NCBI GenBank assembly: GCA_964628235.1
Contig: CAZVLU010000005.1
Span: 16,296 to 80,295 of the forward strand
Length of the DNA stretch: 64,000 nt
Origin: an uncultured Rhizobium sp.
GTDB lineage: Bacteria; Pseudomonadota; Alphaproteobacteria; SMXQ01
Direction of reading: 5' to 3'
In this document: piece by piece, positions 1-64,000 of the stretch
Layout of the letters: the number at the start of each line of letters is the position of its first letter
Numbering within the stretch: the first letter of the stretch is position 1
Notes under the pieces: generated by a model
Database searches by the model: none
What the model was told of the DNA's origin: nothing
What the model saw: the letters and a program-made list of their open reading frames with translations, nothing else
Translations under genes and position numbers: made by a program

Positions 1-260
1 GAGCCGACGAAGAAGACGACCATCATCCACGGATGGCTCCAGCGGTCGCCGAGCCAGCCGGCCAGCGGCGCGCAGACGCCGACAAGAAGGGCGCCGAGCG
101 TCCACAGGCCGATCAGGCTGCTGTAGCCGATGCTCCACTCGCCTTCGAGCGACAGCACGATGGTGAGATAGAGCGCCACCAGCAAATGCATATAGCCATG
201 GCCGAGCCAGGCGAAGAGCTGGGACCAAGCGGCGGAACGGGATTGGGCAATCGGCGACAT
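1..260 (-). CDS. MFS-type transporter, N-terminal fragment (gene continues past window start)
   Basis: Manual reverse-strand translation from ATG at 260: MSPIAQSRSAAWSQLFAWLGHGYMHLLVALYLTIVLSLEGEWSIGYSSLIGLWTLGALLVGVCAPLAGWLGD... hydrophobic MFS-like; no stop before position 1. Confidence 0.4.
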   Translation of the reverse strand, partial: MSPIAQSRSAAWSQLFAWLGHGYMHLLVALYLTIVLSLEGEWSIGYSSLIGLWTLGALLVGVCAPLAGWLGDRWSHPWMMVVFFVG

Positions 261-327
261 CAGCCGGTTATAGGCCGGCGTCACGAGAGCGACAATCTTC
301 GTCAGCGCATCGAGTCATGCGAAAAAC

Positions 328-720
328 TCATGTTCCGTTCGCCTCATCCCTTAGCCAATCGAGATAAGGCGCGTGGCCCGTTTCGATGGTCCACGCCACG
401 ACGCAGGGCAGATCGTAGCTGTGCAGTTCGATCAGCCGCGCCGTCAGATCCGCCAAGCGGTCGGCGCGCGTTTTGAGGATGAGAACCGCCTCGTCCTCCT
501 CCTGCAGCTTGCCCTCCCAATGGTAGATCGCCGTCATGCCATCGAGCACATTGGCGCAGGCGGCGAGCCGCTCGTCCACCAGGGCACGGCCGAGCTGCAA
601 CGCCTCGGCACGCGACGCGGCGGTGACATAGACCATCATGAGGTCGGGGGGTGCGCTGGCGACCATAGGAGCCTGCAAATTCGAGGGGCCATTAGCGATT
701 GTGAAAGGGTTCGCAACCAT
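328..720 (-). CDS. cutA: divalent-cation tolerance protein CutA
   Basis: 130 aa; CutA1 signature IYHWEGKLQEEDEAVLILKT. Confidence 0.85.
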   Translation of the reverse strand: MVANPFTIANGPSNLQAPMVASAPPDLMMVYVTAASRAEALQLGRALVDERLAACANVLDGMTAIYHWEGKLQEEDEAVLILKTRADRLADLTARLIELHSYDLPCVVAWTIETGHAPYLDWLRDEANGT

Positions 721-810
721 TCTCGGAGGAAGCGCTGGCGCGCCGCCCGGACTCTAAAATAAACTGTTCAAGCCGTCAGCGCAGGACCAGAACGGCATGA
801 GGGACGTCAG

Positions 811-1083
811 ATGAGCGAATCAGCAGAACGCAGCGACAACCTTGCGTCACATCGCCCAAGCCTGCCGCAACGCAATTGGTTGGTGCGCGGTCTCGATCAA
901 CCTGGCGGCAAGCTGCCGCTATTCGACCGCGATGGTCAGCGGGTTGACGTGCAGACGGTGCGCAGTTGCTTGCAAGCCGGCTGGGCAGAGCCTTGGTTTC
1001 GCAACCCTTTGAAGCCCGATTGGCTGGTTTGCAAGATCACCGACAAGGGCCGCAAAGCGCTCGCCGACAACGACGCGCCTTAA
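811..1083 (+). CDS. hypothetical protein
   Basis: 90-aa ORF in intergenic space, followed by hairpin ctaacgag...ctcgttag; no recognisable domain. Confidence 0.4.
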   Translation: MSESAERSDNLASHRPSLPQRNWLVRGLDQPGGKLPLFDRDGQRVDVQTVRSCLQAGWAEPWFRNPLKPDWLVCKITDKGRKALADNDAP

Positions 1084-1308
1084 AGCGCTGCGCAAAATCC
1101 ATAACGCAAGGCTGTTTTGCGTGAGCAGCGCGCTCACGTTTATGCCCTGTTCTTGCCACTCGTGATCTCGAGTTCCCAATGCAACATGCCTCTCACAACT
1201 AACGAGCGGCCGGGGACCTCGTTAGGAATACCTTCGCCTTGCATTCAAGTTCCTCCCCGGATAAGACGAAAGTAATATTTCTTTCTACTTATCGAGGAGG
1301 ATATTGCG

Positions 1309-3540
1309 GTGACCGCACACTCCGTCGGCGAAAGAGTTCCCGCTTCCGATCAAATCGCGCCTGACCGCATCGTCGAATTTCCCGTCCCCAGCGCAATCCG
1401 CTGCCTATCGGTGGCGGCGCGCCACTTCGGCGTCCATCTCGCGCCGGAAGAACTCATCAAAGAACACGGCCTCACGAACGATGAGCCGGATTGCGCCACG
1501 CTCATCGCGCTTGCCGAAACCGTCGGCTTGGAACTCGCCGCCCTGCCGCTCGCGAACGCCGATGCCGCACAGTTGGCGCCCGCGCTACCTGCCATCGTCC
1601 GCCTCAGCAACGGCAACGCCCTCCTCCTCCTCGAAATCACGCGCGCCCGCGACGGCTTTACCGCCAAGCTTTACGACCCGGCGGTTGGCGAATCTGCGCC
1701 GATGGTCATCGCTTGGGACCGCCTGACAGCCGCGACCCAAGATATCCTATTGGTGAAGCGCAGTGCCAACGCCGGCGAGAACACGGATAGCGCCTTCGGC
1801 ATTGGCCGGCTGATTGCCGAGATCCGCCGCGAAAAGCGCCTGTTCCGCGATATCGCTCTCGCCGCCACCCTGATGAGCATCACCGCCCTCGTGCCGGCGC
1901 TGTTCTGGCAGCTCGTGATCGACCGCGTGCTGGTCTACAAGAGCCTCTCGACGCTGCATGTGCTGGTCGGCGGCCTGCTGTTCATCGTGCTGTTCGACAC
2001 GCTATTCGGCTATCTGCGCCGCAGCTTGATCCTCGTCGCCACCGCGCGCATCGACGCCCGCCTGTCATCCTTCATCTTCGGCCGGCTGCTCGATCTCGGC
2101 ATCGACTATTTCGAGCGCACGCCGACCGGCGTGTTGATCCGCGACGTCAACGAAGTCTGGCGGGTGCGCAACTTCCTCACCGGACAATTGTTCGGCACCC
2201 TGCTCGACGCCATCGTTCTGCTCGTCGTGTTCCCAGTGATGTTCTGGTTCAGCCCGGCGCTTGCCGCCGGCGTGCTCGGAATCGGCCTGCTGATGATGCT
2301 CGCCATCCTCGGCTTCCTGCCCTTCGTGCGGCGCCGCACCTCGCGCGCCTTCGAGGCCGAAGGCCGCCAGAATGCCTATCTCGTCGAATCGGTGCAGGGC
2401 ATCCGCACGGTCAAGTCGATGGCGATGGAAGGCCGCCGCCGCCGTATGTGGGACGGCCATGCCGCCGACGCCGCGCGCTTGCGCCGCCAGGCCGGCGGCA
2501 CCATCAACGCATTACAGACCGTCGTCGCCCCGCTCGAAAAGCTGATGACCAGCGGCATCATCGCCATCGCCGCCTATATGGCCGTCACCAGCAACGACCC
2601 GGTCTATGTCGGCGCGCTGATCGCCTTCGGCATGATGACGCAGCGCGTCGCCCAACCGCTGATCCAACTCGCCTATATGGTTCAGCAGTTCGACGAGGTC
2701 AGCCGGGCGCTGCGCACCGTCGCCGCCGTCGTCAACCAGCCGCGCGAAGAAGGCCGCGGCGCCGGCGGGCTCGCAACAACGCTCAGCGGGGCTGTCGAAT
2801 TCTCCAATTTGCGTTTTCGCTATCCGGGAGCCGCCGCCTGCGCTCTCGACGGCGTCTCGTTCAAAATCGAGGCCGGGACCGTCTTCGGCATCATGGGCCG
2901 CAGCGGCTCCGGCAAGACGACGGTGACTCGCCTGCTGCAGGGACTGCATCGCGGCTACGACGGCCTCATCAAGATCGACGGCACCGACATCCGCGCCATC
3001 GATCTCGGCCATCTGCGCCGCAGCACCGGCGTCGTGCTGCAAGACAGCTTCCTGTTCTCCGGCAGCATCCGCGACAATATCGCCGCCGGCGCGCCAGGCG
3101 CCAGCTTCGAGCAAGTCGTCAACGCCGCGCGCCTCGCCGGAGCGGAAGAATTCATCGAACGCCTGCCGCGCGGCTACGACACGCCGGTCGAGGAAAACGC
3201 CAGCAATCTCTCCGGCGGGCAAAAGCAACGCCTCGCCATCGCCCGCGCGCTGATCGTCGATCCCGCTCTGCTGATTTTCGACGAAGCGACCAGCGCGCTC
3301 GACCCGGAAAGCGAGGCGATCGTCAACGCCAACCTGCGGCGCATCGCCGCCGGCCGCACCGTCATCGTCATCTCGCACCGCCTGTCATCGCTCATGCGCG
3401 CCGACGCCATTCTGGCGCTCGATAACGGCAAGGTCGTCGGCGTCGGGCCGCATGAACAGCTTCTGCGGAACTGCGACCTCTATCGTCGTCTATGGCAGCA
3501 ACAAAACAGCCACAGTTTATACGCGGAGGCGGCCGAATGA
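1309..3540 (+). CDS. type I secretion system ABC transporter/ATPase with N-terminal C39-like domain (HlyB/PrsD family)
   Basis: 743 aa; C39-like N-term, 6 TM region, Walker A GRSGSGKTT, ABC signature LSGGQKQRLAIARAL; GTG start after RBS gaggagga. Confidence 0.9.
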   Translation: MTAHSVGERVPASDQIAPDRIVEFPVPSAIRCLSVAARHFGVHLAPEELIKEHGLTNDEPDCATLIALAETVGLELAALPLANADAAQLAPALPAIVRLSNGNALLLLEITRARDGFTAKLYDPAVGESAPMVIAWDRLTAATQDILLVKRSANAGENTDSAFGIGRLIAEIRREKRLFRDIALAATLMSITALVPALFWQLVIDRVLVYKSLSTLHVLVGGLLFIVLFDTLFGYLRRSLILVATARIDARLSSFIFGRLLDLGIDYFERTPTGVLIRDVNEVWRVRNFLTGQLFGTLLDAIVLLVVFPVMFWFSPALAAGVLGIGLLMMLAILGFLPFVRRRTSRAFEAEGRQNAYLVESVQGIRTVKSMAMEGRRRRMWDGHAADAARLRRQAGGTINALQTVVAPLEKLMTSGIIAIAAYMAVTSNDPVYVGALIAFGMMTQRVAQPLIQLAYMVQQFDEVSRALRTVAAVVNQPREEGRGAGGLATTLSGAVEFSNLRFRYPGAAACALDGVSFKIEAGTVFGIMGRSGSGKTTVTRLLQGLHRGYDGLIKIDGTDIRAIDLGHLRRSTGVVLQDSFLFSGSIRDNIAAGAPGASFEQVVNAARLAGAEEFIERLPRGYDTPVEENASNLSGGQKQRLAIARALIVDPALLIFDEATSALDPESEAIVNANLRRIAAGRTVIVISHRLSSLMRADAILALDNGKVVGVGPHEQLLRNCDLYRRLWQQQNSHSLYAEAAE

Positions 3541-4874
3541 GCAGCTATGACAATCCCTCGACACCGAGCGAGACTCTCGCCCGCTTCCGGTCGGAGGTCG
3601 AAGCGCTCGGCCAGGAGCCGGAGCCGCGCCTCGCACGCGCAACTCTGCTGATCGCTGCCGGCACCTTGATCGCCGGTATGCTTCTCGCTTCGCAGGCGCG
3701 GATCGACCGCATCGTCACCGGCACAGGCCAGCTTTCGACTGCCGAACGCACCGTCGTCGTCGGCACACTGAACCGCGCCATCATCAAATCGATCGACGTG
3801 CGCGAAGGCGACCAAGTGAGCGCCGGACAGATCCTCACCACGCTCGATCCGACCTTCGCCGAAGCCGACGTCGCCCAACTCGAAGTGCAATTGCAGAGCC
3901 TCGATGCCGAGATCGCCCGTCTGGACGCGGAATTGGCCGGCAAACCCCTGGATGAGTCGGAACTCGCGAAAAGCTACGCCCTCATGCAGCGCAGCCTGAT
4001 GGCGCAACGCGCGGCGCAGAAGGCCGAGCAACTGCGTGGCTTCGATTCCAAGATCAGCCTGCAAGAGGCGACCATCGTCAAGCTGACGGCCAACCGGCAG
4101 CGCTATGACGAGCGCGGCAAGCTCATGCGCGAGGTCGAAGAGATGCGGCGTAAATTGGCCGAGCAGCAAGTCGGCAGCCGCCTCATGCTTCTGCAGGCGA
4201 CGGATCAGCGCATCGAAATGCTGCGCAACGCCGAGTCCGACGCGCACAGCCTGGAAGAAGCGCGCCATCAGCGCGATAGCTTCCGCTCAGAACGCGAGAC
4301 CTTCCTGGAGCAATGGCGTACGCAGGCTCAACTCGACCTCGTGAAAGCGCGCACGACGCGCGACGGCGCCGTCGAGCAGCTCGCCAAGGCCCGCAAGACC
4401 CAAGATCTCGTCACGCTGCGCGCGCCGTCGGACGGCATCGTGCAGCAGATCGGCAAATTCTCCGTCGGCTCGGTGCTGACCGAAGGCGCGCCGCTCGTCA
4501 CATTGATCCCGCTCAACGCGCGGATGGAAACCGAAGTCGCCATCGATGCCCGCGACATCGGCTTCGTGCGCGCCGGCGATCCCGTCACGCTCAAGCTGGC
4601 CGCCTACGACTATCTCGAACACGGCCATGTCGAAGGCACGGTCCGCACGATCAGCGAGGACGTCTACAGCCAGCAGGCGAATCAGCCCGTGCGCCCCTAT
4701 TATAAGGCCACCATCGCCATCGACCGCGCCGCCCTGCGCAACGTACCCGACAGCTTCCGCCTCAATCCGGGCATGCCGGTGACCGCCGACGTCAAGGTCG
4801 GCACGCGCTCGCTGCTGTCTTATCTCGCGCGCGGCGCGTTGCGCACCATGGACGAGGCGATGCGCGAACCATGA
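3537..4874 (+). CDS. HlyD-family type I secretion periplasmic adaptor subunit
   Basis: ATG overlaps upstream stop (ATGA); N-terminal TM, long coiled coil, C-terminal beta domain typical of HlyD/PrsE. Confidence 0.9.
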   Translation: MSSYDNPSTPSETLARFRSEVEALGQEPEPRLARATLLIAAGTLIAGMLLASQARIDRIVTGTGQLSTAERTVVVGTLNRAIIKSIDVREGDQVSAGQILTTLDPTFAEADVAQLEVQLQSLDAEIARLDAELAGKPLDESELAKSYALMQRSLMAQRAAQKAEQLRGFDSKISLQEATIVKLTANRQRYDERGKLMREVEEMRRKLAEQQVGSRLMLLQATDQRIEMLRNAESDAHSLEEARHQRDSFRSERETFLEQWRTQAQLDLVKARTTRDGAVEQLAKARKTQDLVTLRAPSDGIVQQIGKFSVGSVLTEGAPLVTLIPLNARMETEVAIDARDIGFVRAGDPVTLKLAAYDYLEHGHVEGTVRTISEDVYSQQANQPVRPYYKATIAIDRAALRNVPDSFRLNPGMPVTADVKVGTRSLLSYLARGALRTMDEAMREP

Positions 4875-5755
4875 TCGCTCGCCTTTCGCAATGGTGGCGC
4901 GACCGTTTCAAGCGCCCGGCGCAATCGCACGTCACGCTAGCGCGATTGCAGCGCGATGCCGAACGCGGCGACGGCGAGGCGCGATACCGCTTGGCCCAAA
5001 CTTATCTCGCCGACCGACAGAGCGGCGAAGCGGCGCACAAGGCCGTGAATTGGCTGGAATTGGCGGCGCGCAGCGGCCATTCCAAGGCGCAGTATCGCCT
5101 CAGCCTGATCTATCTCAACGGCTTTGCCGCCAGCGGCCCGACCGCAGTCTGGCAAGCCGAAGCCTGCAGCGCGGCTGCGCAAGACAATCTGCGCCTGCTC
5201 TATCCCGACGGCGCGGCCATCGCGCCGCAGCCCGAACGCGCCTTCGCGCTCGCCGAAGCCTCCGCCATGCAAGGCCATGCCGCCGCCCAGGCCCATCTCG
5301 GCATGTTGCTGCTGCGCGGCGTCGGCTGCGTCCAGGATTTCGCCGCCGCCACCATCTGGTTCCGCCGCGCCGACGATCAGCAAGCCGATGATGTGATCGG
5401 CGGCGGCGGCGCCCTCGGCCTCGGCTTGATCCTCGAACATGGCCTGGGTTGCGCGGCCGACCCGGCGCGGGCCGCCCTCTATTACGAGCGCGCGACGAAG
5501 GCCGGCAACGACGCCGCCGCCACAGCGCTGGCTCTCATGCATCTCAACGGCCGAGTAGAAGCCGATCTAGCCCAAGCCGAACGCTTACTTATCGGACCCG
5601 CAGCTCGCGGAAACGCCTTCGCTCAACATGGCTTGCAACGCCTCCGTGAAACTCTCGCGGAAGCTAATCCCGTCGCCCTTCAACCCGATTATCAGAAGGA
5701 TTCATCCCATGGCTCTCAACGACCTCCGCCTGTCCTTTCGCGACGAATTCAATAG
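4871..5755 (+). CDS. Sel1-repeat (TPR-like) protein
   Basis: 294 aa; repeated AQYRLSLIYLNG / AQAHLGMLLLRGVG / GLGLILEHGLG Sel1 motifs; start overlaps HlyD stop (ATGA). Confidence 0.7.
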   Translation: MIARLSQWWRDRFKRPAQSHVTLARLQRDAERGDGEARYRLAQTYLADRQSGEAAHKAVNWLELAARSGHSKAQYRLSLIYLNGFAASGPTAVWQAEACSAAAQDNLRLLYPDGAAIAPQPERAFALAEASAMQGHAAAQAHLGMLLLRGVGCVQDFAAATIWFRRADDQQADDVIGGGGALGLGLILEHGLGCAADPARAALYYERATKAGNDAAATALALMHLNGRVEADLAQAERLLIGPAARGNAFAQHGLQRLRETLAEANPVALQPDYQKDSSHGSQRPPPVLSRRIQ

Positions 5756-8309
5756 CCTCAGTCTTGACACCGGGACTCCCGCGACCGACGCCAACTTCTG
5801 GAACAGCTCGATGCATGACGGCTACGTTCGCACGCTATCCAGCAACAACGAAAAGCAGATCTATATGGACGCCGATTATCTCGGCCTCGGCGTCAACCCG
5901 TTCTCGGTCAACAATGGCATTCTCACGATCAGCGCCGCGCAATCCTCATCGGCTGTCAAGGCCGCGACCGGCTACGATTACACCTCCGGCGTGCTGACCT
6001 CTCAAGGCGCGTTTTCGCAGACCTACGGCTACTGGGAAGTGCGCGCGCAAATCCCTGAGGGCAAAGGGCTTTGGCCGGCCTTTTGGCTGCTCAATGAGAA
6101 CAAGCAATGGCCGCCCGAACTCGATGTCCTCGAGGCCATCGGCAGCGAAACCAACTGGCTGCATCAGACCGTGCACACCGCGACGGGATCCGCGACCAGC
6201 GCTGCGACATGGAACATCGAGAAGCTATCCGCCGGCTACCACAGCTACGGCATGGATTGGACGCAAAGCGGCATCACATTCTATCTCGACGGCCGCGCCA
6301 CCTACAGCATGGCGACGCCGAGCGACGTCAACACGCCAATGTACATGGTGCTGAACCTGGCGGTCGGCGGCAATTGGCCCGGCTCGCCCGACGCGACGAC
6401 AAACTGGGCCAATGCCAAGTACAACATCGATTATGTCCGCGTCTATGAGCACACCGGCGTCGCCGGCTCGGGCGGCGTGCTCAACCCCGATGGCTCGGTC
6501 TATGTGCCGCCTCCCGTGATGCAGCTCGTCGGGCTCATCATCAGTAACGGCGAGGATATCACCGGCATGACCGGCGTAAAATTTACCGCACCCGACAGCG
6601 GCGCTTCCACAAGCAGAACTTACTCGGCGAGCCAACTCGGCCTCGGCACGCCGAGCGGCGCGACCCTGACCGTGTCTTACGACGCGCAGAAGAATGTCGC
6701 CGCCACCAATAACGGCAAATGGAACGACATCAAGAACGGCGCTTACGCCTCCGACACGGCCCAAGGCGTGAGTCTGACCAATTTCGTCGGCGTCAGCGTC
6801 CATATGAACGGCAACCAGAATTCGGTGGTTGCCGTGAAGGACGCCAAGCGCGGCAAGATCACCACCACGGGCGGCAACGACGCGATTACCGTCAATGCCT
6901 GGAGCAACGGCCAGACGGACAATATCGTCACCATCGACAGCGGCGACGGCACAGACACGATCGCATTCGCCGGCGCCGACAACACCCGCGCCGCGATCAG
7001 CGCCGGCGACGGCGCCGACACGATCTCCTTCGCCGACATGGCCAACGGCACGGCCAACGGCGGCGCCGGCGACGACCGCTTCGTCATCCGCTCAGGCGGC
7101 GTGATTTCGCTGACCGGCGGAAGCGGCATCGACACATACGATCTCGCCGCCGGCAATCGCGTCACTATCGCCGACTTCAAGCTCTCCGAGGACATCCTCA
7201 CCCTGAACGGCGTCGCCGCCAGCGCCATTCAAGTGCGCAACGCGAATGGCAACAGCTACGTCGATGTGAACGGCAGCACTGTCGCGACCTTGTCGGGCGT
7301 CACGCACAGCGCCGGCGATCTCGGCATCGGCGTGCCGCCGCCTCCGCCCGTCACGATCCCCGTCTTCGATTCGCAGACGGAGATGCCGACAGCCTTGCTC
7401 GCGCCGGACGCGTCGTTCAGCGGCTGGCCCGTGAGTCACGTCAAGCTCAGCAACGGCTCGGCGATCGCCGTCGATAGCACCAGTTTCACCGCTGGCGAGA
7501 CCGGCGCCAACAGCTCGAGAACTTATAGCGCGACCGACATGAGCAAGCTTGGCGTCAGCGCCCAAACCAGCGTGGCTGTTGCTTACGACGCGCAGAAAAA
7601 CATCACTGTCACCAACAACGGCGCTTGGGGCGGCATCAAGAATGCAGCGGTCCGTTCCGGCGCCATGACCAAAGCGACGGTGAACAATTTCGTCGGCGTC
7701 GATATCGACATCAACGCCAACCAAAGCGCCAATGTGACGGTCAACCGCGCCATGCGCGGCTCTATCGCCACCGGCGCCGGCAACGACACGATCTCCGTCG
7801 TCGGCCAAGCCAACGGCGACAACTCGAACTTGATGAACATTTTGGCCGGCAACGTGGCGAGCAACATCACCTACGCCGGCGGCAGCTCGAATTTAATGAC
7901 CATCTCGGCCGGCAATGGGGCGAACAACATCACCTACACCGGCGGCGGCTACAACCGCGCGGCGATCATCGCCGGCAGCGGCGCCGACACGATCACCTTT
8001 GCCGGCCAAGCCAACGGCGCGATCAACGCCGGCGGCGGCAACGACCGGGTGAACGTGCGCACGACCGGCAACGTCTCGGTCACGGGCGGCGCCGGCGCGG
8101 ACGTGTTCTCCTTCATCGCCGGGGCCCATGCGACGATCGCCGATTTCAAAGCCAACGAAGACCGCCTTGAAATCTCCGGTGTGAGCGCCAGCGGTCTGCG
8201 GGTGCGCAACAACGGCAACAGCACGCTGATCGACCTCAACGGCCAAAGCGCCGTGGTGTTGGCCGGCGTCTCGCTCTCGGCCAGCCAGATCAGCCTAAGC
8301 TACGTCTGA
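5709..8309 (+). CDS. secreted GH16 beta-glycanase with two tandem RTX-like Ca-binding modules (ExsH-like, putative T1SS substrate)
   Basis: GH16 motifs FRDEFNSLSLDT, WPAFWLL, ELDVLEA; nonapeptide repeats GGNDAITV/GDGTDTIAF/GDGADTISF/GAGDDRFVI; no signal peptide; start placed at M27 of the track ORF (RBS aagga). Confidence 0.8.
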   Translation: MALNDLRLSFRDEFNSLSLDTGTPATDANFWNSSMHDGYVRTLSSNNEKQIYMDADYLGLGVNPFSVNNGILTISAAQSSSAVKAATGYDYTSGVLTSQGAFSQTYGYWEVRAQIPEGKGLWPAFWLLNENKQWPPELDVLEAIGSETNWLHQTVHTATGSATSAATWNIEKLSAGYHSYGMDWTQSGITFYLDGRATYSMATPSDVNTPMYMVLNLAVGGNWPGSPDATTNWANAKYNIDYVRVYEHTGVAGSGGVLNPDGSVYVPPPVMQLVGLIISNGEDITGMTGVKFTAPDSGASTSRTYSASQLGLGTPSGATLTVSYDAQKNVAATNNGKWNDIKNGAYASDTAQGVSLTNFVGVSVHMNGNQNSVVAVKDAKRGKITTTGGNDAITVNAWSNGQTDNIVTIDSGDGTDTIAFAGADNTRAAISAGDGADTISFADMANGTANGGAGDDRFVIRSGGVISLTGGSGIDTYDLAAGNRVTIADFKLSEDILTLNGVAASAIQVRNANGNSYVDVNGSTVATLSGVTHSAGDLGIGVPPPPPVTIPVFDSQTEMPTALLAPDASFSGWPVSHVKLSNGSAIAVDSTSFTAGETGANSSRTYSATDMSKLGVSAQTSVAVAYDAQKNITVTNNGAWGGIKNAAVRSGAMTKATVNNFVGVDIDINANQSANVTVNRAMRGSIATGAGNDTISVVGQANGDNSNLMNILAGNVASNITYAGGSSNLMTISAGNGANNITYTGGGYNRAAIIAGSGADTITFAGQANGAINAGGGNDRVNVRTTGNVSVTGGAGADVFSFIAGAHATIADFKANEDRLEISGVSASGLRVRNNGNSTLIDLNGQSAVVLAGVSLSASQISLSYV

Positions 8310-8397
8310 GCCTGACGGCGGCCCGGCATCAACCGGGCCGCCGCAGATTCTCCGACTGGTTCTTGCAGGATGGCCGCGATTGCAGTCTTATCGGCGG

Positions 8398-8616
8398 ATG
8401 AGCACCGATTCCCTGACCCAACGCCTGATCGACATCGAGCATCGCCTCGCCCATAGCGAACGCATGACGGAGGACTTGTCCGCCATCGTCGCCAAGCAGG
8501 GCGACGAAATCTCGCTGCTCAACCAGAAGATCGCCGTGCTGACCCAGCGGCTGAAGGACAGCGCCGGGGCCTGGGATCCGTCGCCACGCGACAGCGAACC
8601 GCCGCCGCATTACTGA
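8398..8616 (+). CDS. slyX: SlyX family protein
   Basis: 73 aa coiled coil ending PPPHY as in E. coli SlyX. Confidence 0.8.
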   Translation: MSTDSLTQRLIDIEHRLAHSERMTEDLSAIVAKQGDEISLLNQKIAVLTQRLKDSAGAWDPSPRDSEPPPHY

Positions 8617-8627
8617 GCGCAGCGCGC

Positions 8628-8882
8628 GTGGACGACGACATCCCCGAATATTTCGTCTATGTCCTGCGCAACGGCGCCGGCACGCTCTATACCGGCATCG
8701 CCAAGGATGTCGACGCGCGGCTCACGACGCATAACGCCGGCAAGGGCGCGCGTTTCACGCGCGGCCGCGGCCCCTGGACCGTGGCGCATGTCGAAGGCCC
8801 CCTCGCCCACGGCGAAGCGCTGCGCCGCGAAGCCGCCCTCAAGCGCGACCGCGTCTTCAAGGCGGCGCTCAAGGCGAGATAG
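8628..8882 (+). CDS. GIY-YIG nuclease family protein
   Basis: 84 aa; YFVYVLR...GTLYTGIA...RL..HN GIY-YIG motif; GTG start. Confidence 0.7.
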   Translation: MDDDIPEYFVYVLRNGAGTLYTGIAKDVDARLTTHNAGKGARFTRGRGPWTVAHVEGPLAHGEALRREAALKRDRVFKAALKAR

Positions 8883-8919
8883 GGCTATAGTGCGGCTTCC
8901 AGCATCACAGGAGTCCGTC

Positions 8920-9774
8920 ATGCCGCATCCCCTCATCTCCCGCCGCGCCCTTCTCGCCGGCTTGGGCGCTAGCCTCGTTCTTGCGCCGCTGCTGACGTCG
9001 CGCGCTAGGGCGCAGGGCAACCTGCTCGACCAAGGCCGCAATCTTCTTGGCGGCGGGGCGCCGGGGAGCAGCAGCGGAACCGGCGGCGGCGCGAGCGGCC
9101 TGACCACGCAACAAGCCGACTCAGGCTTGCGCGAAGCGCTGCGCGTCGCCAGCCAGCGCACGGTGTCGCAGCTCGGCAAGCCGGGCGGCTACCTCAACGA
9201 TCCGGCGGTGAAGATTCCGCTGCCGAGCTATTTGGAGAACGCGCGGCAACTGCTCGCCAAGGCCGGCATGGCCGGCCAACTCGACGATCTGCAGCTTCGC
9301 ATGAACCGCGCCGCCGAAGCTGCCGCGCCCAAAGCGCTCGATATCTTCACCAAGGCGATTTCGTCGATGACGGTGAGCGACGCGCGCGGCATCGTTAGCG
9401 GTCCGCAAGACGCCGCCACGCAATATTTCAAGCGCACGACGACGCAGCCGCTGTCGCAAGCGTTCCGCCCGATCATCGACCAGAACCTGTCGCAAGCGGG
9501 CGCGACGCAAAGCTTTCAGAAAGTCTCGCAGAGTTTGTCGTCGAGCGCCGGCGGCGCTACCGGGGGACTGGGCGGTCTCGCCGGCATGGCGGGACTCGGC
9601 GGCGGCGCCCCTGGATCGTCGGGCACACCGCAGAACTTCAACTTCACCGACTATGCATTGGAAAAGGCGCTCGCCGGCCTCTTTACCTACATCGGCAAAG
9701 AAGAAGCGGCGATCCGCAGCAATCCCGCGGCGCGCAGCACCGACTTGCTCAAGCAGGTTTTCGGCAGCCGTTGA
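8920..9774 (+). CDS. DUF4197-like secreted protein
   Basis: RBS aggag; signal peptide MPHPLISRRALLAGLGASLVLAPLL; LREALRVASQRTVSQLGKPGGYLNDPAVKIPLP resembles DUF4197. Confidence 0.55.
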   Translation: MPHPLISRRALLAGLGASLVLAPLLTSRARAQGNLLDQGRNLLGGGAPGSSSGTGGGASGLTTQQADSGLREALRVASQRTVSQLGKPGGYLNDPAVKIPLPSYLENARQLLAKAGMAGQLDDLQLRMNRAAEAAAPKALDIFTKAISSMTVSDARGIVSGPQDAATQYFKRTTTQPLSQAFRPIIDQNLSQAGATQSFQKVSQSLSSSAGGATGGLGGLAGMAGLGGGAPGSSGTPQNFNFTDYALEKALAGLFTYIGKEEAAIRSNPAARSTDLLKQVFGSR

Positions 9775-9776
9775 AG

Positions 9777-10070
9777 CTAGGCTGAGCGCGCCACCGGCGC
9801 GTGCGGCGTCCAGAAATAGACCAACTGCAGGCCTAGGCGCTCTTCCAGCCGTTCGAGCGCCGCATGCGCGGCGCGGCGCTGCGCCTCATGCAGCGGTTCG
9901 CCGGCGCGCGGCCGCACGGCGACATATTCGGCGTCGCCCTCCTGCAGATCGGCTCCGAACACGGCATAAGCTTTATTGCCAGCGATGCCGAGGCTGGCGC
10001 GCGCGGCGGCCGAGTGCGGCGTCGAGACGGCGCTGTCAGGCACGGTGTCGAAGGCGATCATGCTGGCCAT
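9777..10070 (-). CDS. hypothetical protein
   Basis: 97-aa ORF, no recognisable domain. Confidence 0.3.
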   Translation of the reverse strand: MASMIAFDTVPDSAVSTPHSAAARASLGIAGNKAYAVFGADLQEGDAEYVAVRPRAGEPLHEAQRRAAHAALERLEERLGLQLVYFWTPHAPVARSA

Positions 10071-10259
10071 GGAACTCTCCGTTTAAATGACTGTTCCCGA
10101 TGCTAACGGCGCGGCAATCAAAATGCTGCGACGCAAAACATCCATCATAAAACGTCCATATCTATGGCAAAGACGATCACAACGTCGCGCGGGCAAGCGC
10201 GTCGCGCGTTCAATGCGGGTTTGAACGCGTCATCGATTCGGCAAGTTGTGAGTGAAAAT

Positions 10260-10336
10260 GGTCGGGACGATAGGATTTGAACCTACGACCCTCAGACCCC
10301 CAGTCTGATGCGCTACCAGGCTGCGCTACGCCCCGA
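10260..10336 (-). tRNA. tRNA-Pro (anticodon GGG)
   Basis: Reverse complement CGGGGCGTAGCGCAGCCTGGTAGCGCATCAGACTGGGGGTCTGAGGGTCGTAGGTTCAAATCCTATCGTCCCGACCA folds as cloverleaf; anticodon loop CTGGGGG; CCA end; coordinates hand-counted (+/-1). Confidence 0.85.
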
Positions 10337-10475
10337 CCTTGTCCGCCGGCCGGCATGGGAAACCTAAGCCGTCGGCGGAGGGGGCGGAATGTACCCTGCC
10401 CGTCCCACCGCCGCAATGGCTGAACGCCGCGAAAACAATGGAGAAAACTGCGCCGAAAAAGCGCCGAACAGCGGC

Positions 10476-10991
10476 CTATTTGCGCAAAAGCGCGCGCAAG
10501 CCGGACAATTCTTCGAGCAGCGCCTTGAGCGCCAGCTTGGTGTCGTCGTCGAGGCCGGAGACACGCACCGCTTTGGCAGCGCCGGCGATCGAGGGGGCTG
10601 CAGGCTTGGGCGCTTCGACGACGCGCGGCGCTGGCGCTGGATTCGGCTCAGCGGACGGACGACCCGGCTTGAGGCCGCCATCGCGCAGCAGCTTCTGCAC
10701 GCCCTTAATCGTGTAACCGTCGCCATAGAGCAACGCGCGGATGGCGCGCAGCAGTTCGACGTCTTCCGGGCGGTAATAGCGCCGACCGCCGCCGCGCTTG
10801 AGCGGGCGGATCTGCGAGAACTTGGTTTCCCAGAAGCGCAGCACATGCTGCGGCACGTCAAGGTCGGTGGCGACCTCGCTGATCGTGCGGAAGGCGCTGG
10901 CGGACTTCATGCCGCGCCGCGCCGCCAAAGCGTCTGCTGCCTCCGGCCCATCTTTGAATAGGCCGGCTGTCTGTTCTGCACGATCGGCCAT
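10476..10991 (-). CDS. MerR-family transcriptional regulator
   Basis: HTH_MerR motif [24 protein letters not shown]...[19 protein letters not shown]; conserved partner downstream of ihfA. Confidence 0.8.
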
Positions 10992-10992
10992 C

Positions 10993-11337
10993 TCACGCCT
11001 GGGTCGGCGTCGGCGACGTCGCGCTCGCGACGTCCGGCGCGGCGCCAGCGTCGTTGATGCGGTTTTTCAGGACATGCGAGGCGCGGAACACCAGCACCCG
11101 GCGCGGCAGGATCGGCACTTCCTCGCCGGTCTTGGGATTGCGGCCGACGCGCTGGCCCTTTTGACGGACGGAAAAACTGCCGAAAGACGAGATTTTCACC
11201 GGCTCGCCGCGAATCAGCGCGCCGCTGATCTCCTCCAGCACCGCCTCGACCAGATCGGCCGATTCGTTGCGGGACAGGCCGACTTCCTGATAGACGGCCT
11301 CGCTCAACTGGGATCGGGTAACCGTATTGCCGCTCAT
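10993..11337 (-). CDS. ihfA: integration host factor subunit alpha
   Basis: 114 aa; [20 protein letters not shown]...[23 protein letters not shown]. Confidence 0.9.
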
Positions 11338-11617
11338 GCCACTTCCCCCAACGCTGCTGTCATCGCCAAGCTTCGGCAGTGACGTTACCGCCAGCGCAGA
11401 AATACGTCAATAATCAAAGGGATGGCAGACTTCGCTCACGTCTTGCCCGAATCGCGTCATGGAACTAGCGATTCGGCTGGATTCCTCAATGCGCAGAGCA
11501 AGACGCAGCGCTAAAGGTCGGACAAGAATCAGGAAGTGGAATTCGACGACGGCTATCAGCGAACGCCAGCAGACGCCCTGCTCGCCAGCGGCGAGCGCAT
11601 GAAAGAATCTTGGGCCG

Positions 11618-12592
11618 TTACCAGCGCACGGCCGCTGAGGCCCAAGTGAAGCCGGCGCCCATGGCTTCCAGCATGACCAACTGGCCGGGCTTGATGCGGC
11701 CATCGTTGGCCGCCTCGGCGAGCGCCAAGGGGATCGACGCTGCCGAGGTGTTGGCGTGGCGATCGACCGTGATGACGACCTTCGCTGTCGGCAAACCGAG
11801 CTTCTTCGCGGTGGCTTCGAGAATGCGCAAGTTGGCTTGGTGCGGCACCAGCCAGTCGATCTCGGCCGAGGTCAGGTTGTTGGCGACCAGCGCCTCCTCC
11901 AGCACCGCCGCCATATTGACGACGGCATGGCGGAACACTTCCTTGCCTTGCATACGGACCTTGCCGACCGTGCCGCTGCTCGACGGGCCGCCGTCGGCAT
12001 AGAGCATGTCGTGCTGGCGGCCATCGGAATGGAGATGGGTCGAGAGAATGCCGCGATCGGCGCTCGTCCCTTGTCCCTCGCCGGCCTTCAGCACCACCGC
12101 GCCGGCGCCGTCGCCGAACAGCACGCAAGTCGTGCGGTCTTCCCAGTCGAGCAGGCGCGAGAAAGTCTCGGCGCCGATGACCAGCGCCGTCTTGGCCTGT
12201 CCGAGCCGGATGGCGTTGTCGGCAACCGACAGGCCGTAGATGAAGCCCGAGCAAACCGCCTGCACGTCGAAGGCAACGGCCTTGTGTGCGCCGAGCGCGG
12301 CTTGCACCTTCACCGCTGTGGCGGGAAAGGTATGGTCCGGCGTGGCGGTGGCGAGCACGATCATATCGACGCTCTCGCCCGCGACGCCGGCCTTCTCGAG
12401 CGCTTGGCGCGCGGCGGCGATGGCGAGGTCGGAAGTCTTTTCGCCTTCGGCGGCGACATGGCGCTGGCGGATGCCGGTGCGCTCGATGATCCATTCGTCG
12501 GACGTGTCGACGCGCGTCGCCAATTCGTCGTTGGTGACGATGCGGCTCGGCAGATAGGAGCCGCAGCCGGCGATATAGGACCGCGTGAGCAT
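11618..12592 (-). CDS. fabH: 3-oxoacyl-ACP synthase III
   Basis: 324 aa; active-site [24 protein letters not shown]. Confidence 0.9.
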
Positions 12593-13650
12593 TACGAGAC
12601 CGTCGCCTCTTGCGCCACGGGCACGACAGGAACTGCCGGCGTCAGCGCTTGCAGTTCATGCAGGATCTTGGCGTTGAAGCCGCCTGCCGCCATGTCGATG
12701 GCGACGCCGACAGCATTGGCGAAGCCGAACGCGTCGGTGCTGCCGTGGCTTTTGACGGCGATGCCGTTGAGGCCGAGGAACATCGCGCCGTTGTAGCGGC
12801 GCGGATCGAGGCGCGAGCGCAATTTGTTGAGCGCCGGGCGCGCCAGCAGATAACCCAGCATCGCCAGCAGCGAGCTGCGGAACGCGGCGCGCAGGAAGTT
12901 GGAGTAGAGCCGCGCCAAGCCTTCGGCGGTCTTGAGCGCGACGTTGCCGGTGAAGCCGTCGGTGACGACGACGTCGACCGCGCCGGCCCACACGTCGTCG
13001 CCTTCGACGAAGCCCTCGAACAGGATCGGCAGATTGCTGGCGCGGATCATCGCCGCGGCGTCGCGCAGCACGTCATGGCCCTTGAGGTCTTCCTCGCCGA
13101 CGTTCAACAGCGCGATGCGCGGCTTGACCATGCCGAACACGGTGCGCGCGAAGACTTCGCCGAGAATGGCGAATTGCGCGAGATTGTTGGCGTTGCAGGA
13201 AATGTTCGCGCCGAGGTCGAGCATGACGCTTTCGCCGCGTTGCGTCGGCACGATGGAGGCGATGGCAGGACGGTCGATGCCGGGCAGCGTTTTCAGCACC
13301 ACCTTGGCCATCGCCATCAGCGCGCCGGTGTTGCCGGCGGAGACGATGCCGGCGGCGTCGCCCGAGGCGACGGCGTCGATGGCGAGGCGCATGGAGGATT
13401 GCCGCGCGCTGCGCAGCGCCACGGAGGGCTTGTCGTGGTCGGAAACGGCGGCGTCGGTATGGCGGATCTCGCAGATATCCGCAGCGACCTTGTGACGCGC
13501 GAGCAACGGCTCAAGCTTCGCCTTGTCGCCGAACAGCAGGAAGCGCGCTTCGGGATGACGCTTATGGGCGATCTCGATGCCCTGAACGACCATGTCGGGG
13601 GCTTTCTCGCCCCCCATGGCATCGATCGCGATCGTCAAGCGCTCGGCCAA
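12592..13650 (-). CDS. plsX: phosphate acyltransferase PlsX
   Basis: 352 aa; AIDAMGGE...[12 protein letters not shown]. Confidence 0.9.
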
Positions 13651-13686
13651 AGCCTCGCTCCCGCGCGAATCGGCCAGGCGGCCGAT

Positions 13687-13872
13687 TTAGGCGCGGCTCT
13701 TGGGCGCGACGACCTCGCGGCCGTCGTAATGGCCGCAAGAGGGGCACACATTGTGCGGACGCGCGAGTTCGCCGCAGTTCTTGCACTCGACATGCGCGGT
13801 GGTCTTCAGCGCGTGGTGCGAGCGGCGCATGTTGGTGCGCGACTTGGAAGTTTTAGCTTTCGGAACAGCCAT
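13687..13872 (-). CDS. rpmF: 50S ribosomal protein L32
   Basis: 61 aa [23 protein letters not shown]...C..C zinc ribbon. Confidence 0.9.
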
Positions 13873-14066
13873 GATACGTCTCTTTCAACCGCGTTATTTC
13901 GAACGGAGCCGGATGGCCCCGGTGATCGCAAATCTTGATCGCCAATTCTGCCCAGATAATTCAACGCCGGCACGGGCGCCCGCAGGATATCCTGAAGGGC
14001 AGCCTTAGCGGCCGGCGGAAAGGCGCTTACTTACTCAAAAAGGCCGAGTGAGGCAAGCGTTACGGT

Positions 14067-14636
14067 TCATGTGTTGCCCTTTCTTACCAGCCTTGCCAGG
14101 GCCACGAAAGGCGAATTCTTGGCGGCGGAACCCTCAGATTCCACAGGCTTTTCGTCCTCGGCAGCAATCACGCCGTCCGGCAGCGCCGCATCCGGGGCCC
14201 GCGGGTAGGGATCGAGCGCCAGGGCAAGCTGCTCAGCCGCCGCCTCGCCGACGTCCACCGCCTCGTTTTCCAACGGATCTGGCGGATCCTCCGCCTCGGG
14301 ATCCAGCTCCAGTTCCTTTTCCATCGCGGCCGTGGTGACGTCGTCGGCGTAGTCCTGGGTGAAGCGCTCGTCGATGTCGCCCCCGACAGGCTCCAGGGTG
14401 ACGACGCAGCTTTGCACCACGTGGGCCCGAATATGCGCCTTCAGGATGGCCCGACGGCCGCCGTCGAGGGTTTTCAAGCTGCCCTCGGCCGTAAAGCGCT
14501 CGATGGCGATGATGCCGAAGCGCTTGGCAAGCGCCGCGCGCTCAGCTTCGTTCGCCTCATATGCGAAGGTCTGCAGCGGCTCGACGCCGCGGTGGACCGG
14601 CAAACGGCGCGAAAACTCAGGGATGAGCGCAGTCAT
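14067..14636 (-). CDS. YceD/DUF177 family protein
   Basis: Upstream of rpmF as usual; start moved to M74 of the track ORF (MTALIPEF...); acidic C-terminus. Confidence 0.75.
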   Translation of the reverse strand: MTALIPEFSRRLPVHRGVEPLQTFAYEANEAERAALAKRFGIIAIERFTAEGSLKTLDGGRRAILKAHIRAHVVQSCVVTLEPVGGDIDERFTQDYADDVTTAAMEKELELDPEAEDPPDPLENEAVDVGEAAAEQLALALDPYPRAPDAALPDGVIAAEDEKPVESEGSAAKNSPFVALARLVRKGNT

Positions 14637-14646
14637 GGGAGCCTCC

Positions 14647-15192
14647 TCAGGCCGCTGCGGCGGGCGGCGGCGCGAAACGAACGCGTCCGGCCGCCAGTTC
14701 GGCGATCGGTTGAGTCGCGAGCAGGCCATCGGCCTGGCGCAGATAGGCCGCCAGGGCTGCCACGGCAGCGGCAGACGGCGCAGCCTGCCCTGGGGCATCC
14801 TCGTAAACGTTGCGCGCCAGGGCTGCTTCCAGACGGTCGGCAGCGAGGCCGTCCTCATAGGCGGCGATGCGCCCGTAGAAGGATTTGGCCAATTTTTTGA
14901 TGCGCTTGCCGACGGCGAGGTCGCCGGTGCCCAATTCGCGCAGGTTGCGGTCCATGTCGGCGAACATCAGATCGAACAACTCCTGCGCCAGCGGGCCCGC
15001 CCCCTCGCCGGTCTTGAGCCGGCGCATCACCAAGAAGGCATGCAGCGCGATCATCTCAAAGCGGCCCTGCACCGTGTCGGGCACGGCGCAGACGGTATAG
15101 AACGCCGGCTGGCGCGCCTGGGCGACGAGCTGGCCATAAAGGGCCGCGGCGGGATCGGCGCCGAACCGGCGAAACAGGCTGCGAAAGATCAT
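14647..15192 (-). CDS. ubiquinol-cytochrome c chaperone family protein
   Basis: 181 aa from MIFRSLFRRFG; resembles Ubiq_cyt_C_chap/Cbp3-like domain. Confidence 0.6.
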   Translation of the reverse strand: MIFRSLFRRFGADPAAALYGQLVAQARQPAFYTVCAVPDTVQGRFEMIALHAFLVMRRLKTGEGAGPLAQELFDLMFADMDRNLRELGTGDLAVGKRIKKLAKSFYGRIAAYEDGLAADRLEAALARNVYEDAPGQAAPSAAAVAALAAYLRQADGLLATQPIAELAAGRVRFAPPPAAAA

Positions 15193-15334
15193 CTTTTTCA
15201 AACGGCCACAGAATGGAACAAAGCGTGATTGACAGCTTGGCAAGGCCGGTGCGACTGTCCCCGCGAGGCGCGCAACATGGCGATTTTCACGCCCGCCGTC
15301 AACCGCTAGAACCTTGTGCGGTTTGTGAGGTTAT

Positions 15335-15817
15335 ATGACTAAGACACTGAAAAATATTCTTCTTTCGACAGCTATTGCTTCGCTTTTCGCGACCACGGCC
15401 TGCGAAAGCGATATCGCCGCGCGCGGCAATATCCCCAAACCCGAAAAACTGGCCGAAATCACGCCCGGCGCCACGCGCGATCAAGTGCTGCAGGCTATCG
15501 GCTCGCCGACCTCGATGGGCACGTTCGACAATAAAACTTGGTACTACGTCGGCCAACTGACTGAGGACTATGCATTTTATTCGACGAAAGTGATCGACCG
15601 CAAAGTCGTCGCCATCACCTTCGACGACAGCGGCCGCGTCGCCGAAGTGAAGAACCTGACCAAGGAAGACAGCCAGGACGTCCAGATGGTATCGCGCACC
15701 ACGCCGACCGTGGGCCGCGACATCAGCTTGTGGAACCAAATCTTCAGCAATCTTGGCCGCGGCGCCGCTTTGCCCGGCGGCACCAGCGGCAGCGGCGGCA
15801 GCGACAGCGGCCTCTGA
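15335..15817 (+). CDS. bamE: outer membrane protein assembly factor BamE
   Basis: Lipobox LFATTAC; SmpA/OmlA core NIPKPEKLAEITPGATRDQVLQAIGSPT. Confidence 0.8.
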   Translation: MTKTLKNILLSTAIASLFATTACESDIAARGNIPKPEKLAEITPGATRDQVLQAIGSPTSMGTFDNKTWYYVGQLTEDYAFYSTKVIDRKVVAITFDDSGRVAEVKNLTKEDSQDVQMVSRTTPTVGRDISLWNQIFSNLGRGAALPGGTSGSGGSDSGL

Positions 15818-15845
15818 GGCTACGCCCCTCTTTCGCGACGCTGCT

Positions 15846-15882
15846 TCTCACAGCAAAAAGCCGCGCGGTCGCCCGCGCGGCT
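15846..15882. terminator. bidirectional rho-independent terminator between bamE and hppA
   Basis: aaaaagCCGCGCGGtcgccCGCGCGGctttttc perfect 8-bp stem flanked by A and T tracts. Confidence 0.6.
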
Positions 15883-15907
15883 TTTTCTTTAGTCGATCTC
15901 AGATCGC

Positions 15908-17983
15908 TTAGGCGGCGAGCGCCAGCAGCAGCAGCGCCACGATGTTGACGATCTTGATCATCGGGTTGATGGCCGGACCGGCAGTATCCTTGTACGGATC
16001 GCCCACCGTGTCGCCCGTCACGGCAGCTTTGTGGGCTTCCGAACCCTTGCCGCCGAAGTGGCCGTCTTCGATGTACTTCTTGGCATTGTCCCACGCGCCG
16101 CCGCCCGAGGTCATCGAGATGGCGAGGAACAGGCCGGTGACGATCACGCCGAGCAGCATCGCGCCGAGCGAGGTGAAGGCCGCGGACTGGCCGGCGATCA
16201 GCATGATCACGAAATACAGGACGACGGGCGCCAGGATCGGCAGCAACGACGGGACGATCATTTCGCGGATCGCCGCCTTCGTCAGCATGTCGACGGCCTT
16301 GCCGTATTCCGGCTTGCCGGTGCCTTCCATGATGCCCGGGATTTCCTTGAACTGACGGCGCACTTCGACGACGACCGCGCCAGCGGCGCGGCCGACGGCG
16401 CGCATGCCCATCGAGCCAAAGAGGTAGGGCAACATGCCGCCGAACAGGAGGCCGATCACCACGAACGGATCCTGCAGACGGAAGGTCACCTGCAAGTTCG
16501 GGAAGTAGTGCGTCAGGTCTTCGGTGTAGGCGGCGAACAGCACGACAGCGGCCAGCGCGGCCGAGCCGATGGCGTAGCCCTTGGTCACGGCCTTGGTGGT
16601 GTTGCCGACGGCGTCGAGCGCGTCAGTCACCTTGCGGACTTCCGGCGGAAGCTGCGCCATTTCGGCGATGCCGCCGGCGTTGTCCGTCACCGGGCCATAA
16701 GCGTCGAGCGCCACGACCATGCCGGCCAGCGCCAGCATGGCGGTCGCGGCGATGGCGACGCCGAACAGGCCGGCCACCAGGTAGGAGCCGAGGATGCCGC
16801 CGCAGATGACGATCGCCGGCAACGCCGTCGATTCCATCGAGACCGCAAGGCCCTGGATGATGTTGGTGCCATGGCCAGTCTCCGCCGCCTTGGCGACGCT
16901 GACGACCGGGCCGCGGCCCGTGCCGGTGTAGTATTCGGTGATCCACACCAGCAGGCCGGTGACGACCAAGCCGATGAGAACGGCATAGACCAAGCTCAGG
17001 CCGGTGAAGGTCTGGCCGGCGACCGTGAACTGCGTCGCGAAGCCGATCCAGTAGTAGATCGCGGCGGCAACGAGACCAGCCGAAATCACGGCGCTGGCGA
17101 CGAAGCCCTTATAAAGCGCGTTCATGATGTTGTTGGTCGAGCCGAGACGCACGAAGAAGGTGCCGGCGATCGAGCCGACGATGCCGAGACCGGCGATCAC
17201 CAGCGGCAGCATCATCATGGTCGCCTGCGTGGCGCCGGTGAAGAAGATGGCGCCGAGCAGCATCGTCGCGACGATCGTCACGGCGTAAGTCTCGAACAAG
17301 TCGGCGGCCATGCCGGCGCAATCGCCGACGTTGTCGCCGACGTTGTCGGCGATGACGGCCGGATTGCGCGGATCATCCTCCGGGATGCCGGCTTCGACCT
17401 TGCCGACCAGATCGGCGCCGACGTCGGCGCCTTTGGTGAAGATGCCGCCGCCGAGACGGGCGAAGATCGAGATCAGCGAGGCGCCGAAGCTGAGCGCCAC
17501 GAGCGCTTCGAGGATCGTGCGGATTTCGAGGCCCATGCGCTGCAGCACGAAGTAATAACCGGTGACGCCCAGAAGACCGAGGCCCACGACCAGCATGCCG
17601 GTGATGGCGCCGGCCTTGAAGGCTAGAGCGAGCGCCGGCTTCATGCCGCTGCGCGCCGCTTCCGCCGTGCGATGGTTGCTGCGCACGGAGATATTCATGC
17701 CGATGTAGCCGGCGGCGCCGGACAGCACCGCGCCGATGACGAAGCCGATGGCCACGGTCAGACCGAGCTGCCAAAGCAATAAGACGGCGATGACGATGCC
17801 GACGATGCCGATAGTACGATACTGACGGTTCAAGTAGGCGGCGGCGCCTTCCTGAACGGCAGCCGAAATTTCACGCATGCGGTCGTTGCCGGTCGGTGCG
17901 GCAAGCACGGAGCGGCTGGCGAAGATGCCGTAAAGCACGGCGAGAACGCCGCAAGCAAGCACCACCCAATAAGCAGTCATCAC
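15908..17983 (-). CDS. hppA: K+-insensitive H+-translocating pyrophosphatase
   Basis: 691 aa polytopic protein; [33 protein letters not shown] motifs. Confidence 0.9.
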
Positions 17984-18220
17984 TCTAGTCCCCTTGAGAT
18001 TTGATCTCTGATTGTCTCGGCGGACGCCGGGTTCGGCGTTCGCGCCGGCAGGGCTCGGTTTTTTTCCGTATGCCGCGATGCCGGGTCGCGCTTCTCGAAA
18101 CGGGCGGATTCCCGGCCAAAAAGCCGGCGGAACATGACAGAACTGGTTCAGATACGCAACTGGCTAGGCTGTCTCGGCAGCCCTGCCCTCCTCTGCTCAC
18201 TGGGCGGAAAATGCCCTTTT

Positions 18221-19435
18221 TTAATGCCTCGTCTTCACGCGAAGCCATAGCACTGCCACGAGTGCTGCCAGCACAAGCGGCGTCACCACCAAGTTGACGA
18301 ATATCCAACCCAATTGATGCTGCACTGCACCGGAGGCCAAAGAGGCGAGCGCCACCGCGCCGAAAATGACGAACTCGTTGAGGCCCTGAACGCGCGCCCT
18401 CTCGGCGGCGTCATGGGTGGCGGTGAGCAACGCCGTCGCGCCGATGAACATGAAATTCCAGCCCACCCCGAGCAGCACGAGGGCGACGATATAGTTCGGG
18501 AAATCGGTACCCGAGAGATTGATGCCGACGCAAGCCAGGATCAGCAGCGCGCCTGTGGCGATCACGCGATGAACGCCAAAACGCGCGATGAGATGGCCGG
18601 TGAAGAAGCTCGGCGCGAACATCGCGAAGACATGCCACTGGATGACGGTGGCGGCATGGTCGAACGGATGGTGATGCCCGACCATGGAGAGCGGCGTCGC
18701 CGTCATCACCAAGTTCATCGAGGCATAGCCGGCGACGGCGGCGAACATGGCGACCAGAAAAGCCGGCCGGCGCAGAATAACCGCCCAAGGCGCCCCGCTT
18801 TGCCCCGGCCCCACGGCTGCGGGTTTGGGGATGTCGATGCCCGAGAGCATAAGGAGCGCCAGCAAATGCACGCCGGCGAGCAAAGCGAAGCTGCCGGCGT
18901 AGATCGTGCCGGCAATGGCGTCGACGCCGAGCTTGGCCAAATTCGGCCCGATGAACGCCGCGACCACGCCGCCCGCCATCACCAAGGAAATCGCCTTGGC
19001 GCGGAAAGCAGGATCGGCCGTGTCGGCAGCCGCGAAACGATAGAAGGCTGCGCAGCCGTTGAGCACGCCGATCAAGAGCGCCGCGAGGCAAAACAGCAAG
19101 AAATCATGCCACAGCAGGGCCAGCAGGCTCAGCCCCGCGCCGGCGATGCCGCAGGCCGCGCCGAGCCCGACGCCGGCGCGCCGACCGAAGCGGCGCATGA
19201 ACAGCGACGCCGGAATCGTCGCCGCCATGGTGGCGATGAATTGCAAAGACAGCGGCAAGGTCGCAAGGATGGGATTGGGCGTGAGCGACGCGCCGGCAAG
19301 CGCCGTGACGGTTAGCACCAGCGAGGTGCCGCTCATGTAAAGCGCCTGACAAATAGCCAGCAAAGCCACGTTGCGCCGCGCGCGGCGGCGTTGGGCCTCA
19401 TCAGATGCGGAAGGGTCGGCGGCGACGGCGTTCAT
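18221..19435 (-). CDS. MFS transporter
   Basis: 404 aa, 12 predicted TM helices. Confidence 0.8.
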   Translation of the reverse strand: MNAVAADPSASDEAQRRRARRNVALLAICQALYMSGTSLVLTVTALAGASLTPNPILATLPLSLQFIATMAATIPASLFMRRFGRRAGVGLGAACGIAGAGLSLLALLWHDFLLFCLAALLIGVLNGCAAFYRFAAADTADPAFRAKAISLVMAGGVVAAFIGPNLAKLGVDAIAGTIYAGSFALLAGVHLLALLMLSGIDIPKPAAVGPGQSGAPWAVILRRPAFLVAMFAAVAGYASMNLVMTATPLSMVGHHHPFDHAATVIQWHVFAMFAPSFFTGHLIARFGVHRVIATGALLILACVGINLSGTDFPNYIVALVLLGVGWNFMFIGATALLTATHDAAERARVQGLNEFVIFGAVALASLASGAVQHQLGWIFVNLVVTPLVLAALVAVLWLRVKTRH

Positions 19436-19485
19436 GCGCCAGGGAGGATGCGCCCGCCCTGCTGCTTAGGCAATGGGGGCCTAAG

Positions 19486-19968
19486 CTAATTCAGCGGACG
19501 CTGGGAAACGCCGCGCACCAGGATGCTGTTGACCACGCCGGGACCGAGCAGCTTGTCGCTGACTCGCGCTAGGCGAATTTTCACCACCTGCTGATCGAAC
19601 AATTGGCCATCGGCGCGCTTGATCGCCAGCAGGCCGTAGAGATCGCGCAAATAGGCATCGTAAAGCTTGTAGCGGTCGGTGATGACTTTATCGCGGTTCT
19701 TCTCGCCCTTGGTCTCGACGACGATGGCGATGTTCACGTGATCGGTCACCTCGTTGTCGCGGATGACCGGGATGCTGAACAGCGGCAGCGGCAGATGCTC
19801 GACCAACTCGCCGCCGAACATGGCGCGGATCTTATCTTGGGCCGAGGGGTCGTCTTTCTTGCCATCGCCGGCGGCTTGAGCAGCAGACGTGAAACCGCCC
19901 AGTCCCGCCGCCCAAAAGGCCAGCAGGAACAGCGCCAGACCGACAGAGCGTGCGCGCGGCTTTTCCAT
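19486..19968 (-). CDS. hypothetical secreted protein
   Basis: Start moved to M82 of the track ORF (MEKPRARSVGLALFLLAFWAAG signal-like). Confidence 0.4.
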   Translation of the reverse strand: MEKPRARSVGLALFLLAFWAAGLGGFTSAAQAAGDGKKDDPSAQDKIRAMFGGELVEHLPLPLFSIPVIRDNEVTDHVNIAIVVETKGEKNRDKVITDRYKLYDAYLRDLYGLLAIKRADGQLFDQQVVKIRLARVSDKLLGPGVVNSILVRGVSQRPLN

Positions 19969-20017
19969 GCCGCCAGCCTGGCGGCGGCGGGTAAAGATCG
20001 CGTTAAAGCTGAAAGGC

Positions 20018-20605
20018 TCAGGCGGCGCCGAGAATGCGTCCGGCCGGCGGCGTCGAGAGGTGCAGCACCTCATAGGTCTGCACCGTATCGGCGCGGGCCT
20101 TATTCTTGCCTGCCGTTTCGTCGCGCCACAAACTGAAGCGAACCAATTCCCAGTGATCGGGATCGAGCGCCACGGCATGAGAATGAAGCCCCGAAATGCC
20201 GTGCAATTTGTCATGGGCGGCGCGCTCGGCCTTGGCCAATTCCGATAGGCGCCCTTCCGGCGCGATGGCGTCGGATTCGCGCACGGCCAGAGTCGGCGTC
20301 ATGCTGTGATCGAACACGTCGTAGCTGATGATGTTCCAGGTGCGCACGCGCGGGCGGCTAAAAGTGTCGCTGACATTCTGGAAGACGTCGCCGATCAGGA
20401 AGTCGCGGGCGGCGTCATGGTCGGCCCAAATATAGAACGGGGCGTAAAGGCGATCCGTCGGGCTGAACAGATAGGACTTGTGGGCGAGGCCCGGCAAGTT
20501 GTCGAACATCGAGTAGCGCTGCTGGACGCGGGTGCGGATGTTCTGCGCGCCATAATCGTCGGCGAGCCGAATCGTGTACTGCATGGCGATCATGGCGGGG
20601 GACAC
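20018..20605 (-). CDS. DUF4865-like protein
   Basis: 195 aa; general resemblance to DUF4865 family, assignment tentative. Confidence 0.5.
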   Translation of the reverse strand: MSPAMIAMQYTIRLADDYGAQNIRTRVQQRYSMFDNLPGLAHKSYLFSPTDRLYAPFYIWADHDAARDFLIGDVFQNVSDTFSRPRVRTWNIISYDVFDHSMTPTLAVRESDAIAPEGRLSELAKAERAAHDKLHGISGLHSHAVALDPDHWELVRFSLWRDETAGKNKARADTVQTYEVLHLSTPPAGRILGAA

Positions 20606-20765
20606 CTTACGCTTGTGACAGCTTCGTTTACTCGGAGGCTGGGTTTACTCGAAGGCTGGGATTTTCGACAAATGTTCTCGCCGCATGGCACCTATGCATG
20701 ACATTTCAATAACTTGGCCAGCCTCATTAAAGCTTTGAAGAAATCGGTTTAAACTATTGCTTTGA

Positions 20766-21785
20766 TTAGAAATGCCTATAGCCCTTTCGCATTAGCGAAA
20801 TAACTTGGCCGGCACCATCGAGAACGGTAACTCCGTTGCCTGGTTCGATCCGACCGATGGCTGTGACAGCCACCCCCAGCCCTAGCGCGACATCACGGAC
20901 AGCGCGTTCGGCCTCCGGCGCGGCGGTGAAAAGCATTTCGTAATCGTCACCACCGGTGAGCAAACGGACGCGACTCTCGGCCTCCGGCAGCGCCGCCATG
21001 GCCGCCGGCGAGACCGGGACATCCGCCGCCACGAAGCGCGCAGCAAGGCCTGAGGCGGCGCAGATATGACCCAGGTCGGCGACAAGCCCATCGGAGACGT
21101 CGGCAGCGGCATGAACCCCGGGCACGGCGGCGAGCGCCTGGCCAAAGGCAACGCGTGGCAGCGGCAAGCGATAACGCTCGATCAGCGCGGCGCGATGCGC
21201 GCCAGCCAAGCCGGCGAATTCGCCCTGCTGAAGCGCGAGGCCAAGATGGGCATCGCCGATGGTGCCGGTGACGAAGACGATGTCGCCGGCCTGAGCGCCC
21301 GAACGCAGCAACGGCGCGCGGCCAACCGGCATCAAGCCTACAGCGGTCAGCGAGAGTGTGAGCGGCCCAGGGGTGCGCGTGGTGTCGCCGCCGGCGAGCG
21401 GAAAGGCATATTCAGCCGCGTCAGCCGCTAGACCCTTGGCGAAAGCGGCGACCCAGCCCTCCTCCGTGCCACCAGGCAAATAAATGGGCGGCAGGCAGAT
21501 CGTGAGCAGGCAGGCGTAAGGCGTCGCGCCTTTGGCGGCGAGATCGGACAGATTCACACGCATCAGCTTGCGCGCGATCAGGTCCGGCGGGTCGTTTTCG
21601 AAGAAATGCACGCCGGCGACCATGGCGTCGGCAGTGACGACAAGGCGCGCGCCGGCGGGCGGATCGAACAGCGCGACGTCGTCCTTGAGGCCCAACGCGC
21701 CAGGAAAGGCCGCTGCGATGGGCGCAAAGTAACGCGCGATCAGATCGAATTCGCCGGCCACGGAAGATTGGGGCGCGGCGACCAT
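20766..21785 (-). CDS. thiL: thiamine-monophosphate kinase
   Basis: 339 aa; AIR-synthase-related fold motifs GEFDLIARYF, DGLVADL. Confidence 0.85.
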   Translation of the reverse strand: MVAAPQSSVAGEFDLIARYFAPIAAAFPGALGLKDDVALFDPPAGARLVVTADAMVAGVHFFENDPPDLIARKLMRVNLSDLAAKGATPYACLLTICLPPIYLPGGTEEGWVAAFAKGLAADAAEYAFPLAGGDTTRTPGPLTLSLTAVGLMPVGRAPLLRSGAQAGDIVFVTGTIGDAHLGLALQQGEFAGLAGAHRAALIERYRLPLPRVAFGQALAAVPGVHAAADVSDGLVADLGHICAASGLAARFVAADVPVSPAAMAALPEAESRVRLLTGGDDYEMLFTAAPEAERAVRDVALGLGVAVTAIGRIEPGNGVTVLDGAGQVISLMRKGYRHF

Positions 21786-21791
21786 GCGGCC

Positions 21792-22325
21792 TTAGGAGCG
21801 CGCGGCGGCCGAGCCCGCCATCTCGCCATCGCGGAAACTGCGGGCGATCTTATCGAGCACGCCGTTGACCAAGCCCGGCTCCTGCCCGGCATAGAAGGCG
21901 TGAGCGACATCGACATATTCGGTGATGACGACGCGCGGCGGAATGTCGGTGCGCTCGGTCAGCTCGAACGCGCCCGCCTCCAAAATGCGGCGCAGCACCA
22001 GCTCGAGCCGGCCCACCGTCCAATCGCCCGACAGCGACGCGCCGACGATCTCGTCGAGCCCTTCGCGCTTGGCCGAAACGCCGACGACCAGGGCGTTGAA
22101 CAAGCCTTTGTCGAACTGGACGAGCTTTTCCTCAAGCCAGCCCTCGGCATGCTCGGGATCGAGGAACTGCGCGACCACAGCAGCGCCGGAAATGCCGGTC
22201 ATATCCATTTGATAGAGCGCCTGCACGGCGGCGAGGCGCGCCGACGAGCGGCGCACAGCATTGTTTCTAACGCCAGCATTCTTTGCCGAAGGTTTGGACT
22301 CGCTGGTCACGCCGCCCTCAAACAA
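21792..22325 (-). CDS. nusB: transcription antitermination factor NusB
   Basis: 177 aa; AVQALYQMDM...ELTERTDIPPRVVITEYVDVAHAF. Confidence 0.9.
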   Translation of the reverse strand: MFEGGVTSESKPSAKNAGVRNNAVRRSSARLAAVQALYQMDMTGISGAAVVAQFLDPEHAEGWLEEKLVQFDKGLFNALVVGVSAKREGLDEIVGASLSGDWTVGRLELVLRRILEAGAFELTERTDIPPRVVITEYVDVAHAFYAGQEPGLVNGVLDKIARSFRDGEMAGSAAARS

Positions 22326-22797
22326 CCGGAAGGCCGAAGTGGCGCTTCATCTTGATCATGTCGAGACAGGCGCGCGTCACCGTGCCGCCCTTGTCGCCCT
22401 CGGTCACGCGCGCGCGCGCCCAAGCTTGCGCCTCGTTCTCGACGGTCAGGATGCCGTAGCCGATGGCGATGTTGTGACGCAGCGCCAAGTCTTGCAGGCC
22501 GCGGGCGCTTTCGCCGCAGACGTAATCGTAATGGGTCGTCTCGCCGCGGATGACGCAGCCGAGCCCGACATAGCCGTCGAACGCCTTGCGCTTCGGATCG
22601 AGCTTCTGCGCCGCGACGGCGAATTGCACCGCCGCCGGCACTTCAAACGCGCCGGGCACCGAGAATTTCTCGTAGGTCGCCCCGGCAGCCTTGATGGCGG
22701 CGAGCGCGCCCTTCAGCATCTCGTCGGCGATGTCTTCGTAGAAGCGGGCTTCGACGATCATGATATGCGGCGCGTCGGACAACTCAGATCTCCTCAA
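22318..22797 (-). CDS. ribH: 6,7-dimethyl-8-ribityllumazine synthase
   Basis: 159 aa; HIMIVEARFY...VPGAFEVP...HYDYV. Confidence 0.9.
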   Translation of the reverse strand: MRRSELSDAPHIMIVEARFYEDIADEMLKGALAAIKAAGATYEKFSVPGAFEVPAAVQFAVAAQKLDPKRKAFDGYVGLGCVIRGETTHYDYVCGESARGLQDLALRHNIAIGYGILTVENEAQAWARARVTEGDKGGTVTRACLDMIKMKRHFGLPVV

Positions 22798-22884
22798 TCA
22801 AGACGAAGGGCGGACCATACGGCAAAGCCCGGCCCCCGCAAAGCGGCGGCTAAAGCTTTCTTACGGCACGGCTTTTTGGCCGGA

Positions 22885-23493
22885 TTACTCTTTGCCGAGG
22901 GCGCGGGCGACGTAACGGGCCAGCATGTCGATCTCGATGTTCACGGGATCGCCGGCCTGGGCCTTGCCGAAGGTGGTCTCCTTCAGCGTGTGCGGAATGA
23001 TGTTCACGGCGAAGGTCTCGTCCGCCACCTGGTTCACGGTGAGCGACACGCCGTTGAGCGTGATCGAGCCTTTGGCCGCGATGTAGGACATCAGCTTGGC
23101 CGGCGCGCGGAAGGTGAAGGCCGTGCTGCCCCATTTATCGCCGACCGGAATGGCCGAGACGATCTCGCCGACGCCGTCGACATGACCCGACACGATATGG
23201 CCGCCGAACTCGTCGCCGACCTTCATGGCGCGTTCGAGATTGATGGCCGTGCCTGCGGTCCAGTTCGCCAATGTGGTTAACGACAGGGTTTCCGGCGAAG
23301 CCTCGACGGCAAACCAGTTCTGGCCCGCATCCGTGCCCTTCTCGATCACCGTCAGGCAGACGCCCGAGCAAGCGATCGACGCGCCCAGCGCGATGCCGGC
23401 CGGATCGTAGACCGTGTCGATGTCGAGGCGGACGTCGGTGCCCGGCACGACGCGCCGCACCCGACCGATGTCGGAGATGATTCCTGTGAACAT
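22885..23493 (-). CDS. riboflavin synthase (alpha subunit)
   Basis: 202 aa; MFTGIISDIG...CSGVCLTV, duplicated lumazine-binding halves. Confidence 0.9.
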   Translation of the reverse strand: MFTGIISDIGRVRRVVPGTDVRLDIDTVYDPAGIALGASIACSGVCLTVIEKGTDAGQNWFAVEASPETLSLTTLANWTAGTAINLERAMKVGDEFGGHIVSGHVDGVGEIVSAIPVGDKWGSTAFTFRAPAKLMSYIAAKGSITLNGVSLTVNQVADETFAVNIIPHTLKETTFGKAQAGDPVNIEIDMLARYVARALGKE

Positions 23494-23502
23494 GGCTTTA
23501 AG

Positions 23503-24600
23503 TTAATGCGCCCGCGCGTAGTATTCCACCAGATCGTCGCCGACCTGCCGGACTTCGCTGCGTTTGTAACGGTGCATGTCGGCCAGTTTTTCCACTCCGT
23601 AGGCCTGGGTCGCCTGTTTGCCGTCGCCGCCCATCAGGCTCGGGGCATGGAACCAGACCAGCCGATCGATCAAATCCTCACGCAGCAGGGCGCCGGCCAG
23701 CTTGGCGCCGCCTTCAGCCAGCAGCGTCGTCAAGCCGCGCGCGGACAGCGCTTCCAGCATCGGCAGCAGCAGCGGCTTATGTTCGGCGTCGCCAGCAACT
23801 TCGATCACTTGGCAGCCGACATCTTCAAAGGCTTTGCGGCGGTCGGGGTCGACACCCGCCGTCACAACCATCCAGGTCGGCGTCTCGCGCGCCGTCGCCA
23901 CGAGCTTGCAAGTCAACGGCGACCGCAGCCGGCTGTCGGCGACGATGCGGACAGGCGAGCGGTCTTCGAGGCCTGGAATCCGGCAAGTCAGCATCGGATC
24001 ATCGGCCAGCAACGTGCGAAAGCCGACAATGATGCCGTCGTTGGTGGCGCGCAGCATATGGCCGACCTGACGCGCCGGCTCGCCGGTGATCCACTGGCTC
24101 TCGCCGGTTTTGGTGGCGATGCGTCCGTCGAGCGTTGTCGCGAGCTTGAGCGTGATGAGCGGGCGGCCGCGACGTACTTTGCTGAAGAAGCCCGCGTTCA
24201 GTTCTTCGACTTCGGCCTGGCAAACGCCGACCGTCACCTCGATGCCGGCGTCCTTGAGCATCTTAATGCCGGCGCCGTTGACGCGCGGATCGGGATCGCC
24301 GCAGGCGACGACGACGCGCTTCACGCCGGCTTCGATCAAAGCGCTGGCGCAGGGCGGCGTCTGGCCGTGATGGCTGCAAGGCTCCAGGGTGACATAGGCG
24401 GTGCCGCCCTTGGCGCGGCCGCTGGCGCGCGCGAGCGCTTCGGTTTCCGCATGGGGACGGCCGCCGCGCTGGGTCCAGCCACGACCGGCGACTTGGCCGC
24501 CCGCGTCGAGAATGACGCAGCCGACCGCCGGGTTGGGCCAAACCACGCCGAGGCCACGGCGCGCCAAGGTCAGCGCGGCCTTCATCCAATCCTTATCCAT
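23503..24600 (-). CDS. ribD: bifunctional riboflavin biosynthesis deaminase/reductase RibD
   Basis: Start moved to MDKDWMKAAL; deaminase HAETEAL...LEPCSHHGQTPPC; reductase C-domain. Confidence 0.9.
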   Translation of the reverse strand: MDKDWMKAALTLARRGLGVVWPNPAVGCVILDAGGQVAGRGWTQRGGRPHAETEALARASGRAKGGTAYVTLEPCSHHGQTPPCASALIEAGVKRVVVACGDPDPRVNGAGIKMLKDAGIEVTVGVCQAEVEELNAGFFSKVRRGRPLITLKLATTLDGRIATKTGESQWITGEPARQVGHMLRATNDGIIVGFRTLLADDPMLTCRIPGLEDRSPVRIVADSRLRSPLTCKLVATARETPTWMVVTAGVDPDRRKAFEDVGCQVIEVAGDAEHKPLLLPMLEALSARGLTTLLAEGGAKLAGALLREDLIDRLVWFHAPSLMGGDGKQATQAYGVEKLADMHRYKRSEVRQVGDDLVEYYARAH

Positions 24601-24607
24601 AGCCGGG

Positions 24608-25075
24608 TTACTCGCGATCGATGACGCCGCCGCCAAGCTTGCCGAGGAAATCCTCGAAATCCTTGGCTTCGCGGAAGTTGCGATAGACCGAGGCGAAGCG
24701 GACATAGGCGACCTTGTCGAGATTGGCCAGCGCGTCCATGACCAATTCGCCGATCACGGTCGAGGGAATCTCGCTCTCGCCAGAACTTTCCAGGCGACGC
24801 TGGATCGAATTGACGATGCGCTCGACTTGCTCGTCGTCGATCGGGCGCTTGCGCACGGCGATGCGGATCGAGCGGGCCAACTTGTCGCGGTCGAACGGCG
24901 CGCGCTGGCCGCCCTTCTTGATCACCGTCAGTTCGCGCAGATACACGCGCTCGAAGGTCGTCCAACGCGAGCCGCAGGCCGGACAGAAGCGACGGCGGCG
25001 AATCGCCGCATTGTCTTCGGTCGGACGCGAGTCCTTCACCTGGGTGTCGTCATGACCGCAGAACGGGCAACGCAT
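24608..25075 (-). CDS. nrdR: transcriptional repressor NrdR
   Basis: [18 protein letters not shown]...zinc ribbon + ATP-cone. Confidence 0.9.
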
Positions 25076-25103
25076 CGTCTATCTCCCCCACACGCAGCGC
25101 GCG

Positions 25104-26414
25104 TTATTTCATATCGGCGTAAATCGGGAAGCGCTCGCAAAGTTCGAGCACTTTCCGGCGCACTGCCGCTTCGGCTTTGGCGTTATCGTCCGGATTGGCG
25201 GCGAGGCCATCGAGCACTTCACCGATGTACTGGCCGATGGTCTTCCATTCGGCGATGCCGAAGCCGCGCGTCGTGCCGGCCGGCGTGCCGAGACGCACGC
25301 CCGAGGTGACGAACGGCTTCTCGGGATCGAACGGAATGGCGTTCTTGTTGCAGGTGATGCCGGCGCGCTCGAGGCTGGCTTCGGCCAGCTTGCCGGTGAG
25401 CTTCTTGGGGCGCAGATCGACCAACATCAGATGCGTGTCGGTGCCGCCCGACACGATATCGACGCCCTGCCCGACCAGCGTTTCCGCCAACGCCTTGGCG
25501 TTGTCGCGCACGGCGGCGGCGTAAAGCTTGAAGTCGGGCGTCAGCGCTTCGCCGAAGGCCACGGCCTTGCCGGCGATGACATGCATCAGCGGGCCGCCCT
25601 GGATGCCCGGGAAGATCGATGAATTGAACTTTTTGCCGAGCTCGAGATCGTTCGACAGGATCATGCCGCCGCGCGGACCGCGCAAAGTCTTGTGCGTCGT
25701 CGTGGTGACGACATGGGCGTGCGGCAGCGGACTCGGATGCGCGCCGCCGGCGACGAGGCCGGCGAAGTGGGCCATGTCGACCATGAAAAACGCGCCGACC
25801 GCGTCGGCGATTTTGCGGAATCGCGCGAAGTCGATGATGCGCGGATAGGCCGACCCGCCGGCGATGATCATCTTCGGCTTATGCTCGTTGGCGAGGCGCT
25901 CGACTTCGTCGTAGTCGATCAGGTTGTTGTCCTGACGCACGCCGTACTGCACGGCGTTGAACCACTTGCCAGACTGGTTGGGCGCCGCGCCGTGGGTGAG
26001 ATGGCCGCCGGCGGCGAGCGACATGCCGAGAACCGTGTCGCCCGGCTTGATCAGCGCGAAGAACACGGCCTGATTGGCCTGGCTGCCCGAATTGGGCTGC
26101 ACGTTGACATATTCGCAGGAGAACAGCTGCTTGGCGCGGTCGATGGCCAACTGCTCGACGACGTCGACGAATTCGCAGCCGCCGTAGTAGCGCTTGCCGG
26201 GATAGCCTTCGGCGTATTTGTTGGTCAAAACCGAGCCCTGCGCGTCGATCACAGCGCGCGAGACGATATTTTCGGAAGCGATCAGCTCGATCTGAGTCTG
26301 CTGGCGATCCAATTCGCCCTGCATAGCCTTGAACAAGGCGGGATCCTTGTCTTCCAGGCTTTGCTGGAAGAAACGATCGAGATTGGAACCGGCTTTGGCG
26401 GCAGTCGCAGACAT
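25104..26414 (-). CDS. glyA: serine hydroxymethyltransferase
   Basis: 436 aa; PLP site [13 protein letters not shown]. Confidence 0.95.
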
Positions 26415-26456
26415 CAGACACAGACCTCTTGGTAAAACATGAACTCGCCGCTGCGT

Positions 26457-26900
26457 TCAGCAGGCGTGGGACATCTTGGCGACACGGCGGGCGTGGCGTC
26501 CGCCTTCGAATTCGGTTTTCAGAAAAACGTCGAGGCAATCCTTGGCCAGTTCGATGCCGAGGATGCGGCCGCCCATGACGATCACGTTGGCGTCGTTGTG
26601 CAAGCGCGACAGGCGAGCCGTCAAAGCGTCATGCACCAGCGCAGCGCGCAATTGGGTGTGGCGATTTGCCGCGATGCTGATGCCGATGCCGGTGCCGCAC
26701 AGCAAGACGCCGCGCCCCGCCTGGCCCTCGCCGATCGCCTTGGCCATCAGATCGGCATAATCGGGATAGTCGACCGACTCGGGACCGTGGGTGCCGAGAT
26801 CGAGAACCTCGAAGCCTTTGGCGCGCAAGTCGTCGATCAAAAGCTGCTTCAGATCGTACCCGCCATGGTCGGATGCGATGGCAATGATGGCTGCGGACAT
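26457..26900 (-). CDS. rpiB: ribose-5-phosphate isomerase B
   Basis: Start moved to MSAAIIAIASDHGG; LCGTGIGISIAANR. Confidence 0.85.
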   Translation of the reverse strand: MSAAIIAIASDHGGYDLKQLLIDDLRAKGFEVLDLGTHGPESVDYPDYADLMAKAIGEGQAGRGVLLCGTGIGISIAANRHTQLRAALVHDALTARLSRLHNDANVIVMGGRILGIELAKDCLDVFLKTEFEGGRHARRVAKMSHAC

Positions 26901-27115
26901 GTCGCCGAAAATCCTCAAAACGCGAGGGGCCTAAATACCATATGTCGAAAGGCCACGCCAGCGTGCCACTACCTGTCGCGAGTGGCGGTATTTTGGCAGT
27001 TTAGCCAGGAGAAAGGCGTATTTTGCGCCGACCTAGACATGACAAGGCGCGGCGAAGGCCGTGGCTATATTCACATAAAATATATGTATTTATAGAGAAT
27101 TGGCTTCGTGGCTGC

Positions 27116-27337
27116 TCAACGCGCTTTACGCGACATGACGTAGTCGAGTTTGCGCAGCGCATTGGCCGTCATCAGGCGTTCGCCGAGACCGGCGGGCGCG
27201 ATGATCGACACTTCGGTCAAGCTGACGGGATCGAGCGCCGAGACTTTCACTTGGCGGCCCATACGGTGAAATTCGACGAGGGCTTCACGCGCGCCGCTGG
27301 CGAACGGCCCCTCGGCTTCGAAGGCGGTCTGCGCCAT
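27116..27337 (-). CDS. small conserved hypothetical protein
   Basis: 73-aa ORF between rpiB and MarR gene. Confidence 0.35.
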   Translation of the reverse strand: MAQTAFEAEGPFASGAREALVEFHRMGRQVKVSALDPVSLTEVSIIAPAGLGERLMTANALRKLDYVMSRKAR

Positions 27338-27345
27338 GACGGGGA

Positions 27346-27831
27346 TTAGGCGGCCGCCGTGCCGAGCGGCGCCGGGCGGCGCGCGGCGATGCTCATCTGG
27401 CGATTCCAGAATTGCTCGAGCACCTGCAACTGCTTGATGACGTCTTTCAGGCCCTCTTCGCTGATGGCGGCGTCGCCGAGCGCGGCGATATGGCGCGTGA
27501 ACATCTCCGACATCCGGGTGAACAGCTCCAACCCCTTGGGGCTCAGGCGCAGGCGCACCGAACGACGATCGTGGGTCGAGCGCTCGTTCTCGAGATAGCC
27601 GTTCTCGACCATCTTCTTGACGTTATAGGAGACGTTCGAGCCGAGGTAGTAACCGCGGTTGGTCAACTCGCCGACCGTCAACTCTTCCTGGCCGATGTTG
27701 TAGAGGATCAGAGCCTGGACGTTGTTGATGTCCTCGACCGCCGCACGGTCCAACTCAACCTTCACCACTTCCAGGAAGTGACGATGAAGACGTTCGATGA
27801 GAAAAATCGCGTCGCGGTAGGGATGGGTCAC
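27346..27831 (-). CDS. MarR-family transcriptional regulator
   Basis: 161 aa winged-helix: QALILYNIGQEELTVGELTNRGYYLGSNVSYNVKKMVENGYLE. Confidence 0.7.
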   Translation of the reverse strand: MTHPYRDAIFLIERLHRHFLEVVKVELDRAAVEDINNVQALILYNIGQEELTVGELTNRGYYLGSNVSYNVKKMVENGYLENERSTHDRRSVRLRLSPKGLELFTRMSEMFTRHIAALGDAAISEEGLKDVIKQLQVLEQFWNRQMSIAARRPAPLGTAAA

Positions 27832-28111
27832 GGCAACCTCGGCTTTGAATCTGACGATGGGGCCGGGATAAGGACCCCGACAAGATGCGAGTATCCGCGC
27901 TTATTTCTTAATTTTTTCTTGCATACTCCGTAATGCAGCGGCTTTTGCCGAATCCGAGACGGGCACGGCAAGGCTCTGAGGCGCATGGCTTTATTGTAAA
28001 GATCGCCTGTCTTTTTGTATGTCATTGTATCTAATCAGAAAGCCAATAGCCTTAGGGGGATTATCGGCTAACTGTAGGTCATGTCTGACCTGTGTAGGTC
28101 ACTTTCTGCGC

Positions 28112-28132
28112 CCAAATTGGGCGCTTGCGCTC
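28112..28132. terminator. palindromic terminator just downstream of integrase gene
   Basis: GCGCCCaaattGGGCGC perfect 6-bp stem. Confidence 0.4.
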
Positions 28133-28144
28133 AACGCCTGACGC

Positions 28145-29284
28145 CTATTTTTCCACCGCCACGAGCTTGAATTTCCCCGATCGGATAGCTTCGATCATCG
28201 CCGCTTCGGTCTGGCTGTCGGGCGCCGTGGACTGCGAGATCTGATTTACCGCGTCGAGCGACGCCTTGGGGCAAAGGTGGCCGTAGGTCCGCTCGACCAT
28301 GTCGACCGACATTTCGAGGGTCTTCGACACGGTCCAAACCGAAACGCCATTTTTAAGCATGATCGTCGCCGCCGTGTGGCGCATGACATGCGGACTGACA
28401 TTCGGCACCTTGGCCTGCCGCGCCAGAGCCTTGAAATTTTTGTAGAGGTCTGCGTCGCTGTCGAGCACAAAGTCGGAAATGCGCTCCTTGTAGGCTTGCT
28501 CCAGCACGTTCCGCAGGGTGCGCGACATCGCCACGACGGCCCGTCGCTTCTTCGTTATCTTCCGCCCCGGCACGTTGTAGTCGATCATGCCGGCGGAAAA
28601 GTCGACGCGCGACCACTGGAGCTGTTGCACCGCCGTCTTGCGCGCGCCGGTTTCGCGCGTCAGCCAGTAAAAACGCTCGATCCGCGAGAGCCGGCCGTCA
28701 CGCCGGCGCGTCTTGATAGCGGCCGCCGCCAGGCGCTCCAGCTCTTCCGGCTCCAGCCAGCGCGCACGGGCTGCGTTTTTCGGCGGGAGGTCGAAGGCGG
28801 GCACGTCGCCCGCCGGTATGAGCTTGCGTTTCCGGTCTGCGCACCAATTGAACATGGCGACCAGCATGAGCAATTCGCTCCGCACGGTCGAGCGCATGAC
28901 GCCCGAGCTGGAGCCGAGCTTGCCGCTGACGCGCTTATCCTCGTAGGCGTCGACGGCGTCCTGATTGACCTCCGGGTAGAGCAGCCGGCCGAAGTGCCTT
29001 TTCAGTCGGCGCCCGACGCGGCGGAGCGGCCCGATCGAGAGCGAGTTTTTTTCCAGGTGCTTCTTCTCGTAGACGTCCCAAAGATCTTCGACCGTGTAGA
29101 CATCGCTTGGGGCTGCGCCCTGCCCCATCAAGAGCCACTGGCCGAAGAAAGCCTTCGCAGCGCCCAAATCCTTCGTGCGCGTGCTGACGCGCTTGCTGCG
29201 TCCTCGTTTGCCCTTGGGGCTTGGTTCGGTCCAGTGAACGTACTGGACGCCGTTTTTGTCGGGCTTGAGGTAGGGCGCTGACAT
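28145..29284 (-). CDS. tyrosine-type site-specific integrase
   Basis: 379 aa; C-terminal catalytic region HVMRHTAATIMLKNGVSVWTVSKTLEMSVDMVERTYGHL. Confidence 0.9.
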   Translation of the reverse strand: MSAPYLKPDKNGVQYVHWTEPSPKGKRGRSKRVSTRTKDLGAAKAFFGQWLLMGQGAAPSDVYTVEDLWDVYEKKHLEKNSLSIGPLRRVGRRLKRHFGRLLYPEVNQDAVDAYEDKRVSGKLGSSSGVMRSTVRSELLMLVAMFNWCADRKRKLIPAGDVPAFDLPPKNAARARWLEPEELERLAAAAIKTRRRDGRLSRIERFYWLTRETGARKTAVQQLQWSRVDFSAGMIDYNVPGRKITKKRRAVVAMSRTLRNVLEQAYKERISDFVLDSDADLYKNFKALARQAKVPNVSPHVMRHTAATIMLKNGVSVWTVSKTLEMSVDMVERTYGHLCPKASLDAVNQISQSTAPDSQTEAAMIEAIRSGKFKLVAVEK

Positions 29285-29442
29285 TTCTTCACAGCCTCCT
29301 TGTATATTTCAAGATCCTCGGATTCGATCTTCGGCGGGCGGCCCGGCAGATACGCCAAAAGCCCGGCCAGGCGCAGGCGCTTGACCGTCGAGACCGAACA
29401 ACGAAGCTCTTTAGCGACTTCCGTTTCCGTCAATAGCGGCAT
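29128..29442 (-). CDS. excisionase / AlpA-like HTH DNA-binding protein
   Basis: Internal start MPLLTETEVAKELRCSVSTVKRLRLAGLLAYLPGRPPKIESEDLEIYK (HTH_17-like); 3' part overlaps integrase start, true stop/extent uncertain. Confidence 0.5.
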   Translation of the reverse strand: MPLLTETEVAKELRCSVSTVKRLRLAGLLAYLPGRPPKIESEDLEIYKEAVKKCQRPTSSPTKTASSTFTGPNQAPRANEDAASASARARRIWALRRLSSASGS

Positions 29443-29899
29443 CGTCGGCCTGCAACAGCTCGGCGACCTTGAGCGCCGTGGTGAGATAAACGAGTTTGTT
29501 GACGCGGAGGAACGCGAGGTTCGGCGCCGTGCTGCTCGCCTTGACCTCGAAGGCGGCAACGGCCGCTTCCGGCGTTTGGCTGGCGTCGTCTGCGAAGCGA
29601 ATGCCTCGATTGTAGCGGGTGGGCTCCAGCTCCTCGGGCTTCATGTCGAAGACCTTCGCCAGCTTCTCAAGGTTTTCGTCGTCCGGCAGGACGGCCGCGC
29701 GGATATAGGTCGAGATGGCCGCGCGCTGAATGTCAGCCCGGCGTGCCAATTCGCTTTGGTGCCAGCCCTTGCTGACCATCAGCTTGTAGAGACGCCGACT
29801 AAATTCCTTTTTCGCCGTCTGTTTAGCTGAAATGCGATCTTTCGCGCTCGCATCAGCTAACTCGTTTTCCCCGGTGCGGGAGCGAGGTTTTCTAGCCAT
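29411..29899 (-). CDS. XRE-family (Cro/CI-type) repressor-like protein
   Basis: HTH: LYKLMVSKGWHQSELARRADIQRAAISTYIRAAVLPDDENLEKLAKVFDM; divergent from a Cro-like gene. Confidence 0.7.
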   Translation of the reverse strand: MARKPRSRTGENELADASAKDRISAKQTAKKEFSRRLYKLMVSKGWHQSELARRADIQRAAISTYIRAAVLPDDENLEKLAKVFDMKPEELEPTRYNRGIRFADDASQTPEAAVAAFEVKASSTAPNLAFLRVNKLVYLTTALKVAELLQADDAAIDGNGSR

Positions 29900-30006
29900 C
29901 TTTTCGGCTCCAAACGATTAATTAAGTATGTCTGTTGTATATCTTAAAACAGGCGCTTGCAAGACAATTTGTCTGCATCCTCTTGACGCGCTACAGGGGC
30001 GGTTCT
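29900..30006. promoter_or_regulatory. divergent lysogeny-switch promoter/operator region
   Basis: AT-richer intergenic region between repressor (-) and Cro-like (+) genes containing tatgtctgttgtatatc and aatttgtctgcatcctcttgacg. Confidence 0.5.
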
Positions 30007-30267
30007 ATGACTAGAGGGCCTGAAACCACTAGATTTCATAAAGTAATGTTCGCCACAAAGCTTTTTCTCGAAGAAAAGTTTAAATCTCCGTCGGCGCTTG
30101 TGTCTTTTTTGTCTGCTTATGACTGTCAGACACCAAATATAAGCGCTGTAGAGAAGTGGTTTCAGCGCGGCGCGGTCCCTGGCTTTTGGTTTCCGCTGCT
30201 CGTCGGTTACTTGGAGCTGGACGAGGGGCGGCCGGTCTCGATTGTGAGATACTTTAAAAAAGGGTGA
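30007..30267 (+). CDS. small Cro-like / early regulatory protein (hypothetical)
   Basis: Start moved to MTRGPETTRF (RBS caggggcgg); low-GC gene divergent from repressor. Confidence 0.4.
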   Translation: MTRGPETTRFHKVMFATKLFLEEKFKSPSALVSFLSAYDCQTPNISAVEKWFQRGAVPGFWFPLLVGYLELDEGRPVSIVRYFKKG

Positions 30268-30270
30268 GAA

Positions 30271-30498
30271 ATGCACGGGGGAGAAACACTAGAAGCCGAG
30301 ACAAAGCTCTACTGGGAGTCGGTATCGGCGGCCCGCGGCGCGCTACGCGCCGCGCCAGGCAGCGATGTTTCCGAGCACTACGACGACATCGCGGGGATCG
30401 CGACCCACAGCGAATCTCCCGGCCTGCGCGACCATTGCAGAAATGCGCTCTCGGATCTCGAACACCACAAGCCGGGCCTATGCGGATCGCCGGCGTAG
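30271..30498 (+). CDS. hypothetical phage protein
   Basis: 75 aa, RBS gggtgag 7 nt upstream. Confidence 0.35.
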   Translation: MHGGETLEAETKLYWESVSAARGALRAAPGSDVSEHYDDIAGIATHSESPGLRDHCRNALSDLEHHKPGLCGSPA

Positions 30499-30992
30499 AC
30501 CCCGGCGCCTGGGGTGCGATCTCTTTGATCGACAATGGCCGCCTGGTCGAAGTCCACGACATGCCGCGGCTCATGCTTAGACGCGGCAAGACGGACAAGG
30601 CGGAGGTCGACGGCTACCTGCTAGGGCGGCTGCTCGCCGACCTGCGCGCCGACATCGCCTATATCGAGAAGGTCGGCGGCATCATGGGCCAATCGGCCTC
30701 CTCGTCGTTCAATTTCGGACGTGCGGCAGGCGCCCCCGAGTACGCCTTCAAAGCGCTCGGCGTGCGCGTCGAAACCGTGCCGCCGGGAACGTGGAAAAAG
30801 ACGCTCAAGCTGAACAAAGGCAAAGACGCGGCCGTCGCCCGAGCCTCGGCGCTGTGGCCGCAGATGTCGCACCATTGGGAAGAGCGCCGCGGCAATGGCA
30901 AACGCGAACAGCGAGAGGGGCGCGCCGAAAGCGCGCTGGTGGCCGAGTTCGGCCGGTTAGCAAACGATGGAGGGTCGAATGTCTTCGGGTAA
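30480..30992 (+). CDS. RuvC-like Holliday-junction resolvase (phage type)
   Basis: MRIAGVDPGAWGAISLIDNGRLVEVHDMP...AYIEKVGGIMGQSASSSFNFGRAAGA...VETVPPGTWKK: RuvC-fold catalytic D/E pattern. Confidence 0.65.
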   Translation: MRIAGVDPGAWGAISLIDNGRLVEVHDMPRLMLRRGKTDKAEVDGYLLGRLLADLRADIAYIEKVGGIMGQSASSSFNFGRAAGAPEYAFKALGVRVETVPPGTWKKTLKLNKGKDAAVARASALWPQMSHHWEERRGNGKREQREGRAESALVAEFGRLANDGGSNVFG

Positions 30993-31365
30993 TGTCGCCA
31001 CGGCGCGTTGCGCGCCCATTTCGGAAGCCGCGGAAGAGCGGATGCAGACCACAGGCCCGATCGAGGCGCCGGCCGCGGCGATATGCCGGACGGCGCACGA
31101 GCTGGTCGGCGGCGATCGCGCCCGAACGCACGGTGACAAGGTCGAGAACCATGCCAACATCGCGCGGCTCTGGAACGCCTACCTCGTCAACAAGCACCCC
31201 TCGGCGCCGCCGCACGTCCCTGTCATAGAGCCGCGCGACGTCGCGCTCATGATGGCGCTCCTCAAGGTCGCGCGCACGCAGCACGGCGCTTTCAACCTTG
31301 ACGATTACATCGACTTGGCGGGCTACGCCGGGGTCGCCGGAGAGATCGCTCAAAAAACTCGTTGA
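30979..31365 (+). CDS. conserved phage hypothetical protein
   Basis: GDKVENHANIARLWNAYL...DVALMMALLKVAR...DDYIDLAGYAG; family not confidently named. Confidence 0.45.
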   Translation: MSSGNVATARCAPISEAAEERMQTTGPIEAPAAAICRTAHELVGGDRARTHGDKVENHANIARLWNAYLVNKHPSAPPHVPVIEPRDVALMMALLKVARTQHGAFNLDDYIDLAGYAGVAGEIAQKTR

Positions 31366-31464
31366 CGTTGTATGTCGGTTGTATGATGCTGACAGACACC
31401 GCCAGACGTTTTGTTCCTGCTTTCACGCTTTCCGGCTCTACCGAGGCCCACCTTGCCCGCACCA

Positions 31465-32823
31465 ATGCCGCACCAGATCGTAGGCGCCCGCTTTCTTGCA
31501 GACCGCCCCGCGGCGCTGCTCGCAGACGAACAGCGCGTCGGCAAAACAGCGGCCGCGATAATTGCGGCGGACTACATCTTCGCCGGCAGCATTCTCGTCG
31601 TCACCAAGGGCTCGGCGCGGGCCAATTGGGGCCGCGAGGTCCGCGAGTGGCAGTCCCTCCCCCGCTCCGTTCAGGTGCTCTACGCAGGCCACGAGAAGAT
31701 AACCGACGCGGCGGTCGTGGTCGTCGGGTGGGGCATGGTCTACGACAAGCGCGTGCTCAAAGCGCTTCTGGCGCGCAATTGGGACGTGCTCATTCTCGAC
31801 GAGAGCCACGAGGCCAAGAACCCCGAGGCAAAGCGAACGAAGGCCGTCTACGGCTCGACCCTGGCGCCGAATCTCCCGCACGCGCCGAAGGGCCTTATCG
31901 AGCGCGCCGGGCATACCTGGTCGCTGTCCGGCACGCCGGTTCCGAACGCCCCGAACGACCTCTTCCCGATGCTGCGCGCGATGGCGCCGGCACGGTTGGC
32001 CGCCGACGAGGCGAAAAACTGGCCCGACGTCTCGACCTACGACCGTTTCGTAAAGCGCTTTTGCGTCGTCCGACCGAAATTCATCAACGGCCGGCGTATC
32101 GACGTCATCGTCGCGGGGAAAAACCTCGAAGAATTGAACGCCCGCCTGGAGGGGTTTTGGCTCCGCCGCACGCAGCAGGACGTCGGCATCGGCAAGCCGC
32201 TGTTCAGCCTCTTCACAGTCACGGCCGGCGACTACGGCAGCGACGCGCTGAAAGAAGCGCTTGAGGAGATCGGGCCGCGTGCGGCCGCCATCCTCGAAGC
32301 GGCCGAGACTGGCTCGCGCCTGGACGCCGAAGATGAAATGCACCTCGGCACTTTGCGGCGCGTCACTGGCGAGATCAAAGCTCACGCGGTCGTCGAGGCG
32401 ATCAAAGACGAGCTGGACGACGGTCTCGATCGCATTGTCCTCATGGCCTGGCACACGAACGTCATCGAAACGCTGCGCGAGGGGCTTCAAGCCTATGGCG
32501 TCGTCGTTCTCGACGGCCGCACGCTGCCGACGAAACGACAGACGCCCGTCGATATGTTCACGAGCGGCCTCTCGCGCGTTTTCATCGGCCAAATCCAAGC
32601 CGCCGGCGAGGCGATAGACCTCTCCGCAAGCTGCAACCTCATGTTCGTCGAGCCTTCCTTCATCCCGAAGGACATGAGCCAGGCCGCGCTACGGATCACC
32701 AATCACACGCAGAAGCGCCAGGCTCTCGTCCGCGTCTGCGCGCTCGAAGGCAGCATCGACGAGGCTCTAATGCGGATTCTCACCCGCAAAGTTTCCACCA
32801 TTAAACAGATCATGGAGAGTTAG
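31465..32823 (+). CDS. SNF2-family DEAD/DEAH-box helicase
   Basis: MPHQIVGARFL; Walker A DEQRVGKTAAAI; DESH box VLILDESHEAKNP; C-terminal helicase domain. Confidence 0.85.
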   Translation: MPHQIVGARFLADRPAALLADEQRVGKTAAAIIAADYIFAGSILVVTKGSARANWGREVREWQSLPRSVQVLYAGHEKITDAAVVVVGWGMVYDKRVLKALLARNWDVLILDESHEAKNPEAKRTKAVYGSTLAPNLPHAPKGLIERAGHTWSLSGTPVPNAPNDLFPMLRAMAPARLAADEAKNWPDVSTYDRFVKRFCVVRPKFINGRRIDVIVAGKNLEELNARLEGFWLRRTQQDVGIGKPLFSLFTVTAGDYGSDALKEALEEIGPRAAAILEAAETGSRLDAEDEMHLGTLRRVTGEIKAHAVVEAIKDELDDGLDRIVLMAWHTNVIETLREGLQAYGVVVLDGRTLPTKRQTPVDMFTSGLSRVFIGQIQAAGEAIDLSASCNLMFVEPSFIPKDMSQAALRITNHTQKRQALVRVCALEGSIDEALMRILTRKVSTIKQIMES

Positions 32824-32824
32824 A

Positions 32825-33475
32825 ATGACGACCCGAATCGAGATTTACGGCGAGAACGCGGCCGAAGCCCTCGCCGAGCTGCGCGGGCTCTCGGCTGGCC
32901 TGTTTGTCGGCGGCGAGCTTTCCGCCGCGCTTGACGCGCGCACCAGCGGCGCCGGGAAGCCCACAGCCCCTTTGCAGGCGGCCGCTGCTCCTGCGGCAGC
33001 GGCGAGCGAGCCGTCCCCGTTGGCGTTGGCGGCGAGCGCTGGTGCTGCTCCTTCTGCATCCCCTTCTGACGCGACGAAGCCGAAGGCCGAGACCGCCAAG
33101 GAACGCAAGGCGCGCGAAGCGGCCGAGAAGAAGGACCGCGAGGCCCGCCAAATCAGCGACAACCCGGAAAACCGCGCCAATCCGGCCGACGAGGCGCAAG
33201 ACGCCGAAGACGACACGGCGGCGGGCGAGGCCGTGACCGGCAGCGAGTCGAAGCTCACGCATGACGACGTGCGCAACGCGCTCGGCGGCTACGTCAAGAA
33301 ATACGGCATGGAAATGGCGCAGGTCGACGGGCCGGCGACCATCGAGCGCCGCTTCGGAAAGGGCAAGGTCAAGGTGAGCGACATTCCCGACACGCAGGAA
33401 GATCTCGCCCAGGCCGTCGCCGACGTCCACGAGATGATCGCCAAGAACCCGTATAAGCGCACGGCGGTTGCGTGA
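32825..33475 (+). CDS. hypothetical phage protein (Ala/Lys-rich, low complexity)
   Basis: 216 aa ORF immediately after helicase stop. Confidence 0.45.
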   Translation: MTTRIEIYGENAAEALAELRGLSAGLFVGGELSAALDARTSGAGKPTAPLQAAAAPAAAASEPSPLALAASAGAAPSASPSDATKPKAETAKERKAREAAEKKDREARQISDNPENRANPADEAQDAEDDTAAGEAVTGSESKLTHDDVRNALGGYVKKYGMEMAQVDGPATIERRFGKGKVKVSDIPDTQEDLAQAVADVHEMIAKNPYKRTAVA

Positions 33476-33684
33476 TGGAGGCGGGCTACATCGCCCGGCT
33501 GAAAGGCCGGATGGAGCGCTACAAGGAGGCGCGGCGTAAAGCCCGCCTCTACCGCCGCGAATCGTCGCGCTCGAAATATCTGCCGCACCAAAGCGACAGA
33601 GAGACCGCGCGTCGCCGTCGGCAAATCGCCGCCGGGCAGCTTCGCGAACAAAACGGCCTGGTGCGGGGGGTGTCTCTTGACTGA
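33472..33684 (+). CDS. hypothetical small basic protein
   Basis: 70 aa, ATGA-type overlap with upstream stop. Confidence 0.3.
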   Translation: MMEAGYIARLKGRMERYKEARRKARLYRRESSRSKYLPHQSDRETARRRRQIAAGQLREQNGLVRGVSLD

Positions 33685-33874
33685 CGAAAAGCTCGTCGAC
33701 GCCTTGGAGGCGACCTCGAACATGCTCTACGGCATGGCCGCGACCGAAAAGATGTCCGGCAAGCTGCGGAGCACCATGCGGCTGCAAGCGCAGAAGCTCG
33801 AATGCATCGTTGCCGACGCGCGCAACGCGCCGCCTGACGACGAGCCCGTGAATGGTGCGACCTATGAGCACTAG
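33677..33874 (+). CDS. hypothetical small protein
   Basis: 65 aa, coupled to neighbours. Confidence 0.3.
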   Translation: MTDEKLVDALEATSNMLYGMAATEKMSGKLRSTMRLQAQKLECIVADARNAPPDDEPVNGATYEH

Positions 33875-35147
33875 GCAGGTCGACCCCTCCCCGCACGCGA
33901 CATGGGCCGCGTCGTCGACAGCCCGCAATTGGGCCTGCTCGGGCGCGCTCGCGTTGGGGGCGAAGATCCCCGAGCCGCCGACCAATTTCGCGGCTGCCTG
34001 GGGGACGGCGTGTCACACCGTCAGCGAGGAGAGCCTTCGCAACAAAACCGACCCGAACGTCTTTCTCGACGAGGTGCTTGAAGTCGAGACGCACAAAATC
34101 GAGGTCGACGAGGAGCTTGTCGAAACGGCCCGCGAATACATCGACTATGTTCGCGACCGTCTCGCCGCCTACAAAGCCGAGACGGGGCTCGACGACGCCG
34201 TGCTCTACGTCGAGCAGTATTTCTCGCTCAAAAAGCTCAACCCGCCCTTCGACGCCGGCGGCACGGGCGACGCCGTGCTGTGGTTTCCTGCCTGGCGCCT
34301 GCTCGAAGTCGTCGACCTCAAGGGCGGCCGCGGCGTCGTCGTCGAGGCGCACGGTAACAAGCAGGCCCGCACCTACGGTCTCGGCTCCGTCCTGACCAAT
34401 CCGGGCCTCGACATCGAGCGCGTCATGTCGACGATCGTTCAGCCACGCGCCGGGCACAAAGACGGTCGAATCCGCTCCGAAACATACCATGTCGCCGACC
34501 TCATGGAGTGGACGTCCGAGCTTGTCGCCCGCATGGCGCGCGCCAAGCGCGCCAGCGACGAATACGAGAAAATCACGGGCGACGTCTCGCGCGAAGCCTG
34601 GGGTGACGAATTTCTCGAAGCCGGCGAGCATTGCCGCTTCTGCAAGGCAATGGCGATCTGTCCGGCGATCGAAAAGAAAGCGATGGCATCGGCCGGTTTG
34701 TGGTTCGACGACCTCGACCAGCCGAAGCTGAAAAATACGCCCGACGAGCTGGACCCGGTCAAGCTGGCCCAAAAGCTCGACGCGGCCGATCTGGTGCAGG
34801 ATTTCTTTAACGCCTGCCGGGCGATGGCGCATCGCATGGCGGACAGCGGCGTCGAGATCCCCGGCTACCAGCTCGTCGAGAAGATCGGCAACCGCAAGTG
34901 GAAGGGCGAAGACGACCAGATCCGCGAAAATCTGTTCCTCAAGCTCGACCTCACCGACGACGAAATTTTTGCCCGGAAGCTGCGGAGCCCGGCGCAGATC
35001 GAGAAGGTGCTCGGCGCCAAACGCAAGAACCTGATCGCCGACCTCGTACACCGCGAGGTGACGGGCACGAATCTCGTGCGCGTCGACAAGACGACCCGGC
35101 CGGCCGTGGCGGCCGCCGTCAACAAGCATTTCACGCCAATCGACTAG
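33864..35147 (+). CDS. DUF2800-type PD-(D/E)XK (Cas4-like) phage exonuclease
   Basis: N-terminal WAASSTARNWACSGALAL; C-terminal Cys cluster EHCRFCKAMAICP; classic partner of DUF2815. Confidence 0.75.
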   Translation: MSTRQVDPSPHATWAASSTARNWACSGALALGAKIPEPPTNFAAAWGTACHTVSEESLRNKTDPNVFLDEVLEVETHKIEVDEELVETAREYIDYVRDRLAAYKAETGLDDAVLYVEQYFSLKKLNPPFDAGGTGDAVLWFPAWRLLEVVDLKGGRGVVVEAHGNKQARTYGLGSVLTNPGLDIERVMSTIVQPRAGHKDGRIRSETYHVADLMEWTSELVARMARAKRASDEYEKITGDVSREAWGDEFLEAGEHCRFCKAMAICPAIEKKAMASAGLWFDDLDQPKLKNTPDELDPVKLAQKLDAADLVQDFFNACRAMAHRMADSGVEIPGYQLVEKIGNRKWKGEDDQIRENLFLKLDLTDDEIFARKLRSPAQIEKVLGAKRKNLIADLVHREVTGTNLVRVDKTTRPAVAAAVNKHFTPID

Positions 35148-35160
35148 AAGGAGAAAGCCT

Positions 35161-35781
35161 ATGGCCTCGCGTTCCGAAGACCTCAAGACGTGCCTTGTCC
35201 GCGCCGCTTTCACGCAGGGTTTGTTCGAGCTGCAAACCACGCAGAACGGCAAGAAGCAATGGGGCTGCTCGCTGCTCTTTCCCAAGGGCACCGACATGAC
35301 GCCCTACGAGAATGCCGCTCTGGAGGCCGCCAAGGCCGAGTGGGGCGACAAGGCCGTGCAGCTCATCAAGGACGGCCTGGTGCATAACCCGTTCCTCGAC
35401 GGCGACGGGCCGCAGGGCAAGAGCAAGAAGACCGGCGAGCCGCACGCGGGCTTCCCCGGCACCGTGTTTCTGCGCGTGATTTCCGGCGAAGACTACCGCC
35501 CGAAACTCGTCAACAAGAAGGTGCTGCCGATCACCGGCAAGGACGAGCTTTATTCCGGCTGCTACGTCTACGCCGTCATCAACGCTTTCACCTGGGAGAA
35601 CAAGGAGAAGGGCAAGGGCATCAGCTTCGGCGTGTCGATGATCCAGTTCGCCAAGGATGGCGAACGGCTCGGTGGCAGCGGCGGAGGCGATCCCGAGGAC
35701 CACTTCGAGAAGATCGAAGACGAAGGCGAAGCCCCCGCCGCGACCAAGACGGGCAAGGGCGCCGGCGGCCTCTTCGGCTAA
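35161..35781 (+). CDS. DUF2815 phage ssDNA-binding protein
   Basis: 206 aa; RLIFPKG-like LLFPKGTDMTPYE...SGCYVYAVINAFTWEN. Confidence 0.75.
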   Translation: MASRSEDLKTCLVRAAFTQGLFELQTTQNGKKQWGCSLLFPKGTDMTPYENAALEAAKAEWGDKAVQLIKDGLVHNPFLDGDGPQGKSKKTGEPHAGFPGTVFLRVISGEDYRPKLVNKKVLPITGKDELYSGCYVYAVINAFTWENKEKGKGISFGVSMIQFAKDGERLGGSGGGDPEDHFEKIEDEGEAPAATKTGKGAGGLFG

Positions 35782-35866
35782 CTGCGCCTGGAGTGTCTGA
35801 TAAATCTTGCCGGCGGCATACAAAGCCGCCGGCAGGGCAACCCTCAAAATGCACAGGAGAATTTCT

Positions 35867-36199
35867 ATGGACAACAGCCACGGCGCCGACGCCGCCATTT
35901 ACAAGCAAGGCCCCCGCCAAGGCGTCTACGCCTCCGAGCCGGCCTTACAAGCCGGTAGCGCACGCCGCACGCCGTTCCATGCGCTCCATGACGTCATGGA
36001 ACGGCTCGACCAAGTCGAAAGCCGTCTGCTCACCATCGCTGCGCGGCTCGCGGGCACGTTCCCCTTGCCGGCGCTCGACGAACCGAAAGCCAGCGGCGAC
36101 GGCATCTTCCACGCGCTCGAAGTCGGCGCGCAGACCGCCTCCAGCCGTCTCGATCGCATGAACGGCGCCATGTCCGTCATCGAGAGCAACCTCCCGTAA
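35867..36199 (+). CDS. hypothetical phage protein
   Basis: RBS aggag; 110 aa. Confidence 0.4.
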   Translation: MDNSHGADAAIYKQGPRQGVYASEPALQAGSARRTPFHALHDVMERLDQVESRLLTIAARLAGTFPLPALDEPKASGDGIFHALEVGAQTASSRLDRMNGAMSVIESNLP

Positions 36200-36263
36200 G
36201 ACCACGAAACGGCGGCCCGCCTCGGCCGCCGTTTTTCCTCCCTACAGCACACAGGAAACCATC

Positions 36264-36995
36264 ATGGAATTGACCCCGAACGATGTCCGCTTCGTCGTGC
36301 AGCGTCTCCCGCGCGACGTTCGCGACATGCTGTCGCACCACCCCCGCAGGCTCTATGTCGGAGGCGGTTTCGTCCGCGCTGTCGTCGCCGGCGAGACGCC
36401 CAACGACATCGACGTTTTCGGCCCGAGCGCCGAATATCTCGAAAACGTCGCGAACCTGCTCGCCGCCAATCGGCCAGGCTCGAAGCTGCACAAATCGAAA
36501 AACGCGATCACCCTGCTCACGCCCGAGCGCATGGCGGTCCAATTCATCACGCGCTGGACCTTCGAGAAGCCGCGCGACGTCATCCGCTCCTTCGACTTCA
36601 CCGTCTGTCAAGCGGCCGTCTGGCGCGCCGGCAGCCAGTCCAACGCGAAGTGGGAGTCGGAAGTCGGCCCCGACTTCTATGTCGACCTGGCCGGACGGCG
36701 GCTCGTCTACACGAGCCCGATCCGCGAGGAGGAGCCGGGCGGCTCCATGCTGCGCGTCATCAAATACGTCAAACGCGGCTACTCGATCCAGGTCGCCAGC
36801 CTCGGCGCCGTGATCGCCCGCCTCACGAGCAAGGTCCGTGACAGTCACCTCGCCGGCGACGAGGCCGGCGCGGCCCTCTGCATCGCCGGGCTTCTACGCG
36901 AGGTCGACCCGCTCTTCGTGATCGACGGTTTCGAGATCGTCGACGACCACGCGCCGATCGAAGGCGACGTGCAGGAGGGCCTTGCCAATGGTTAA
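36264..36995 (+). CDS. Pol-beta superfamily nucleotidyltransferase (CCA-adding/poly(A) polymerase head-like)
   Basis: GGGFVRAVVAGETPNDIDVFG matches GGxVRDxLLG...DIDI motif of the PolyA_pol/CCA-enzyme head domain. Confidence 0.5.
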   Translation: MELTPNDVRFVVQRLPRDVRDMLSHHPRRLYVGGGFVRAVVAGETPNDIDVFGPSAEYLENVANLLAANRPGSKLHKSKNAITLLTPERMAVQFITRWTFEKPRDVIRSFDFTVCQAAVWRAGSQSNAKWESEVGPDFYVDLAGRRLVYTSPIREEEPGGSMLRVIKYVKRGYSIQVASLGAVIARLTSKVRDSHLAGDEAGAALCIAGLLREVDPLFVIDGFEIVDDHAPIEGDVQEGLANG

Positions 36996-37284
36996 GCCCT
37001 CGGCGACGAGCGACGGAAAGCCCCGTCCGAACACTGGCGGCGTTGCCGCCGACCAGCTTCGCAGCTTCATCGAGCGCGTCGAGCGCTTGGCCGAAGAGAA
37101 GGCGACGCTCACCGAAGACATTCGCGAGGTCTTCGCCGAAGCCAAAATGACCGGCTTCGACACGAAGGCCATGCGTCAGCTCATCAAGCTCCGCAAGATG
37201 GAAAGCGCCAGCCGCGAGGAGCAGGCCGAAATCCTGAAACTCTACGCCCACGCGCTCGGCATGGACGAAGGAGTTTTCCTTTGA
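36988..37284 (+). CDS. GapR/DUF2312-family DNA-binding protein
   Basis: QLRSFIERVERLAEEKATLTEDIREVFAEAKMTGFDTKAMRQLIKLRKM...EILKLYAHALGM. Confidence 0.8.
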   Translation: MVKPSATSDGKPRPNTGGVAADQLRSFIERVERLAEEKATLTEDIREVFAEAKMTGFDTKAMRQLIKLRKMESASREEQAEILKLYAHALGMDEGVFL

Positions 37285-37652
37285 GCGCCGCGGGCTGGAT
37301 CGGCGTCGACCTCGACGGCACGCTCGCCATGTACGACCACTGGCGCGGGCCGGATCATATCGGCGAACCGATCCCCGCAATGGTCGAGCGCGTCAAAAGA
37401 TGGCTCGCCGAAGGCGTCGAAGTGCGGATCTTCACCGCGCGCGTCTCTGACGATGGCACGCCGGAACGGATGGCCGACGCAATGGTCGCGCGCAACGCCG
37501 TGAAAGCTTGGTGCGCGAAGCACCTCGGGCGCGTCGTCCCCGTAACCAACATCAAAGACTACGCGATGTTGGAGCTTTGGGACGACCGCGCGGTTCAGGT
37601 CGTCATGAACACCGGGGCTCCGGTCGGCGTGTCGACGCGAGGTCTGTCATGA
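37281..37652 (+). CDS. HAD-superfamily phosphatase-like protein
   Basis: HAD motif I GVDLDGTLA; RIFTAR; small (123 aa). Confidence 0.45.
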   Translation: MSAAGWIGVDLDGTLAMYDHWRGPDHIGEPIPAMVERVKRWLAEGVEVRIFTARVSDDGTPERMADAMVARNAVKAWCAKHLGRVVPVTNIKDYAMLELWDDRAVQVVMNTGAPVGVSTRGLS

Positions 37653-37915
37653 GCGGGCAAACGCTCGATGGGCTATTCGCCGACATGGCGGCGAACGGGC
37701 TCCAACTCGTCGGCTTGAACGAGCTGGACAACGGCCAGTGGCACGCCGCCTTGAAAGAAAAAGGCAGCGACTACAGCAAGCTCGACGGCTTCGACCACCA
37801 ACGCGGCAAAACCGCTGTGGAAGCCGTCGCGCGGGCTCTCAAAGAGGCCGGAACCGCACGCGCCGAGCGCGCCCCGGCGCCGCCGGCCAAAGCAAGCGCG
37901 GGCGTCTTTGACTAA
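37649..37915 (+). CDS. hypothetical phage protein
   Basis: 88 aa; ATGA overlap with upstream stop. Confidence 0.35.
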   Translation: MSGQTLDGLFADMAANGLQLVGLNELDNGQWHAALKEKGSDYSKLDGFDHQRGKTAVEAVARALKEAGTARAERAPAPPAKASAGVFD

Positions 37916-38247
37916 TGCCTGTCTCGGCTCGGATCATGCGGGCGCGCGGCCTTGCCTGCCCCTACTGCGGGCAGCGGATGGACGGGCGCAAGCGCAAGCA
38001 CCGCAACAGTCCGAGCCGAGATCACGTCTACCCGAGGAGCAAAGGCGGCCGCCGAACAATTATCGTCTGCAACGGTTGCAACAGCGACAAAGGCAACCTG
38101 ACGCTCGACGAGTGGGCGCTGATCCTCCTGCGGCGTCGAGATCGCCGCGCTCAATTCGTCATGTTCATAGCGCGCGGCCTGACCGACGGCCGGTTGCGTC
38201 TCACGACCGGAAATGTCATCGGCCTCGCCGACGGGGTGTTCGCATGA
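37915..38247 (+). CDS. HNH endonuclease
   Basis: CPYCG...RDHVYPRSKGG...CNGCNSDKGN. Confidence 0.75.
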   Translation: MPVSARIMRARGLACPYCGQRMDGRKRKHRNSPSRDHVYPRSKGGRRTIIVCNGCNSDKGNLTLDEWALILLRRRDRRAQFVMFIARGLTDGRLRLTTGNVIGLADGVFA

Positions 38248-38690
38248 TCCTCGGCAGAGACGAACGCGGCCGTTTCCTGGGGCGTTGGACGAACGACCCG
38301 TTCGACCCGCGCGGCTGGCCGCCCGACGAGGAATGCCGGATCTGGCTCGACCCGGAAAACGGCATCTTCTGCGTCGTCGACGAGGTCGATTTTCAATGGG
38401 CGCTGCAATGGGCCTGGAGCGCGACGCCGAACAGCACGCGCCTCAAGTGGTATGCGACGCGCTCGACCCGCCTCCGCGGCTCTGACGGCCCCCAGGTCAA
38501 AGTCTACCTGCACAAAGAAATTCTGCTCCGCCATGCCGGGCCGGCGCCGAGCGAGAAACATATCATCGGCGATCACCTCGACGGCGACAGTTTGAACGAC
38601 CGTCGCGGCAACCTGCGATGGGCGACGCCAAAAGAGAACCGCCACAACCGGGGCGGCGCGTATCTGCGCCAGCTTCAAATGAGGGTCTGA
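38244..38690 (+). CDS. HNH (HNH_3-type) homing endonuclease
   Basis: VYLHKEILLR...IIGDHLDGDSLNDRRGNLRWATPKENRHN. Confidence 0.7.
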   Translation: MILGRDERGRFLGRWTNDPFDPRGWPPDEECRIWLDPENGIFCVVDEVDFQWALQWAWSATPNSTRLKWYATRSTRLRGSDGPQVKVYLHKEILLRHAGPAPSEKHIIGDHLDGDSLNDRRGNLRWATPKENRHNRGGAYLRQLQMRV

Positions 38691-38692
38691 CC

Positions 38693-38905
38693 ATGAGCCA
38701 ATCGCGAAAATACTCGTTTTTCGAGAGCCTTATAAACGTCGCGATCGGCTACGGCGTAGCGCTCGCCTCGCAGCTCCTCGTTTTCCCGCTCTTCGGAATC
38801 AATATCCCGCTGGCGAGCAACATCGCCATCGGGGTCATTTTCACCTTTATCAGCATCGGCCGGAGCTATTGCCTGCGCCGGCTCTTCAATTGGATCGGTC
38901 GCTAA
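38693..38905 (+). CDS. small two-TM membrane protein
   Basis: 70 aa MSQSRKYSFFESLINVAIGYGVALASQLLVFPLFG... Confidence 0.4.
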   Translation: MSQSRKYSFFESLINVAIGYGVALASQLLVFPLFGINIPLASNIAIGVIFTFISIGRSYCLRRLFNWIGR

Positions 38906-38906
38906 A

Positions 38907-39602
38907 TTGATCGAAATTCTTCAAGGCGACTGCCTGGCGGAGATGAAAAAGCTTCCCTCCGACAGCGTCGATGTCGTCGCAACAGACCCGCCGTTCTCCA
39001 GCGGAACGCGGAAAGAGGGCGCGAAGGGCCTGCGTAAAAGCATGAGGCGCGGCGTCGCCAGCAATGCTTGGTTCGGCTCCGACAGTCTCACGACAAATGG
39101 CTTTCTTTGGCTCATGCGGTCGTGCGCCGTCGAGTGGCAGAGACTTCTAAAGCCAGGCGGTCACGCGCTTGTTTTTATCGACTGGCGCATGATGTCGGCT
39201 CTTGCCGGCGCGCTAGAAAGCGCCGATCTGCGCCACGCCGGACTCCTCGTATGGGACAAAACCTATTTCGGGATGGGAACTACCTTTAGAAATCAGCATG
39301 AGCTGATCCTACACTTCACGAAAGGCGTCCCGCCGGAGCCTGCGCGGCGCGATGTCGGGAACGTGCTCGCCTTCAAGCCCATACGCAACGGCCTCCACCC
39401 GACGGAAAAGCCGACAGAGCTTTTAGTCGAATTGCTCTCCGTCGTTGCTTTCAAAGGCGCGGTCGTCTTAGACCCCTTCGCCGGCTCCGGCGCTACGCTG
39501 GTCGCAGCGCAGCGTCAAGGTTGCAGCGCCATCGGCATTGAGCGTGAACAGCACTACGTCGACATCATGCGAAAGCGAACCGCAGGAGACGTTTTCGCAT
39601 GA
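38907..39602 (+). CDS. site-specific DNA methyltransferase (N6-adenine/N4-cytosine, beta class)
   Basis: TTG start; GDCL; catalytic DPPF; AdoMet motif DPFAGSGAT. Confidence 0.85.
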   Translation: MIEILQGDCLAEMKKLPSDSVDVVATDPPFSSGTRKEGAKGLRKSMRRGVASNAWFGSDSLTTNGFLWLMRSCAVEWQRLLKPGGHALVFIDWRMMSALAGALESADLRHAGLLVWDKTYFGMGTTFRNQHELILHFTKGVPPEPARRDVGNVLAFKPIRNGLHPTEKPTELLVELLSVVAFKGAVVLDPFAGSGATLVAAQRQGCSAIGIEREQHYVDIMRKRTAGDVFA

Positions 39603-41755
39603 GCCTTAAACTCGATTGGGAGACGCGCAGCGACATCGACCTGCTAAAGCGCGGCGTTTACGTCTACTGCGAAAGCCCCTACACCGACGCGCTGCTCGCC
39701 TCCTATCGCATCGGCGACGGCCCGCTGCGGCGCTGGAAGCGCGGCCAGCCCTGCCCGGACGACATTCGCGGGCATGTCGCCGCCGGCGGCGAGATCAAAG
39801 CCCACAACGCCGCCTTCGAGCGCCTGATCTGGTGGAAGATCATGCACGCCAGGCACGGCTGGCCGAAACCGCGCATCGAGCAATTTCGCTGCACAGCCGT
39901 AACGGCGGCCGCGATGAGCTTGCCGCGAAGCCTTGATCGGCTCGGCGCCGCGCTCGACCTGAAAGTAAAGAAAGACAAAAAGGGCAAAGCCCTGATTAAC
40001 AAGCACTCGAAGCCGTGCGGCTGGCGTCGAGACGAAGCCGGCCGCGACGTGCCGATTTTCGACGAAGACCCCGTGTCGCTGGAAGAGTTTCACGACTATT
40101 GCGACACCGACGTCATCACCGAAGAGGAGGCCGACGCGCGCCTCGTGCCGCTCTCCGAACAGGAACAGGCGGTCTACGTCCTGAACGAGAAAATCAACGA
40201 TCGCGGTATCCGGCTCGACGTGAAGTCCGCCCGCGCGGCCGTCGTCCTTATCGAGCGCGCCAAGGCAAAACTCGACCGCGAGATGAGGCTGACGACAGAC
40301 GGCTACGTCAAAGCCTGCACCAACGTCAAAGCGCTGGCCGAGTGGATCGAGGCTCAAGGCGTCGCGTTGGCGTCCGTCGCCAAGGAGGACATCGAGGAGC
40401 TGCTTGACGAGGTCGACGACCTCCCCGAGCGCGTCCATCGCGCGCTGGAGCTGCGCCAGGAAGCCGCCAAGACCTCCGTGTCGAAGATCGTTACCATGCT
40501 GGAGCGCGTGAACAACGATGGCCGAATCCGGGGCGTCTATCTCGACCACGGCGCCGGGCAGACCGGCCGCTTTTCGAGCCGCGGGGTCCAGGCGCACAAT
40601 ATGCCGACCTACCGGCCCGAGTTCGAGAGCGCGCACCTGCGCCTCGACTTGCTCTTCGAGGCGATCCGCAGCGGCCAGCCCGAAGCCCTGGAGTTCCTTT
40701 ACGGGCCGAAGCTCGGCCGCCCCCTCCACCTGCTTTCCGACGCCGTGCGCAGCTTCCTATGGGCCGCGCCGGGCCACGAAATGATCGTCGCCGACTACTC
40801 CTCGATCGAGGGCCGTCTCGCGGCCTATATCGCGGGCGAGGAGTGGAAGCTCGAAGCCTTCCGTAAATATGACCGCGGCGAAGGCCCCGGCATGTACGAG
40901 CTGACGGCGGCGCAGATCTATGACATCGACGTCGCCGACGTCGACAAGCCGAAACGCGCCGTCGGTAAGGTCGGCGAATTGTCGATGGGCTATCAAGGCG
41001 GCGTCGGCGCGCTCTCGAAAATGGCGCGGCAGAAAAAGCTCAAGCTGCATACGGTTTTCCCCTCCGTGTGGGCGGCCGCGCCGCAGGAGCGCCGCGAGGA
41101 AGCCGAATCGCGCTTCGACGAGCGCTTGCAGAAGAACGACGAGACCGCGAAAAAGCTCGGCCGCGAAGGCTGGATTGCCGGCGAGCTGGTCAAGGTGGGC
41201 TGGCGCCTGGCGCACCCGGCCATAACGAGCGCCTGGAAGCTGCTCGAAGAAGCCGTCTTTGCGGCCGTCACCGAGCCAGGCACGCAGCATCACGCGCTCG
41301 GCGTGACCTACCTCGTTGCGCACGGCTTCCTCTGGTGCCAGCTCGCCAGCGGCCGCTGCCTTGCTTACGGCCGGCCGCGCGTTCAGGAAGTCGAGGCGCC
41401 TTGGGCCGACAAGACCGTCGAGCCGAAGAAGCGCGAACAGAAAACCTCCGTGACGGTGCTCGGCGTCGACAGCCAGACCGAGAAGTGGGTCCGCTCGCCG
41501 ATCTATGGCGGCTCGCTGTTCAACAACGTCGTGCAAGGCACGGCGCGCGACGTGCTGGTGCATGGCATGTTCAACGTCGAGGCCGCCGGCTACCCGATCG
41601 TTCTGCACACGCACGACGAGGTCGGCGCCGAATTGCCGATCGGCGTCGGCGATCCCGAAGAGTTCGGGCGCATTCTGAATCGTCTGCCCGCTTGGTGCGC
41701 GGATCTGCCGCTCACCGCCGCAGCCTTCAAGACGAAACGCTACAGAAAAGATTGA
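39599..41755 (+). CDS. family-A DNA polymerase with 3'-5' exonuclease domain
   Basis: 718 aa; exo motifs LDWETRSDIDL, AHNAAFE; polymerase region RAVGKVGELSMGYQGG, HTHDEV. Confidence 0.85.
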   Translation: MSLKLDWETRSDIDLLKRGVYVYCESPYTDALLASYRIGDGPLRRWKRGQPCPDDIRGHVAAGGEIKAHNAAFERLIWWKIMHARHGWPKPRIEQFRCTAVTAAAMSLPRSLDRLGAALDLKVKKDKKGKALINKHSKPCGWRRDEAGRDVPIFDEDPVSLEEFHDYCDTDVITEEEADARLVPLSEQEQAVYVLNEKINDRGIRLDVKSARAAVVLIERAKAKLDREMRLTTDGYVKACTNVKALAEWIEAQGVALASVAKEDIEELLDEVDDLPERVHRALELRQEAAKTSVSKIVTMLERVNNDGRIRGVYLDHGAGQTGRFSSRGVQAHNMPTYRPEFESAHLRLDLLFEAIRSGQPEALEFLYGPKLGRPLHLLSDAVRSFLWAAPGHEMIVADYSSIEGRLAAYIAGEEWKLEAFRKYDRGEGPGMYELTAAQIYDIDVADVDKPKRAVGKVGELSMGYQGGVGALSKMARQKKLKLHTVFPSVWAAAPQERREEAESRFDERLQKNDETAKKLGREGWIAGELVKVGWRLAHPAITSAWKLLEEAVFAAVTEPGTQHHALGVTYLVAHGFLWCQLASGRCLAYGRPRVQEVEAPWADKTVEPKKREQKTSVTVLGVDSQTEKWVRSPIYGGSLFNNVVQGTARDVLVHGMFNVEAAGYPIVLHTHDEVGAELPIGVGDPEEFGRILNRLPAWCADLPLTAAAFKTKRYRKD

Positions 41756-41774
41756 GTGTCTTTTGTATGTCTAT

Positions 41775-41815
41775 TTTGTATGTTGACAAGTGACATACAT
41801 CGGACATATAGTCCT
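41775..41815 (+). promoter_or_regulatory. sigma70-like promoter embedded in palindromic operator
   Basis: TGTATGTTGACAagtgACATACA (TTGACA -35 inside inverted repeat) followed by TATAGT. Confidence 0.45.
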
Positions 41816-41819
41816 GAAT

Positions 41820-42041
41820 ATGGTTAATGAGCCTTCGGAGACAGTGGTGTCCCTCAAGAAATCGACAGCCCCCAAGCGGACCCTGACGACCATGCGCCTG
41901 CCGGTCGAGCTTATGAAGCAGCTCAAGATTGTCGCGCAGCGCGAGAACCGTTCTCGCTCGAACCTCGTCGAGAAGATCCTCCGCGACGCCTTGACGCGCC
42001 GCAAGAAGGACGACGCCGACGGCAAGTCCGTTTTCGGTTGA
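41820..42041 (+). CDS. ribbon-helix-helix (CopG/Arc) DNA-binding protein
   Basis: Start at M10 of the track ORF (upstream part lies in promoter); RLPVELMKQLKIVAQRENRSRSNLVEKILRDAL. Confidence 0.55.
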   Translation: MVNEPSETVVSLKKSTAPKRTLTTMRLPVELMKQLKIVAQRENRSRSNLVEKILRDALTRRKKDDADGKSVFG

Positions 42042-42253
42042 GCGTCATGAGCCTCGACGAGCTGCGCGAGAAACACCCCGGCTTTGGCTTCGCCGTCTAT
42101 GCGATGGAGCCGGGCGCGAGCGTCACTTTCGAGGTCCACACGCCCGACGGCGACGTCTTCGCCTTCGTCGGCGCCACCGAAGCGGCCGCCATCGAGAGCG
42201 CCTTCCCCGAGACCCCTGAACCCGAGCCGCCATCGACCGACGTTTTCGCCTAA
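42038..42253 (+). CDS. hypothetical phage protein
   Basis: 71 aa coupled ORF. Confidence 0.35.
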   Translation: MSVMSLDELREKHPGFGFAVYAMEPGASVTFEVHTPDGDVFAFVGATEAAAIESAFPETPEPEPPSTDVFA

Positions 42254-42288
42254 GCCCCCGCCCCTTCGTCCGCACAACGAGGCAGAAC

Positions 42289-42549
42289 ATGAAGACCCTA
42301 GACGCCTTCCGGCAACGCTGCGCCGCCCGCCAGCACCGCCGCAACAATCTCAAGAAGCGCAAAGCGGCCGTTGCCGAAGCCCGCGCGCTGGCGCGCCAGC
42401 GCACGGGCTATCTCGCCGTCCATATGCGCAACGCCGAGCCTCTATCGACGCAAGAGGCGGCCTGGCTGGCGTTCAAGATTGCGGCTGGCATCGCCGCCCT
42501 GGCGCTGCTCTTCGTCGCCGGCGCCATCCTCGTTGCGAAGGGGCTCTAG
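42289..42549 (+). CDS. small membrane protein
   Basis: C-terminal TM AWLAFKIAAGIAALALLFVAGAILVA. Confidence 0.4.
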   Translation: MKTLDAFRQRCAARQHRRNNLKKRKAAVAEARALARQRTGYLAVHMRNAEPLSTQEAAWLAFKIAAGIAALALLFVAGAILVAKGL

Positions 42550-42551
42550 TC

Positions 42552-42800
42552 ATGGCCGCCCCTTCGGTCGACGAGGTCGCAAAGCTCGTCCGCACGTTCA
42601 GCGCCATCACCATTGAGGAGGCCCCGGCCCTGCCGCCCGGCTACATCGTCGCGGCGGACGCGGAGGGCAACAAGCTCGCTGTCTGGAGCCCGACGCTGCG
42701 CGTCTGGTCGGCTCCGCTGTCGAACGACAATTTCACGCGGCTCCTGATCGCCTCCGAGCAGTATCGGGAAGCCCTGGAGCTGGTAGGGGCGACGCGATGA
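42552..42800 (+). CDS. hypothetical phage protein
   Basis: 82 aa from MAAPSVDEVAKLV (internal start of the 42084 track ORF). Confidence 0.35.
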   Translation: MAAPSVDEVAKLVRTFSAITIEEAPALPPGYIVAADAEGNKLAVWSPTLRVWSAPLSNDNFTRLLIASEQYREALELVGATR

Positions 42801-43180
42801 AACGTGCGCTCGTCGCCCTGCTTCTCGTCCTCACCGGCTGCCAGTCCGTTTTCGAGACGCAGCTCGGCTTGGCGGCCAAGCGCCACCCGTCCGGCTTCGC
42901 GCTCGGCGAAGACTACATCGTCACACACGCGCCGCAGGCCGTCATCGACCTGCGCCACCCCGGCGCGGGCGCTTACGTCTACAACGGCCGGGGCTACGCG
43001 CGCCCGTTCGTCATCGTGTGGTCCGACCAGGTGCCGTTTAACCGTTGCCTCCTCGATCATGAGCTTTGGCACCTCACCGACGACCCGAAAGATCCAGGCT
43101 GGCGTCGCCGGCACGCGATCGGCACGAACATTTGGGACGACACGGGGCACGACGCGCCTTGCGGGGAGTGGCGGCGATGA
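42797..43180 (+). CDS. lipoprotein with HExxH motif
   Basis: Lipobox LVLTGC; CLLDHELWHL zinc-metallopeptidase-like motif. Confidence 0.5.
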   Translation: MKRALVALLLVLTGCQSVFETQLGLAAKRHPSGFALGEDYIVTHAPQAVIDLRHPGAGAYVYNGRGYARPFVIVWSDQVPFNRCLLDHELWHLTDDPKDPGWRRRHAIGTNIWDDTGHDAPCGEWRR

Positions 43181-43226
43181 GCGCGCTTCTGTCCTGCCAC
43201 GACCTCGTGAATGAAGGAACAGCACC

Positions 43227-43820
43227 ATGACGCAAGCCTACCCGCTCCACTGGCCGCCAGGCTACCCGCGCACGAAGGCGCCCGGAAAAAGCCGCTTCAA
43301 GACCTCGTTGGCGGGCGCCGTAGCGAACGTGCAAGACGAGCTGCGCCGCTTCGGTAGCGACACCAAGCTCAAGGTCGAGAGCATCGTCATTTCGGCGAAC
43401 GTCTCGCTCGCGGAGCAAAGGCCGGCCGACCCCGGCGTCGCCGTCTATTTTCGATGGGACAACATCGACTGTTGCATCGCCGTCGACCTCTACCACTGGC
43501 CGGAGGAGAACCTACAGGCCATCGCCCTGATCGTCGAAGCCGACCGCGCGAAAATGCGGCACGGCGGCCTGAACATCATACGATCAAGCTTTCGCGGCTA
43601 CGCTGCACTCCCGCCGCCGAAAGGCCCCGACGGGCAGCTCGCGCCGCCCTGGTGGCACGTCCTCGGCTTCAAGAACGAAGGCGCTGTGACGCTCGAAGCC
43701 GCCGAGCAGAAATACCGCGACAGCGTGAAGACGAAGCACCCGGACAGAGGCGGAAACGCAGCAGAATTTAACGCGCTGACAGACGCCATTCGGCAAGCGC
43801 GGGAGCTTCTGAAAGCATGA
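43227..43820 (+). CDS. J-domain (DnaJ-like) protein
   Basis: C-terminal KYRDSVKTKHPDRGGNAAEFNALTDAIRQA with HPD tripeptide. Confidence 0.7.
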   Translation: MTQAYPLHWPPGYPRTKAPGKSRFKTSLAGAVANVQDELRRFGSDTKLKVESIVISANVSLAEQRPADPGVAVYFRWDNIDCCIAVDLYHWPEENLQAIALIVEADRAKMRHGGLNIIRSSFRGYAALPPPKGPDGQLAPPWWHVLGFKNEGAVTLEAAEQKYRDSVKTKHPDRGGNAAEFNALTDAIRQARELLKA

Positions 43821-44125
43821 GACAGCCCGTGACATACCGCCGGCGCGCGCCGAAGACGCCAGGGCTGCACGACGAAGTGCGGATCTCGCTCAACGACGTC
43901 CACCTAGCGCACCGCGAGGCGGCTCTCGTCGCCGGCATGATGGCCGGCCACTGTCGAAAGCGGCCGCTGCTCGAATTTATGTTCGGCGCCGACAACCGCG
44001 TCAGCGATCGCTACCTCCGCGAGCTGGTGGGGCGCACCCGTAAGCGCCTCGCCGGGTCCGGCTTCACCATCACCGACTACGAACCCCGCGGCTACGCGAT
44101 CATTCTGGAGGCCAAGACACCATGA
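43817..44125 (+). CDS. hypothetical phage protein
   Basis: 102 aa coupled ORF. Confidence 0.35.
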   Translation: MRQPVTYRRRAPKTPGLHDEVRISLNDVHLAHREAALVAGMMAGHCRKRPLLEFMFGADNRVSDRYLRELVGRTRKRLAGSGFTITDYEPRGYAIILEAKTP

Positions 44126-45960
44126 AGCGTAAAATTCTAGTGGCGGATCTGCTCTGCGGCGCGGGCGGCTCCTCGACCGGCGCGGCGCAAGCGCTCGTCG
44201 AGCTTGGCCTCGATATGGAGCTGGTCTGCGTCAATCACTGGAATGTCGCGATCGAGACCCACAAGGCGAATCACCCGCACGCCCGGCATTACTGCCAGGA
44301 CATATCGACTGTCCGGCCGCACCTTGTGGTGCCCGAGGGCTATCTCGACCTGCTCATGGCGAGCCCCACCTGCACGCACCACTCCGTCGCGCGCGGCGGA
44401 AAGCCGACCAGCGACCAGCAGCGCTCCGACCCTTGGCATATCATAACCTGGCTGACCGAGCTGCGGGTCAAGCGAATCATGATCGAAAACGTATGGGAGT
44501 TCGTGAAGTGGGGTCCGGTCGACCCGCGCAGCGGCAAGCCCATCAAGTCGCGGCAGGGCGAATACTTCAACGCCTGGATCGAGACCATGCGCCGGCTAGA
44601 CTTCGAGCTGGAGTGGCGCAAGCTGAACGCGGCCGACTACGGCGAAGCGACGACGCGGCAGCGCTTCTTTCTCCTCGGCCGCAGCGACCGCAAGCGTATC
44701 GCCTGGCCCTCGCCGACGCACACGAAGCGGCAACCCGAAGCGCCGGCCGGTCTGCACCCTTGGCGGCCGGCGCGCGAGATCATCGACTGGAACATCAAGG
44801 GCCGGTCGATCTTCACGCGCAAGAAGCCGCTCGCGCCGAAGACCCTCGCGCGGATCTATGCGGGCGCCGTCAACCTTCAATGGCCCGAGCCGTTCCTCGT
44901 CATCTTGCGAAACCATATGGGCGCGCAATCCGTCGACGCGCCGTTGCCGACTGTGGCGGCGAACGGAACGCATATCGGCCTGGCGCAGCCCGTCGTCATG
45001 AACGGCCGGAAGGGCTCGAAGGCCAAAGGCGTAGAGACAGCGCCGATCCCGACGCTCGACACCAAGGGCGGCGTATGGCTCGCAGAGCCGGCGCTGATCG
45101 CCACGGCCCACGGAAACGCCGCGACGGAGAAGAACCCGAACAAGCGGCGCGCCAAAGGCGTCAGCGAGCCCTTGGGGGCGATCCACGCGAGCGGCGGTAA
45201 CTTCGCCGTCGCCGAGCCTCTGATCCTCTCGCAGCAAGCCAGCGGTCGGCCACGTTCGGCCGAGGAGCCGCTACCGACGATCTTGACCGGCGGCGCCGGC
45301 ACGGCGGAGCGGCCGGGCTGCGCGCGTCACGCTGTCGTGCAGCCTTTCGTCCTGTCCCGGCTCGGAAACGGCGCGCCCCGCCCGACCGACCAGCCGACGC
45401 CTACGCAGGTCGCGACGCACAGCCACGTTCTAATCGCGCCTTACTACAGCAGCGGCTCGGGCGAAACGTGCAAGAGCGCCGACGTGCCGCTCTCCTCCCT
45501 GACGACTAAGGCGCGCTTCGGCATGGTCATCCCCGTCACGCACAGCGGCGACGAGAGCAACCGCTCGCGCGACGTCGAGACCGACGGCTTGCCGACCGTA
45601 ACGGGCGCCAATCGCGGCGAGCTGGCTTTTATAACAGCCGCCTTCGGCGAGCGCGAAGGGCAGGCCCCGCGGGTTCATGATCTCGGAGAGCCGGCGCCGA
45701 CGATCTGCGCGACCGGCGGCAGCGTCAACCTGGTCGAGCCGACAGAGAGCTACGACATTCTATTTCGGATGCTCGAACCGCATGAGCTGGCGGCCGCGAT
45801 GGGCTTCAACGACGAAGACGCGACATACGCATTCAGCGGAAACAAGACCGAGCAGATAAAGCAAATCGGAAATGCCGTGTCCGTCCGGCAGTCAAAGGCC
45901 CTCGTCAAAGCGATGCTGGCCGACAGCGCCGAGCCGAGCAAGGCGGAGCGAGCGGCGTAG
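44122..45960 (+). CDS. DNA (cytosine-5)-methyltransferase
   Basis: Motif I LLCGAGGSS, catalytic-Cys region ASPTCTHHS, ENV motif IMIENVWEF, motif X IGNAVSV; long variable region. Confidence 0.8.
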   Translation: MKRKILVADLLCGAGGSSTGAAQALVELGLDMELVCVNHWNVAIETHKANHPHARHYCQDISTVRPHLVVPEGYLDLLMASPTCTHHSVARGGKPTSDQQRSDPWHIITWLTELRVKRIMIENVWEFVKWGPVDPRSGKPIKSRQGEYFNAWIETMRRLDFELEWRKLNAADYGEATTRQRFFLLGRSDRKRIAWPSPTHTKRQPEAPAGLHPWRPAREIIDWNIKGRSIFTRKKPLAPKTLARIYAGAVNLQWPEPFLVILRNHMGAQSVDAPLPTVAANGTHIGLAQPVVMNGRKGSKAKGVETAPIPTLDTKGGVWLAEPALIATAHGNAATEKNPNKRRAKGVSEPLGAIHASGGNFAVAEPLILSQQASGRPRSAEEPLPTILTGGAGTAERPGCARHAVVQPFVLSRLGNGAPRPTDQPTPTQVATHSHVLIAPYYSSGSGETCKSADVPLSSLTTKARFGMVIPVTHSGDESNRSRDVETDGLPTVTGANRGELAFITAAFGEREGQAPRVHDLGEPAPTICATGGSVNLVEPTESYDILFRMLEPHELAAAMGFNDEDATYAFSGNKTEQIKQIGNAVSVRQSKALVKAMLADSAEPSKAERAA

Positions 45961-45983
45961 AGATTCACAGAGAGGCAAAAATC

Positions 45984-46538
45984 ATGGCCGGCTTTAGTTT
46001 TCAAACGCGCGTTCGGGCCTGGATGCTGCATTGCTTCAACGCCGAGATCGCGGCCGACAAGCTGACGCGCAATTTTCGTTTCCTCGAAGAAGCGATCGAG
46101 CTGGTGCAAGCCTGCGGCTGCACGGCGACAGAAGCGCACCAGCTCGTCGACTACGTCTTCGGCCGCCCGATCGGCGACCCGCCGCAGGAAGTCGGCGGCG
46201 TCATGGTCACGCTGGCGACGCTATGCGACGCGCAAGGCATCGACCTCATGGTCTCGGCCGAGACCGAGCTTGCGCGGATCTGGAGCCCCGAGGTCGTGGC
46301 GAAGATCCGCGAGAAGCAGGCAACGAAGCCGAACCACTCGCCGTTGCCGGGGGCAAGCGGCCGAGACGCCTGGTCGGCGGCACAGATCCGCAGCCGCATC
46401 AAGCACCTCGACAGGAAGATAGCCGGCGCGCAAGCCTGGGGCTCGGCGCTAGGCGCGATGGACGAAGAGCGCACGGAGTTACAAAAGCGCCTCAACGCCA
46501 TGACGAAGCCCCTCGCCGAGCCGCAGGAACGCGCCTAG
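45984..46538 (+). CDS. hypothetical protein (possible MazG-like NTP pyrophosphohydrolase)
   Basis: FLEEAIELVQA...EA.QLVDYVF...E.GGVMVTLATLCDAQGIDL pattern; tentative. Confidence 0.4.
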   Translation: MAGFSFQTRVRAWMLHCFNAEIAADKLTRNFRFLEEAIELVQACGCTATEAHQLVDYVFGRPIGDPPQEVGGVMVTLATLCDAQGIDLMVSAETELARIWSPEVVAKIREKQATKPNHSPLPGASGRDAWSAAQIRSRIKHLDRKIAGAQAWGSALGAMDEERTELQKRLNAMTKPLAEPQERA

Positions 46539-46579
46539 AATGGCGGCCCCCACCACCCGAGCAAGGCCGCCGTCGCACC

Positions 46580-46888
46580 GTGGAGCCGAGCGAAGTCTAC
46601 CCGATCGAAAGCGGCATCCCGATTCCGCCTCGAAAATACGGCATCGACGCTCCGAAGCCCGCGCGCGTCCCGCGATCGCCGCTTCGCCAACGGCCAAGCC
46701 GGCGGCGCTACCCTTTCATGGATCTGCACGTCGGCGAGAGCTTTGTCGTGCCGTTCGGCGACGAGCACCCCTACATGGTGCAGAACCGCCTGACGGGCGC
46801 CATTCGCTCCTGCAACCGTCGTCATGGGCTCTGCTTCACGACACGCCTCGTGGAGCGCGGCGTGCGCATTTGGCGGGTCGCCTGCTAG
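46580..46888 (+). CDS. hypothetical phage protein
   Basis: C-terminal part of the 46031 track ORF beyond upstream stop; GTG 46580 or ATG 46718 possible. Confidence 0.3.
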   Translation: MEPSEVYPIESGIPIPPRKYGIDAPKPARVPRSPLRQRPSRRRYPFMDLHVGESFVVPFGDEHPYMVQNRLTGAIRSCNRRHGLCFTTRLVERGVRIWRVAC

Positions 46889-47046
46889 GTCTAAACGCGC
46901 CTCGATTGTATGGCGTGTCTGATAAATCTAGCCGCAAGTGCGACAGTTCGCCTACACTCGCCAGCCCCTAAGCGAAAGAGGCGACCCGCCCCGAAGAGCG
47001 AGCCGCCTCCTCCCACCACCTACTGCCGCACAGCAGAGACCCATTT

Positions 47047-49272
47047 ATGACGAAAACCGCAGCGTTTAGCAAGTTCTGGTCTCTCGGCTTCCGCTCGCTC
47101 GTGCCGATCACGCCGCCGGGCGCGGCCGTCTCCGAGAAATCGACACTGGCGAAACGACCGGGCTCGATCGGCAAAGCCGTCGGGATTCGGGGCGGAGATG
47201 GGCTCTGGCGCGGCTTCGATTGGGTCAAGCATCATACATCGGCGACAGACATCGAGGCATGGGCCGAGATGGGCGCCGGCGTCGGCATCCGCACGGGCGA
47301 CGGCATCATCGCCATCGACGCCGACACCTTCAACGCGAAGTATGTCGAGGAGATCGCCAAGGCGGCGAAGGCGCTGCTCGGCGACGCGCCCGTGCGCATC
47401 GGCAACCCACCTAAATTCCTTCTGCTCTACGCCGTCTCCGAGCCCGTGGCCTATCAGCGCGTGCTGTTCGACGACGGGCTGCCGTTCCGCCCTGGCGCCG
47501 AGCCGCGCGTCGAGATGCTGTCGGACGGCCGGCAGTTCGTCGCCGACGGTATCCACCCCTCCACCGGCAAGCCCTACACCTGGCCGGGCCGCGGGCTGTG
47601 GCCCCGCGACAAGCTCACCACCGTCACGCCGCAACAGCTCAACGCCTTCTTCGCCCGCCTCACCGAGATCCTGCCGGCAGCCGCGCGCGTCGAGACGACG
47701 GCAGCCAACGACCGCAGCAACATCGACCAGGCGTCGCTGGAAGGTGACAGCAAGACCGTCGAGGCCGCCGTGCGCGCCCTCCCCAACACCACCGAGCTAT
47801 TCCCGACCTATGACGACTACATCCGCGTCGGCGCCGCCATCAAGGGCGCGGCGCAGGGTCTCCCCGATCACGGTCTCGCCCTCTTCCTCGAATGGGCGGA
47901 GCGCTGGTCGGGCGGCAACGACCTGGAGCGCGCGGCGGCCGACTTCGCCCGGATCAAGCCGCCTTACGAGCTTGGCGCGCGCTGGCTCTACGAGATGGCC
48001 GACAGCCACGGCAAGGGCGCGTTCCGCCATGCCGACGTTTGGTTCGAGCCGCTGGCCGAGGTCGAGCTAAATCCCTTTGAGGCCGCCCGCCTCAAGCAAG
48101 CCGAAGAGACGCGCATCGAGCCGATCCGCTGGATACGGCCGAGCGAGTGGAAGGGCCGCACGCCGCCGGATCGCGAATGGGAGGTGGAAGGCTGGATACC
48201 CAAGGGCGAGGTGACGCTGCTCTACGGCGACGGCGGCATCGGCAAGACCCTCCTGGCCCACCAATACGCCACAGCGGCCGCGGCGGGCGTCTCATGGCTC
48301 GGGCTGAACACCCGGCAAGCCAAGGTCATGTGCTTTTTCTGCGAAGACAGCGAGGCCGAGCTGCACCGCCGGCAAATCGACATCAACAACGCCCTCTGCC
48401 TCGACTACGACCAGGCCGACGCCAATCTGCGCATCGCCAGCCGCAAGTACATGGACAACCTGTTCATTCTTTGGGACCGCAACACGGGGGCGATGAAGCG
48501 GCAAGCCGTATGGGCGCAGCTCCTAGAAGACGCCGTCGCCTTCGGCGCGGAGGTCATCGTCGTCGACACCATCGCCGACACCTACGGCGGCTCCGAGATC
48601 GACCGCGGCCAAGTCAACGCTTTCGTGAAGTCCTGCCTCGGCCGGCTCGCCTCCGAGATCCAAGGCTCGATCATCGCCCTCGGGCACCCGTCGATCGCCG
48701 GCAAGACAGAAGGCCGATCCGGCAGCACCGCCTGGAGCAACGCCGCGCGCTCGCGCCTGTTCCTGCGCTACCCGAAGAACGTCGAGAAGGGCGACATTCG
48801 CGAGCTGGAGGGCATGAAGCTGAATTACGGGCCGAAGGGCTCGCTGCTCAAGCTCCAGTGGAAGCGCGGCGCGTTCGACGTGCTGGCCGGTTCGACGGCG
48901 GGCACGGTCCATCTAAACGCCTTGAACGACCCCAAGACAGCGCCCGCCTTCGAGCGCATCGAGGATATGGCCGAGCGCGCCGTGCTCGCCGCCGTGGCGG
49001 CCGCCGAGGCGGAAGGCGTCGCGCTCGGGGCGTCCTCGCGGTCGCCCGTCTACGCGCCGCGCGTGCTCAAGCAGCGCGAGCCGGAAGCGCTGGCCGTCTA
49101 CACGGCCGAAGAGGTCGAGACGGCGCTAAGGAGCCTAGAACGGAGGGGGCTTGTTCAAGCCAAAGAGGTTGCGCGCCGTGGCAACCGTCACCCCGTCATG
49201 GGCTATGCCGTCGTCCGGCAAAAGCCGGAAGCGGCGGACAATCTGTCCGAAGGGTCGGGCGTTTTCCAGTGA
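47047..49272 (+). CDS. bifunctional primase-polymerase (Prim-Pol) / RecA-like helicase-loader replication protein
   Basis: N-terminal GAGVGIRTGDGIIAIDADT Prim-Pol motif; central Walker A LLYGDGGIGKT (AAA_25-like), Walker B VIVVDTIAD. Confidence 0.85.
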   Translation: MTKTAAFSKFWSLGFRSLVPITPPGAAVSEKSTLAKRPGSIGKAVGIRGGDGLWRGFDWVKHHTSATDIEAWAEMGAGVGIRTGDGIIAIDADTFNAKYVEEIAKAAKALLGDAPVRIGNPPKFLLLYAVSEPVAYQRVLFDDGLPFRPGAEPRVEMLSDGRQFVADGIHPSTGKPYTWPGRGLWPRDKLTTVTPQQLNAFFARLTEILPAAARVETTAANDRSNIDQASLEGDSKTVEAAVRALPNTTELFPTYDDYIRVGAAIKGAAQGLPDHGLALFLEWAERWSGGNDLERAAADFARIKPPYELGARWLYEMADSHGKGAFRHADVWFEPLAEVELNPFEAARLKQAEETRIEPIRWIRPSEWKGRTPPDREWEVEGWIPKGEVTLLYGDGGIGKTLLAHQYATAAAAGVSWLGLNTRQAKVMCFFCEDSEAELHRRQIDINNALCLDYDQADANLRIASRKYMDNLFILWDRNTGAMKRQAVWAQLLEDAVAFGAEVIVVDTIADTYGGSEIDRGQVNAFVKSCLGRLASEIQGSIIALGHPSIAGKTEGRSGSTAWSNAARSRLFLRYPKNVEKGDIRELEGMKLNYGPKGSLLKLQWKRGAFDVLAGSTAGTVHLNALNDPKTAPAFERIEDMAERAVLAAVAAAEAEGVALGASSRSPVYAPRVLKQREPEALAVYTAEEVETALRSLERRGLVQAKEVARRGNRHPVMGYAVVRQKPEAADNLSEGSGVFQ

Positions 49273-49470
49273 TTCGCGCTGCGTCAAGCTGCGTCGAGCT
49301 TCCTTGCAAGTCATTGATTTTGCTTGCGTCGAGCTTCGGCGGTTGTATGGCTGCGTCAAGCTGCGTCAAGCTGCGTCAAGCTTCCACGCAAACCATTGAG
49401 ATAAAAGAAAATTGGTGCTGTGCGTCAAGCTGCGTCGGGGTTCTGCGTCAAGCTTCACCCCTAAAGGGGG
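49273..49470. repeat. iteron array (putative phage replication origin)
   Basis: 8-9 copies of (C)TGCGTCRAGC within 200 bp incl. a 3x perfect tandem, AT-rich core gagataaaagaaaattgg, immediately 3' of primase gene. Confidence 0.7.
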
Positions 49471-49572
49471 AGGGCGCGGGCTTCGCCGCCCGCTCGCCGC
49501 CGCCCTCTCCCCTGGGGTCTTGGGCGCGGGGCTTCGGACAAATTGTCTTAGCAACGGCCGAGACCAGGCCCC

Positions 49573-49600
49573 AATAAAAAGGCCCGCCGATCATGGCGGA
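49573..49600 (-). terminator. rho-independent terminator of the antisense operon
   Basis: minus strand: CCGCCatgatcGGCGGgcctttttatt. Confidence 0.5.
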
Positions 49601-49679
49601 CCTTGCTGTCGTTTGTAGAGCCAGGCAGCGAGCCGCCCGGCATAGATGGCAGGGAGCGAGACCAGCCCGCAGAGCCCGG

Positions 49680-49949
49680 CTAAGGCGAGGAGCCAGAACA
49701 GCATGGACGCCCCCCTAGCTTTTCCCATTGCAGGCGGTCGTATTCCGCCACAAGCCTAGGCGAGCCGCGACCGATGGCGGGGCGCGTCGCGTAGGCGTTC
49801 TCTATCGCGAGCATGGCGAAGGCGACGCCTTCGGGGTCTTTCTTGGCGTTCTCCGCATTCTGGCTTGTCGGGTAGGCGTAGACAGTCGCGCCTGTCTTCG
49901 TGTCGCCGCAGACGAACGCGCCGTCGGGCATGAGCTTGTGCAGGATCAT
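49680..49949 (-). CDS. hypothetical protein
   Basis: 89 aa, last gene of antisense operon. Confidence 0.35.
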   Translation of the reverse strand: MILHKLMPDGAFVCGDTKTGATVYAYPTSQNAENAKKDPEGVAFAMLAIENAYATRPAIGRGSPRLVAEYDRLQWEKLGGRPCCSGSSP

Positions 49950-49953
49950 GGCG

Positions 49954-50643
49954 CTAGTCCTCTTCGGGGAAGCTGTCGGATTGCTCGCCCCGCTCGTGCT
50001 GATAGCGCGCCAGTCCGGCGGCCAGCTCGTCGCTTGTGGCGAGACGCCAGCCGTCGGGCAGGTTCTCCGCTCCGTCGTCGCCGTCGACGGTTTCGTCTTC
50101 GGGGTCTAGCTCTGCGTCGAAATTGCCGCGCGCCGATTCGAGAGCTTCGTCGAAGGGCTGCAAGTCGTCGACGCGCGCCAGGTGCATGAGATCGCAAAGC
50201 AGGTCGCGGAGGTGGCTTTCGTCGGGTTGTGGATCGCCGAGGGCGGCCCGATAGGCTTCGAGAGCCGCGCGGGCGCGCTCGGCGCGGTCTTCGTTCGTCG
50301 GCTCGCTTGTGAGAGGTTGCCGCGCGGCCGCTTCTAATTCGTCGTCTGTGTTTTCCTCCGTCGCGTCGGCTGCGGCTGACACCAGCGCGGCGGCCGCTGC
50401 GTCGGGCTGCGTGCCCTGCCCTTGCATGATCGCGGGCGTGGCGTCGAGATTGATATGCTCGCAAAGCTCGTCTATTTCGTCCGGGCTTAGGGGCTTGTCG
50501 TGATCGCCGTTGGCGATATCCCAAATCATGCGTTGTTGCGCCTTAGAGGGTGAGCTGCGCCGCTGGTGCCAGTGTTGCCAGAAGCGAAGCGCCGCAAGTG
50601 TGGTGTCGCGTTGGCGTTCGGATATTTCCAGGTCGATTTGCAT
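49954..50643 (-). CDS. highly acidic hypothetical protein
   Basis: Start moved to MQIDLEISERQ (RBS aaggacag); ~25% D/E. Confidence 0.5.
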   Translation of the reverse strand: MQIDLEISERQRDTTLAALRFWQHWHQRRSSPSKAQQRMIWDIANGDHDKPLSPDEIDELCEHINLDATPAIMQGQGTQPDAAAAALVSAAADATEENTDDELEAAARQPLTSEPTNEDRAERARAALEAYRAALGDPQPDESHLRDLLCDLMHLARVDDLQPFDEALESARGNFDAELDPEDETVDGDDGAENLPDGWRLATSDELAAGLARYQHERGEQSDSFPEED

Positions 50644-50654
50644 GATGGCTGTCC

Positions 50655-51089
50655 TTATGGCTGTGTGATCGGGGCGGCCGCGAGGTAGAGCCGCAGGGCG
50701 TCTAGCTCTTCGTGGCTGTCGAGGTATTCGCCTGCCGCGATGTTGGCGTCGGCAGCGTGGCGGCAAGCGCCGTCGAGGTGCGCGAGACATTCGGCGCGAT
50801 GGGCTTCGCTCTGGATCTTCGCGGTTGACGCGAAGGCGTAGAGGCAGAGCCCCGGATCTGTGTCGTTGATGTAAGACGCCCATTCGTGCGCGGCCGCGCT
50901 GGCTTCCTGCGCCGACAAGATCGGGTAAGCCCCGATTTTGGCGAGAGCTGTTTTCAGCTCGATAACGCGGGCGTCTAGCATTTCCTGCGTCGGGAAGCCT
51001 TCTTGGTTCGCCGCGTCCTGCTCGCACCATTCGAGGGCGCTTTTAAGTGCGGCGACGGTCTCCGCGCCAGGGTTGATTTCTTGCTGCAT
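50655..51089 (-). CDS. hypothetical protein
   Basis: 144 aa, coupled in antisense operon. Confidence 0.45.
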   Translation of the reverse strand: MQQEINPGAETVAALKSALEWCEQDAANQEGFPTQEMLDARVIELKTALAKIGAYPILSAQEASAAAHEWASYINDTDPGLCLYAFASTAKIQSEAHRAECLAHLDGACRHAADANIAAGEYLDSHEELDALRLYLAAAPITQP

Positions 51090-51155
51090 CGCTTGTGCTC
51101 CTTGTCCGGTCGAGAGGCAGAAAGGCGCGGCGCTACGGGGCGCCGCGCCAAGCGG

Positions 51156-52028
51156 TTAGGCCGCTTTGAGTTTCTGCATCTCGGCCGCGAGGGTCCAAAG
51201 GGCGCGGTTCAAGGCGACGTTGCCGTCGATACCGTTGACGGGGCGCGTCTGGCGACGCGCGACGCGGCGGCCGTTGGCGTCGCGCTGGACGTAGTCGAGA
51301 CCGCCGCGCACCAAGTTTTCCTGTGCGCGGTTGAACGTCCGCCACAGGTCATTGCCCGCGTCTTCGCGCCGGCGGGGTGCGTTGATGAGAGCCGGCGCGA
51401 TGGGCGCTTTGCCTTCCTCGAAGCGAAGCTCGGCCGCGGCGGCCGCGAAGGCTTCCTGCTCGCCAGGGTGCAATTCGATCGCGCGCATTTCGGCGACGCT
51501 GGCGTCGATCCGCGCGCCGTCTTCGATCACGCGATATGCGCCTTCGATCACTTGGCCGACGATGTCGCCTTTGTGCGGAATGCGGATCGACTGCATTTCG
51601 CCTTCGCAGACCACCAGGCCATTCGAGCAGACCATGCGGAAAAGCCCGCTCATGAGCTGGTAGGACGACGTTCCGTCGTGGCTGTTGAGCATGACCACTT
51701 CGCGCAGGCTGTCGCCGACAGTGACGGAGTCGGCGCGGCGGAAGCGGATGAGGTGCTTGGTAAAGCCCCGCTTTTCTTCGCTGCGCGAGCCGCCCTGCCG
51801 CACCTCATAGGGGAAAAAGCCCTCGTTGCGCAGGCCCGCGAGCACTTCGCGCGTCGGGATATAGGTGTATTTCTCGCTGCGGCTGTCGTGCTTGTCTTCG
51901 GCGAAGACCGAAGGGGCGACGCGCGCGATTTGCTCATCGTCGAGTGCGTCGCGCGAGCGAAGGATCGCGCCGCCCGCGCCAAAGCGAGAGATGCGACCAG
52001 AGCCAGAGGTCATGACGTTTGCATACAT
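51156..52028 (-). CDS. DUF932 (phage/plasmid-related) protein
   Basis: ~290 aa; YTYIPTREVLAGL...MLNSHDGTSSYQLMSGLFRMVCSNGLVV pattern typical of DUF932/TIGR03299. Confidence 0.7.
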   Translation of the reverse strand: MYANVMTSGSGRISRFGAGGAILRSRDALDDEQIARVAPSVFAEDKHDSRSEKYTYIPTREVLAGLRNEGFFPYEVRQGGSRSEEKRGFTKHLIRFRRADSVTVGDSLREVVMLNSHDGTSSYQLMSGLFRMVCSNGLVVCEGEMQSIRIPHKGDIVGQVIEGAYRVIEDGARIDASVAEMRAIELHPGEQEAFAAAAAELRFEEGKAPIAPALINAPRRREDAGNDLWRTFNRAQENLVRGGLDYVQRDANGRRVARRQTRPVNGIDGNVALNRALWTLAAEMQKLKAA

Positions 52029-52087
52029 TGGAGAGCCTTTCCGTTGTGCCCGCTTCGCGGACTGTTCAAAGGCGGGCGTTCCCGTCT

Positions 52088-52145
52088 CTGTATGGCTGTT
52101 GTATGCCTGTTGTATGTCTGTCGTCAACCGCCTTGATTGACAAAA
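52088..52145. promoter_or_regulatory. divergent promoter region with triple TGTTGTATG direct repeat
   Basis: ctgtatggcTGTTGTATGccTGTTGTATGtctgtcgtcaaccgccTTGATTGACAaaaa. Confidence 0.45.
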
Positions 52146-52211
52146 ATTTGCCGAGTAGGCGCGGAGGTGCTAAGGCTATTAGCGCCAATGGGTTACGGCG
52201 GAGGGCAAGGA

Positions 52212-52670
52212 ATGCCAGATCAGCGAGGGCGCAAGACGCCACAAGAAAGCCTCTTCGTTCAGGCGATGGCGGCCACGAATGACGCTGTGTTTTCGGCCCG
52301 TGAGGCCCAATACGCCCACCCCGCGCAACGTGCGCACGATTTAATGAAGCGGCCCGCGATTGTCGCGGAAGTGCTGCAATTGCAGCAGGAACGGCTGTTT
52401 AACGAGATTCTGCCGCTCGCCGTTGAGGTGCATAAGGCTCTCTTGCTCAATCCCGCGACGCCAGCGGGCGCGAAGGTGCGCGCCGTTGAGTTGGCGTATG
52501 ATCGGGCGTTCGGCGCGGAGGGTGCGGCCAGCGGCAAGCAACCGCACGAAATGACGGCCGATGAGCTGGCGCGCGAGCTGGATCGGCTCAAGAGCGAAGC
52601 GGCCGCGCGCGCTCGCCCCGTGATCGAGGGCACGGCCGAGACCGTCGAGGAGCCGGGCGTTTTCGCCTAG
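52212..52670 (+). CDS. terminase small subunit-like protein (Terminase_2-like HTH)
   Basis: TPQESLFVQAMAATNDAVFSAREAQYAHPAQRAHDLMKRPAIVAEVLQLQQE matches KLTPKQE.F...GNATQAA..AGYS...A...LLKNP.V TerS N-domain; RBS ggagg. Confidence 0.55.
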   Translation: MPDQRGRKTPQESLFVQAMAATNDAVFSAREAQYAHPAQRAHDLMKRPAIVAEVLQLQQERLFNEILPLAVEVHKALLLNPATPAGAKVRAVELAYDRAFGAEGAASGKQPHEMTADELARELDRLKSEAAARARPVIEGTAETVEEPGVFA

Positions 52671-52884
52671 CTGCGCCCTGCCTGCGCCCAAGTGTCTAGC
52701 CTAAGTGCTTGTTATACCGTGCTTTGCTTGGCTATATGCAACACTCCGCCCGGCTCGCTGCGCCTGGCGTCGAGCCCTGCCGGGGCGCGCCGCCCGCCGG
52801 GCCGACCCCCGGCCTATAGTCCGACGTCGCGCCGGATTCGGTGCCCCGACGCGCATAAAAATTTGCAGCCGAAAAACATTTTCG

Positions 52885-52940
52885 GACATTCTGTCTGCTA
52901 TCGCTTGACTGAATGACAGACACCGACCTACATTCCGCGT
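52885..52940 (+). promoter_or_regulatory. candidate late promoter flanked by palindromic TGTCTG operator
   Basis: TGTCTGctatcgcTTGACTgaatgaCAGACAccgaccTACATT (TTGACT-N18-TACATT). Confidence 0.4.
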
Positions 52941-53484
52941 AGGCGTCCTGGCGAGAAACCCCGCGCGTAGTTGCTGCCGCAAGCCAGTGGACACGGGCGG
53001 ACCTAACCGCCGGGGCGCCTAGGCGAAAAAACACGGTGAACCTCCCGGCCGTAGGACGGCGCAAGCCGGATCGCGTGATGGTGGCCCGCAAGGGATGGGA
53101 GCCCATCTTTCGCTTATCACCGCGTAACCGTTTCGGCGGCCCGATTTCTTCCACGCCCCCGCAGGAATGCGGAGACGCTGCCAGCCAGCAGTAGGCGCCG
53201 CTTCACAGCGGCAGGGAGTCGGGCCGCCGCAGCGCCGTATCGGTGAGTATCTGGGCGAAGGTGCGCGCCTTCGTCTGCCCCGCGCAGGGCTACCCCGTGA
53301 AGGGGCCGGATGCTCACCGCTGCGGCGACGGAGTAAGCAGGGCCGTACCTGGGCTAACAAGCGACTGTGAAAAGGTCGCCCTATAGCCCGTCAAGTGAGG
53401 GGTAGGACGCCGGGAAGCGAGGCCCGGACTTAGCTAGGGTTGCGCCTAGCCCGCGGTATATCGACAGCCACCGAAGGAGCCACC

Positions 53485-53793
53485 ATGAGCGACGAGAAAT
53501 CCACCGAAGAAATGATCCAGGCGAAGGGCCTGAACGCCCCTCGCCTCACGCCCGAGATGATCGACGCGCAGATCGTCACGAAGCTCTTCCACGTTTTCCC
53601 GAAAACCACCACGACGGTTTGCTGCATCGTTCTCGACAACGGCTACACGGTCGTCGGCGAGAGCGCCTGCGTCAGCCCCGAGAATTTCGACGAAGAGATC
53701 GGCCGCAAGGTGTCCTTCGAGAACGCCCGGCAAAAGATTTGGACGCTCGAAGGCTACGCGCTGCGCAACCGACTGGCGGCCGCTGCCGTCTGA
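53485..53793 (+). CDS. Gp49-like phage protein
   Basis: RBS gaaggag; TTTVCCIVLDNGYTVVGESACVSPENFDEEIGRKVSFENARQKIWTLEGY resembles Phage_gp49_66 family. Confidence 0.45.
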   Translation: MSDEKSTEEMIQAKGLNAPRLTPEMIDAQIVTKLFHVFPKTTTTVCCIVLDNGYTVVGESACVSPENFDEEIGRKVSFENARQKIWTLEGYALRNRLAAAAV

Positions 53794-53825
53794 TTAGCCT
53801 CTGCTCGACTAGTTCGCGTTTGTTG

Positions 53826-53868
53826 AACGCCGCCGGCGCCCTTCCACGGTTCCGGCGGCGTTTTCTTG
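53826..53868 (+). terminator. rho-independent terminator after Gp49-like gene
   Basis: GAACGCCGCCGG-16nt-CCGGCGGCGTTttcttg, 11-bp perfect stem. Confidence 0.55.
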
Positions 53869-53932
53869 ATTTTGTATGATGATGTCTGTAGGTTGCGCCT
53901 GACAACCCGCGTCGCGGCATACATTTAGCCCC

Positions 53933-56386
53933 GTGAGTGTGATGGCCGATCCGAGCAAATACACGCCAGATTACAGCTTCACCGACTATCAGACCTCGGA
54001 GCCGACCCGGCCGCTTCCAGGCGTTCGCGTCGACGTCGAGCTTGCCGCGATCGCCGAATCCATCGACGAAAGCGTCGACGCGATCAAGGACGTGCGGCGC
54101 AGCGACGGCGCGCTGAAAAACGAAATCGTCACGGTCGAGAGCTTGAGCCCCCAGGTCGCGGCCGGCGTCGGCTCGGGCGCTCTGGCTGCGCAAGAGGCCG
54201 CCGAAGCGGCACAGGAAGCGGCGGAAACGGCTCAAACCGCCGCCGAGCTGGCGCAGAGCGGCGCCGAGGCGGCCGAAACGGGCGCGGTCGCCGCGCAGGC
54301 GGCCGCCGAAGGCGCCGCCGAAGGGCTGCCGATCAATCCGAAGCAAGCGCCGTTCAACGCGAAAGGCGACGGCGCCACCGACGACTACGCGGCGATCACC
54401 GCCGCGTTCGCGGCCGCCGCCTCGTCGGGCCGCCGCGTTAAGTTTCCCGCCGGCCGGTTTATGATTAGCCAGCCGATCGACCTTCTCGGGTCGAACGGCA
54501 CCGACGAAAACTACTACGGCATGAGCTTTTCCGGCGAAGGCCACAACGCCGGCCCGACGTTCCGCAAAGTCGCGACGAGCATCGTCCAGACGTCCGACAA
54601 CGTCCCGATCGTCAAGCTGTGGGGGCCGTGCGTACTCACCGACATCGAGTTCGAGTACGAGACCCAGCAGACGACCAGCGACACGGACTCCATCGGTCTT
54701 GAGCTTCACAATTGCTCGGCCAGCGAATTTCACAACATTCGTATCTGGTACGCCCATATCAGCATGGGGCAGCCGCAAGCCGCTTTCGGCGCGACGTCGT
54801 TCAACGCCGTGTGGAACAGCGTTTTCGACAATGTTTCGAGCTATAACGCCTCGCACACGCACTACGATTTCCGCAATTATGCCGGCGGCGGCACGAACAC
54901 GCAGTTCCAGAAGCTCTACATTAACGGCGGCGGCAGCCTCGATTTCGCGACGCAGGGGCAGACCTGCCTCTACGGTATCCGCGGCACGAATTGGTCCGGC
55001 TTCGCGCTGAACGAATTGAGCGTCGACGCCTGCACCTTCACCGAGAAGCTGATCGAGATCGAGAACGCCAATTTTACGATCGACACGATTCGTTTCGAGA
55101 GCGTCGAGTGCCAGAAGAACAACGACGGCTGGATTAAATTCGTCGGCGGACAATGTTCGGTGCGCATCGGCACGCTTGAGCTTTATCGCTGTCGCGGCCT
55201 CGCGGCCAATCTCACGACCGGAACCTATATCCTTTACGCCAACGCGGTTCTGTCGCTGCTTGCCGTCGGCAACATCATCATGTCGAGCAATTGCGATTTT
55301 CCGTCTGGCAAGGTCAATCGCCTGGTCTACGTCGGGGCGACCGACGTCAATTCGGACATTCGCATCGGGCCGTGCAACATCGCGGCGGCCAACGTGAGCG
55401 TCGACGTCTGGACCGAGACGCATAACGGTTTCTCGATCGTCAAGGAGTTCGTCGGCCGCTTTGTGGCTCGCTGGCTCAAGGCCGGCTCGATTAACTCGAA
55501 GGAGTGGGTCGGGACGGCGATTCCGACCGCCGGCGCGCATATCTACGGCGATCGCATGATTTTTGCACAGCCCGGCGACTTTGGTCGTCCGGTCGCGGCG
55601 ATTATCGGCTCGCAGGGCACGCCCGGAACCTGGGCGACTTACGCTTGGGTCGGCGGGCAATTCACCTACACGACCAACGGCGACGCGAACCTGACGTATA
55701 CGCCGAAGGTCTCGCGCGGCTTCTACCTGTTCAACGTGACCTTGACCGCCGCGCGAACGATCACGTTGAGCACCACGGGCGCGACCAACGGCGACATCGC
55801 CGTGTTTTCGCGCCGAGCGGCCGGCGCGTTCCCCGTCAACGTCGGTGCCGGTACTCCGCTCTGTCAGCTTCTCGACTACGAAACCTGCGTCCTTCAATTC
55901 AACGGTGGCGCCTGGGGCGTCATGTTCAAGGGCGCTTTCGCCGATGGGGCGTCGTCCGTCGTCGCGCACAAGAACGGCACCGATCAAACCGGCGTCGTCT
56001 GCGACACGCTGACCAAGGTGACGTTCGCCACCGAGGACAGCGACCCGCAGTCGCTTTGGGACGCGACCAATTCGAGGCTCGTTGCGCTGGTGCCGGCGCG
56101 CTATCGCGTTTCCGCAGCGGTTGCCATCAAGACGACGAACGTCGTCGACGCGACGCCTTACGAGCTGTGGCTCTACAAGAACGGCGCGGCCTACCGTCGG
56201 CTCGACAAGCGACAGGCCAGCGGGACCGGCGAGTTTTCGCTGACGGGCGGCGCGACGTTCTTCGCCGACATCACGACGCCGGACGTATTCGAGATCTATG
56301 TGAAGTGCGGCGCCGCGGCCGAAAGCGATAAGACGATCGACGGCACCGCGACGAACACCTTCATTTGCTGCGAAAAACTCTCCTAG
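53933..56386 (+). CDS. tail fiber / tailspike protein with pectate-lyase-like beta-helix depolymerase domain
   Basis: 817 aa; N-terminal tail-fiber anchor; NAKGDGATDDYAAITAAFAAAASSGRRVKFPAGRF (Pectate_lyase_3 signature); C-terminal receptor-binding domain. Confidence 0.8.
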   Translation: MSVMADPSKYTPDYSFTDYQTSEPTRPLPGVRVDVELAAIAESIDESVDAIKDVRRSDGALKNEIVTVESLSPQVAAGVGSGALAAQEAAEAAQEAAETAQTAAELAQSGAEAAETGAVAAQAAAEGAAEGLPINPKQAPFNAKGDGATDDYAAITAAFAAAASSGRRVKFPAGRFMISQPIDLLGSNGTDENYYGMSFSGEGHNAGPTFRKVATSIVQTSDNVPIVKLWGPCVLTDIEFEYETQQTTSDTDSIGLELHNCSASEFHNIRIWYAHISMGQPQAAFGATSFNAVWNSVFDNVSSYNASHTHYDFRNYAGGGTNTQFQKLYINGGGSLDFATQGQTCLYGIRGTNWSGFALNELSVDACTFTEKLIEIENANFTIDTIRFESVECQKNNDGWIKFVGGQCSVRIGTLELYRCRGLAANLTTGTYILYANAVLSLLAVGNIIMSSNCDFPSGKVNRLVYVGATDVNSDIRIGPCNIAAANVSVDVWTETHNGFSIVKEFVGRFVARWLKAGSINSKEWVGTAIPTAGAHIYGDRMIFAQPGDFGRPVAAIIGSQGTPGTWATYAWVGGQFTYTTNGDANLTYTPKVSRGFYLFNVTLTAARTITLSTTGATNGDIAVFSRRAAGAFPVNVGAGTPLCQLLDYETCVLQFNGGAWGVMFKGAFADGASSVVAHKNGTDQTGVVCDTLTKVTFATEDSDPQSLWDATNSRLVALVPARYRVSAAVAIKTTNVVDATPYELWLYKNGAAYRRLDKRQASGTGEFSLTGGATFFADITTPDVFEIYVKCGAAAESDKTIDGTATNTFICCEKLS

Positions 56387-56395
56387 GGATCGCCC

Positions 56396-56641
56396 ATGTT
56401 CGAGCAAGTTCTATCGAAGACGAAAGCAGCCTTTGCCCTTGGTTTCCTCGTCGCGCCCTTGTGGGCCTCCTCGGCAAAGGCGCAGGCCGCCGTCGGTGCC
56501 GCGCTTCTCGCAACGCCCTGGTGGGCGTCGGCGATGGAGCTTGTGAATTACACGGCGAGCACCTTTGCCGTCGTCTGCGGCGCCATCATTGGCGGTCACG
56601 GCGTCTGGCGCATCATTCGCGGCAAGCTGAAAGGCGAGTGA
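56396..56641 (+). CDS. holin-like membrane protein
   Basis: 81 aa, two TM helices, immediately upstream of endolysin with overlapping stop/start. Confidence 0.45.
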   Translation: MFEQVLSKTKAAFALGFLVAPLWASSAKAQAAVGAALLATPWWASAMELVNYTASTFAVVCGAIIGGHGVWRIIRGKLKGE

Positions 56642-57312
56642 TGGACGACACCGAAACGCTGGCGCGCACGCTCTACGGGGAGGCCGAGGCTAACGATAAG
56701 GCTGACGTCGAGGCGATTGCCGGCGTCGTCTTGAACCGTGCAGCCAACAAGAAATGGCCGAAGAGCATCGCTGCCGTCTGCCGGCAGCCGGCGCAGTTTT
56801 CTTGCTGGAACGCGGACAACCCGCGCCTCGGCAAGATCCTCACCGTGAGCAGCCGCGACAAATGGTACGCCTATTGTTACGGCGTGGCGGCTCGCGCCGT
56901 CGACGGCGATCTCACCGACCCGACGGGCGGCGCGACGCACTACTACGCCAGCTACATCGACACGCCAAAATGGGCCAAGGGCAAGGTGCCTTGCCACGAG
57001 ACGCCAGCGGGAAAATACAATCACCTGTTCTTCAACGACATCGACACGCCGAAGCCGCGTCTCGCCACAGCCGCCAAGGTCACGGCCGGCGCAACGGCCG
57101 CCGCCGGCGCTGCGAGTGCCGTCGTCGACAGTGGCTTGCTCGATCAAGTCAAGCAGGCGGGCGAGATCGCGTCCGGTCTTGAGCCGGTTTTCTCGCTGCT
57201 TGGCAACCTCGGCCCGGCGTTGCCCTACCTCCTCGTCGCCGGCGGTCTCGCGGTCGTCGGCTGGCTCGCCTGGTCGTGGCGGCGTGACCGTAAAGACGGG
57301 GGCCGGACGTGA
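56641..57312 (+). CDS. SleB/CwlJ-type cell-wall hydrolase (endolysin) with C-terminal TM segment
   Basis: TLARTLYGEAEANDKADVEAIAGVVLNRAANKKWPKSIAAVCRQPAQFSCW Hydrolase_2; C-terminal PALPYLLVAGGLAVVGWLAW. Confidence 0.75.
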   Translation: MDDTETLARTLYGEAEANDKADVEAIAGVVLNRAANKKWPKSIAAVCRQPAQFSCWNADNPRLGKILTVSSRDKWYAYCYGVAARAVDGDLTDPTGGATHYYASYIDTPKWAKGKVPCHETPAGKYNHLFFNDIDTPKPRLATAAKVTAGATAAAGAASAVVDSGLLDQVKQAGEIASGLEPVFSLLGNLGPALPYLLVAGGLAVVGWLAWSWRRDRKDGGRT

Positions 57313-57539
57313 GCTTTTTGGTCGGGCTCAAGGCGAAGGCCATCGCCGCCGGGCTTGTCGTTCTGGCGCTTCTCGCCGCGCTGGCGAAAGCGTTCTACGC
57401 CGGCCGCCGTTCGGCAGAGGTCGACAGCATGAAAGACCAGCTCGGCAACGTGGAGGTGCGAAATGAAGTCGATTCGCGGATTGATCGCGCTCCTCCTGTT
57501 GAGCGTCGGCGCCTGCGGGACAAGTGGACCCGCCGTTAA
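57309..57539 (+). CDS. i-spanin-like protein (Rz-like)
   Basis: GTG start overlapping endolysin stop; N-terminal TM AKAIAAGLVVLALLAALA then charged region. Confidence 0.4.
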   Translation: MSFLVGLKAKAIAAGLVVLALLAALAKAFYAGRRSAEVDSMKDQLGNVEVRNEVDSRIDRAPPVERRRLRDKWTRR

Positions 57540-57669
57540 GCCCGGCTGCGAATGGACGTCGCCGATTTACTTGGACAAGGACGACGTTCTGACGGAGCGA
57601 ACGGAGCGCGCCATCATCGCGCTCAACGAAGCCGGCGAGAAAATCTGCGGCTGGCAGCCGCCACAGTGA
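57463..57669 (+). CDS. o-spanin-like outer-membrane lipoprotein (Rz1-like)
   Basis: Lipobox LLSVGAC; starts inside 57309 ORF in another frame (overlapped spanin architecture); RBS ggaggtg. Confidence 0.45.
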   Translation: MKSIRGLIALLLLSVGACGTSGPAVKPGCEWTSPIYLDKDDVLTERTERAIIALNEAGEKICGWQPPQ

Positions 57670-57675
57670 GGATCT

Positions 57676-59319
57676 ATGTCTAGCTCCGCTTCCAGCAGCA
57701 CTCGACCGATCCGGCGCCCCGGCGTGCCGGCCGTCGTTCGCGCGCGCGCCGACGATGTCGAGCTGGCCGAGATCAATAAGCGGATCAAGCTTCTCGAACG
57801 TCAACAGCGCGCCCTCGAAGCGCATGACGATCTGCTCGTCTACACCAAATTCACCATGCCCCACCCCGAGGCGCCGAACGACGTCAACCGTTCGCGCTAC
57901 GAGGACGAGCTGTTTCACCGCGAGGTGGCGAAGGCGCTCGAAGCTGTCGAGCGCGGCGAAATCGTCCAGCTCATCTATTGTATGCCGCCCCGCCACGGCA
58001 AGACCGAGATGGCGACGAAGCGCATGGCCGCCTGGTGTAGCGGCCGGCATCCCGATTGGGACGTCGCGGTCGCTTCCTACTCGGATACGATGGCGCAGGA
58101 CATGGGCGCCGACACGCGCGCTATCCTGACGTCGGCGCAGCACAAGCAGGTGTTCCCGAGCTATCGCCTGCGGCGCGGCGGAAACGCCAAGGATAACATT
58201 CAAACCGATCGGGGCGGCCGTATCGTTTTCGTCGGCCGCGGCGGCGCGCTCACGGGCCGCGGTATGCATATCGGCCTCGGCGACGATCTGTTTAAGGACC
58301 ACGAAGAGGCGCGGTCGCAGGCCATTCGAGACCAGGCTTGGAATTGGTTCACGAAGGTCTTCATGACTCGCCGAATGGGCCTCAAGCTGGTCATCCTGAC
58401 GATGACGCGCTGGCATAGCGACGACATCATCGGCCGCCTCACCGACCCGGAAAATCCCTACTACAACGCCATCGAGGCGAAAAAATGGAAGATTATCCGC
58501 CTGCCGGCCATCGCCGAAGACGACGACCCGCTCGGCCGCACGCCTGGCGAGGCGTTGTGGCCGGCGCGCTACGACCTGGATTTTCTTGAGAGCCAGCAGC
58601 GCCTCGATCCTCTCGGCTTCGCCTCGCTCTACCAGCAGCGGCCGAGCGTCGCCGACGGCGTGCTGTTTCGTCGCGAGAACGTGCGCTACTACAAGCCGAG
58701 CGAGCTTCCCGAGGATCTGCGGATCTATTGCGCGAGCGATCACGCCGTTTCGACCGGCCAGCGCAACGACCCGACCGTTTTGCTGAAAGTCGGCATCGAC
58801 CGTCAGAGCAACATCTATCTGCTCGAATGCTACTGGCAGAAAGTGAAAACCGACGTCGCTGTCGAAGCGATGCTCGAAATGGGCCGGGGCAACATGCGCC
58901 CGCTGATCTGGTGGGCGGAAAAAGGTCATATCTCGAAGTCGATCGGGCCATTCCTCTACAAGCGCATGGTGGAGACGCAGACTTACCTGAATATCCGCGA
59001 AGTGCCGCCGATCGGCGACAAGGAGCAACGCGCGCAGTCGATCGCCGCGCGGCACGGCATGGGGAAGGTGTTTTTCCCGATTGGCGCGCTTTGGACCGAG
59101 CGCGCGATCGAGGAAATGCTCGCCTTCCCGAACGGCACGCACGACGATTTCGTCGACACGCTGGCTTACATCGGCCTTGGCTTGCAGAGCCAATTCAAAG
59201 CCGGCGCGCCCGCGAAGAAAGAAAACGAGCTGCCGAAATTCGGATCGCTGGCTTGGGTCAAGTACATGGACAAATTCAAGCGGATGCAGCGCGAGCAGAC
59301 CGCCGCCGGAGGCTTTTAG
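57676..59319 (+). CDS. terminase large subunit
   Basis: Walker A CMPPRHGKTEMATK; C-terminal nuclease domain; Terminase_6-like. Confidence 0.9.
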   Translation: MSSSASSSTRPIRRPGVPAVVRARADDVELAEINKRIKLLERQQRALEAHDDLLVYTKFTMPHPEAPNDVNRSRYEDELFHREVAKALEAVERGEIVQLIYCMPPRHGKTEMATKRMAAWCSGRHPDWDVAVASYSDTMAQDMGADTRAILTSAQHKQVFPSYRLRRGGNAKDNIQTDRGGRIVFVGRGGALTGRGMHIGLGDDLFKDHEEARSQAIRDQAWNWFTKVFMTRRMGLKLVILTMTRWHSDDIIGRLTDPENPYYNAIEAKKWKIIRLPAIAEDDDPLGRTPGEALWPARYDLDFLESQQRLDPLGFASLYQQRPSVADGVLFRRENVRYYKPSELPEDLRIYCASDHAVSTGQRNDPTVLLKVGIDRQSNIYLLECYWQKVKTDVAVEAMLEMGRGNMRPLIWWAEKGHISKSIGPFLYKRMVETQTYLNIREVPPIGDKEQRAQSIAARHGMGKVFFPIGALWTERAIEEMLAFPNGTHDDFVDTLAYIGLGLQSQFKAGAPAKKENELPKFGSLAWVKYMDKFKRMQREQTAAGGF

Positions 59320-61539
59320 ATGGCTATGGAAGACGATAGCGACGACCAAATGGACATGCTCTCGTCCGAGCCGGACGAGGCCGCCACCGGCCCCGCCTCC
59401 GAGGACGACAAGGAGAAGCGTGAGTCCGACGTGCGCCTTGCCGCGCGCATCGTCAAGACGATCCGCGACGACAAGAAGTTTCACGACAAAGCTTTCAAGC
59501 GGATGCAGCGCGACATGCAGGTCGCGATGCACGGGCACGAGAAGGACTGGAGCGAGAAAAACTACAAGGCGAACATCACGGGCCGCCACGTCAAGCAGAA
59601 GACGGCCGCGCTCTACGCCAAAAACCCGAAGGCTGTCGCGCGCCGCCGGGAAACGCTCGACTTCGCCATTTGGGACGAGACGCCCGAATCGCTCCAGCTC
59701 GCCTTTATGCAAATCCAGCAGGCGGCGCAGGCGACGGCGCTCGCCGCGCAGACGCCGCCGACCGTCTCGCAAGACCCTTTGACTGGCGCGGTTGTCGAGG
59801 TTCCGGCGCAACCGCAGATCCCGCCCGGCTTCGCCGAGGCGCAGGCCCTTGTCGCAGATTTCCAGCAGGGTTTCGCGCGGCGCCAGCAGCTCAAGAAATT
59901 CGGCCGGACGCTCGAAATTCTATTCGCGCAGGCGCTTCGCGAGCAGCAGCCGGTAGACTTCAAGACCGCCATGAAGCAGCTCGTTCGGCGTGGCTGCACG
60001 ACCGGCGTCGGCTATGTCGAGCTTGGTTTCCAACGTGAATACGGCCCGGCGCCGGAGACCGTGGCGACCCTCACCGACGCGCGGACGCGCATCGAGCATT
60101 TGCGCCGGCTGTCCGAAGAGGCCGCAGAGGGCGAGATCGAGGAGATGGACGGCGAGATGGCCGAGCTTGAGCGCTCTGTCGCGTCGCTCCAGCAGGAAGA
60201 AGAGATCTTGTTGCGCGAGGGTCTTATTTTCGACTTCCCCGCCAGCACGAAGGTTATTCCCGATCGGCTCTGCAAGTCGCTTGTCGGCTTTATCGGCGCG
60301 CGCCATGTCACCATCGAATATCTCTACACGCGCGACGAGATCAAAGAACGATTCGGCGTCGAGATCGGCAGTAATTATGTGCCCTACTCCGTCGAAGGGT
60401 TGCGGCAGTCCGGCGGCTTGGCCGACGACGACGGGCAGGTCGAATTTGATTTGAACGACGACAGCAGCAACCGCAAGCGCGGCGGAGATCTGGTCTGCGT
60501 CTGGAAGCACTACGACAAGCCGAGCGGTCTCGTTTACATCGTCTGCGACGGCTACAAGGGCTTTTTACGCGACCCGGCGCCGCCCGATGTCTTCGTTTCC
60601 GACTTCTGGCCGTTGTACGCTTTGACGTTCAATGCCGTGGAGAGCGAAGACGAGCTTTTCCCCCCGTCGGACGTCACGCTGCTTCTCGATATGCAGCGCG
60701 AATATAATCGCTCGCGGCAGGGCCTACGCGAGCATCGCGACGCGGCGCGCCCGCGTTGGATTTACACCAACGGCACCTTCGATGAAGAGGCGATTCCCGA
60801 CTTTCAGAAGCTCAAGCCGTTCGAGGCTCTTGGCGTGGATAAAGACCCCGCGACAAAGATCTCCGACGTGCTCGAAACGATTCCTGTTCCCGGCGTCGAC
60901 CCGAACCTCTACGAAACGGCGCAGCTCTTCAAGGACATGCAGCTCGTCGCCGGCACGCAAGAGGCACAGCTTGGCGGCCTTTCCAAGACAACGGCCACCG
61001 AGAGCGCGATTGCTGCCGATTCGTCCGCCACGTCGGACGGCTCCAGCATCGACGATCTCGACGGTTTCTTGAGCCGGGTCTCGCGCGCGTCGGGGCAAAT
61101 CCTCTTTCGCGAGATGACGCCGGAGCAGGTCACGAAGCTCGTCGGGCCTGGCGCCGTGTGGCCTGACGATTTGACGCTCGCGAATATCGCCGACGAGGTC
61201 TTCCTTGAGGTTGAAGCCGGCTCGACGGGCAAGCCCAATCAGGCGATCGAAATTCGCAATTGGAAAGAGATGCTGCCGTTCCTCATTCAGATGGGGAACA
61301 TTCCGGGGCCGTGGCTCGCTCGGGAGAGCCTGCGTCGTCTCGATGACCGCCTCGATCTCACCGAAGCCGTGGCGGCCGGCATCCCGTCGATCGTCGCGCA
61401 GAACCAAAATGCGCAGCCCGCCACCGGAAACGCGGCCACCGACCCGGCGTCACAAGGCCCCGCCGGAGCGTCCAACGGCCCCGCTCCGCCTGGCGGGCCG
61501 GTCGGCACGGGACCGGCCTTCGGCAACAATCAAATGTAG
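59320..61539 (+). CDS. portal protein
   Basis: 739 aa ORF directly after TerL (TAGATG), RBS ggagg; size/position typical of portal. Confidence 0.65.
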   Translation: MAMEDDSDDQMDMLSSEPDEAATGPASEDDKEKRESDVRLAARIVKTIRDDKKFHDKAFKRMQRDMQVAMHGHEKDWSEKNYKANITGRHVKQKTAALYAKNPKAVARRRETLDFAIWDETPESLQLAFMQIQQAAQATALAAQTPPTVSQDPLTGAVVEVPAQPQIPPGFAEAQALVADFQQGFARRQQLKKFGRTLEILFAQALREQQPVDFKTAMKQLVRRGCTTGVGYVELGFQREYGPAPETVATLTDARTRIEHLRRLSEEAAEGEIEEMDGEMAELERSVASLQQEEEILLREGLIFDFPASTKVIPDRLCKSLVGFIGARHVTIEYLYTRDEIKERFGVEIGSNYVPYSVEGLRQSGGLADDDGQVEFDLNDDSSNRKRGGDLVCVWKHYDKPSGLVYIVCDGYKGFLRDPAPPDVFVSDFWPLYALTFNAVESEDELFPPSDVTLLLDMQREYNRSRQGLREHRDAARPRWIYTNGTFDEEAIPDFQKLKPFEALGVDKDPATKISDVLETIPVPGVDPNLYETAQLFKDMQLVAGTQEAQLGGLSKTTATESAIAADSSATSDGSSIDDLDGFLSRVSRASGQILFREMTPEQVTKLVGPGAVWPDDLTLANIADEVFLEVEAGSTGKPNQAIEIRNWKEMLPFLIQMGNIPGPWLARESLRRLDDRLDLTEAVAAGIPSIVAQNQNAQPATGNAATDPASQGPAGASNGPAPPGGPVGTGPAFGNNQM

Positions 61540-61608
61540 GTCGTCTGTCTGATACTTGCTAAACCGCCATACAAACGCTAAACTCCCCACCATTTTAAGG
61601 AGCTACCC

Positions 61609-62607
61609 ATGCCCCGATTGGACGATAACACCGAGGAATTGGACTCGTCCGCCGATTCCGAAGCCCTGGACGTAGCGAACGAAGCGGCCGAAGCGGCCGC
61701 TGCCGACGCAGCCGCGAACTCGTCCGACGCGAACGGCGAAACCGAGGAGGATCTGCTTTCCGTCGTCCGAGACGTGGTCGACGAATCGCGAAAACCTGCC
61801 GAGGCGGCCTCGCCAGCCGAAGGCGAAGACGACGGCCAGTCGGCCGCCGATCCTTCCTCCAAGAAGGAACAGGACGACGAGGATTACTCGGACGTCCCGT
61901 TTCACAAGCATCCCCGCTTTCAGCACCTTCTGCGCAAGTCGAAGGAACTCCAGACCGACGCGACGCGATACCGCAACGTCCAGAACTTCATGGACGGACA
62001 GGGTCTCGAAGCCGAAGAGGTCGCGGACGGGCTAGTCATCATGGGCCTCATGAAGACGAACCCGCGGGAAGCGTGGGCTCGCATGAAGCCCGTCGTTCAG
62101 AAATTGCTGATCGCCGCCGGCGAAGTGCTCCCCGAAGACCTGGCGCAGCGCGTGCAAAATGGCGAAATGAGCCAGGAAGCCGCGCAGGAAGTCAGCCGCT
62201 CGCGCGCTGACGTCCAGACTGTGCAGCACCAGCGCACTTTCGAGGAGCAGCAAGCCGCTCGGCGTCAGCACAACGATTTGGTGAAGAGCCTCGGGGATGC
62301 TGCGAATGCTTGGGAGGCGGATCGGCGGAAGAAAGACCCGAACTTCGCCGCAAAATTCGTGCCGATCCAGAAGGAACTGACGTATCTGCAAGCGACCGAA
62401 GGAAAGCCGACGACGCCCGACGGCGTCAGGGACCAGCTCGCACGCGCCTACAAGGCCGTCAACGAGCAGGTCCGCGTAGCGGCCGCCCCCGATCGCCGAA
62501 AGCCTGCGTTGCGTCCCGTGACGGGCGGTCAAGCAAACGGCAACGCGAAGCCTCAACCGACCAGCACGCTCGACATCGTTCGAGCCAATCGGCGGGCCTC
62601 GCGCTAG
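61609..62607 (+). CDS. scaffolding protein (putative)
   Basis: Acidic N-terminus, coiled-coil Q/E/R-rich middle, between portal and capsid; RBS aaggag. Confidence 0.5.
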   Translation: MPRLDDNTEELDSSADSEALDVANEAAEAAAADAAANSSDANGETEEDLLSVVRDVVDESRKPAEAASPAEGEDDGQSAADPSSKKEQDDEDYSDVPFHKHPRFQHLLRKSKELQTDATRYRNVQNFMDGQGLEAEEVADGLVIMGLMKTNPREAWARMKPVVQKLLIAAGEVLPEDLAQRVQNGEMSQEAAQEVSRSRADVQTVQHQRTFEEQQAARRQHNDLVKSLGDAANAWEADRRKKDPNFAAKFVPIQKELTYLQATEGKPTTPDGVRDQLARAYKAVNEQVRVAAAPDRRKPALRPVTGGQANGNAKPQPTSTLDIVRANRRASR

Positions 62608-62625
62608 TAATCCAGGGTGACGTAA

Positions 62626-63702
62626 ATGTCTTTCACTCCCGACGAACTGACGAACATCAACAACAGCGCGCTCGAAGACTACATCGACAAGGGCAAGGTC
62701 TGGAAACAGAACGTCGCCAACAAGCCGATGCTCAAGGCGTTCAACGACGCGGCCGGCCGCTTCTCCGGCGGCAAGGAGTACGTCTCGTTCGGCGTGAAGG
62801 CCGGCCAGGGCGGCGGTTCGCTTACCGGCTACACGCATGACGACCAGGTCGGCTACTACAACCCGGCCACGACCAAGCGCGCCAAGTTTCCGTGGAAAGA
62901 GCATCATATCGGTATCACCATCACGCATACCGAGCTGAAAATCGACGGCATCGACATCGACGACAACGACGAGACGTCGGACATGAACGGCCGCGAGGAG
63001 CACGCGCTCGCCAATATCTTCGACGAAAAGCTCGACGATCTCGGCGAAGACTACTCCTACAGCCTCGACGACCTGCTCCACACGGACGGTTCCGGCGACG
63101 TGAAGGCTCTCGCCGGCGTTCCGTCGCTGATCCTCGACGTGCCGAACGCGGGTTCGACCGGCGGCGTCGGTCGCGTTGCGAATCCCTGGTGGGCCAATCG
63201 CGCGGCCACCGCGGCCTACGGCGGCGCCGGCGGCCAAGGCGCCATCACGGTCAATACCGCGAACGGCGGCGCGCTCATCGCTTTCTTGGAGTCGGAGCAC
63301 CGTCAGCTCACGAAGTTTCAGGACGGCGCGACCAAGTGGCGGGCGTTCTGCGGTTCGTCCTTCCTCGACGGCTATATGTCGGAGATCCGCGCGAACGGCA
63401 ATTACTCGATGACCGGCTTCCGCGGCGAAGGCGTCGTCGACGGCGGCATGTCGGAGCCCTACTTCAAGGGTGTGAAGCTCGAATACGATCCGACGCTCGA
63501 TCGCCTCGGCCATGCGAAGCGCATGTACTGGCTCGACATGAGCAAGAAGGGCGTCCGGCTCCTTTACATGGACGGCCAGCGCATGAAGAAGCACAACCCG
63601 GCGCGGCCTTACGATCGTTATGTGATGTACAACGGCATCACCATGACGGGCGTTCTGATCGCCAAGAAGCTCAACACCTCGGGCGTGTACGACATCGCCT
63701 AA
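62626..63702 (+). CDS. major capsid protein (putative)
   Basis: 358 aa after scaffold, followed by strong hairpin; composition typical of coat proteins. Confidence 0.6.
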   Translation: MSFTPDELTNINNSALEDYIDKGKVWKQNVANKPMLKAFNDAAGRFSGGKEYVSFGVKAGQGGGSLTGYTHDDQVGYYNPATTKRAKFPWKEHHIGITITHTELKIDGIDIDDNDETSDMNGREEHALANIFDEKLDDLGEDYSYSLDDLLHTDGSGDVKALAGVPSLILDVPNAGSTGGVGRVANPWWANRAATAAYGGAGGQGAITVNTANGGALIAFLESEHRQLTKFQDGATKWRAFCGSSFLDGYMSEIRANGNYSMTGFRGEGVVDGGMSEPYFKGVKLEYDPTLDRLGHAKRMYWLDMSKKGVRLLYMDGQRMKKHNPARPYDRYVMYNGITMTGVLIAKKLNTSGVYDIA

Positions 63703-63705
63703 ACG

Positions 63706-63742
63706 ACGCTGGCGGGGCGCTTCGGCGCCCCGTTTCGTCCTG
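63706..63742 (+). terminator. hairpin/terminator after capsid gene
   Basis: GGCGGGGCGCttcgGCGCCCCGtttcgtcc. Confidence 0.45.
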
Positions 63743-63765
63743 AACCCTTTTCTTTGGAGAAATCT

Positions 63766-64000
63766 ATGTACACTCCCAATGCGGGCGCCAGCGCCGAGGT
63801 CATTCTGTCGGCGGCCGTTGCCGACAGCGGCACGTTCGATGTCGCCTACCCGACCGGCTACACGCAAAGCGACTTCAACGCCGGCCTGGCCGGCACCGGC
63901 AGCTACGTCATTCTCAACGACAACGACAAATGGACCGCCGCCGCCGGCGACGTCTCCTACTCGTTCGGTGCGTCGAACATCACCGTGACCAACAGCTCCG
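63766..64000 (+). CDS. phage structural protein, N-terminal fragment (continues past window)
   Basis: RBS ggaga; MYTPNAGASAEVILSAAVADSGTFDVAYPTGY... no stop before window end. Confidence 0.4.
   Translation, partial: MYTPNAGASAEVILSAAVADSGTFDVAYPTGYTQSDFNAGLAGTGSYVILNDNDKWTAAAGDVSYSFGASNITVTNSS

Follow-up and report, generated by a model that had tools for sequence, protein, structure and literature searches.

Predicted distributed operator arrays of an XRE-family repressor along an alphaproteobacterial prophage

The immunity switch region and the XRE protein

The window, by which we mean the whole 64,000-nucleotide stretch of DNA analysed, contains a prophage in which an XRE-family repressor gene adjoins the integrase and diverges from a small cro-like gene (Table 1). 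The AF2 model of the XRE protein consists of an HTH domain (residues 30–99), a disordered linker (99–116) and a small, 43-residue beta-beta-alpha domain (117–159). There is no peptidase fold in this model, and Pfam detects no non-HTH family in the 162-aa protein. Structurally, the HTH is closest to P22 c2, 434 Cro, SinR and the C-proteins. Searches with phmmer (all PDB chains, E≤1) and Foldseek (PDB) matched the protein in its HTH_3 domain only (C.AhdI, P22 c2, SinR), and no stoperator repressor is among these matches.

The cro-like gene encodes 86 aa if read from the ATG at 30007, or 73 aa from the ATG at 30046, and the rightward promoter has the −35 TTGACG (29983–29988) and the −10 TATGAC (30006–30011). 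Homologues that are 24–47% identical occupy the same position in temperate relatives as well as in relatives that have no XRE gene.

Table 1. Genes, motif arrays and single sites along the prophage.
Feature	Position	Strand	Context
Att-proximal array: TTGTATGTCATTGTATC, then TGTAGGTCA-TGTCTGACC-TG-TGTAGGTCA	28015–28100	+	Downstream of integrase 3' end
XRE-family (HTH_3) repressor gene, 162 aa	29411–29899	−	Pfam HTH_3, 3.3e-10; PHROG transcriptional repressor
TGTCTGTTGTATA	29929–29941	+	30 bp 5' of XRE start codon; probable autoregulatory site
Palindrome GACAATTTGTC	29963–29973	.	Between divergent promoters, 10 bp 5' of rightward −35
cro-like small gene	30007–30267	+	First gene of rightward early operon; ORF and translation
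TGTCTG-N11-CAGACA	30110–30132	.	Within cro-like ORF, ~100 bp 3' of rightward promoter
SNF2-operon promoter array: TTGACG, then TTGTATGTCGG TTGTATGATGC (11-bp direct repeat), then inverted CAGACA	31362–31398	+	
GTGTCTGATAAATCT past stop codon of ssDNA-binding gene, then hairpin	35793–35833	+	
RHH-gene promoter array	41763–41812	+	Around strongest sigma-70-like promoter
TTGTATGGCG-TGTCTGATAAATCT, then inverted CCTACA	46906–46956	+	158-bp gap before primase-helicase gene
TGTCTGTCGCCGA-TGTATGAT pair, 13 bp apart	47233–47251	−	5' part of primase-helicase gene
Lone TTGTATG	49343–49349	+	Among origin-like iterons
Three direct copies CTGTATGGC, TTGTATGCC, TTGTATGTC at exactly 11 bp, with overlapping TGTCTG	52089–52120	+	
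GACATTCTGTCTG, −35 TTGACT (52905), −10 TACATT (52929)	52885–52934	+	
Late-operon start array	53866–53923	+	Directly after intrinsic terminator (53829–53859 and T run)
Pre-capsid array: TGTAGGTCGTC-TGTCTGATAC, 11 bp apart	61535–61584	+	

Enrichment of the words in the prophage

The original prediction described a family of TTGTATG and TGTCTG words at nearly every operon junction of the prophage. This family is real, and every site listed for it lies where it was reported. TTGTATG has 13 matches in the window against 1.58 expected, a number reached in none of 100 shuffles, and no other 7-mer is as over-represented in the prophage (z = 21); 11 of the matches are on the plus strand and two on the minus strand. 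One match, at 57978 inside the terminase gene, is probably due to chance. A similar density in host DNA, named beforehand as evidence against the family, was not found, TTGTATG being absent from positions 1–27900 of the window.

Counted together, the hexamers TGT(A/C)TG and TGTAGG occur 50 times in the prophage (about 36 kb), against 16.8 ± 4.0 in simulations keeping local composition. They form 12 clusters of at least two (0.40 expected in the same simulations) and eight of at least three (0.02 expected). The 12 clusters hold about 30 hexamers over 34 kb, and are found at the att-proximal end, the immunity switch, the starts of early, replication and late operons, and the origin. Within the 3141 bp of prophage intergenic DNA, TGTATG is found 15 times (0.46 expected), TGTCTG 11 times (0.79 expected) and TGTAGG six times (0.75 expected); as the excess persists inside intergenic DNA alone, AT-richness is not its cause. 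The extended word TGT(AT/CT/AG)GNC has 20 matches in these 3.1 kb, four in 33 kb of prophage coding sequence and one in 27.8 kb of host DNA.

Longer identities also recur. The exact 15-mer GTGTCTGATAAATCT, proposed to be shared by two junctions, has precisely two copies in the window, at 35793 and 46915, and a third at 61546 is partial (TGTCTGATAC). The three repeats proposed at 52088–52120 are present, although the first of them reads CTGTATG and not TTGTATG. TGTAGGTC is found at 28073, 28093, 61535, 52932 (minus strand) and 53887, always 4–11 bp 5' of a TGTCTG.

Layout of the arrays and their position on promoters

Across 19 related loci, 11 bp is the most frequent same-strand spacing of hexamers (15 of 60 pairs), and convergent pairs outnumber divergent ones by 43 to 8, their distances grouping at 15–17, 24–25, 35 and 45–48 bp. 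A typical array has two to four sites, with direct repeats 9–11 bp apart and, some 15, 25 or 35 bp off, an inverted copy in convergent orientation; nearly every array of the window includes such an inverted copy, despite the strand imbalance of TTGTATG. The 11-bp phasing together with the convergent bias indicates a protein bound on one face of the DNA. In the family as a whole, 92 of 129 TGTATG sites fall between genes or at their edges, whereas intergenic DNA amounts to about 16%, and sites between co-directional genes follow no orientation rule relative to transcription (21 versus 18, 13 loci).

Since these genomes are clearly mosaic and the sites coincide with module junctions, the words might be short conserved linkers for recombination at module boundaries, or chance matches in A+T-rich intergenic DNA. 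However, homologous exchange needs more than six to eight bases, and this highly improbable reading is largely refuted by the intergenic enrichment, by the local-composition simulations, and by the phasing and convergence, which point to protein binding.

The arrays overlap or flank the −35, spacer, −10 or +1 of sigma-70-like promoters. Two of these promoters, at 41783 and 52905, were recovered by a promoter scan, and both have inverted copies in their spacers; several others are weak matches that were read by eye and missed by the scan. The RHH-gene promoter (TTGACA at 41783, N18, TATAGT at 41807) has 11 of 12 matches, with two direct TTGTATG copies 5' of and abutting the −35 and an inverted CATACA in the spacer. 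At 52885–52934 the spacer copy is CAGACA, and an inverted CCTACA overlaps the −10. The late-operon promoter TTGATT-N17-TAGGTT has its spacer and −10 filled by TTGTATGATGA-TGTCTG-TAGG, with an inverted CATACA 25 bp 3', while the pre-capsid array includes a −35-like TTGCTA (61556), an inverted CATACAA in the spacer and a −10-like TAAACT (61579). Elsewhere, the 9-bp G+C hairpin at 35809–35833 carries an inverted CATACAA in its loop, the array at 52089–52120 is situated upstream of the leftward DUF932 gene, and the iterons around the lone TTGTATG, GCGTC(A/G)AGCT, number eight (49281–49454). The two in-gene pairs, 30110–30132 and 47233–47251, are candidates for elongation-block sites.

Direct repeats of 11 bp are the commonest arrangement, and the arrays could accordingly be read as activator sites, where XRE in a positive role, or some other phage protein, would bring RNA polymerase to weak promoters of middle and late genes, on the model of lambda CII (TTGC-N6-TTGC) or of OmpR/PhoB-type proteins at helically phased direct repeats. 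Direct copies lie 5' of the −35 at 41763/41776 and 61535/61546, a position that is typical of activators too, and the sites at 35793, 46915 and 61546 share TGTCTGATA, followed by poor −35/−10 matches that possibly need help. Nevertheless, we consider activation unlikely. The copies at 31362, 53866 and 52905 occupy the spacer, −10 or +1, positions at which a bound protein obstructs polymerase, and the site-richest promoter (41783) is already near-consensus. Moreover, the motif goes with the lysogeny module, and is missing where the XRE gene is missing, even though the same middle and late genes need to be expressed there.

A second motif associated with the cro-like gene

Not all of the proposed half-sites belong to one family. 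The TGTCTG words at 29970 and 52892 are the right halves of two palindromes, GACAATTTGTC and, at 52885–52895, GACATTCTGTC. Their common form, GACA-N3-TGTC, is a palindrome embedding the −35 TTGACA and is distinct from the hexamer words. It is a family-wide feature whose enrichment extends to almost all relatives, among them those without the XRE gene and those having the cro-like gene only, and it precedes every homologue of the cro-like gene noted above. GACA-N3-TGTC is probably a site of the cro-like protein or a promoter feature. The proposal that one phage-encoded regulator controls early, replication and late operons is the best reading for the hexamer arrays, but it is too simple for the family as first described, which pooled at least two motifs.

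Distribution among relatives

At orthologous junctions the words have been kept though the surrounding DNA has diverged: beside the integrase, 5' of XRE, before SNF2, after the ssDNA-binding gene, after PolA, before DUF932 and before the tailspike gene. Counterpart arrays beside the integrase are found in L003 (1083–1210), L007 (3613–3681) and L163 (11858), and a TGTATGTC-type site lies 20–60 bp 5' of the XRE start in nearly all relatives with the main type of XRE. The orthologous SNF2-operon promoters of nine relatives have CATACA 15–33 bp 3' of TTGAC, as do the rightward promoters of relatives; this +1 site is absent at the window's own rightward promoter. In L108, phased TGTAGG and CATACA repeats occupy the place of the 52089–52120 array, and TGTATGATCGACCTACA...CAGACA, before the tailspike gene, that of the late-operon array at 53866–53923. 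The junction after the ssDNA-binding gene reads TGTATGAT in L163 and L164, so that TGTCTG is a positional variant of TGTATG. TGTAGGT is enriched in the window, L007 and L108 only, and could be the site of another protein.

With the window excluded, loci encoding the main type of XRE, which shares the recognition helix of this prophage's own protein, contain 42 TTGTATG (8.3 expected) and 79 GTATGTC (13.2 expected), whereas loci without an XRE hit contain 13 TTGTATG against 19.9 expected. Where the XRE has another recognition helix (NRNVVNTTENE, not xRxxISxYIRG), TTGTATG is absent (1.0 expected) and TGTCTGAT is found 21 times (0.8 expected), about one third of these matches being conserved coding positions; these loci are three in number and close kin of one another. 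Two loci, L006 and L007, have the main-type XRE yet show little TGTATG enrichment. Loci fetched via XRE homologues alone give the same pattern. The PolA identities of motif-bearing and motif-free groups interleave, so that the co-distribution of words and XRE is not a simple clade effect. The link between them, as read from these sequences, is a correlation across few independent lineages.

Of the candidate binders put forward originally, XRE alone fits this distribution. The RHH protein is absent from most motif-bearing relatives (L086, L098, L109, L005, L008, L115), and GapR is present in motif-free ones.

The choice between a phage-encoded regulator and a host factor, which had been left open, can be narrowed in favour of the former. 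The word is common to prophages of several Hyphomicrobiales and related genera, and winged-helix response regulators suit phased direct repeats; a host transcription factor, such as a response regulator, could tie the prophage operons to a host signal. This is quite improbable, as the window's 27.9 kb of host sequence contain no TTGTATG, and the 12 sites found with the Labrenzia prophage L163 all fall inside it, its 8.5 kb of host flank (12000–20447) having none. There is also no enrichment in relatives without XRE or in temperate relatives with the other XRE type. Finally, the tandem form is nearly confined to this phage family among G+C-rich viral contigs: a blind IMG/VR scan for TGTATGTC-N3-TGTATGTC returned 29 such contigs, 22 of which encode homologues of this prophage's proteins.

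A different protein of the lysogeny module, such as a Cox/Apl-like excision factor and switch regulator, might also bind the arrays. P2 Cox and 186 Apl use phased direct repeats, as found here, and arrays lie both beside the integrase and att end (in the window and in L003, L007 and L163) and in the switch region. The integrase is distributed among relatives as XRE is, which would hold for any unrecognised lysogeny gene. We doubt this alternative, however, as no candidate gene was found, the first early gene (cro-like) being present in motif-free relatives too. Such proteins act at two loci and not at eleven that include late operons, and the word changes together with the XRE recognition helix.

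Comparison with known repressor systems

In Cluster A mycobacteriophages (L5 with gp71, Bxb1, TipsytheTRex), one immunity repressor has many sites across the prophage, at promoters and in short gaps between genes; a site 5' of the repressor gene autoregulates, and from one relative to another the consensus changes along with the repressor (PMC9283540, PMC6550527). The sites described here are likewise genome-wide, and their word co-varies with repressor type. They differ in that L5 sites are single, asymmetric 13-bp sequences bound by a monomer via two DNA-binding domains, in one orientation relative to transcription, while the unit here is a 6–8 bp word, repeated in phase and accompanied by a convergent inverted copy. 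The XRE is an HTH_3 protein with no second DNA-binding domain detected and no sequence similarity to solved stoperator repressors, and the hosts are alphaproteobacteria, not actinobacteria. By this comparison, the arrays may well work like mycobacteriophage stoperators, but they fall outside that class in orientation rule, second DNA-binding domain and homology.

The switch region resembles that of lambda, 434 and P22 (CI/Cro), with divergent repressor and cro-like genes, sites at 29929–29941 and 29963–29973 between them, and the integrase adjoining the repressor. Unlike lambdoid CI, the XRE lacks an S24 peptidase or RecA-cleavage (LexA-like) domain; tripartite operators made of 17-bp palindromes are missing, and, in contrast to lambda OL/OR, another 11 places as far as 61.5 kb, late units included, have arrays.

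The C repressor of Rhizobium phage 16-3, the repressor of Bacillus phage phi105 and the P2 C repressor are HTH repressors of temperate phages with two to six sites near the immunity region, to which the sites here are not limited. That of 16-3, whose host is alphaproteobacterial, uses half-sites ACAA/TTGT at two spacings, and those of phi105 and P2 use direct repeats. The word here also starts with TTGT, although ACAA-N4/6-TTGT is the opposite arrangement to TGTATG...CATACA. Streptomyces phage phiC31 has 17-bp inverted-repeat operators in many intergenic copies, upstream of early genes across the genome. Many predicted operator copies are intergenic here too, but the phiC31 sites are confined to the early region and its repressor family is unrelated. 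OmpR/PhoB boxes share the 11-bp direct repeats; in contrast to these, the host flanks have no sites, related phages of similar hosts without this XRE type lack the word, and the conserved core is TTGTATG rather than the TGTCA of pho boxes.

A repressor predicted to act along the whole prophage

With somewhat better than even confidence, we predict that the hexamer arrays are distributed operator arrays of the prophage's own XRE repressor. TGT(A/C)(T/G)G, with TTGTATGnC as its best form, is most likely the operator half-site of this protein. We infer both the identity of the binder and that binding represses.

Under the proposed mechanism, the N-terminal HTH, similar to those of 434 Cro and P22 c2, would be joined by the flexible linker to the small C-terminal domain, which probably holds subunits together. 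Thanks to the linker, subunits could sit on half-sites that vary in spacing and orientation, provided that these are on one helix face. In the lysogen, cooperative binding would directly shut every transcription unit (switch region, SNF2, RHH, primase, DUF932, late and capsid), as opposed to the two early promoters of lambda, and would also target the origin and the att-proximal end. The site just 5' of the repressor gene would provide autoregulation. If this is true, the repressor silences the whole virus directly, a layout described so far mainly in phages of mycobacteria.

Organization of the prophage

The window has a G+C content of about 64%, and its prophage begins near 28.0 kb and extends past the window's end. 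Gene groups and other features are collected in the first table. A near-identity search of 28.0–52.9 kb against GenBank phages returned no match, nor did an Rfam search of the prophage.

Features of the window
Feature	Position	Strand	Description
Host part	1 to ~27,900		tRNA-Pro and genes for RibD, NrdR, serine hydroxymethyltransferase, RpiB and a MarR-like protein
Host hexamer pair	26408-26420	-	TGTCTGATGTCTG, over the serine hydroxymethyltransferase start codon
Inverted repeat	28073-28100		AGGTCA-TGTC-TGACCT, perfect 6-bp inverted repeat between two TGTAGGTCA copies, just outside the integrase gene
Integrase gene	28145-29284	-	Lysogeny/early group
XRE-family repressor gene	29411-29899	-	Lysogeny/early group
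cro-like gene and RuvC-like resolvase			Lysogeny/early group; cro-like gene divergent from XRE
Palindrome GACA-N3-TGTC (11 bp)	29963-29973, 49237-49247, 49537-49547, 52885-52895
Palindrome, extra copy	36324		Within a gene
Replication/DNA metabolism group			DUF6378, SNF2 helicase, DUF2800 nuclease, Enc34-type ssDNA-binding protein, GapR, two HNH nucleases; N6 and C5 DNA methyltransferases, family A DNA polymerase, RHH protein, primase-helicase
Putative promoter	31362		TTGACG, then directly an 11-bp direct repeat and CAGACA; weaker, by eye
Cargo slot	35867-36995		Between the ssDNA-binding gene and GapR; 243-aa protein
DNA methyltransferases, in addition to GapR	38943-39602 and 44122-45960		N6/N4 and 612-aa C5
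Promoter	41783		TTGACA-N18-TATAGT; two direct copies 5' of the -35 and adjoining it, inverted copy in spacer; consensus scan
Iteron block	49281-49454		Eight copies of the 10-bp GCGTC(A/G)AGCT (three contiguous) and an A+T-rich stretch, just 3' of the primase-helicase gene; probable replication origin
Leftward block with DUF932			Follows the origin-like iteron block
Promoter	52905		TTGACT-N18-TACATT; palindrome upstream, CAGACA in spacer, CCTACA on -10; consensus scan
G+C-rich stretch	52935-53439		~500 bp without convincing ORF, between the strong promoter and the gp49-like gene
Intrinsic terminator	53829-53859		Ahead of the late genes
Putative promoter	53866		TTGATT-N17-TAGGTT; just 3' of the intrinsic terminator, sites fill spacer and -10; weaker, by eye
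Late group			N4 gp49-like, tailspike-like, cell-wall hydrolase, terminase, portal, capsid
Putative promoter	61556		TTGCTA-N17-TAAACT; CATACAA in spacer; weaker, by eye

Several of these features were compared with fetched related phages and prophages (designated by L-numbers). The cargo slot is variable: the window's protein is listed as PF26128 Gad2 (anti-Gabija) in a precomputed table, our own Pfam scan of it gave no match, and the Labrenzia prophage L163 carries an Acb2/Tad1-hairpin protein there (4025-4288). The slot looks like an anti-defence hot spot. At the place of the iteron block, L099 (17957-18187, CGTAACA) and L090 (15906-16270, 33-bp units) have different iteron arrays; ACGTAACA of L099 and CTTGTACTCCG of L090, considered as junction motifs, were rejected as both are origin-like tandem arrays. 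The G+C-rich stretch could represent a long structured leader, or else a non-coding RNA belonging to a late-control system; it matched nothing in Rfam or in the fetched loci, and blastn of 52.0–54.0 kb against all fetched loci likewise found no similarity. The inverted repeat beside the integrase gene may belong to the attachment site or act as a small terminator.

Enrichment of the words

The original prediction of a TTGTATG family specific to the prophage is borne out by the counts. TTGTATG is the most over-represented 7-mer of the prophage, the runners-up being overlapping versions of it, with 13 copies in the window (11 on the + strand) against 1.58 expected. A like density in host DNA had been named as grounds against the family, and the ~28 kb of host DNA scanned contain no copy. 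Because A+T-rich intergenic DNA in a G+C-rich genome could by itself enrich A+T-rich words, the count was repeated within the 3141 bp of prophage intergenic DNA, where TGTATG occurs 15 times (0.46 expected), TGTCTG 11 times (0.79) and TGTAGG 6 times (0.75). For the pattern TGT-NN-G-N-C, with NN being AT, CT or AG, intergenic DNA holds 20 matches, the 33 kb of prophage coding DNA 4 and the host part a single one; other NN gave no comparable contrast between intergenic and coding or host DNA.

Hexamers of the types TGT(A/C)TG and TGTAGG number 50 in the prophage, compared with 16.8 ± 4.0 in simulations preserving composition per 500-bp block. In the same simulations, 0.40 clusters of at least two sites and 0.02 of at least three are expected; 12 and 8, respectively, are observed. 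The 15-mer GTGTCTGATAAATCT is present in exactly two copies. The sole hexamer pair in the host part is probably due to chance. A literature search for the words themselves found only unrelated primers and guide RNAs.

Word variants and a separate palindrome

The main word is TTGTATGnC, with T before the core and C at +2 after it each in 13 of 18 copies. TGTCTG(AT) and TGTAGGTC take the same array slots: at 28073, 61535, 52932 (- strand) and 53887, TGTAGGTC precedes TGTCTG by 4-11 bp, and at 46907 and 53873 TGTATG precedes it by 9-10 bp. The junction 3' of the ssDNA-binding gene has TGTCTGAT in the window and TGTATGAT in L163 and L164. Since the variants fill the same slots and the same junction, we treat TGTATG, TGTCTG and TGTAGGTC as putative variants of one half-site, TGT(A/C)(T/G)G, with the caveat that TGTAGGT is enriched solely in the window, L007 and L108. 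As a family-wide word TGTAGGTC was rejected, its per-locus count pointing to these same three loci only.

While the main word is real, the single family originally proposed pooled several things, as TGTCTG at 29970 and 52892 belongs to another motif, the palindrome GACA-N3-TGTC. This palindrome is enriched in almost all relatives (for example L112, 8 versus 0.3 expected), its bearers including L004, L006, L048, L088-L091, L095-L097, L099 and L112-L114. Its form in relatives is often TTGACA-NNN-TGTCC, and it therefore contains the -35 hexamer. Its position ahead of both the SNF2 operon and the cro-like gene is found also in relatives without the repressor gene. Judging from this placement, the palindrome, separate from the arrays, probably goes with the cro-like gene, with GACAATTTGTC as candidate target of the cro-like protein.

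Array grammar and placement

In the window, nearly every cluster opens with one to three forward copies and closes with one or two inverted ones. Across 19 related loci, the spacing of same-strand copies shows a sharp maximum at 11 bp (15 of 60 pairs within 60 bp). Pairs are convergent in 43 cases and divergent in 8, and the distances between convergent copies group around 15-17, 24-25, 35 and 45-48 bp, each about one helical turn from the next. As far as can be judged from sequence, this spacing grammar is the signature of touching protein subunits on one face of the DNA.

A consensus scan identified two strong promoters, each wrapped by sites. A putative leftward promoter of XRE, like the weaker ones of the table, was read by eye, and site pairs also occur inside genes, at 30110-30132 and 47233-47251. 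Relatives have CATACA at the orthologous SNF2 promoter and the rightward switch promoter, 15-33 bp 3' of TTGAC, as well as a TGTATGTC-type site 20-60 bp ahead of the repressor start codon; the window's rightward promoter is without the +1 site found in relatives. Since the sites sit on the core promoter, their position argues for repression. In the related loci, 92 of 129 TGTATG sites are intergenic or at gene edges, compared with about 16% intergenic DNA.

Distribution among relatives

PolA homologues are numerous, many of them on 45-50 kb contigs. A single-protein search of species genomes with PolA was empty, and an alignment-based search gave matches. About 45 loci with PolA identity of at least 40% were fetched from species genomes (Parvibaculaceae, Bradyrhizobium, Bosea, Aminobacter, Hyphomicrobium), IMG/VR and one JGI metagenome. 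GTATGTC occurs 114 times in these loci against 32.5 expected, and 146 times against 131.7 expected in 118 distant relatives with PolA identity near 30%. When homologues of the window's proteins were tabulated per locus and the XRE homologues aligned, the loci fell into three groups.

Words in related loci grouped by XRE type (observed versus expected)
Group	Recognition helix	TTGTATG	GTATGTC	TGTCTGAT
Main type, 15 loci (window excluded)	xRxxISxYIRG	42 vs 8.3	79 vs 13.2	8 vs 5.2
Alternative type (L097, L099, L102)	NRNVVNTTENE	0 vs 1.0	3 vs 2.0	21 vs 0.8
No XRE match, 24 loci	none	13 vs 19.9	23 vs 16.0	8 vs 6.7

At least seven loci of the group without XRE hold the whole early region, including the cro-like gene, without the divergent repressor. 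As PolA identities of the three groups interleave, a simple clade effect does not account for the split between loci with and without the motif. The pattern recurs in three loci retrieved solely through XRE homologues, and in L163 all 12 TGTATG sites are in the prophage, at the window's junctions, while the 8.5 kb of host DNA next to it contain none. A blind IMG/VR scan for TGTATGTC-N3-TGTATGTC returned 96 stretches, mostly in A+T-rich contigs where chance matches are expected. Twenty-nine lie in contigs of at least 58% G+C, 22 of which encode homologues of the prophage's proteins; all three contigs spanning the immunity region (L203, L225, L227) carry an XRE homologue. L006 and L007 are exceptions, having a main-type XRE yet little enrichment.

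In the three temperate relatives with the other helix, a word of 13-15 bp, TGTCTGAT-N-TGTC(A), occurs both between genes and at three conserved intragenic positions. This may be a second immunity specificity within the phage family; around one-third of the TGTCTGAT matches in this group are conserved coding positions, and the three loci are close relatives.

Candidate binding proteins

The original interpretation holds in part: a phage-encoded regulator fits the arrays, and XRE type tracks the word; RHH and GapR, which had been named alongside the XRE repressor, do not follow the motif. RHH is absent from most motif-bearing relatives, and GapR, like the cro-like protein, is present in relatives without TTGTATG. 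The conserved 68-aa protein encoded after RHH (g42047) was also rejected, as it is missing from the motif-bearing loci L103 and L115 and present in L097, which lacks the motif. A pho box does not agree with the conserved core, which is TTGTATG, not TGTCA, and by eye the 15-mer does not fit the IHF consensus WATCAR-N4-TTR. On these patterns we lean slightly towards reading the arrays as distributed operators of the prophage's XRE repressor, an association that is correlative, covers few independent lineages and is matched by an identical distribution of the integrase.

A search of 5.8 billion proteins yielded only 40 XRE homologues. In the AlphaFold model, residues 30-99 form an HTH, and a 43-residue beta-beta-alpha unit follows a disordered linker (99-116), both folded parts being modelled with confidence; in Foldseek the HTH alone matched, to C.AhdI, C.BclI, P22 c2, 434 Cro, SinR and DdrO. 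A flexible linker between DNA-binding and joining domains would allow one protein to occupy direct and inverted half-sites at several spacings. No peptidase domain was found in XRE, thus induction is probably not via RecA-stimulated self-cleavage.

Comparison with known systems

The prophage shares the local gene layout of the lambdoid switch, but not its palindromic tripartite operators or cleavage domain, and its sites lie far outside the immunity region. Partial parallels are offered by phage 16-3, with TTGT half-sites at variable spacing, by the direct repeats of phi105 and P2, and by the many intergenic operators of phiC31. The functionally closest system is that of the Cluster A mycobacteriophage stoperators, in which the more than 20 sites of one repressor are spread genome-wide over promoters and intergenic gaps and their consensus changes together with the repressor (PMC9283540, PMC6550527). 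A stoperator is a single 13-bp site, unlike the prophage site, and its two-domain monomeric repressor is not found in the prophage XRE. Nor do TGTATG sites follow the stoperator orientation rule at the family level: relative to flanking genes, their orientation is split 21 versus 18 in the related loci, and strict strand orientation was rejected.

Implications for immunity

We tentatively propose, as a possibility rather than the expected outcome, that a flexible-linker XRE repressor silences the whole prophage by binding cooperatively to arrays of helically phased hexamers present at each promoter, whether early, replication or late, and at the origin and att end. This would be stoperator-like immunity that arose independently in Gram-negative phages with another site grammar, its specificity switching from TTGTATG to TGTCTGAT with the recognition helix and so defining immunity groups. 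In textbook temperate phages of Proteobacteria, repression acts at two early promoters, with a cascade controlling the remainder; repressor sites placed directly at each operon are, to our knowledge, known mainly from actinobacteriophages. If confirmed, genome-wide direct silencing would have evolved more than once, with different DNA grammar.

The phage family comprises prophages of Bradyrhizobium, Bosea, Aminobacter, Mesorhizobium, Hyphomicrobium and Labrenzia and many metagenomic contigs. The word would serve as an easily scored sequence tag for these prophages and for the borders of their operons, and the repressor recognition helix would predict immunity groups. The arrays could also supply compact repressible promoters for alphaproteobacteria, for which few regulated promoters exist.

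What the first reader, a model, noticed from the sequence alone, without database searches (positions are those of the whole stretch)
36264..37652. Pol-beta nucleotidyltransferase (CCA-enzyme head-like) plus HAD phosphatase in the replication module: possible RNA/tRNA 3'-end repair pair
The 36264 product has the GGxVRxxxxG...DIDVF signature of class-II tRNA nucleotidyltransferase/poly(A) polymerase heads. The 37281 product has the DxDGT HAD motif, as in the 3'-phosphatase domain of T4 Pnkp. A phosphatase removing 3'-phosphate ends plus a template-independent NTase is the logic of tRNA repair against anticodon or acceptor-end nucleases. In this genomic context it could be an anti-defence function.
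Basis: inference. Interest (0 to 1): 0.5.

Follow-up and report, generated by a model that had tools for sequence, protein, structure and literature searches.

The report
Gad2-like nucleotidyltransferase and unlinked small HAD phosphatase
Two real prophage genes: one is a short relative of Gad2, a phage protein that blocks the Gabija defence, and the other is a tiny phosphatase of an unnamed phage family, but they are not a conserved tRNA-repair pair.

Summary
Both genes are real, intact and at the stated coordinates, in the early/replication operon of a high-GC prophage.

**Nucleotidyltransferase (36264-36995, 243 aa)**
- It carries GGGFVRAVVAGETPNDIDVF.
- Its model folds like the head and neck of class-II CCA-adding enzymes (Foldseek E 7.5e-9).
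- By sequence it is a short member of Pfam PF26128 'Gad2', the Gabija anti-defence family.
- It has 26% identity to the Gad2 N-terminal domain and shares PHROG families with it.
- It lacks Gad2's C-terminal ~230 aa and the tRNA-binding body and tail of CCA enzymes.
- It has no acidic residue where class-II enzymes carry the third catalytic carboxylate.
- Ser replaces the base-templating Arg.

**HAD protein (37281-37652, 123 aa)**
- All four HAD motifs are invariant.
- It belongs to a very large phage family with no Pfam model.

**The pairing**
- A GapR gene separates the two genes.
- 0 of 93 loci with a nucleotidyltransferase homologue hold the HAD.
- 0 of 80 loci with a HAD homologue hold the nucleotidyltransferase.

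The pairing and the tRNA-repair reading are not supported. An anti-defence role for the nucleotidyltransferase is plausible by homology only. These are new members of known kinds, of modest interest.

The parts
36206..36235 (+). 12-bp G+C-rich hairpin followed by a U-run (terminator- or attenuator-like). It lies between the preceding 130-aa ORF and the nucleotidyltransferase start.
   Evidence: RNA fold -24.2 kcal/mol, z -3.98 against shuffles. Sequence read. The simple terminator scan did not list it.
36264..36995 (+). 243-aa single-domain nucleotidyltransferase. It is a short member of the Gad2 family (Pfam PF26128) with a class-II CCA/poly(A)-polymerase-like head and neck fold. Residues 219-243 are predicted disordered.
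   Evidence: PF26128:Gad2; pLDDT 88.6.
36982..37284 (+). GapR-like DNA-binding protein gene lying between the two genes of the finding and overlapping both. The gene call on identical contigs starts at 36988.
   Evidence: Pfam GapR_DNA-bd E 2.1e-31 and NCBIfam PRK13694 E 3.9e-32. Gene calls.
37281..37652 (+). 123-aa minimal HAD-superfamily phosphatase with all four catalytic motifs, from a large phage family that has no Pfam model.
   Evidence: phrog_415 E 2.4e-9, phrog_1238 E 1.1e-7; pLDDT 88.3.

Best explanation
These are two unrelated accessory genes that move independently. In this one prophage lineage they happen to sit in the same tightly packed early/replication operon: SNF2 helicase, DUF2800 exonuclease, gp2.5-like SSB, [nucleotidyltransferase, GapR, HAD, two HNH genes, MTase], family-A DNA polymerase.

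**Gene 1.** It is the catalytic core (head plus neck) of a class-II-like nucleotidyltransferase and belongs to the Gad2 family. The most likely role, which is inferred, is counter-defence. An NTP-dependent enzyme, using the invariant D48/D50 metal site, would neutralise a Gabija-type (OLD-nuclease/UvrD-helicase) or related DNA-end-sensing defence. It would do so by nucleotidylating a nucleic-acid 3' end or a defence protein. It is not built like a tRNA CCA-adding enzyme.

**Gene 2.** It is a stand-alone Mg2+-dependent phosphomonoesterase of the HAD superfamily that works without a dedicated partner. Its substrate is unresolved. Candidates are a polynucleotide 3'-phosphate, as for T4 Pnkp, or a small phospho-sugar or nucleotide.

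**Shown:** gene integrity, family and fold assignments, motif conservation, and the lack of co-occurrence.
**Inferred:** anti-Gabija activity, catalysis, and both substrates.
For: **Gad2 membership**
- The precomputed Pfam hit PF26128 'Gad2' is listed for this protein and for every one of the 120 listed homologues.
- BLASTP against SPbetaL7 Gad2 gives 26% identity over 149 columns, E 2e-9.
- hhalign gives probability 95.6%, E 1.1e-8.
- Five PHROG families are shared: 4400, 27100, 18122, 16176 and 1614.
- Gad2 is an experimentally shown Gabija inhibitor predicted to be a nucleotidyltransferase (preprint 10.1101/2023.05.01.538930).

**Fold**
- The AF2 model has pLDDT 88.6.
- The top 22 Foldseek PDB hits are class-II CCA- or A-adding enzymes, and nearly all 44 hits with E<=1e-3 are class-II CCA/A-adding enzymes or PAP I.

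**No pairing**
- 0 of 80 viral and 0 of 13 genomic nucleotidyltransferase loci hold the HAD.
- 0 of 80 HAD loci hold the nucleotidyltransferase.
- The commonest neighbour cluster of the HAD occurs in only 9 of 80 loci.
- Nucleotidyltransferase neighbours are recombination and replication genes (DUF2800 12/93, SSB 10, GapR 9, a cluster I read as RecT-like 9, PolA 8), never a phosphatase, kinase or ligase.

**HAD**
- Invariant motifs.
- HAD fold.
Against: - The window protein covers only the N-terminal ~150-160 residues of Gad2 at 26% identity. It lacks the C-terminal ~230 aa, which may be needed for Gabija inhibition.
- No short-form member has been tested in the literature I could search.
- Gad2's own mechanism is unknown (PMC12904381).
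- No acidic residue lies at the class-II third-carboxylate position (A81/T83), so catalysis is not assured.
- Whether the host carries Gabija is unknown. The eight large host-side ORFs scanned gave no Gabija hit in PADLOC.
- Close packing and translational overlap of nucleotidyltransferase, GapR and HAD means they are co-expressed here. An opportunistic cooperation in this phage cannot be excluded.
Confidence: 0.6

Rival explanations
1. The HAD removes 3'-phosphate or 2',3'-cyclic-phosphate ends left by an anticodon or acceptor-end nuclease. The nucleotidyltransferase then rebuilds the tRNA or RNA 3' end. Together they form a two-enzyme RNA repair and anti-defence pair.
For: - The nucleotidyltransferase has a CCA-enzyme-like head and neck fold.
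- phrog_415 'polynucleotide kinase' scores E 2.4e-9.
- The genes are co-transcribed with overlapping boundaries.
- A review table lists tRNA degradation as the effect of the OLD system, whose nuclease is related to GajA (PMC12904381).
Against: - There is no co-occurrence in 173 loci.
- GapR lies between the genes.
- The nucleotidyltransferase has no body or tail for tRNA binding. It also lacks the third carboxylate, the two Arg of RRD and the templating Arg.
- No ligase or kinase is found nearby in any locus.
- The HAD-Pnkp similarity is generic (hhalign probability 15.6%).
- The position matching T4 Arg176 is variable in the family.
Confidence: 0.07
2. The nucleotidyltransferase is a housekeeping accessory of the phage recombination and replication machinery rather than an anti-defence factor. 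For example, it could tail or cap DNA 3' ends for the exonuclease/annealase or primer handling.
For: In other phages it lies beside DUF2800 exonuclease plus SSB, or beside clusters I read by eye as RecT-like and YqaJ-like exonuclease genes (not scanned against any library), and near family-A polymerase.
Against: - It is present in only a minority of phages with this replication module, and its position varies.
- The only family member with a phenotype is an anti-Gabija gene that is dispensable without Gabija.
Confidence: 0.15
3. The nucleotidyltransferase is a catalytically impaired binder that uses the CCA-like scaffold to sequester a nucleotide, a DNA or RNA end, or a defence protein.
For: - The canonical third carboxylate is replaced by invariant A81/T83.
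- Motifs B and D are degenerate.
Against: - G34, G35, D48, D50, D111, R164 and K167 are invariant across the family including Gad2. That pattern is typical of a maintained active site.
- Other acidic residues (D111, E156/E157) could complete the metal site.
Confidence: 0.1
4. The HAD is a small-molecule phosphatase acting on a sugar bisphosphate or on (d)NMP. It would serve nucleotide-pool or DNA-modification chemistry, as the 123-aa phage enzyme AfhF or GmhB do.
For: - Foldseek top hits are 2obb, AfhF (9iqw), GmhB and 1xpj.
- phrog_1238 scores E 1.1e-7.
- AfhF is a Mg-dependent arabinose-1,5-bisphosphate phosphatase of similar size (PMC13326640).
Against: - No sugar-activation or DNA-glycosylation genes lie near it here or in 80 other loci.
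- Sequence similarity to 1xpj is not significant (E 1.5).
Confidence: 0.4

Closest known systems
Gad2 (Gabija anti-defence 2) of Bacillus phage SPbetaL7, Pfam PF26128
   Same: - The N-terminal nucleotidyltransferase domain is homologous: 26% identity, E 2e-9, hhalign probability 95.6%.
- Shared invariant residues are GG, DxD, Q93, F-D111-F-T, R164, K167 and D215.
- They share PHROG families.
- Both are encoded by phages or prophages.
   Different: - 243 aa against 400 aa: the whole C-terminal part of Gad2 is absent.
- The short clade keeps an acidic pair (E156/E157, 'ED' in the consensus) that Gad2 lacks.
- Anti-Gabija activity has been tested only for the long form.
Class-II tRNA nucleotidyltransferases and bacterial poly(A) polymerase I (Pfam PolyA_pol PF01743)
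   Same: - Head and neck fold (Foldseek E 7.5e-9, TM 0.54 on the query).
- Motif A GGxVR...DxD.
- The Asp of motif B in an 'xxDFT(V/I)' context.
- The neck helix LLRVxKF, comparable to MMRAVRF.
   Different: - Below the Pfam threshold (14.6 against 23 bits).
- No body or tail.
- The third carboxylate (Bst E79, Tm D99, AaL E74; PMC3925840) aligns to A81 or T83.
- RRD becomes SFD.
- The templating Arg of EDxxR becomes Ser161.
T4 polynucleotide kinase-phosphatase, 3'-phosphatase domain (PDB 5uj0/1ltq)
   Same: - HAD core with DxDGT.
- A Ser/Thr-x-Arg motif II (T52-A-R54 against S-G-R213).
- A DD motif IV.
   Different: - No kinase domain.
- hhalign probability is only 15.6%.
- No HAD_PNKP Pfam hit.
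- The position matching Arg176 is not conserved.
- No RNA ligase partner.
Small stand-alone HAD phosphatases of 121-126 aa: 1xpj (V. cholerae), 2obb (BT_0820), phage HY126 AfhF (9iqw)
   Same: - Same size and capless architecture.
- AfhF is also phage-encoded.
   Different: - Sequence similarity is not significant.
- There is no arabinosylation or heptose pathway context.

Membership tests
Gad2 family (Pfam PF26128) | Significant match to the family model or to Gad2 itself | tested here: met
   - The precomputed PF26128:Gad2 hit is unmarked, meaning E<=1e-5, for this protein and for every one of the 120 listed homologues.
- BLASTP against SPbetaL7 Gad2 gives E 2e-9. hhalign gives 95.6%.
- PHROG families are shared.
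- The local Pfam copy lacks this model: Gad2 itself finds nothing in it.
Gad2 family (Pfam PF26128) | Full-length architecture of the characterised protein (~400 aa, nucleotidyltransferase plus a C-terminal region) | tested here: not met
   The protein is 243 aa. The alignment covers Gad2 residues 14-165 only. Most relatives are 220-260 aa.
Gad2 family (Pfam PF26128) | Inhibition of Gabija defence | not testable with these tools
   This has been shown only for SPbetaL7 Gad2 and a 394-aa Brevibacillus homologue.
Class-II CCA-adding enzyme / poly(A) polymerase (PolyA_pol) | Pfam PF01743 above the gathering score | tested here: not met
   14.6 bits against a cut-off of 23, E 0.042.
Class-II CCA-adding enzyme / poly(A) polymerase (PolyA_pol) | Head and neck fold with motif A (GGxVR...DxD) | tested here: met
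   Foldseek E 7.5e-9 to 5hc9. G33-35, R38, D48 and D50 are invariant.
Class-II CCA-adding enzyme / poly(A) polymerase (PolyA_pol) | Third catalytic carboxylate on the beta-sheet (Tm D99, AaL E74, Bst E79) | tested here: not met
   It aligns to A81 (HMMER against human TRNT1) or T83 (hhalign against BstCCA). There is no conserved acid in that strand. Both alignments are weak, so a non-canonical third ligand such as D111 is not excluded.
Class-II CCA-adding enzyme / poly(A) polymerase (PolyA_pol) | Motif B (RRD) and motif D (EDxxR, the base template) | tested here: not met
   RRD becomes S109-F110-D111. Arg157 of Bst EDALR aligns to the invariant S161. An acidic pair is kept.
Class-II CCA-adding enzyme / poly(A) polymerase (PolyA_pol) | Body and tail domains that bind the tRNA acceptor/T-arm | tested here: not met
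   The protein ends at residue 243. Residues 219-243 have pLDDT below 50. [quoted passage not shown]
HAD-superfamily phosphatase | Motifs I-IV (DxDxT, S/T, K, DD) on a Rossmannoid core | tested here: met
   D10, D12, T14, T52, K92 and D102 are invariant, and D101 is at least 90% conserved. The fold matches HAD enzymes.
T4 Pnkp-type polynucleotide 3'-phosphatase (Pfam HAD_PNKP PF25109) | Specific sequence or structure relationship to the Pnkp phosphatase domain | tested here: inconclusive
- hhalign probability is 15.6%.
- PF25109 matches 3 of 46 family members at best E 0.15, and none matches the window protein.
- phrog_415 'polynucleotide kinase' scores E 2.4e-9.
T4 Pnkp-type polynucleotide 3'-phosphatase (Pfam HAD_PNKP PF25109) | Associated 5'-kinase domain and/or RNA ligase partner | tested here: not met
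   It is a 123-aa single domain. No kinase or ligase cluster appears among neighbours in 80 loci or in the window.
Two-gene functional module (nucleotidyltransferase + HAD) | Conserved co-occurrence or adjacency across genomes | tested here: not met
   0 of 93 nucleotidyltransferase loci hold the HAD, at E<=1e-3 and also at E<=100 with filters off. 0 of 80 HAD loci hold the nucleotidyltransferase. Flanks were +-6 kb.

The most novel reading that the evidence does not exclude
The short Gad2-like enzymes would be template-independent 3'-end nucleotidyltransferases. They would tail or cap nucleic-acid ends, either phage DNA termini or cleaved tRNA, so that an OLD-family/Gabija-type end-sensing nuclease can no longer act. 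That would give the first mechanism for Gad2. In this particular phage the co-expressed HAD would first remove blocking 3'-phosphates, so the two would cooperate opportunistically.
Probability: 0.08. Interest if true: 0.7.

Novelty: new member of a known kind. Interest (0 to 1): 0.3.

Why it matters
Gad2 is a validated Gabija inhibitor whose mechanism is still listed as unknown (PMC12904381).

The 243-aa form described here is much more widespread than the long form. It makes up most of about 1257 clusters at 50% identity, against the 170 long-form homologues reported originally. It is essentially the bare catalytic core, so it is a simpler object for biochemistry.

Three features give concrete handles for testing what Gad2-type enzymes modify:
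- the CCA-enzyme-like head and neck;
- the missing canonical third carboxylate;
- the replaced base-templating Arg.

The HAD belongs to a very abundant phage family (at least 8000 sequences) with no Pfam model and no known substrate.

Neither point changes current understanding, and the attractive repair-pair idea is not borne out.

Tried and rejected
- **PDB sequence searches.** Single-sequence searches for both proteins gave nothing meaningful. Profile searches gave only marginal hits: TRNT1 at E 0.26 and 1xpj at E 1.5.
- **NCBIfam.** No family for either protein. HAD-IIIA scored E 0.014, below its cut-off.
- **PADLOC.** No defence-system model matches either protein.
- **MNT-type antitoxin reading of the nucleotidyltransferase.** It rested on a weak DUF6932 hit (E 0.035) and one JGI name 'antitoxin'. 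I rejected it because the hit is sub-threshold and the fold search favours class-II CCA enzymes.
- **Local Pfam scan for PF26128.** The local copy lacks the model, as Gad2 itself finds nothing. The family assignment therefore rests on the precomputed annotation plus direct comparison with Gad2.
- **hhalign of the HAD family against T4 Pnkp 158-301.** Probability was 15.6%, too weak to claim subfamily membership.
- **Search for a conserved partner of either gene by clustering neighbours.** None was found for the HAD. Only replication and recombination genes were found for the nucleotidyltransferase.
- **Published Nature version of the Gad2 paper.** It is not held, so I could not check whether catalytic mutants were tested.
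- **tRNA genes.** The window has only tRNA-Pro at 10259-10335, outside the prophage.
- **A first DNA search against phages** failed because the query was one base too long, and I did not repeat it.
Full report
**Setting**

The window has 60-67% G+C. From about 28 kb rightwards it is a prophage, with these genes:
- integrase at 28145-29284 (-), followed by an HTH repressor;
- SNF2-type helicase at 31411-32823;
- DUF2800/PD-(D/E)XK exonuclease at 33852-35147;
- Enc34/gp2.5-like SSB at 35161-35781;
- the two genes of the finding, with GapR between them;
- an 88-aa ORF and two HNH endonucleases;
- a DUF7220 protein;
- an N6/N4 DNA methyltransferase at 38907-39602;
- a family-A DNA polymerase at 39599-41755;
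- a 612-aa C5 methyltransferase;
- a Prim-Pol/AAA_25 primase-helicase;
- a pectate-lyase-like protein;
- the large terminase.

The same proteins occur on three metagenome contigs with the same gene calls.

ORF 36264-36995 encodes 243 aa with ...YVGGGFVRAVVAGETPNDIDVFG.... ORF 37281-37652 encodes 123 aa with GVDLDGTLA. Both are conserved proteins and not chance ORFs of high-GC DNA.
- The first has 1051 homologues, and 1257 clusters at 50% identity.
- The second has at least 7992 homologues.
- In 49 close homologues of the first, G33-35, R38, D48, D50, Q93, D111, E156, R164 and K167 are invariant.
- In 46 homologues of the second, all HAD motifs are invariant or nearly so: D10, D12, T14; T52 with R54; K92; D101/D102.

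The genes are not adjacent. A GapR_DNA-bd gene (E 2.1e-31) lies between them and overlaps both. A 12-bp G+C hairpin with a U-run sits just upstream of the first gene.

**What the nucleotidyltransferase is**

The local Pfam copy gives only sub-threshold hits: PolyA_pol at E 0.042 and DUF6932 at E 0.035. The precomputed annotation of this protein and of all its listed homologues is PF26128, which names 'Gad2'. The local Pfam copy lacks that model, since Gad2 itself finds nothing in it.

I therefore took the SPbetaL7 Gad2 sequence from supplementary table 7 of the preprint 10.1101/2023.05.01.538930 and compared it directly.
- BLASTP gives 26% identity over residues 32-175 of the window protein against 29-162 of Gad2, E 2e-9.
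- hhalign of the family alignment against Gad2 gives probability 95.6%, E 1.1e-8.
- Both proteins hit PHROGs 4400, 27100, 18122, 16176 and 1614.

Gad2 is a 400-aa protein. Its deletion makes SPbetaL7 sensitive to Gabija, and AlphaFold predicted a nucleotidyltransferase domain in it. A 2026 review still lists its mechanism as unknown.

The window protein corresponds only to the N-terminal domain. Most of its relatives are 220-260 aa, so it represents a short, single-domain branch of the family. The nearest annotated phage protein is gp58c of Xanthomonas phage FoX4, a 'hypothetical protein' at 52% identity.

**Fold and active site**

The AF2 model is confident: pLDDT 88.6, with disorder after residue 218. 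The top 22 Foldseek PDB hits are class-II CCA- or A-adding enzymes, led by 5hc9 at E 7.5e-9 and TM 0.54 on the query. FAM46/TENT5 and poly(A) polymerase I follow.

Membership of that family fails on several defining features.
- **Third carboxylate.** Class-II enzymes have three catalytic carboxylates: TmCCA D55/D57/D99 and A. aeolicus A-adding enzyme D31/D33/E74 (PMC3925840). By the same spacing (about 37-42 residues after the second Asp of DxD), the corresponding residue in the B. stearothermophilus enzyme is E79; that assignment is my inference, not stated in the paper. HMMER against human TRNT1 places it on A81. hhalign against BstCCA 1-234 (probability 65.5%, E 5.8e-5) places it on T83. 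The strand has no conserved acid in the family or in Gad2.
- **Motif B.** RRD is S109-F110-D111.
- **Motif D.** The base-templating Arg of EDxxR aligns with the invariant S161. An acidic pair (E156/E157) and the following LLRVxKF helix are kept.
- **Body and tail.** There are none.

These alignments are weak, so a non-canonical third ligand such as D111 cannot be excluded. G34, G35, D48, D50, Q93, D111, R164 and K167 are invariant across the family including Gad2, which argues for a maintained active site.

**What the HAD is**

No Pfam or NCBIfam family matches. PHROGs give phrog_415 'polynucleotide kinase' at E 2.4e-9 and phrog_1238 at E 1.1e-7. The AF2 model (pLDDT 88.3) is a minimal capless HAD core.
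- **Foldseek.** It ranks small stand-alone HADs first: 2obb, then the phage arabinose-1,5-bisphosphate phosphatase AfhF (9iqw), then GmhB and 1xpj. All have weak E-values.
- **Sequence.** hhalign against T4 Pnkp residues 158-301 gives only 15.6% probability. That sequence was verified against 5uj0/1ltq.
- **Key arginines.** R54 matches the position of T4 R213. The position matching T4 R176 is variable.

The substrate class is therefore unresolved. A polynucleotide 3'-phosphatase is possible but not specifically indicated.

**Are they a pair?**

No. I collected 80 viral and 13 genomic loci that encode a nucleotidyltransferase relative, each with 6-kb flanks. None contains a HAD-family ORF at E<=1e-3, nor at E<=100 with filters off. 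The only loci with both are the three contigs identical to the window.

In the other direction, none of 80 viral loci encoding a HAD relative contains the nucleotidyltransferase.

Clustering of neighbours points the same way.
- The HAD has no recurrent partner. Its commonest neighbour cluster occurs in 9 of 80 loci.
- Examples with Pfam-annotated neighbours place the HAD beside HD, UDG and PolA genes, or beside unrelated genes.
- The nucleotidyltransferase recurs beside recombination and replication genes: DUF2800 in 12 of 93 loci, SSB in 10, GapR in 9, a cluster I read by eye as RecT-like in 9, PolA in 8 and one I read as a YqaJ-like exonuclease in 8. The two by-eye readings were not scanned against any library.
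- Even the closest nucleotidyltransferase relatives (61-68% identity) with the same DUF2800-SSB-GapR-PolA module lack the HAD.

**Conclusion**

The family-level descriptions are right. The anti-defence guess is plausible for the nucleotidyltransferase, through Gad2 homology rather than through tRNA repair. The repair-pair logic is not supported.

I rate this as new members of known kinds. The remaining open question is what Gad2-type nucleotidyltransferases modify, and this short form would be a convenient system for answering it.

Noticed in passing
window 36982-37284 (+): A phage-encoded GapR-like DNA-binding protein (Pfam E 2.1e-31, NCBIfam PRK13694 E 3.9e-32). It lies between the two genes of the finding and recurs near the nucleotidyltransferase in 9 of 93 related loci.
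   Followed up: partly
window 36206-36235 (+): A 12-bp G+C-rich hairpin followed by UUUUU, 29 nt upstream of the nucleotidyltransferase start (-24.2 kcal/mol, z -3.98). It may be a terminator or attenuator splitting the early operon. The simple terminator scan did not report it.
   Followed up: partly
window 37915-38247 and 38244-38690 (+): Two different HNH endonuclease genes (HNH_5, and HNH_3 by the precomputed annotation) lie back to back with overlapping ends, inside the replication module between the HAD and the methyltransferase.
   Followed up: no
window 38907-39602 and 44122-45960 (+): The prophage carries two orphan DNA methyltransferases, an N6/N4 type of 231 aa and a C5 type of 612 aa. 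No restriction partner was seen, which is consistent with anti-restriction self-methylation.
   Followed up: no
It has no Pfam or NCBIfam model and no recurrent gene neighbour.
   Followed up: partly
Pfam library used by search_protein_families: The local Pfam-A copy lacks PF26128 (Gad2), which the precomputed annotations use. Gad2 itself finds no family in the local copy. A local 'no Pfam hit' is therefore not equivalent to 'no Pfam family'.
   Followed up: yes
window 1309-3540 (+): A host-side 743-aa ORF matches the PADLOC model mad3 (mads_3) at E 1.9e-32. The best stretch covers only residues 628-716, so this is probably a shared domain and not a defence system.
   Followed up: no
window 10259-10335 (-): This is the only tRNA gene in the window (tRNA-Pro, GGG). 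It lies about 18 kb from the integrase, so it is probably not the attachment site. The prophage carries no tRNA genes.
   Followed up: no
window 53933-56386 (+) and 57676-59319 (+): An 817-aa protein with a pectate-lyase-like domain (tailspike or depolymerase type) lies upstream of the large terminase. That is an unusual place for a tail-fibre-like gene.
   Followed up: no
window 35807-36199 and 37649-37915 (+): Two small ORFs (130 aa or 110 aa depending on the start, and 88 aa) flank the nucleotidyltransferase-GapR-HAD block. They match no PHROG family at the 0.001 cut-off (the longer 37508-37915 reading also found no Pfam-A or PHROG family).
   Followed up: partly

Follow-up and report, generated by a model that had tools for sequence, protein, structure and literature searches.

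The repeat region directly downstream of the 741-aa primase-helicase gene at 47047-49272 (gene 47047) is quite probably the origin of phage replication served by the product of this gene, as judged by sequence comparison. An origin served by the adjacent Prim-Pol/helicase had been predicted from the DNA letters, and every part of this original prediction that could be tested held, namely the domains of the protein, the layout of the region in relatives and the co-variation between the direct repeats (iterons) and the winged-helix domain. In the arrangement that we propose, positions 49273-49578 would form the vegetative origin of a temperate phage integrated at ~28 kb, located immediately 3′ of its own initiator gene. 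All positions refer to the window, that is, the whole stretch of 64,000 nucleotides that was analysed.

Setting and composition of the repeat region

The window starts with ordinary bacterial chromosome (1 to ~27.9 kb), which carries fabH, plsX, an H+-pyrophosphatase gene, ribD and glyA. The prophage that follows contributes 36 kb, and the window ends inside it. Its rightward block includes genes for an SNF2-type helicase, an exonuclease and DNA methyltransferases, and the gene for the 741-aa protein is the last one of this block. The repeats are thus found at the very end of the replication module of the prophage. Past the repeat region, a convergent leftward operon of small genes occupies 49591-52691, and the repeat region is non-coding DNA between these convergent transcription units. 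Beyond the leftward operon, the late genes encode a tail protein, an endolysin, the large terminase (57676-59319) and the major head protein. The carrier is therefore a full prophage with its own polymerase, large terminase, head, tail and endolysin genes and not a satellite. The cumulative GC skew turns at 48-50 kb, which coincides with the switch of the coding strand and is consequently uninformative. The features of the prophage and of the repeat region are the following:

28145-29284, minus strand: tyrosine integrase gene, which opens the prophage
29411-29899, minus strand: repressor-like gene
35161-35781, rightward block: gene for a gp2.5-like single-strand-binding protein
39599-41755, rightward block: gene for a family-A DNA polymerase
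44122-45960, rightward block: gene for a C5 cytosine methylase
47047-49272, plus strand: gene for the putative initiator (741 aa), with Pfam and PHROG primase/helicase matches
48958-49212, plus strand: predicted C-terminal winged helix (about residues 638-722), the proposed iteron reader
49235-49249: left flanking palindrome CGGACAATCTGTCCG, within the D-N-L-S codons of the protein's tail
49280-49299, plus strand: iterons 1 and 2 (TGCGTCAAGC, TGCGTCGAGC), in tandem with a 10-bp period
49307-49324: AT-rich conserved 18-mer no. 1, CAAGTCATTGATTTTGCT, candidate IHF site or unwinding element
49325-49334, plus strand: iteron 3 (TGCGTCGAGC)
49352-49381, plus strand: iterons 4-6, a perfect triple tandem of TGCGTCAAGC
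49389-49415: AT-rich element no. 2, CAAACCATTGAGATAAAAGAAAATTGG, in which the 18-mer recurs in diverged form together with an A-tract; easiest-melting stretch of the region
49421-49453, plus strand: iterons 7-9 (TGCGTCAAGC, degenerate TGCGTCGGGG, TGCGTCAAGC)
49458-49470: palindrome P1, CCCCTAAAGGGGG, directly past the last iteron and unique in the window
49466-49511: GC-rich inverted repeat P2 (GGGGGAGGGCGCGGGC ... GCCGCCGCCCTCTCCCC), with a G-run common to P1 and P2
49513-49531: conserved G-rich tail TGGGGTCTTGGGCGCGGGG, 3′ of P2
49535-49549: right flanking palindrome CGGACAAATTGTCTT
49579-49604, minus strand: intrinsic terminator of the convergent leftward operon (terminator scan: 10-bp stem, 7 GC pairs, T-rich tail)

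The nine iterons lie within 174 bp (49280-49453), every one of them on the plus strand, and no inverted (minus-strand) copy was found among the nine. Eight good copies had been claimed, and indeed eight exact copies of TGCGTCRAGC start at 49280, 49290, 49325, 49352, 49362, 49372, 49421 and 49444. The single degenerate copy of the original prediction corresponds to TGCGTCGGGG at 49431-49440, and its perfect triple tandem was recovered at 49350-49382 with a period of 10 and 100% matches. Iteron 1 starts 8 bp past the stop codon of the primase-helicase gene, and adjacent iterons are spaced by 10 bp. Outside the cluster, exact TGCGTCRAGC was found nowhere in the 64,000 bases. With one mismatch allowed, 33 matches were counted in the whole window compared to a chance mean of 24. 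Since this count is near chance, the signal is the local cluster of exact copies. The iteron dimer TGCGTCAANNTGCGTCAA was also tried as a route to relatives and abandoned, because none of the ~100 viral-contig stretches that it retrieved encodes a relative of the primase-helicase. We take these mostly single matches as chance. A few of the viral contigs matching TGCGTCAANNTGCGTCAA do carry origin-like clusters of the same octamer.

As predicted, the repeats surround an AT-rich core, with six iterons before it and three after it. The core itself (ccattgagataaaagaaaattgg, 49393-49415, 70% A+T) is present, but its length is 23 bp instead of the 30 bp that had been claimed. In terms of nearest-neighbour stability, the 20-bp window from 49394 belongs to the least stable 0.07% of the 64 kb, whereas over 60-100 bp the repeat region is only among the least stable 2%, and the prophage has its stability minimum outside this region, at 41729-41829. 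Across the 64 kb, a single sequence fits the IHF consensus WATCAANNNNTTR exactly, and it is situated in 18-mer no. 1 (49307-49319, minus strand, AATCAATGACTTG), with 0.44 matches expected per window. The two conserved AT-rich 18-mers were absent from the original prediction.

To the right of the iterons, the claimed GC-rich inverted repeat was found as P2, with 16-nt arms at 49466-49481 and 49496-49511 that are 81% complementary. In this window P2 is marginal (P ~0.08 versus shuffles, strict pairs), and the single-strand fold of 49450-49535 is no better than that of shuffles (z = -0.49). P2 has no T-tail and is therefore not a canonical terminator. The terminator at 49579-49604 marks the right limit of the proposed non-coding origin region. 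The left flanking palindrome pairs with 49532-49547 to give a 16-nt inverted repeat with 94% complementarity. The motif GACA-N3-TGTC occurs 5 times in the window compared to 0.59 expected, and it is also present upstream of CTTGAC hexamers in two promoter-like intergenic regions of the prophage. Candidate binders of this motif are the repressor-like 29411-29899 product and an Arc-like protein encoded at 41790-42041. The palindrome pair bracketing the region had not been noted before, and one of its GACA-N3-TGTC copies is written into the coding sequence of the initiator itself.

The junk ORF that had been reported across the region exists only in the form of mechanical ORFs (49151-49399, 49412-49618 and 48147-49577 on the plus strand; 49366-49554 on the minus strand), while real gene callers place no ORF there. 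An independent gene call on the identical public contig gave no gene between the primase stop and 49591, so that ~300 bp after the stop codon of 47047-49272 are without a called gene. Neither a DnaA box in or near the repeat region, nor a credible Rfam family in 48800-50200, nor a promoter in a sigma-70 scan of 49000-50200 was found.

The putative initiator and the conservation of the region in relatives

The Pfam domains of the 741-aa protein are Prim-Pol (residues 59-180), PriCT_2 (241-318) and a RepA/AAA_25 helicase (370-549), and the earlier label of gene 47047 as a Prim-Pol/helicase is thereby borne out as a Prim-Pol/PriCT_2/AAA_25 fusion. The best solved structure for the helicase part is RSF1010 RepA (1G8Y; E=7e-6, residues 368-582), a match that was reached only with a 10-sequence profile of relatives. 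DnaB came next and was weak. By these profile matches, the motor belongs to the RecA-fold RepA/DnaB type and differs from the AAA+ helicases of SaPI Rep and pRN1 ORF904. Ten relatives all retain the primase DxD residues (D91, D93) as well as Walker A (G394-K400) and Walker B (D507, T508) without change. For the C-terminal ~90 residues, a confident winged-helix model was obtained. A PDB sequence search with the winged-helix profile and with the full-length protein gave no significant match, nor did the 741-aa protein match RepC or RepB′ in PDB or Pfam.

At least 221 homologues of the primase-helicase were detected at E<=1e-20, with named sources including Devosia, Rhizobium, Rhodopseudomonas, Bradyrhizobium, Methylorubrum and Mesorhizobium. 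The DNA flanking the relatives was taken from viral, genome and metagenome collections, and repeats were counted in those 30 loci whose gene includes the C-terminal domain and whose downstream sequence is long enough. In 25 of these 30 loci, a 9-mer recurs in 5-12 direct copies, with one mismatch tolerated, within 330 bp past the stop codon, compared to 2-3 in shuffles and 2-4 in coding sequence of the same loci, except for one control window at 9. The five relatives without repeats after the gene (loci L120, L124/L125, L130 and L136) have leftward genes abutting the stop codon, which indicates that the position after the gene is not obligatory.

The relatives keep one collinear order, with three groups of iterons separated by two AT motifs and the palindrome at the end. 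The iterons themselves are lineage-specific (TGCGYCAA, TGCGGCGT, TGCGTCGAGGT, TGCAGCAGGG, YCGCAAAG, CGTYCGAGTC, TTGCATCAA and GGCGGAGAT), and many of them start with TGC. The cultured Rhizobium phage RHph_N65 (MN988536), whose primase-helicase is 31% identical, keeps the whole layout: its region contains GGCGGAGAT in about twelve copies, TAAGTSMTTGAAATCATTG twice, CCCCCTATATAGGGG and a hairpin, and the gene that comes next is small, runs leftward and encodes a hydrophobic peptide. The relatives, RHph_N65 included, have YAAGTCATTGAWWT at the position equivalent to that of 18-mer no. 1. Between their iteron groups, one or two copies of YAAGTCATTGAWWTYRYT are found, the second at the place of element no. 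2. The constancy of the 18-mer against changing iterons suggests a partner that is itself conserved, which by this comparison may be host IHF or a conserved surface of the helicase/primase acting on an unwinding element.

Most iteron-bearing relatives have palindrome P1 immediately past their last iteron, in the form CCCC(C)-TAWA/TACG-GGGG(G), and the CCCCTAWAGGGG palindrome with its adjoining hairpin keeps the same order with the two AT-rich 18-mers across relatives. To assess the conservation of P2, an anchored helix search with shuffle controls was used in place of consensus folding. A helix is present at the place of P2 in 15 relatives, where the arms differ yet stay mutually complementary (5′ arms, for example, GAGGGCG, GAGCGCGC, GCGGGCG, GAAGGCCTGG and ATAGGGTATGG). 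The summed helix score reached 127, while none of 200 shuffles exceeded 97. When the hairpin region was aligned with MAFFT and folded with RNAalifold, only three invariant P1 pairs were recovered, because the hairpin loops are not alignable. A viral-contig search for the palindrome CCCCTAWAGGGGGAGGGC gave only two unrelated AT-rich contigs. Strings like GGGGTCTTGGGG(C)GCG follow P2 in L115, L117, L108 and L137, and the offset of the left flanking palindrome is also conserved in relatives.

The primase-helicase gene is the sole gene that always adjoins the repeats, and the upstream neighbours vary (PLD-family, HTH_17, endonuclease I). The carriers vary as well, being either a phage with a family-A polymerase or a small serine recombinase (resolvase) island. 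The 4-10 kb retrieved around each resolvase island contain no called terminase gene. In L106 and L115, a small-terminase gene is located 2-3 kb further on.

Lineages sharing an iteron also have wing residues in common. The window and Devosia both combine the wing GNRHPVMGY with the iteron TGCGYCAA, and the four YCGCAAAG lineages have a common distinctive recognition helix and wing. L106, the closest overall relative of the window (~60% identity), has another iteron (TGCGGCGT) and another wing (EDRKPVMGY). To quantify this relation, the similarity of iteron profiles was compared with domain identity in 20 lineages (190 pairs). The partial Mantel correlation between iteron and winged helix, given the helicase, is 0.40 (permutation p=0.0005), a value that could partly reflect a faster clock of the winged-helix domain, since a faster-evolving domain is the better clock for recent divergence. 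The converse test, helicase given winged helix, yielded r=0.07 (p=0.27), and helicase identity thus adds nothing. Such co-variation is what would be expected if the C-terminal domain reads the iterons.

Proposed mechanism, alternative explanations and significance

In the mechanism that we propose, the initiator would be one four-part polypeptide, in which an AEP-type primase made up of Prim-Pol and PriCT_2 precedes a hexameric helicase with a RecA fold (RSF1010 RepA type) and the winged helix forms the C-terminal part. The winged-helix domains of the assembling hexamers would dock on the nine direct 10-bp iterons, which lie one helical turn apart. IHF or another conserved factor may bend the DNA at both AT-rich 18-mers, and the duplex would then open at the A-rich patch 49393-49415. 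The helicase would self-load on the single-stranded DNA exposed there, and primers made by the Prim-Pol domain would be extended by the phage family-A DNA polymerase together with the gp2.5-like single-strand-binding protein. The GC palindrome and the hairpin would probably serve either as the boundary of unwinding on one side or, when single-stranded, as a priming or loading signal.

Several other explanations were weighed against this proposal. The primase-helicase could bind the repeats while replication starts elsewhere, for example at 41729-41829, the least stable DNA of the prophage. In that case the repeats would serve copy control or handcuffing, act as an auxiliary site comparable to P4 crr, or take up the initiator as an autoregulatory sink. 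P4 has two separate iteron clusters (PMC6092414, PMC4234260), and the five relatives whose gene is not followed by repeats also fit this view. We nevertheless regard it as unlikely, as there is no second iteron cluster in the 36 kb of prophage within the window, the iterons, AT-rich elements and GC palindrome constitute a full origin-type set that is conserved together, and the small resolvase islands carry the gene and the region with little else. It is also quite unlikely that the region is an origin or binding array read by another protein, for instance the product of a small gene nearby or a factor of the host. Several small genes without assigned function are present on both sides, and the winged-helix assignment is model-based. 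However, these neighbours differ among relatives while the primase-helicase is always adjacent, and iteron similarity tracks the identity of the winged helix and not that of the helicase. Moreover, the iterons differ between elements of related hosts, which a host factor does not explain.

A role outside replication, as a packaging (pac/cos) site, partition centromere or recombination site, appears very improbable. Direct repeat arrays with IHF sites are also known from cos sites, centromeres and att sites, and the small-terminase genes 2-3 kb beyond the region in L106 and L115 would suit packaging. Against this, the large terminase gene of the prophage (57676-59319) is 8 kb away, and the resolvase islands have the same array next to the primase-helicase with no terminase in the 4-10 kb fetched. 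The neighbouring genes scanned, a subset of the ORFs, gave no ParA/ParB match. As the prophage is integrated via the tyrosine integrase at 28 kb, the internal repeat region is not attP. An ordinary 3′ untranslated or terminator region, with neutral duplications and a hairpin that terminates the primase operon, is already disfavoured and seems extremely improbable. The region does lie between convergent operons with a clear terminator at 49579-49604, and GC-rich hairpins are common at 3′ ends. Yet the layout is kept down to 31% protein identity despite turnover of the repeat sequence, the repeat counts are far above those of shuffles and coding controls, the P2 hairpin is devoid of a T-tail, and neutral repeats are not expected to track the winged-helix domain. 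Replication from the repeat region by the product of gene 47047 remains the reading that we prefer.

An iteron origin after the initiator gene in such a phage would be no surprise to a specialist. An origin just after the initiator gene is a familiar design; what differs here is the helicase type and the extra conserved parts. A full-text literature search found no paper on an origin for this primase-helicase family. The analysis names a concrete candidate for both the origin and the initiator of a large family of prophages and islands in Alphaproteobacteria. Its useful and testable elements are the RepA-type fusion, the invariant AT-rich 18-mers with the GC palindrome, and the natural series of iterons and winged helices, whose pairs offer a ready set for studying how DNA-recognition specificity evolves. 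The minimal cassette of gene and origin is a possible vector backbone for Hyphomicrobiales.

A broader reading can be put forward only tentatively, and we consider it rather doubtful. According to it, the region would be the type example of a widespread undescribed alphaproteobacterial replicon module, with an origin bracketed by two regulator-type GACA-N3-TGTC palindromes that permit a regulator clamp or loop. A single protein of the module may provide the AEP primase, the RepA-type helicase and the winged-helix reader of the iterons, all three being functions of the IncQ type. The origin of the module may be compound, in that iterons specific to each lineage occur together with invariant AT-rich 18-mers and a GC palindrome of structural character. 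The module may move among temperate phages with T7-like replication genes, the cultured rhizobiophage and small recombinase islands. If this is true, a phage regulator could, for example, keep the origin silent in the lysogen by clamping or looping it.

Comparison with known replication systems

The closest systems by function are SaPI/PICI and SCCmec Cch2, in which the origin lies immediately 3′ of the helicase-initiator gene, with iterons around an AT-rich centre (PMC9371898, PMC6092414, PMC7581432). The SaPI initiator, a self-loading helicase, recognizes the iterons through its C-terminal winged helix, and the primase is either fused to it (SaPI5 PriRep) or adjacent (PMC9371898, PMC6092414, PMC7581432). 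The region described here shares the 3′ position and the short iterons, six to twelve in those systems, that are split around an AT-rich centre. In contrast to the AAA+ helicases of SaPI Rep and Cch2, the helicase here is predicted to be RecA-fold and RepA/DnaB-like. While the iterons of SaPI origins lie on two sides in opposite directions (PMC9371898), all nine iterons here have one direction, and they measure 10 bp compared to 5-6 bp in SaPI. The conserved AT-rich 18-mers, the GC palindrome with its hairpin and the flanking palindromes are additional here. Furthermore, SaPI/PICI are phage-dependent satellites, whereas a complete prophage that encodes its own polymerase and structural proteins is the carrier here. 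Because helicase family, iteron direction and full-phage carrier all differ, the element is not a SaPI/PICI member.

In RSF1010, RepC binds the iterons, RepA is the helicase and RepB′ primes at the ssiA/ssiB hairpins (PMC4234260, PMC8567376). The same three functions of iteron binding, helicase and primase would be present here with a RepA-homologous helicase, but in one 741-aa chain instead of separate RepC and RepB′ proteins. As in RSF1010 oriV, the iterons lie near hairpin-forming inverted repeats, here without a DnaA box. RSF1010 has about three iteron repeats of 20 bp, compared to nine copies of 10 bp in the present region.

The helicase of P4 alpha is of the SF3 type. The present protein resembles P4 alpha in joining primase, helicase and a C-terminal winged helix in a single protein, and it differs in having a Prim-Pol primase and a RepA-like helicase. 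In P4 alpha, the one protein contains a bacterial Toprim primase and a helicase, and its C-terminal winged helix binds the origin repeats (PMC4234260). P4 needs two separated iteron clusters, ori and crr, whereas one cluster was found here within the window. The proteins of pRN1 (ORF904) and Bordetella phage BIP-1 combine Prim-Pol (with PriCT_2 in BIP-1), an SF3 helicase and a C-terminal winged helix, and origins of this type lie just 3′ of the gene with a long stem-loop and no iterons (PMC4234260). The Prim-Pol domain, the winged helix and the 3′ position of the origin are thus shared with ORF904 and BIP-1, while the helicase belongs to another family and the iterons dominate, with the hairpin as an appendage. 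Taken together, the design of a 3′ origin with a winged-helix reader, known from staphylococcal and enterobacterial satellites, would not be tied to one helicase family, and its occurrence with an unrelated RecA-fold helicase of the RepA type suggests convergent assembly.

Palindromes around the probable origin region, and the left end of the prophage

The palindrome GACA-N3-TGTC occurs five times over the whole window, compared with 0.59 copies expected:

49235-49249, copy left of the iteron region
49535-49549, copy right of the iteron region
29963-29973, further copy
36324-36334, further copy
52885-52895, further copy

The first two flank the iteron region and form a 16-nt inverted repeat. 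The left copy is contained in the codons for D-N-L-S in the tail of the primase-helicase. In 22 of the 113 primase-helicase homologues, the motif D[NK][LM]S was found within 50 residues of the C-terminus, and it is absent from the rest of those proteins. Copies at the same offsets were observed in several relatives, compared with a background frequency of 0.05 per kb. Two of the further copies, those starting at 29963 and 52885, are intergenic, lie in regions of promoter-like appearance and are followed 8-9 nt downstream by the hexamer CTTGAC. GACA-N3-TGTC looks like a binding site for a regulator.

The following features lie in or next to the left end of the prophage:

27900-30300, prophage left end
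28145-29284, minus strand, tyrosine integrase gene
29411-29899, minus strand, repressor-like gene
25104-26414, glyA, neighbour of the left end

The tRNA-Pro gene (10259-10335) is 18 kb distant and was ruled out as the integration site.

AT-rich stretch and hydrophobic-peptide gene

The 100-bp duplex of lowest stability in the whole window is located at 41729-41829, just past the DNA polymerase gene and ahead of the gene of an Arc-like repressor (41790-42041). This stretch is probably a promoter region; it may also be an alternative site of DNA opening.

The convergent operon ends with a gene whose product is a peptide of 24-45 amino acids with a single hydrophobic segment. In the window, as in relatives and the cultured Rhizobium phage RHph_N65, this gene directly adjoins the probable origin region. 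Its positions in the window and in fetched loci are:

Window 49591-49728, minus strand, hydrophobic-peptide gene
L106 2926-3036, hydrophobic-peptide gene
L109 6452-6565, hydrophobic-peptide gene
L173 4925-4999, hydrophobic-peptide gene

Other repeat arrays

L115, the locus of a primase-helicase relative, carries a second tandem array of about 5 copies of GGCGGCTCTGGGCACGCTG at about 5750-5900, unrelated to the iterons. This array sits past the region of iterons, palindrome and hairpin, some 600 bp downstream of the stop codon of the primase-helicase gene (5169). The octamer TGCGTCAA forms clusters of direct and inverted copies around AT-rich cores, an origin-like layout, in unrelated viral contigs, in which no relative of the window's primase-helicase was detectable:

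L047 about 300-550, minus strand, octamer cluster
L039 about 920-1100, minus strand, octamer cluster
L007, L028 and L094, octamer clusters

C-terminal tails of the replication proteins

Two replication proteins of the window end as follows:

49258-49269, C-terminal end of the primase-helicase, ...GSGVFQ
35767-35778, C-terminal end of the gp2.5-like single-strand-binding protein, ...GAGGLFG

A terminus of the form hydrophobic-F/L-x is present in 106 of 113 primase-helicase homologues. The ends of both proteins recall phage T7, where gp4 and gp2.5 make contact with the phage polymerase through C-terminal Phe tails. This likeness would fit a primase-helicase that also acts at the fork alongside the family-A polymerase of the prophage.
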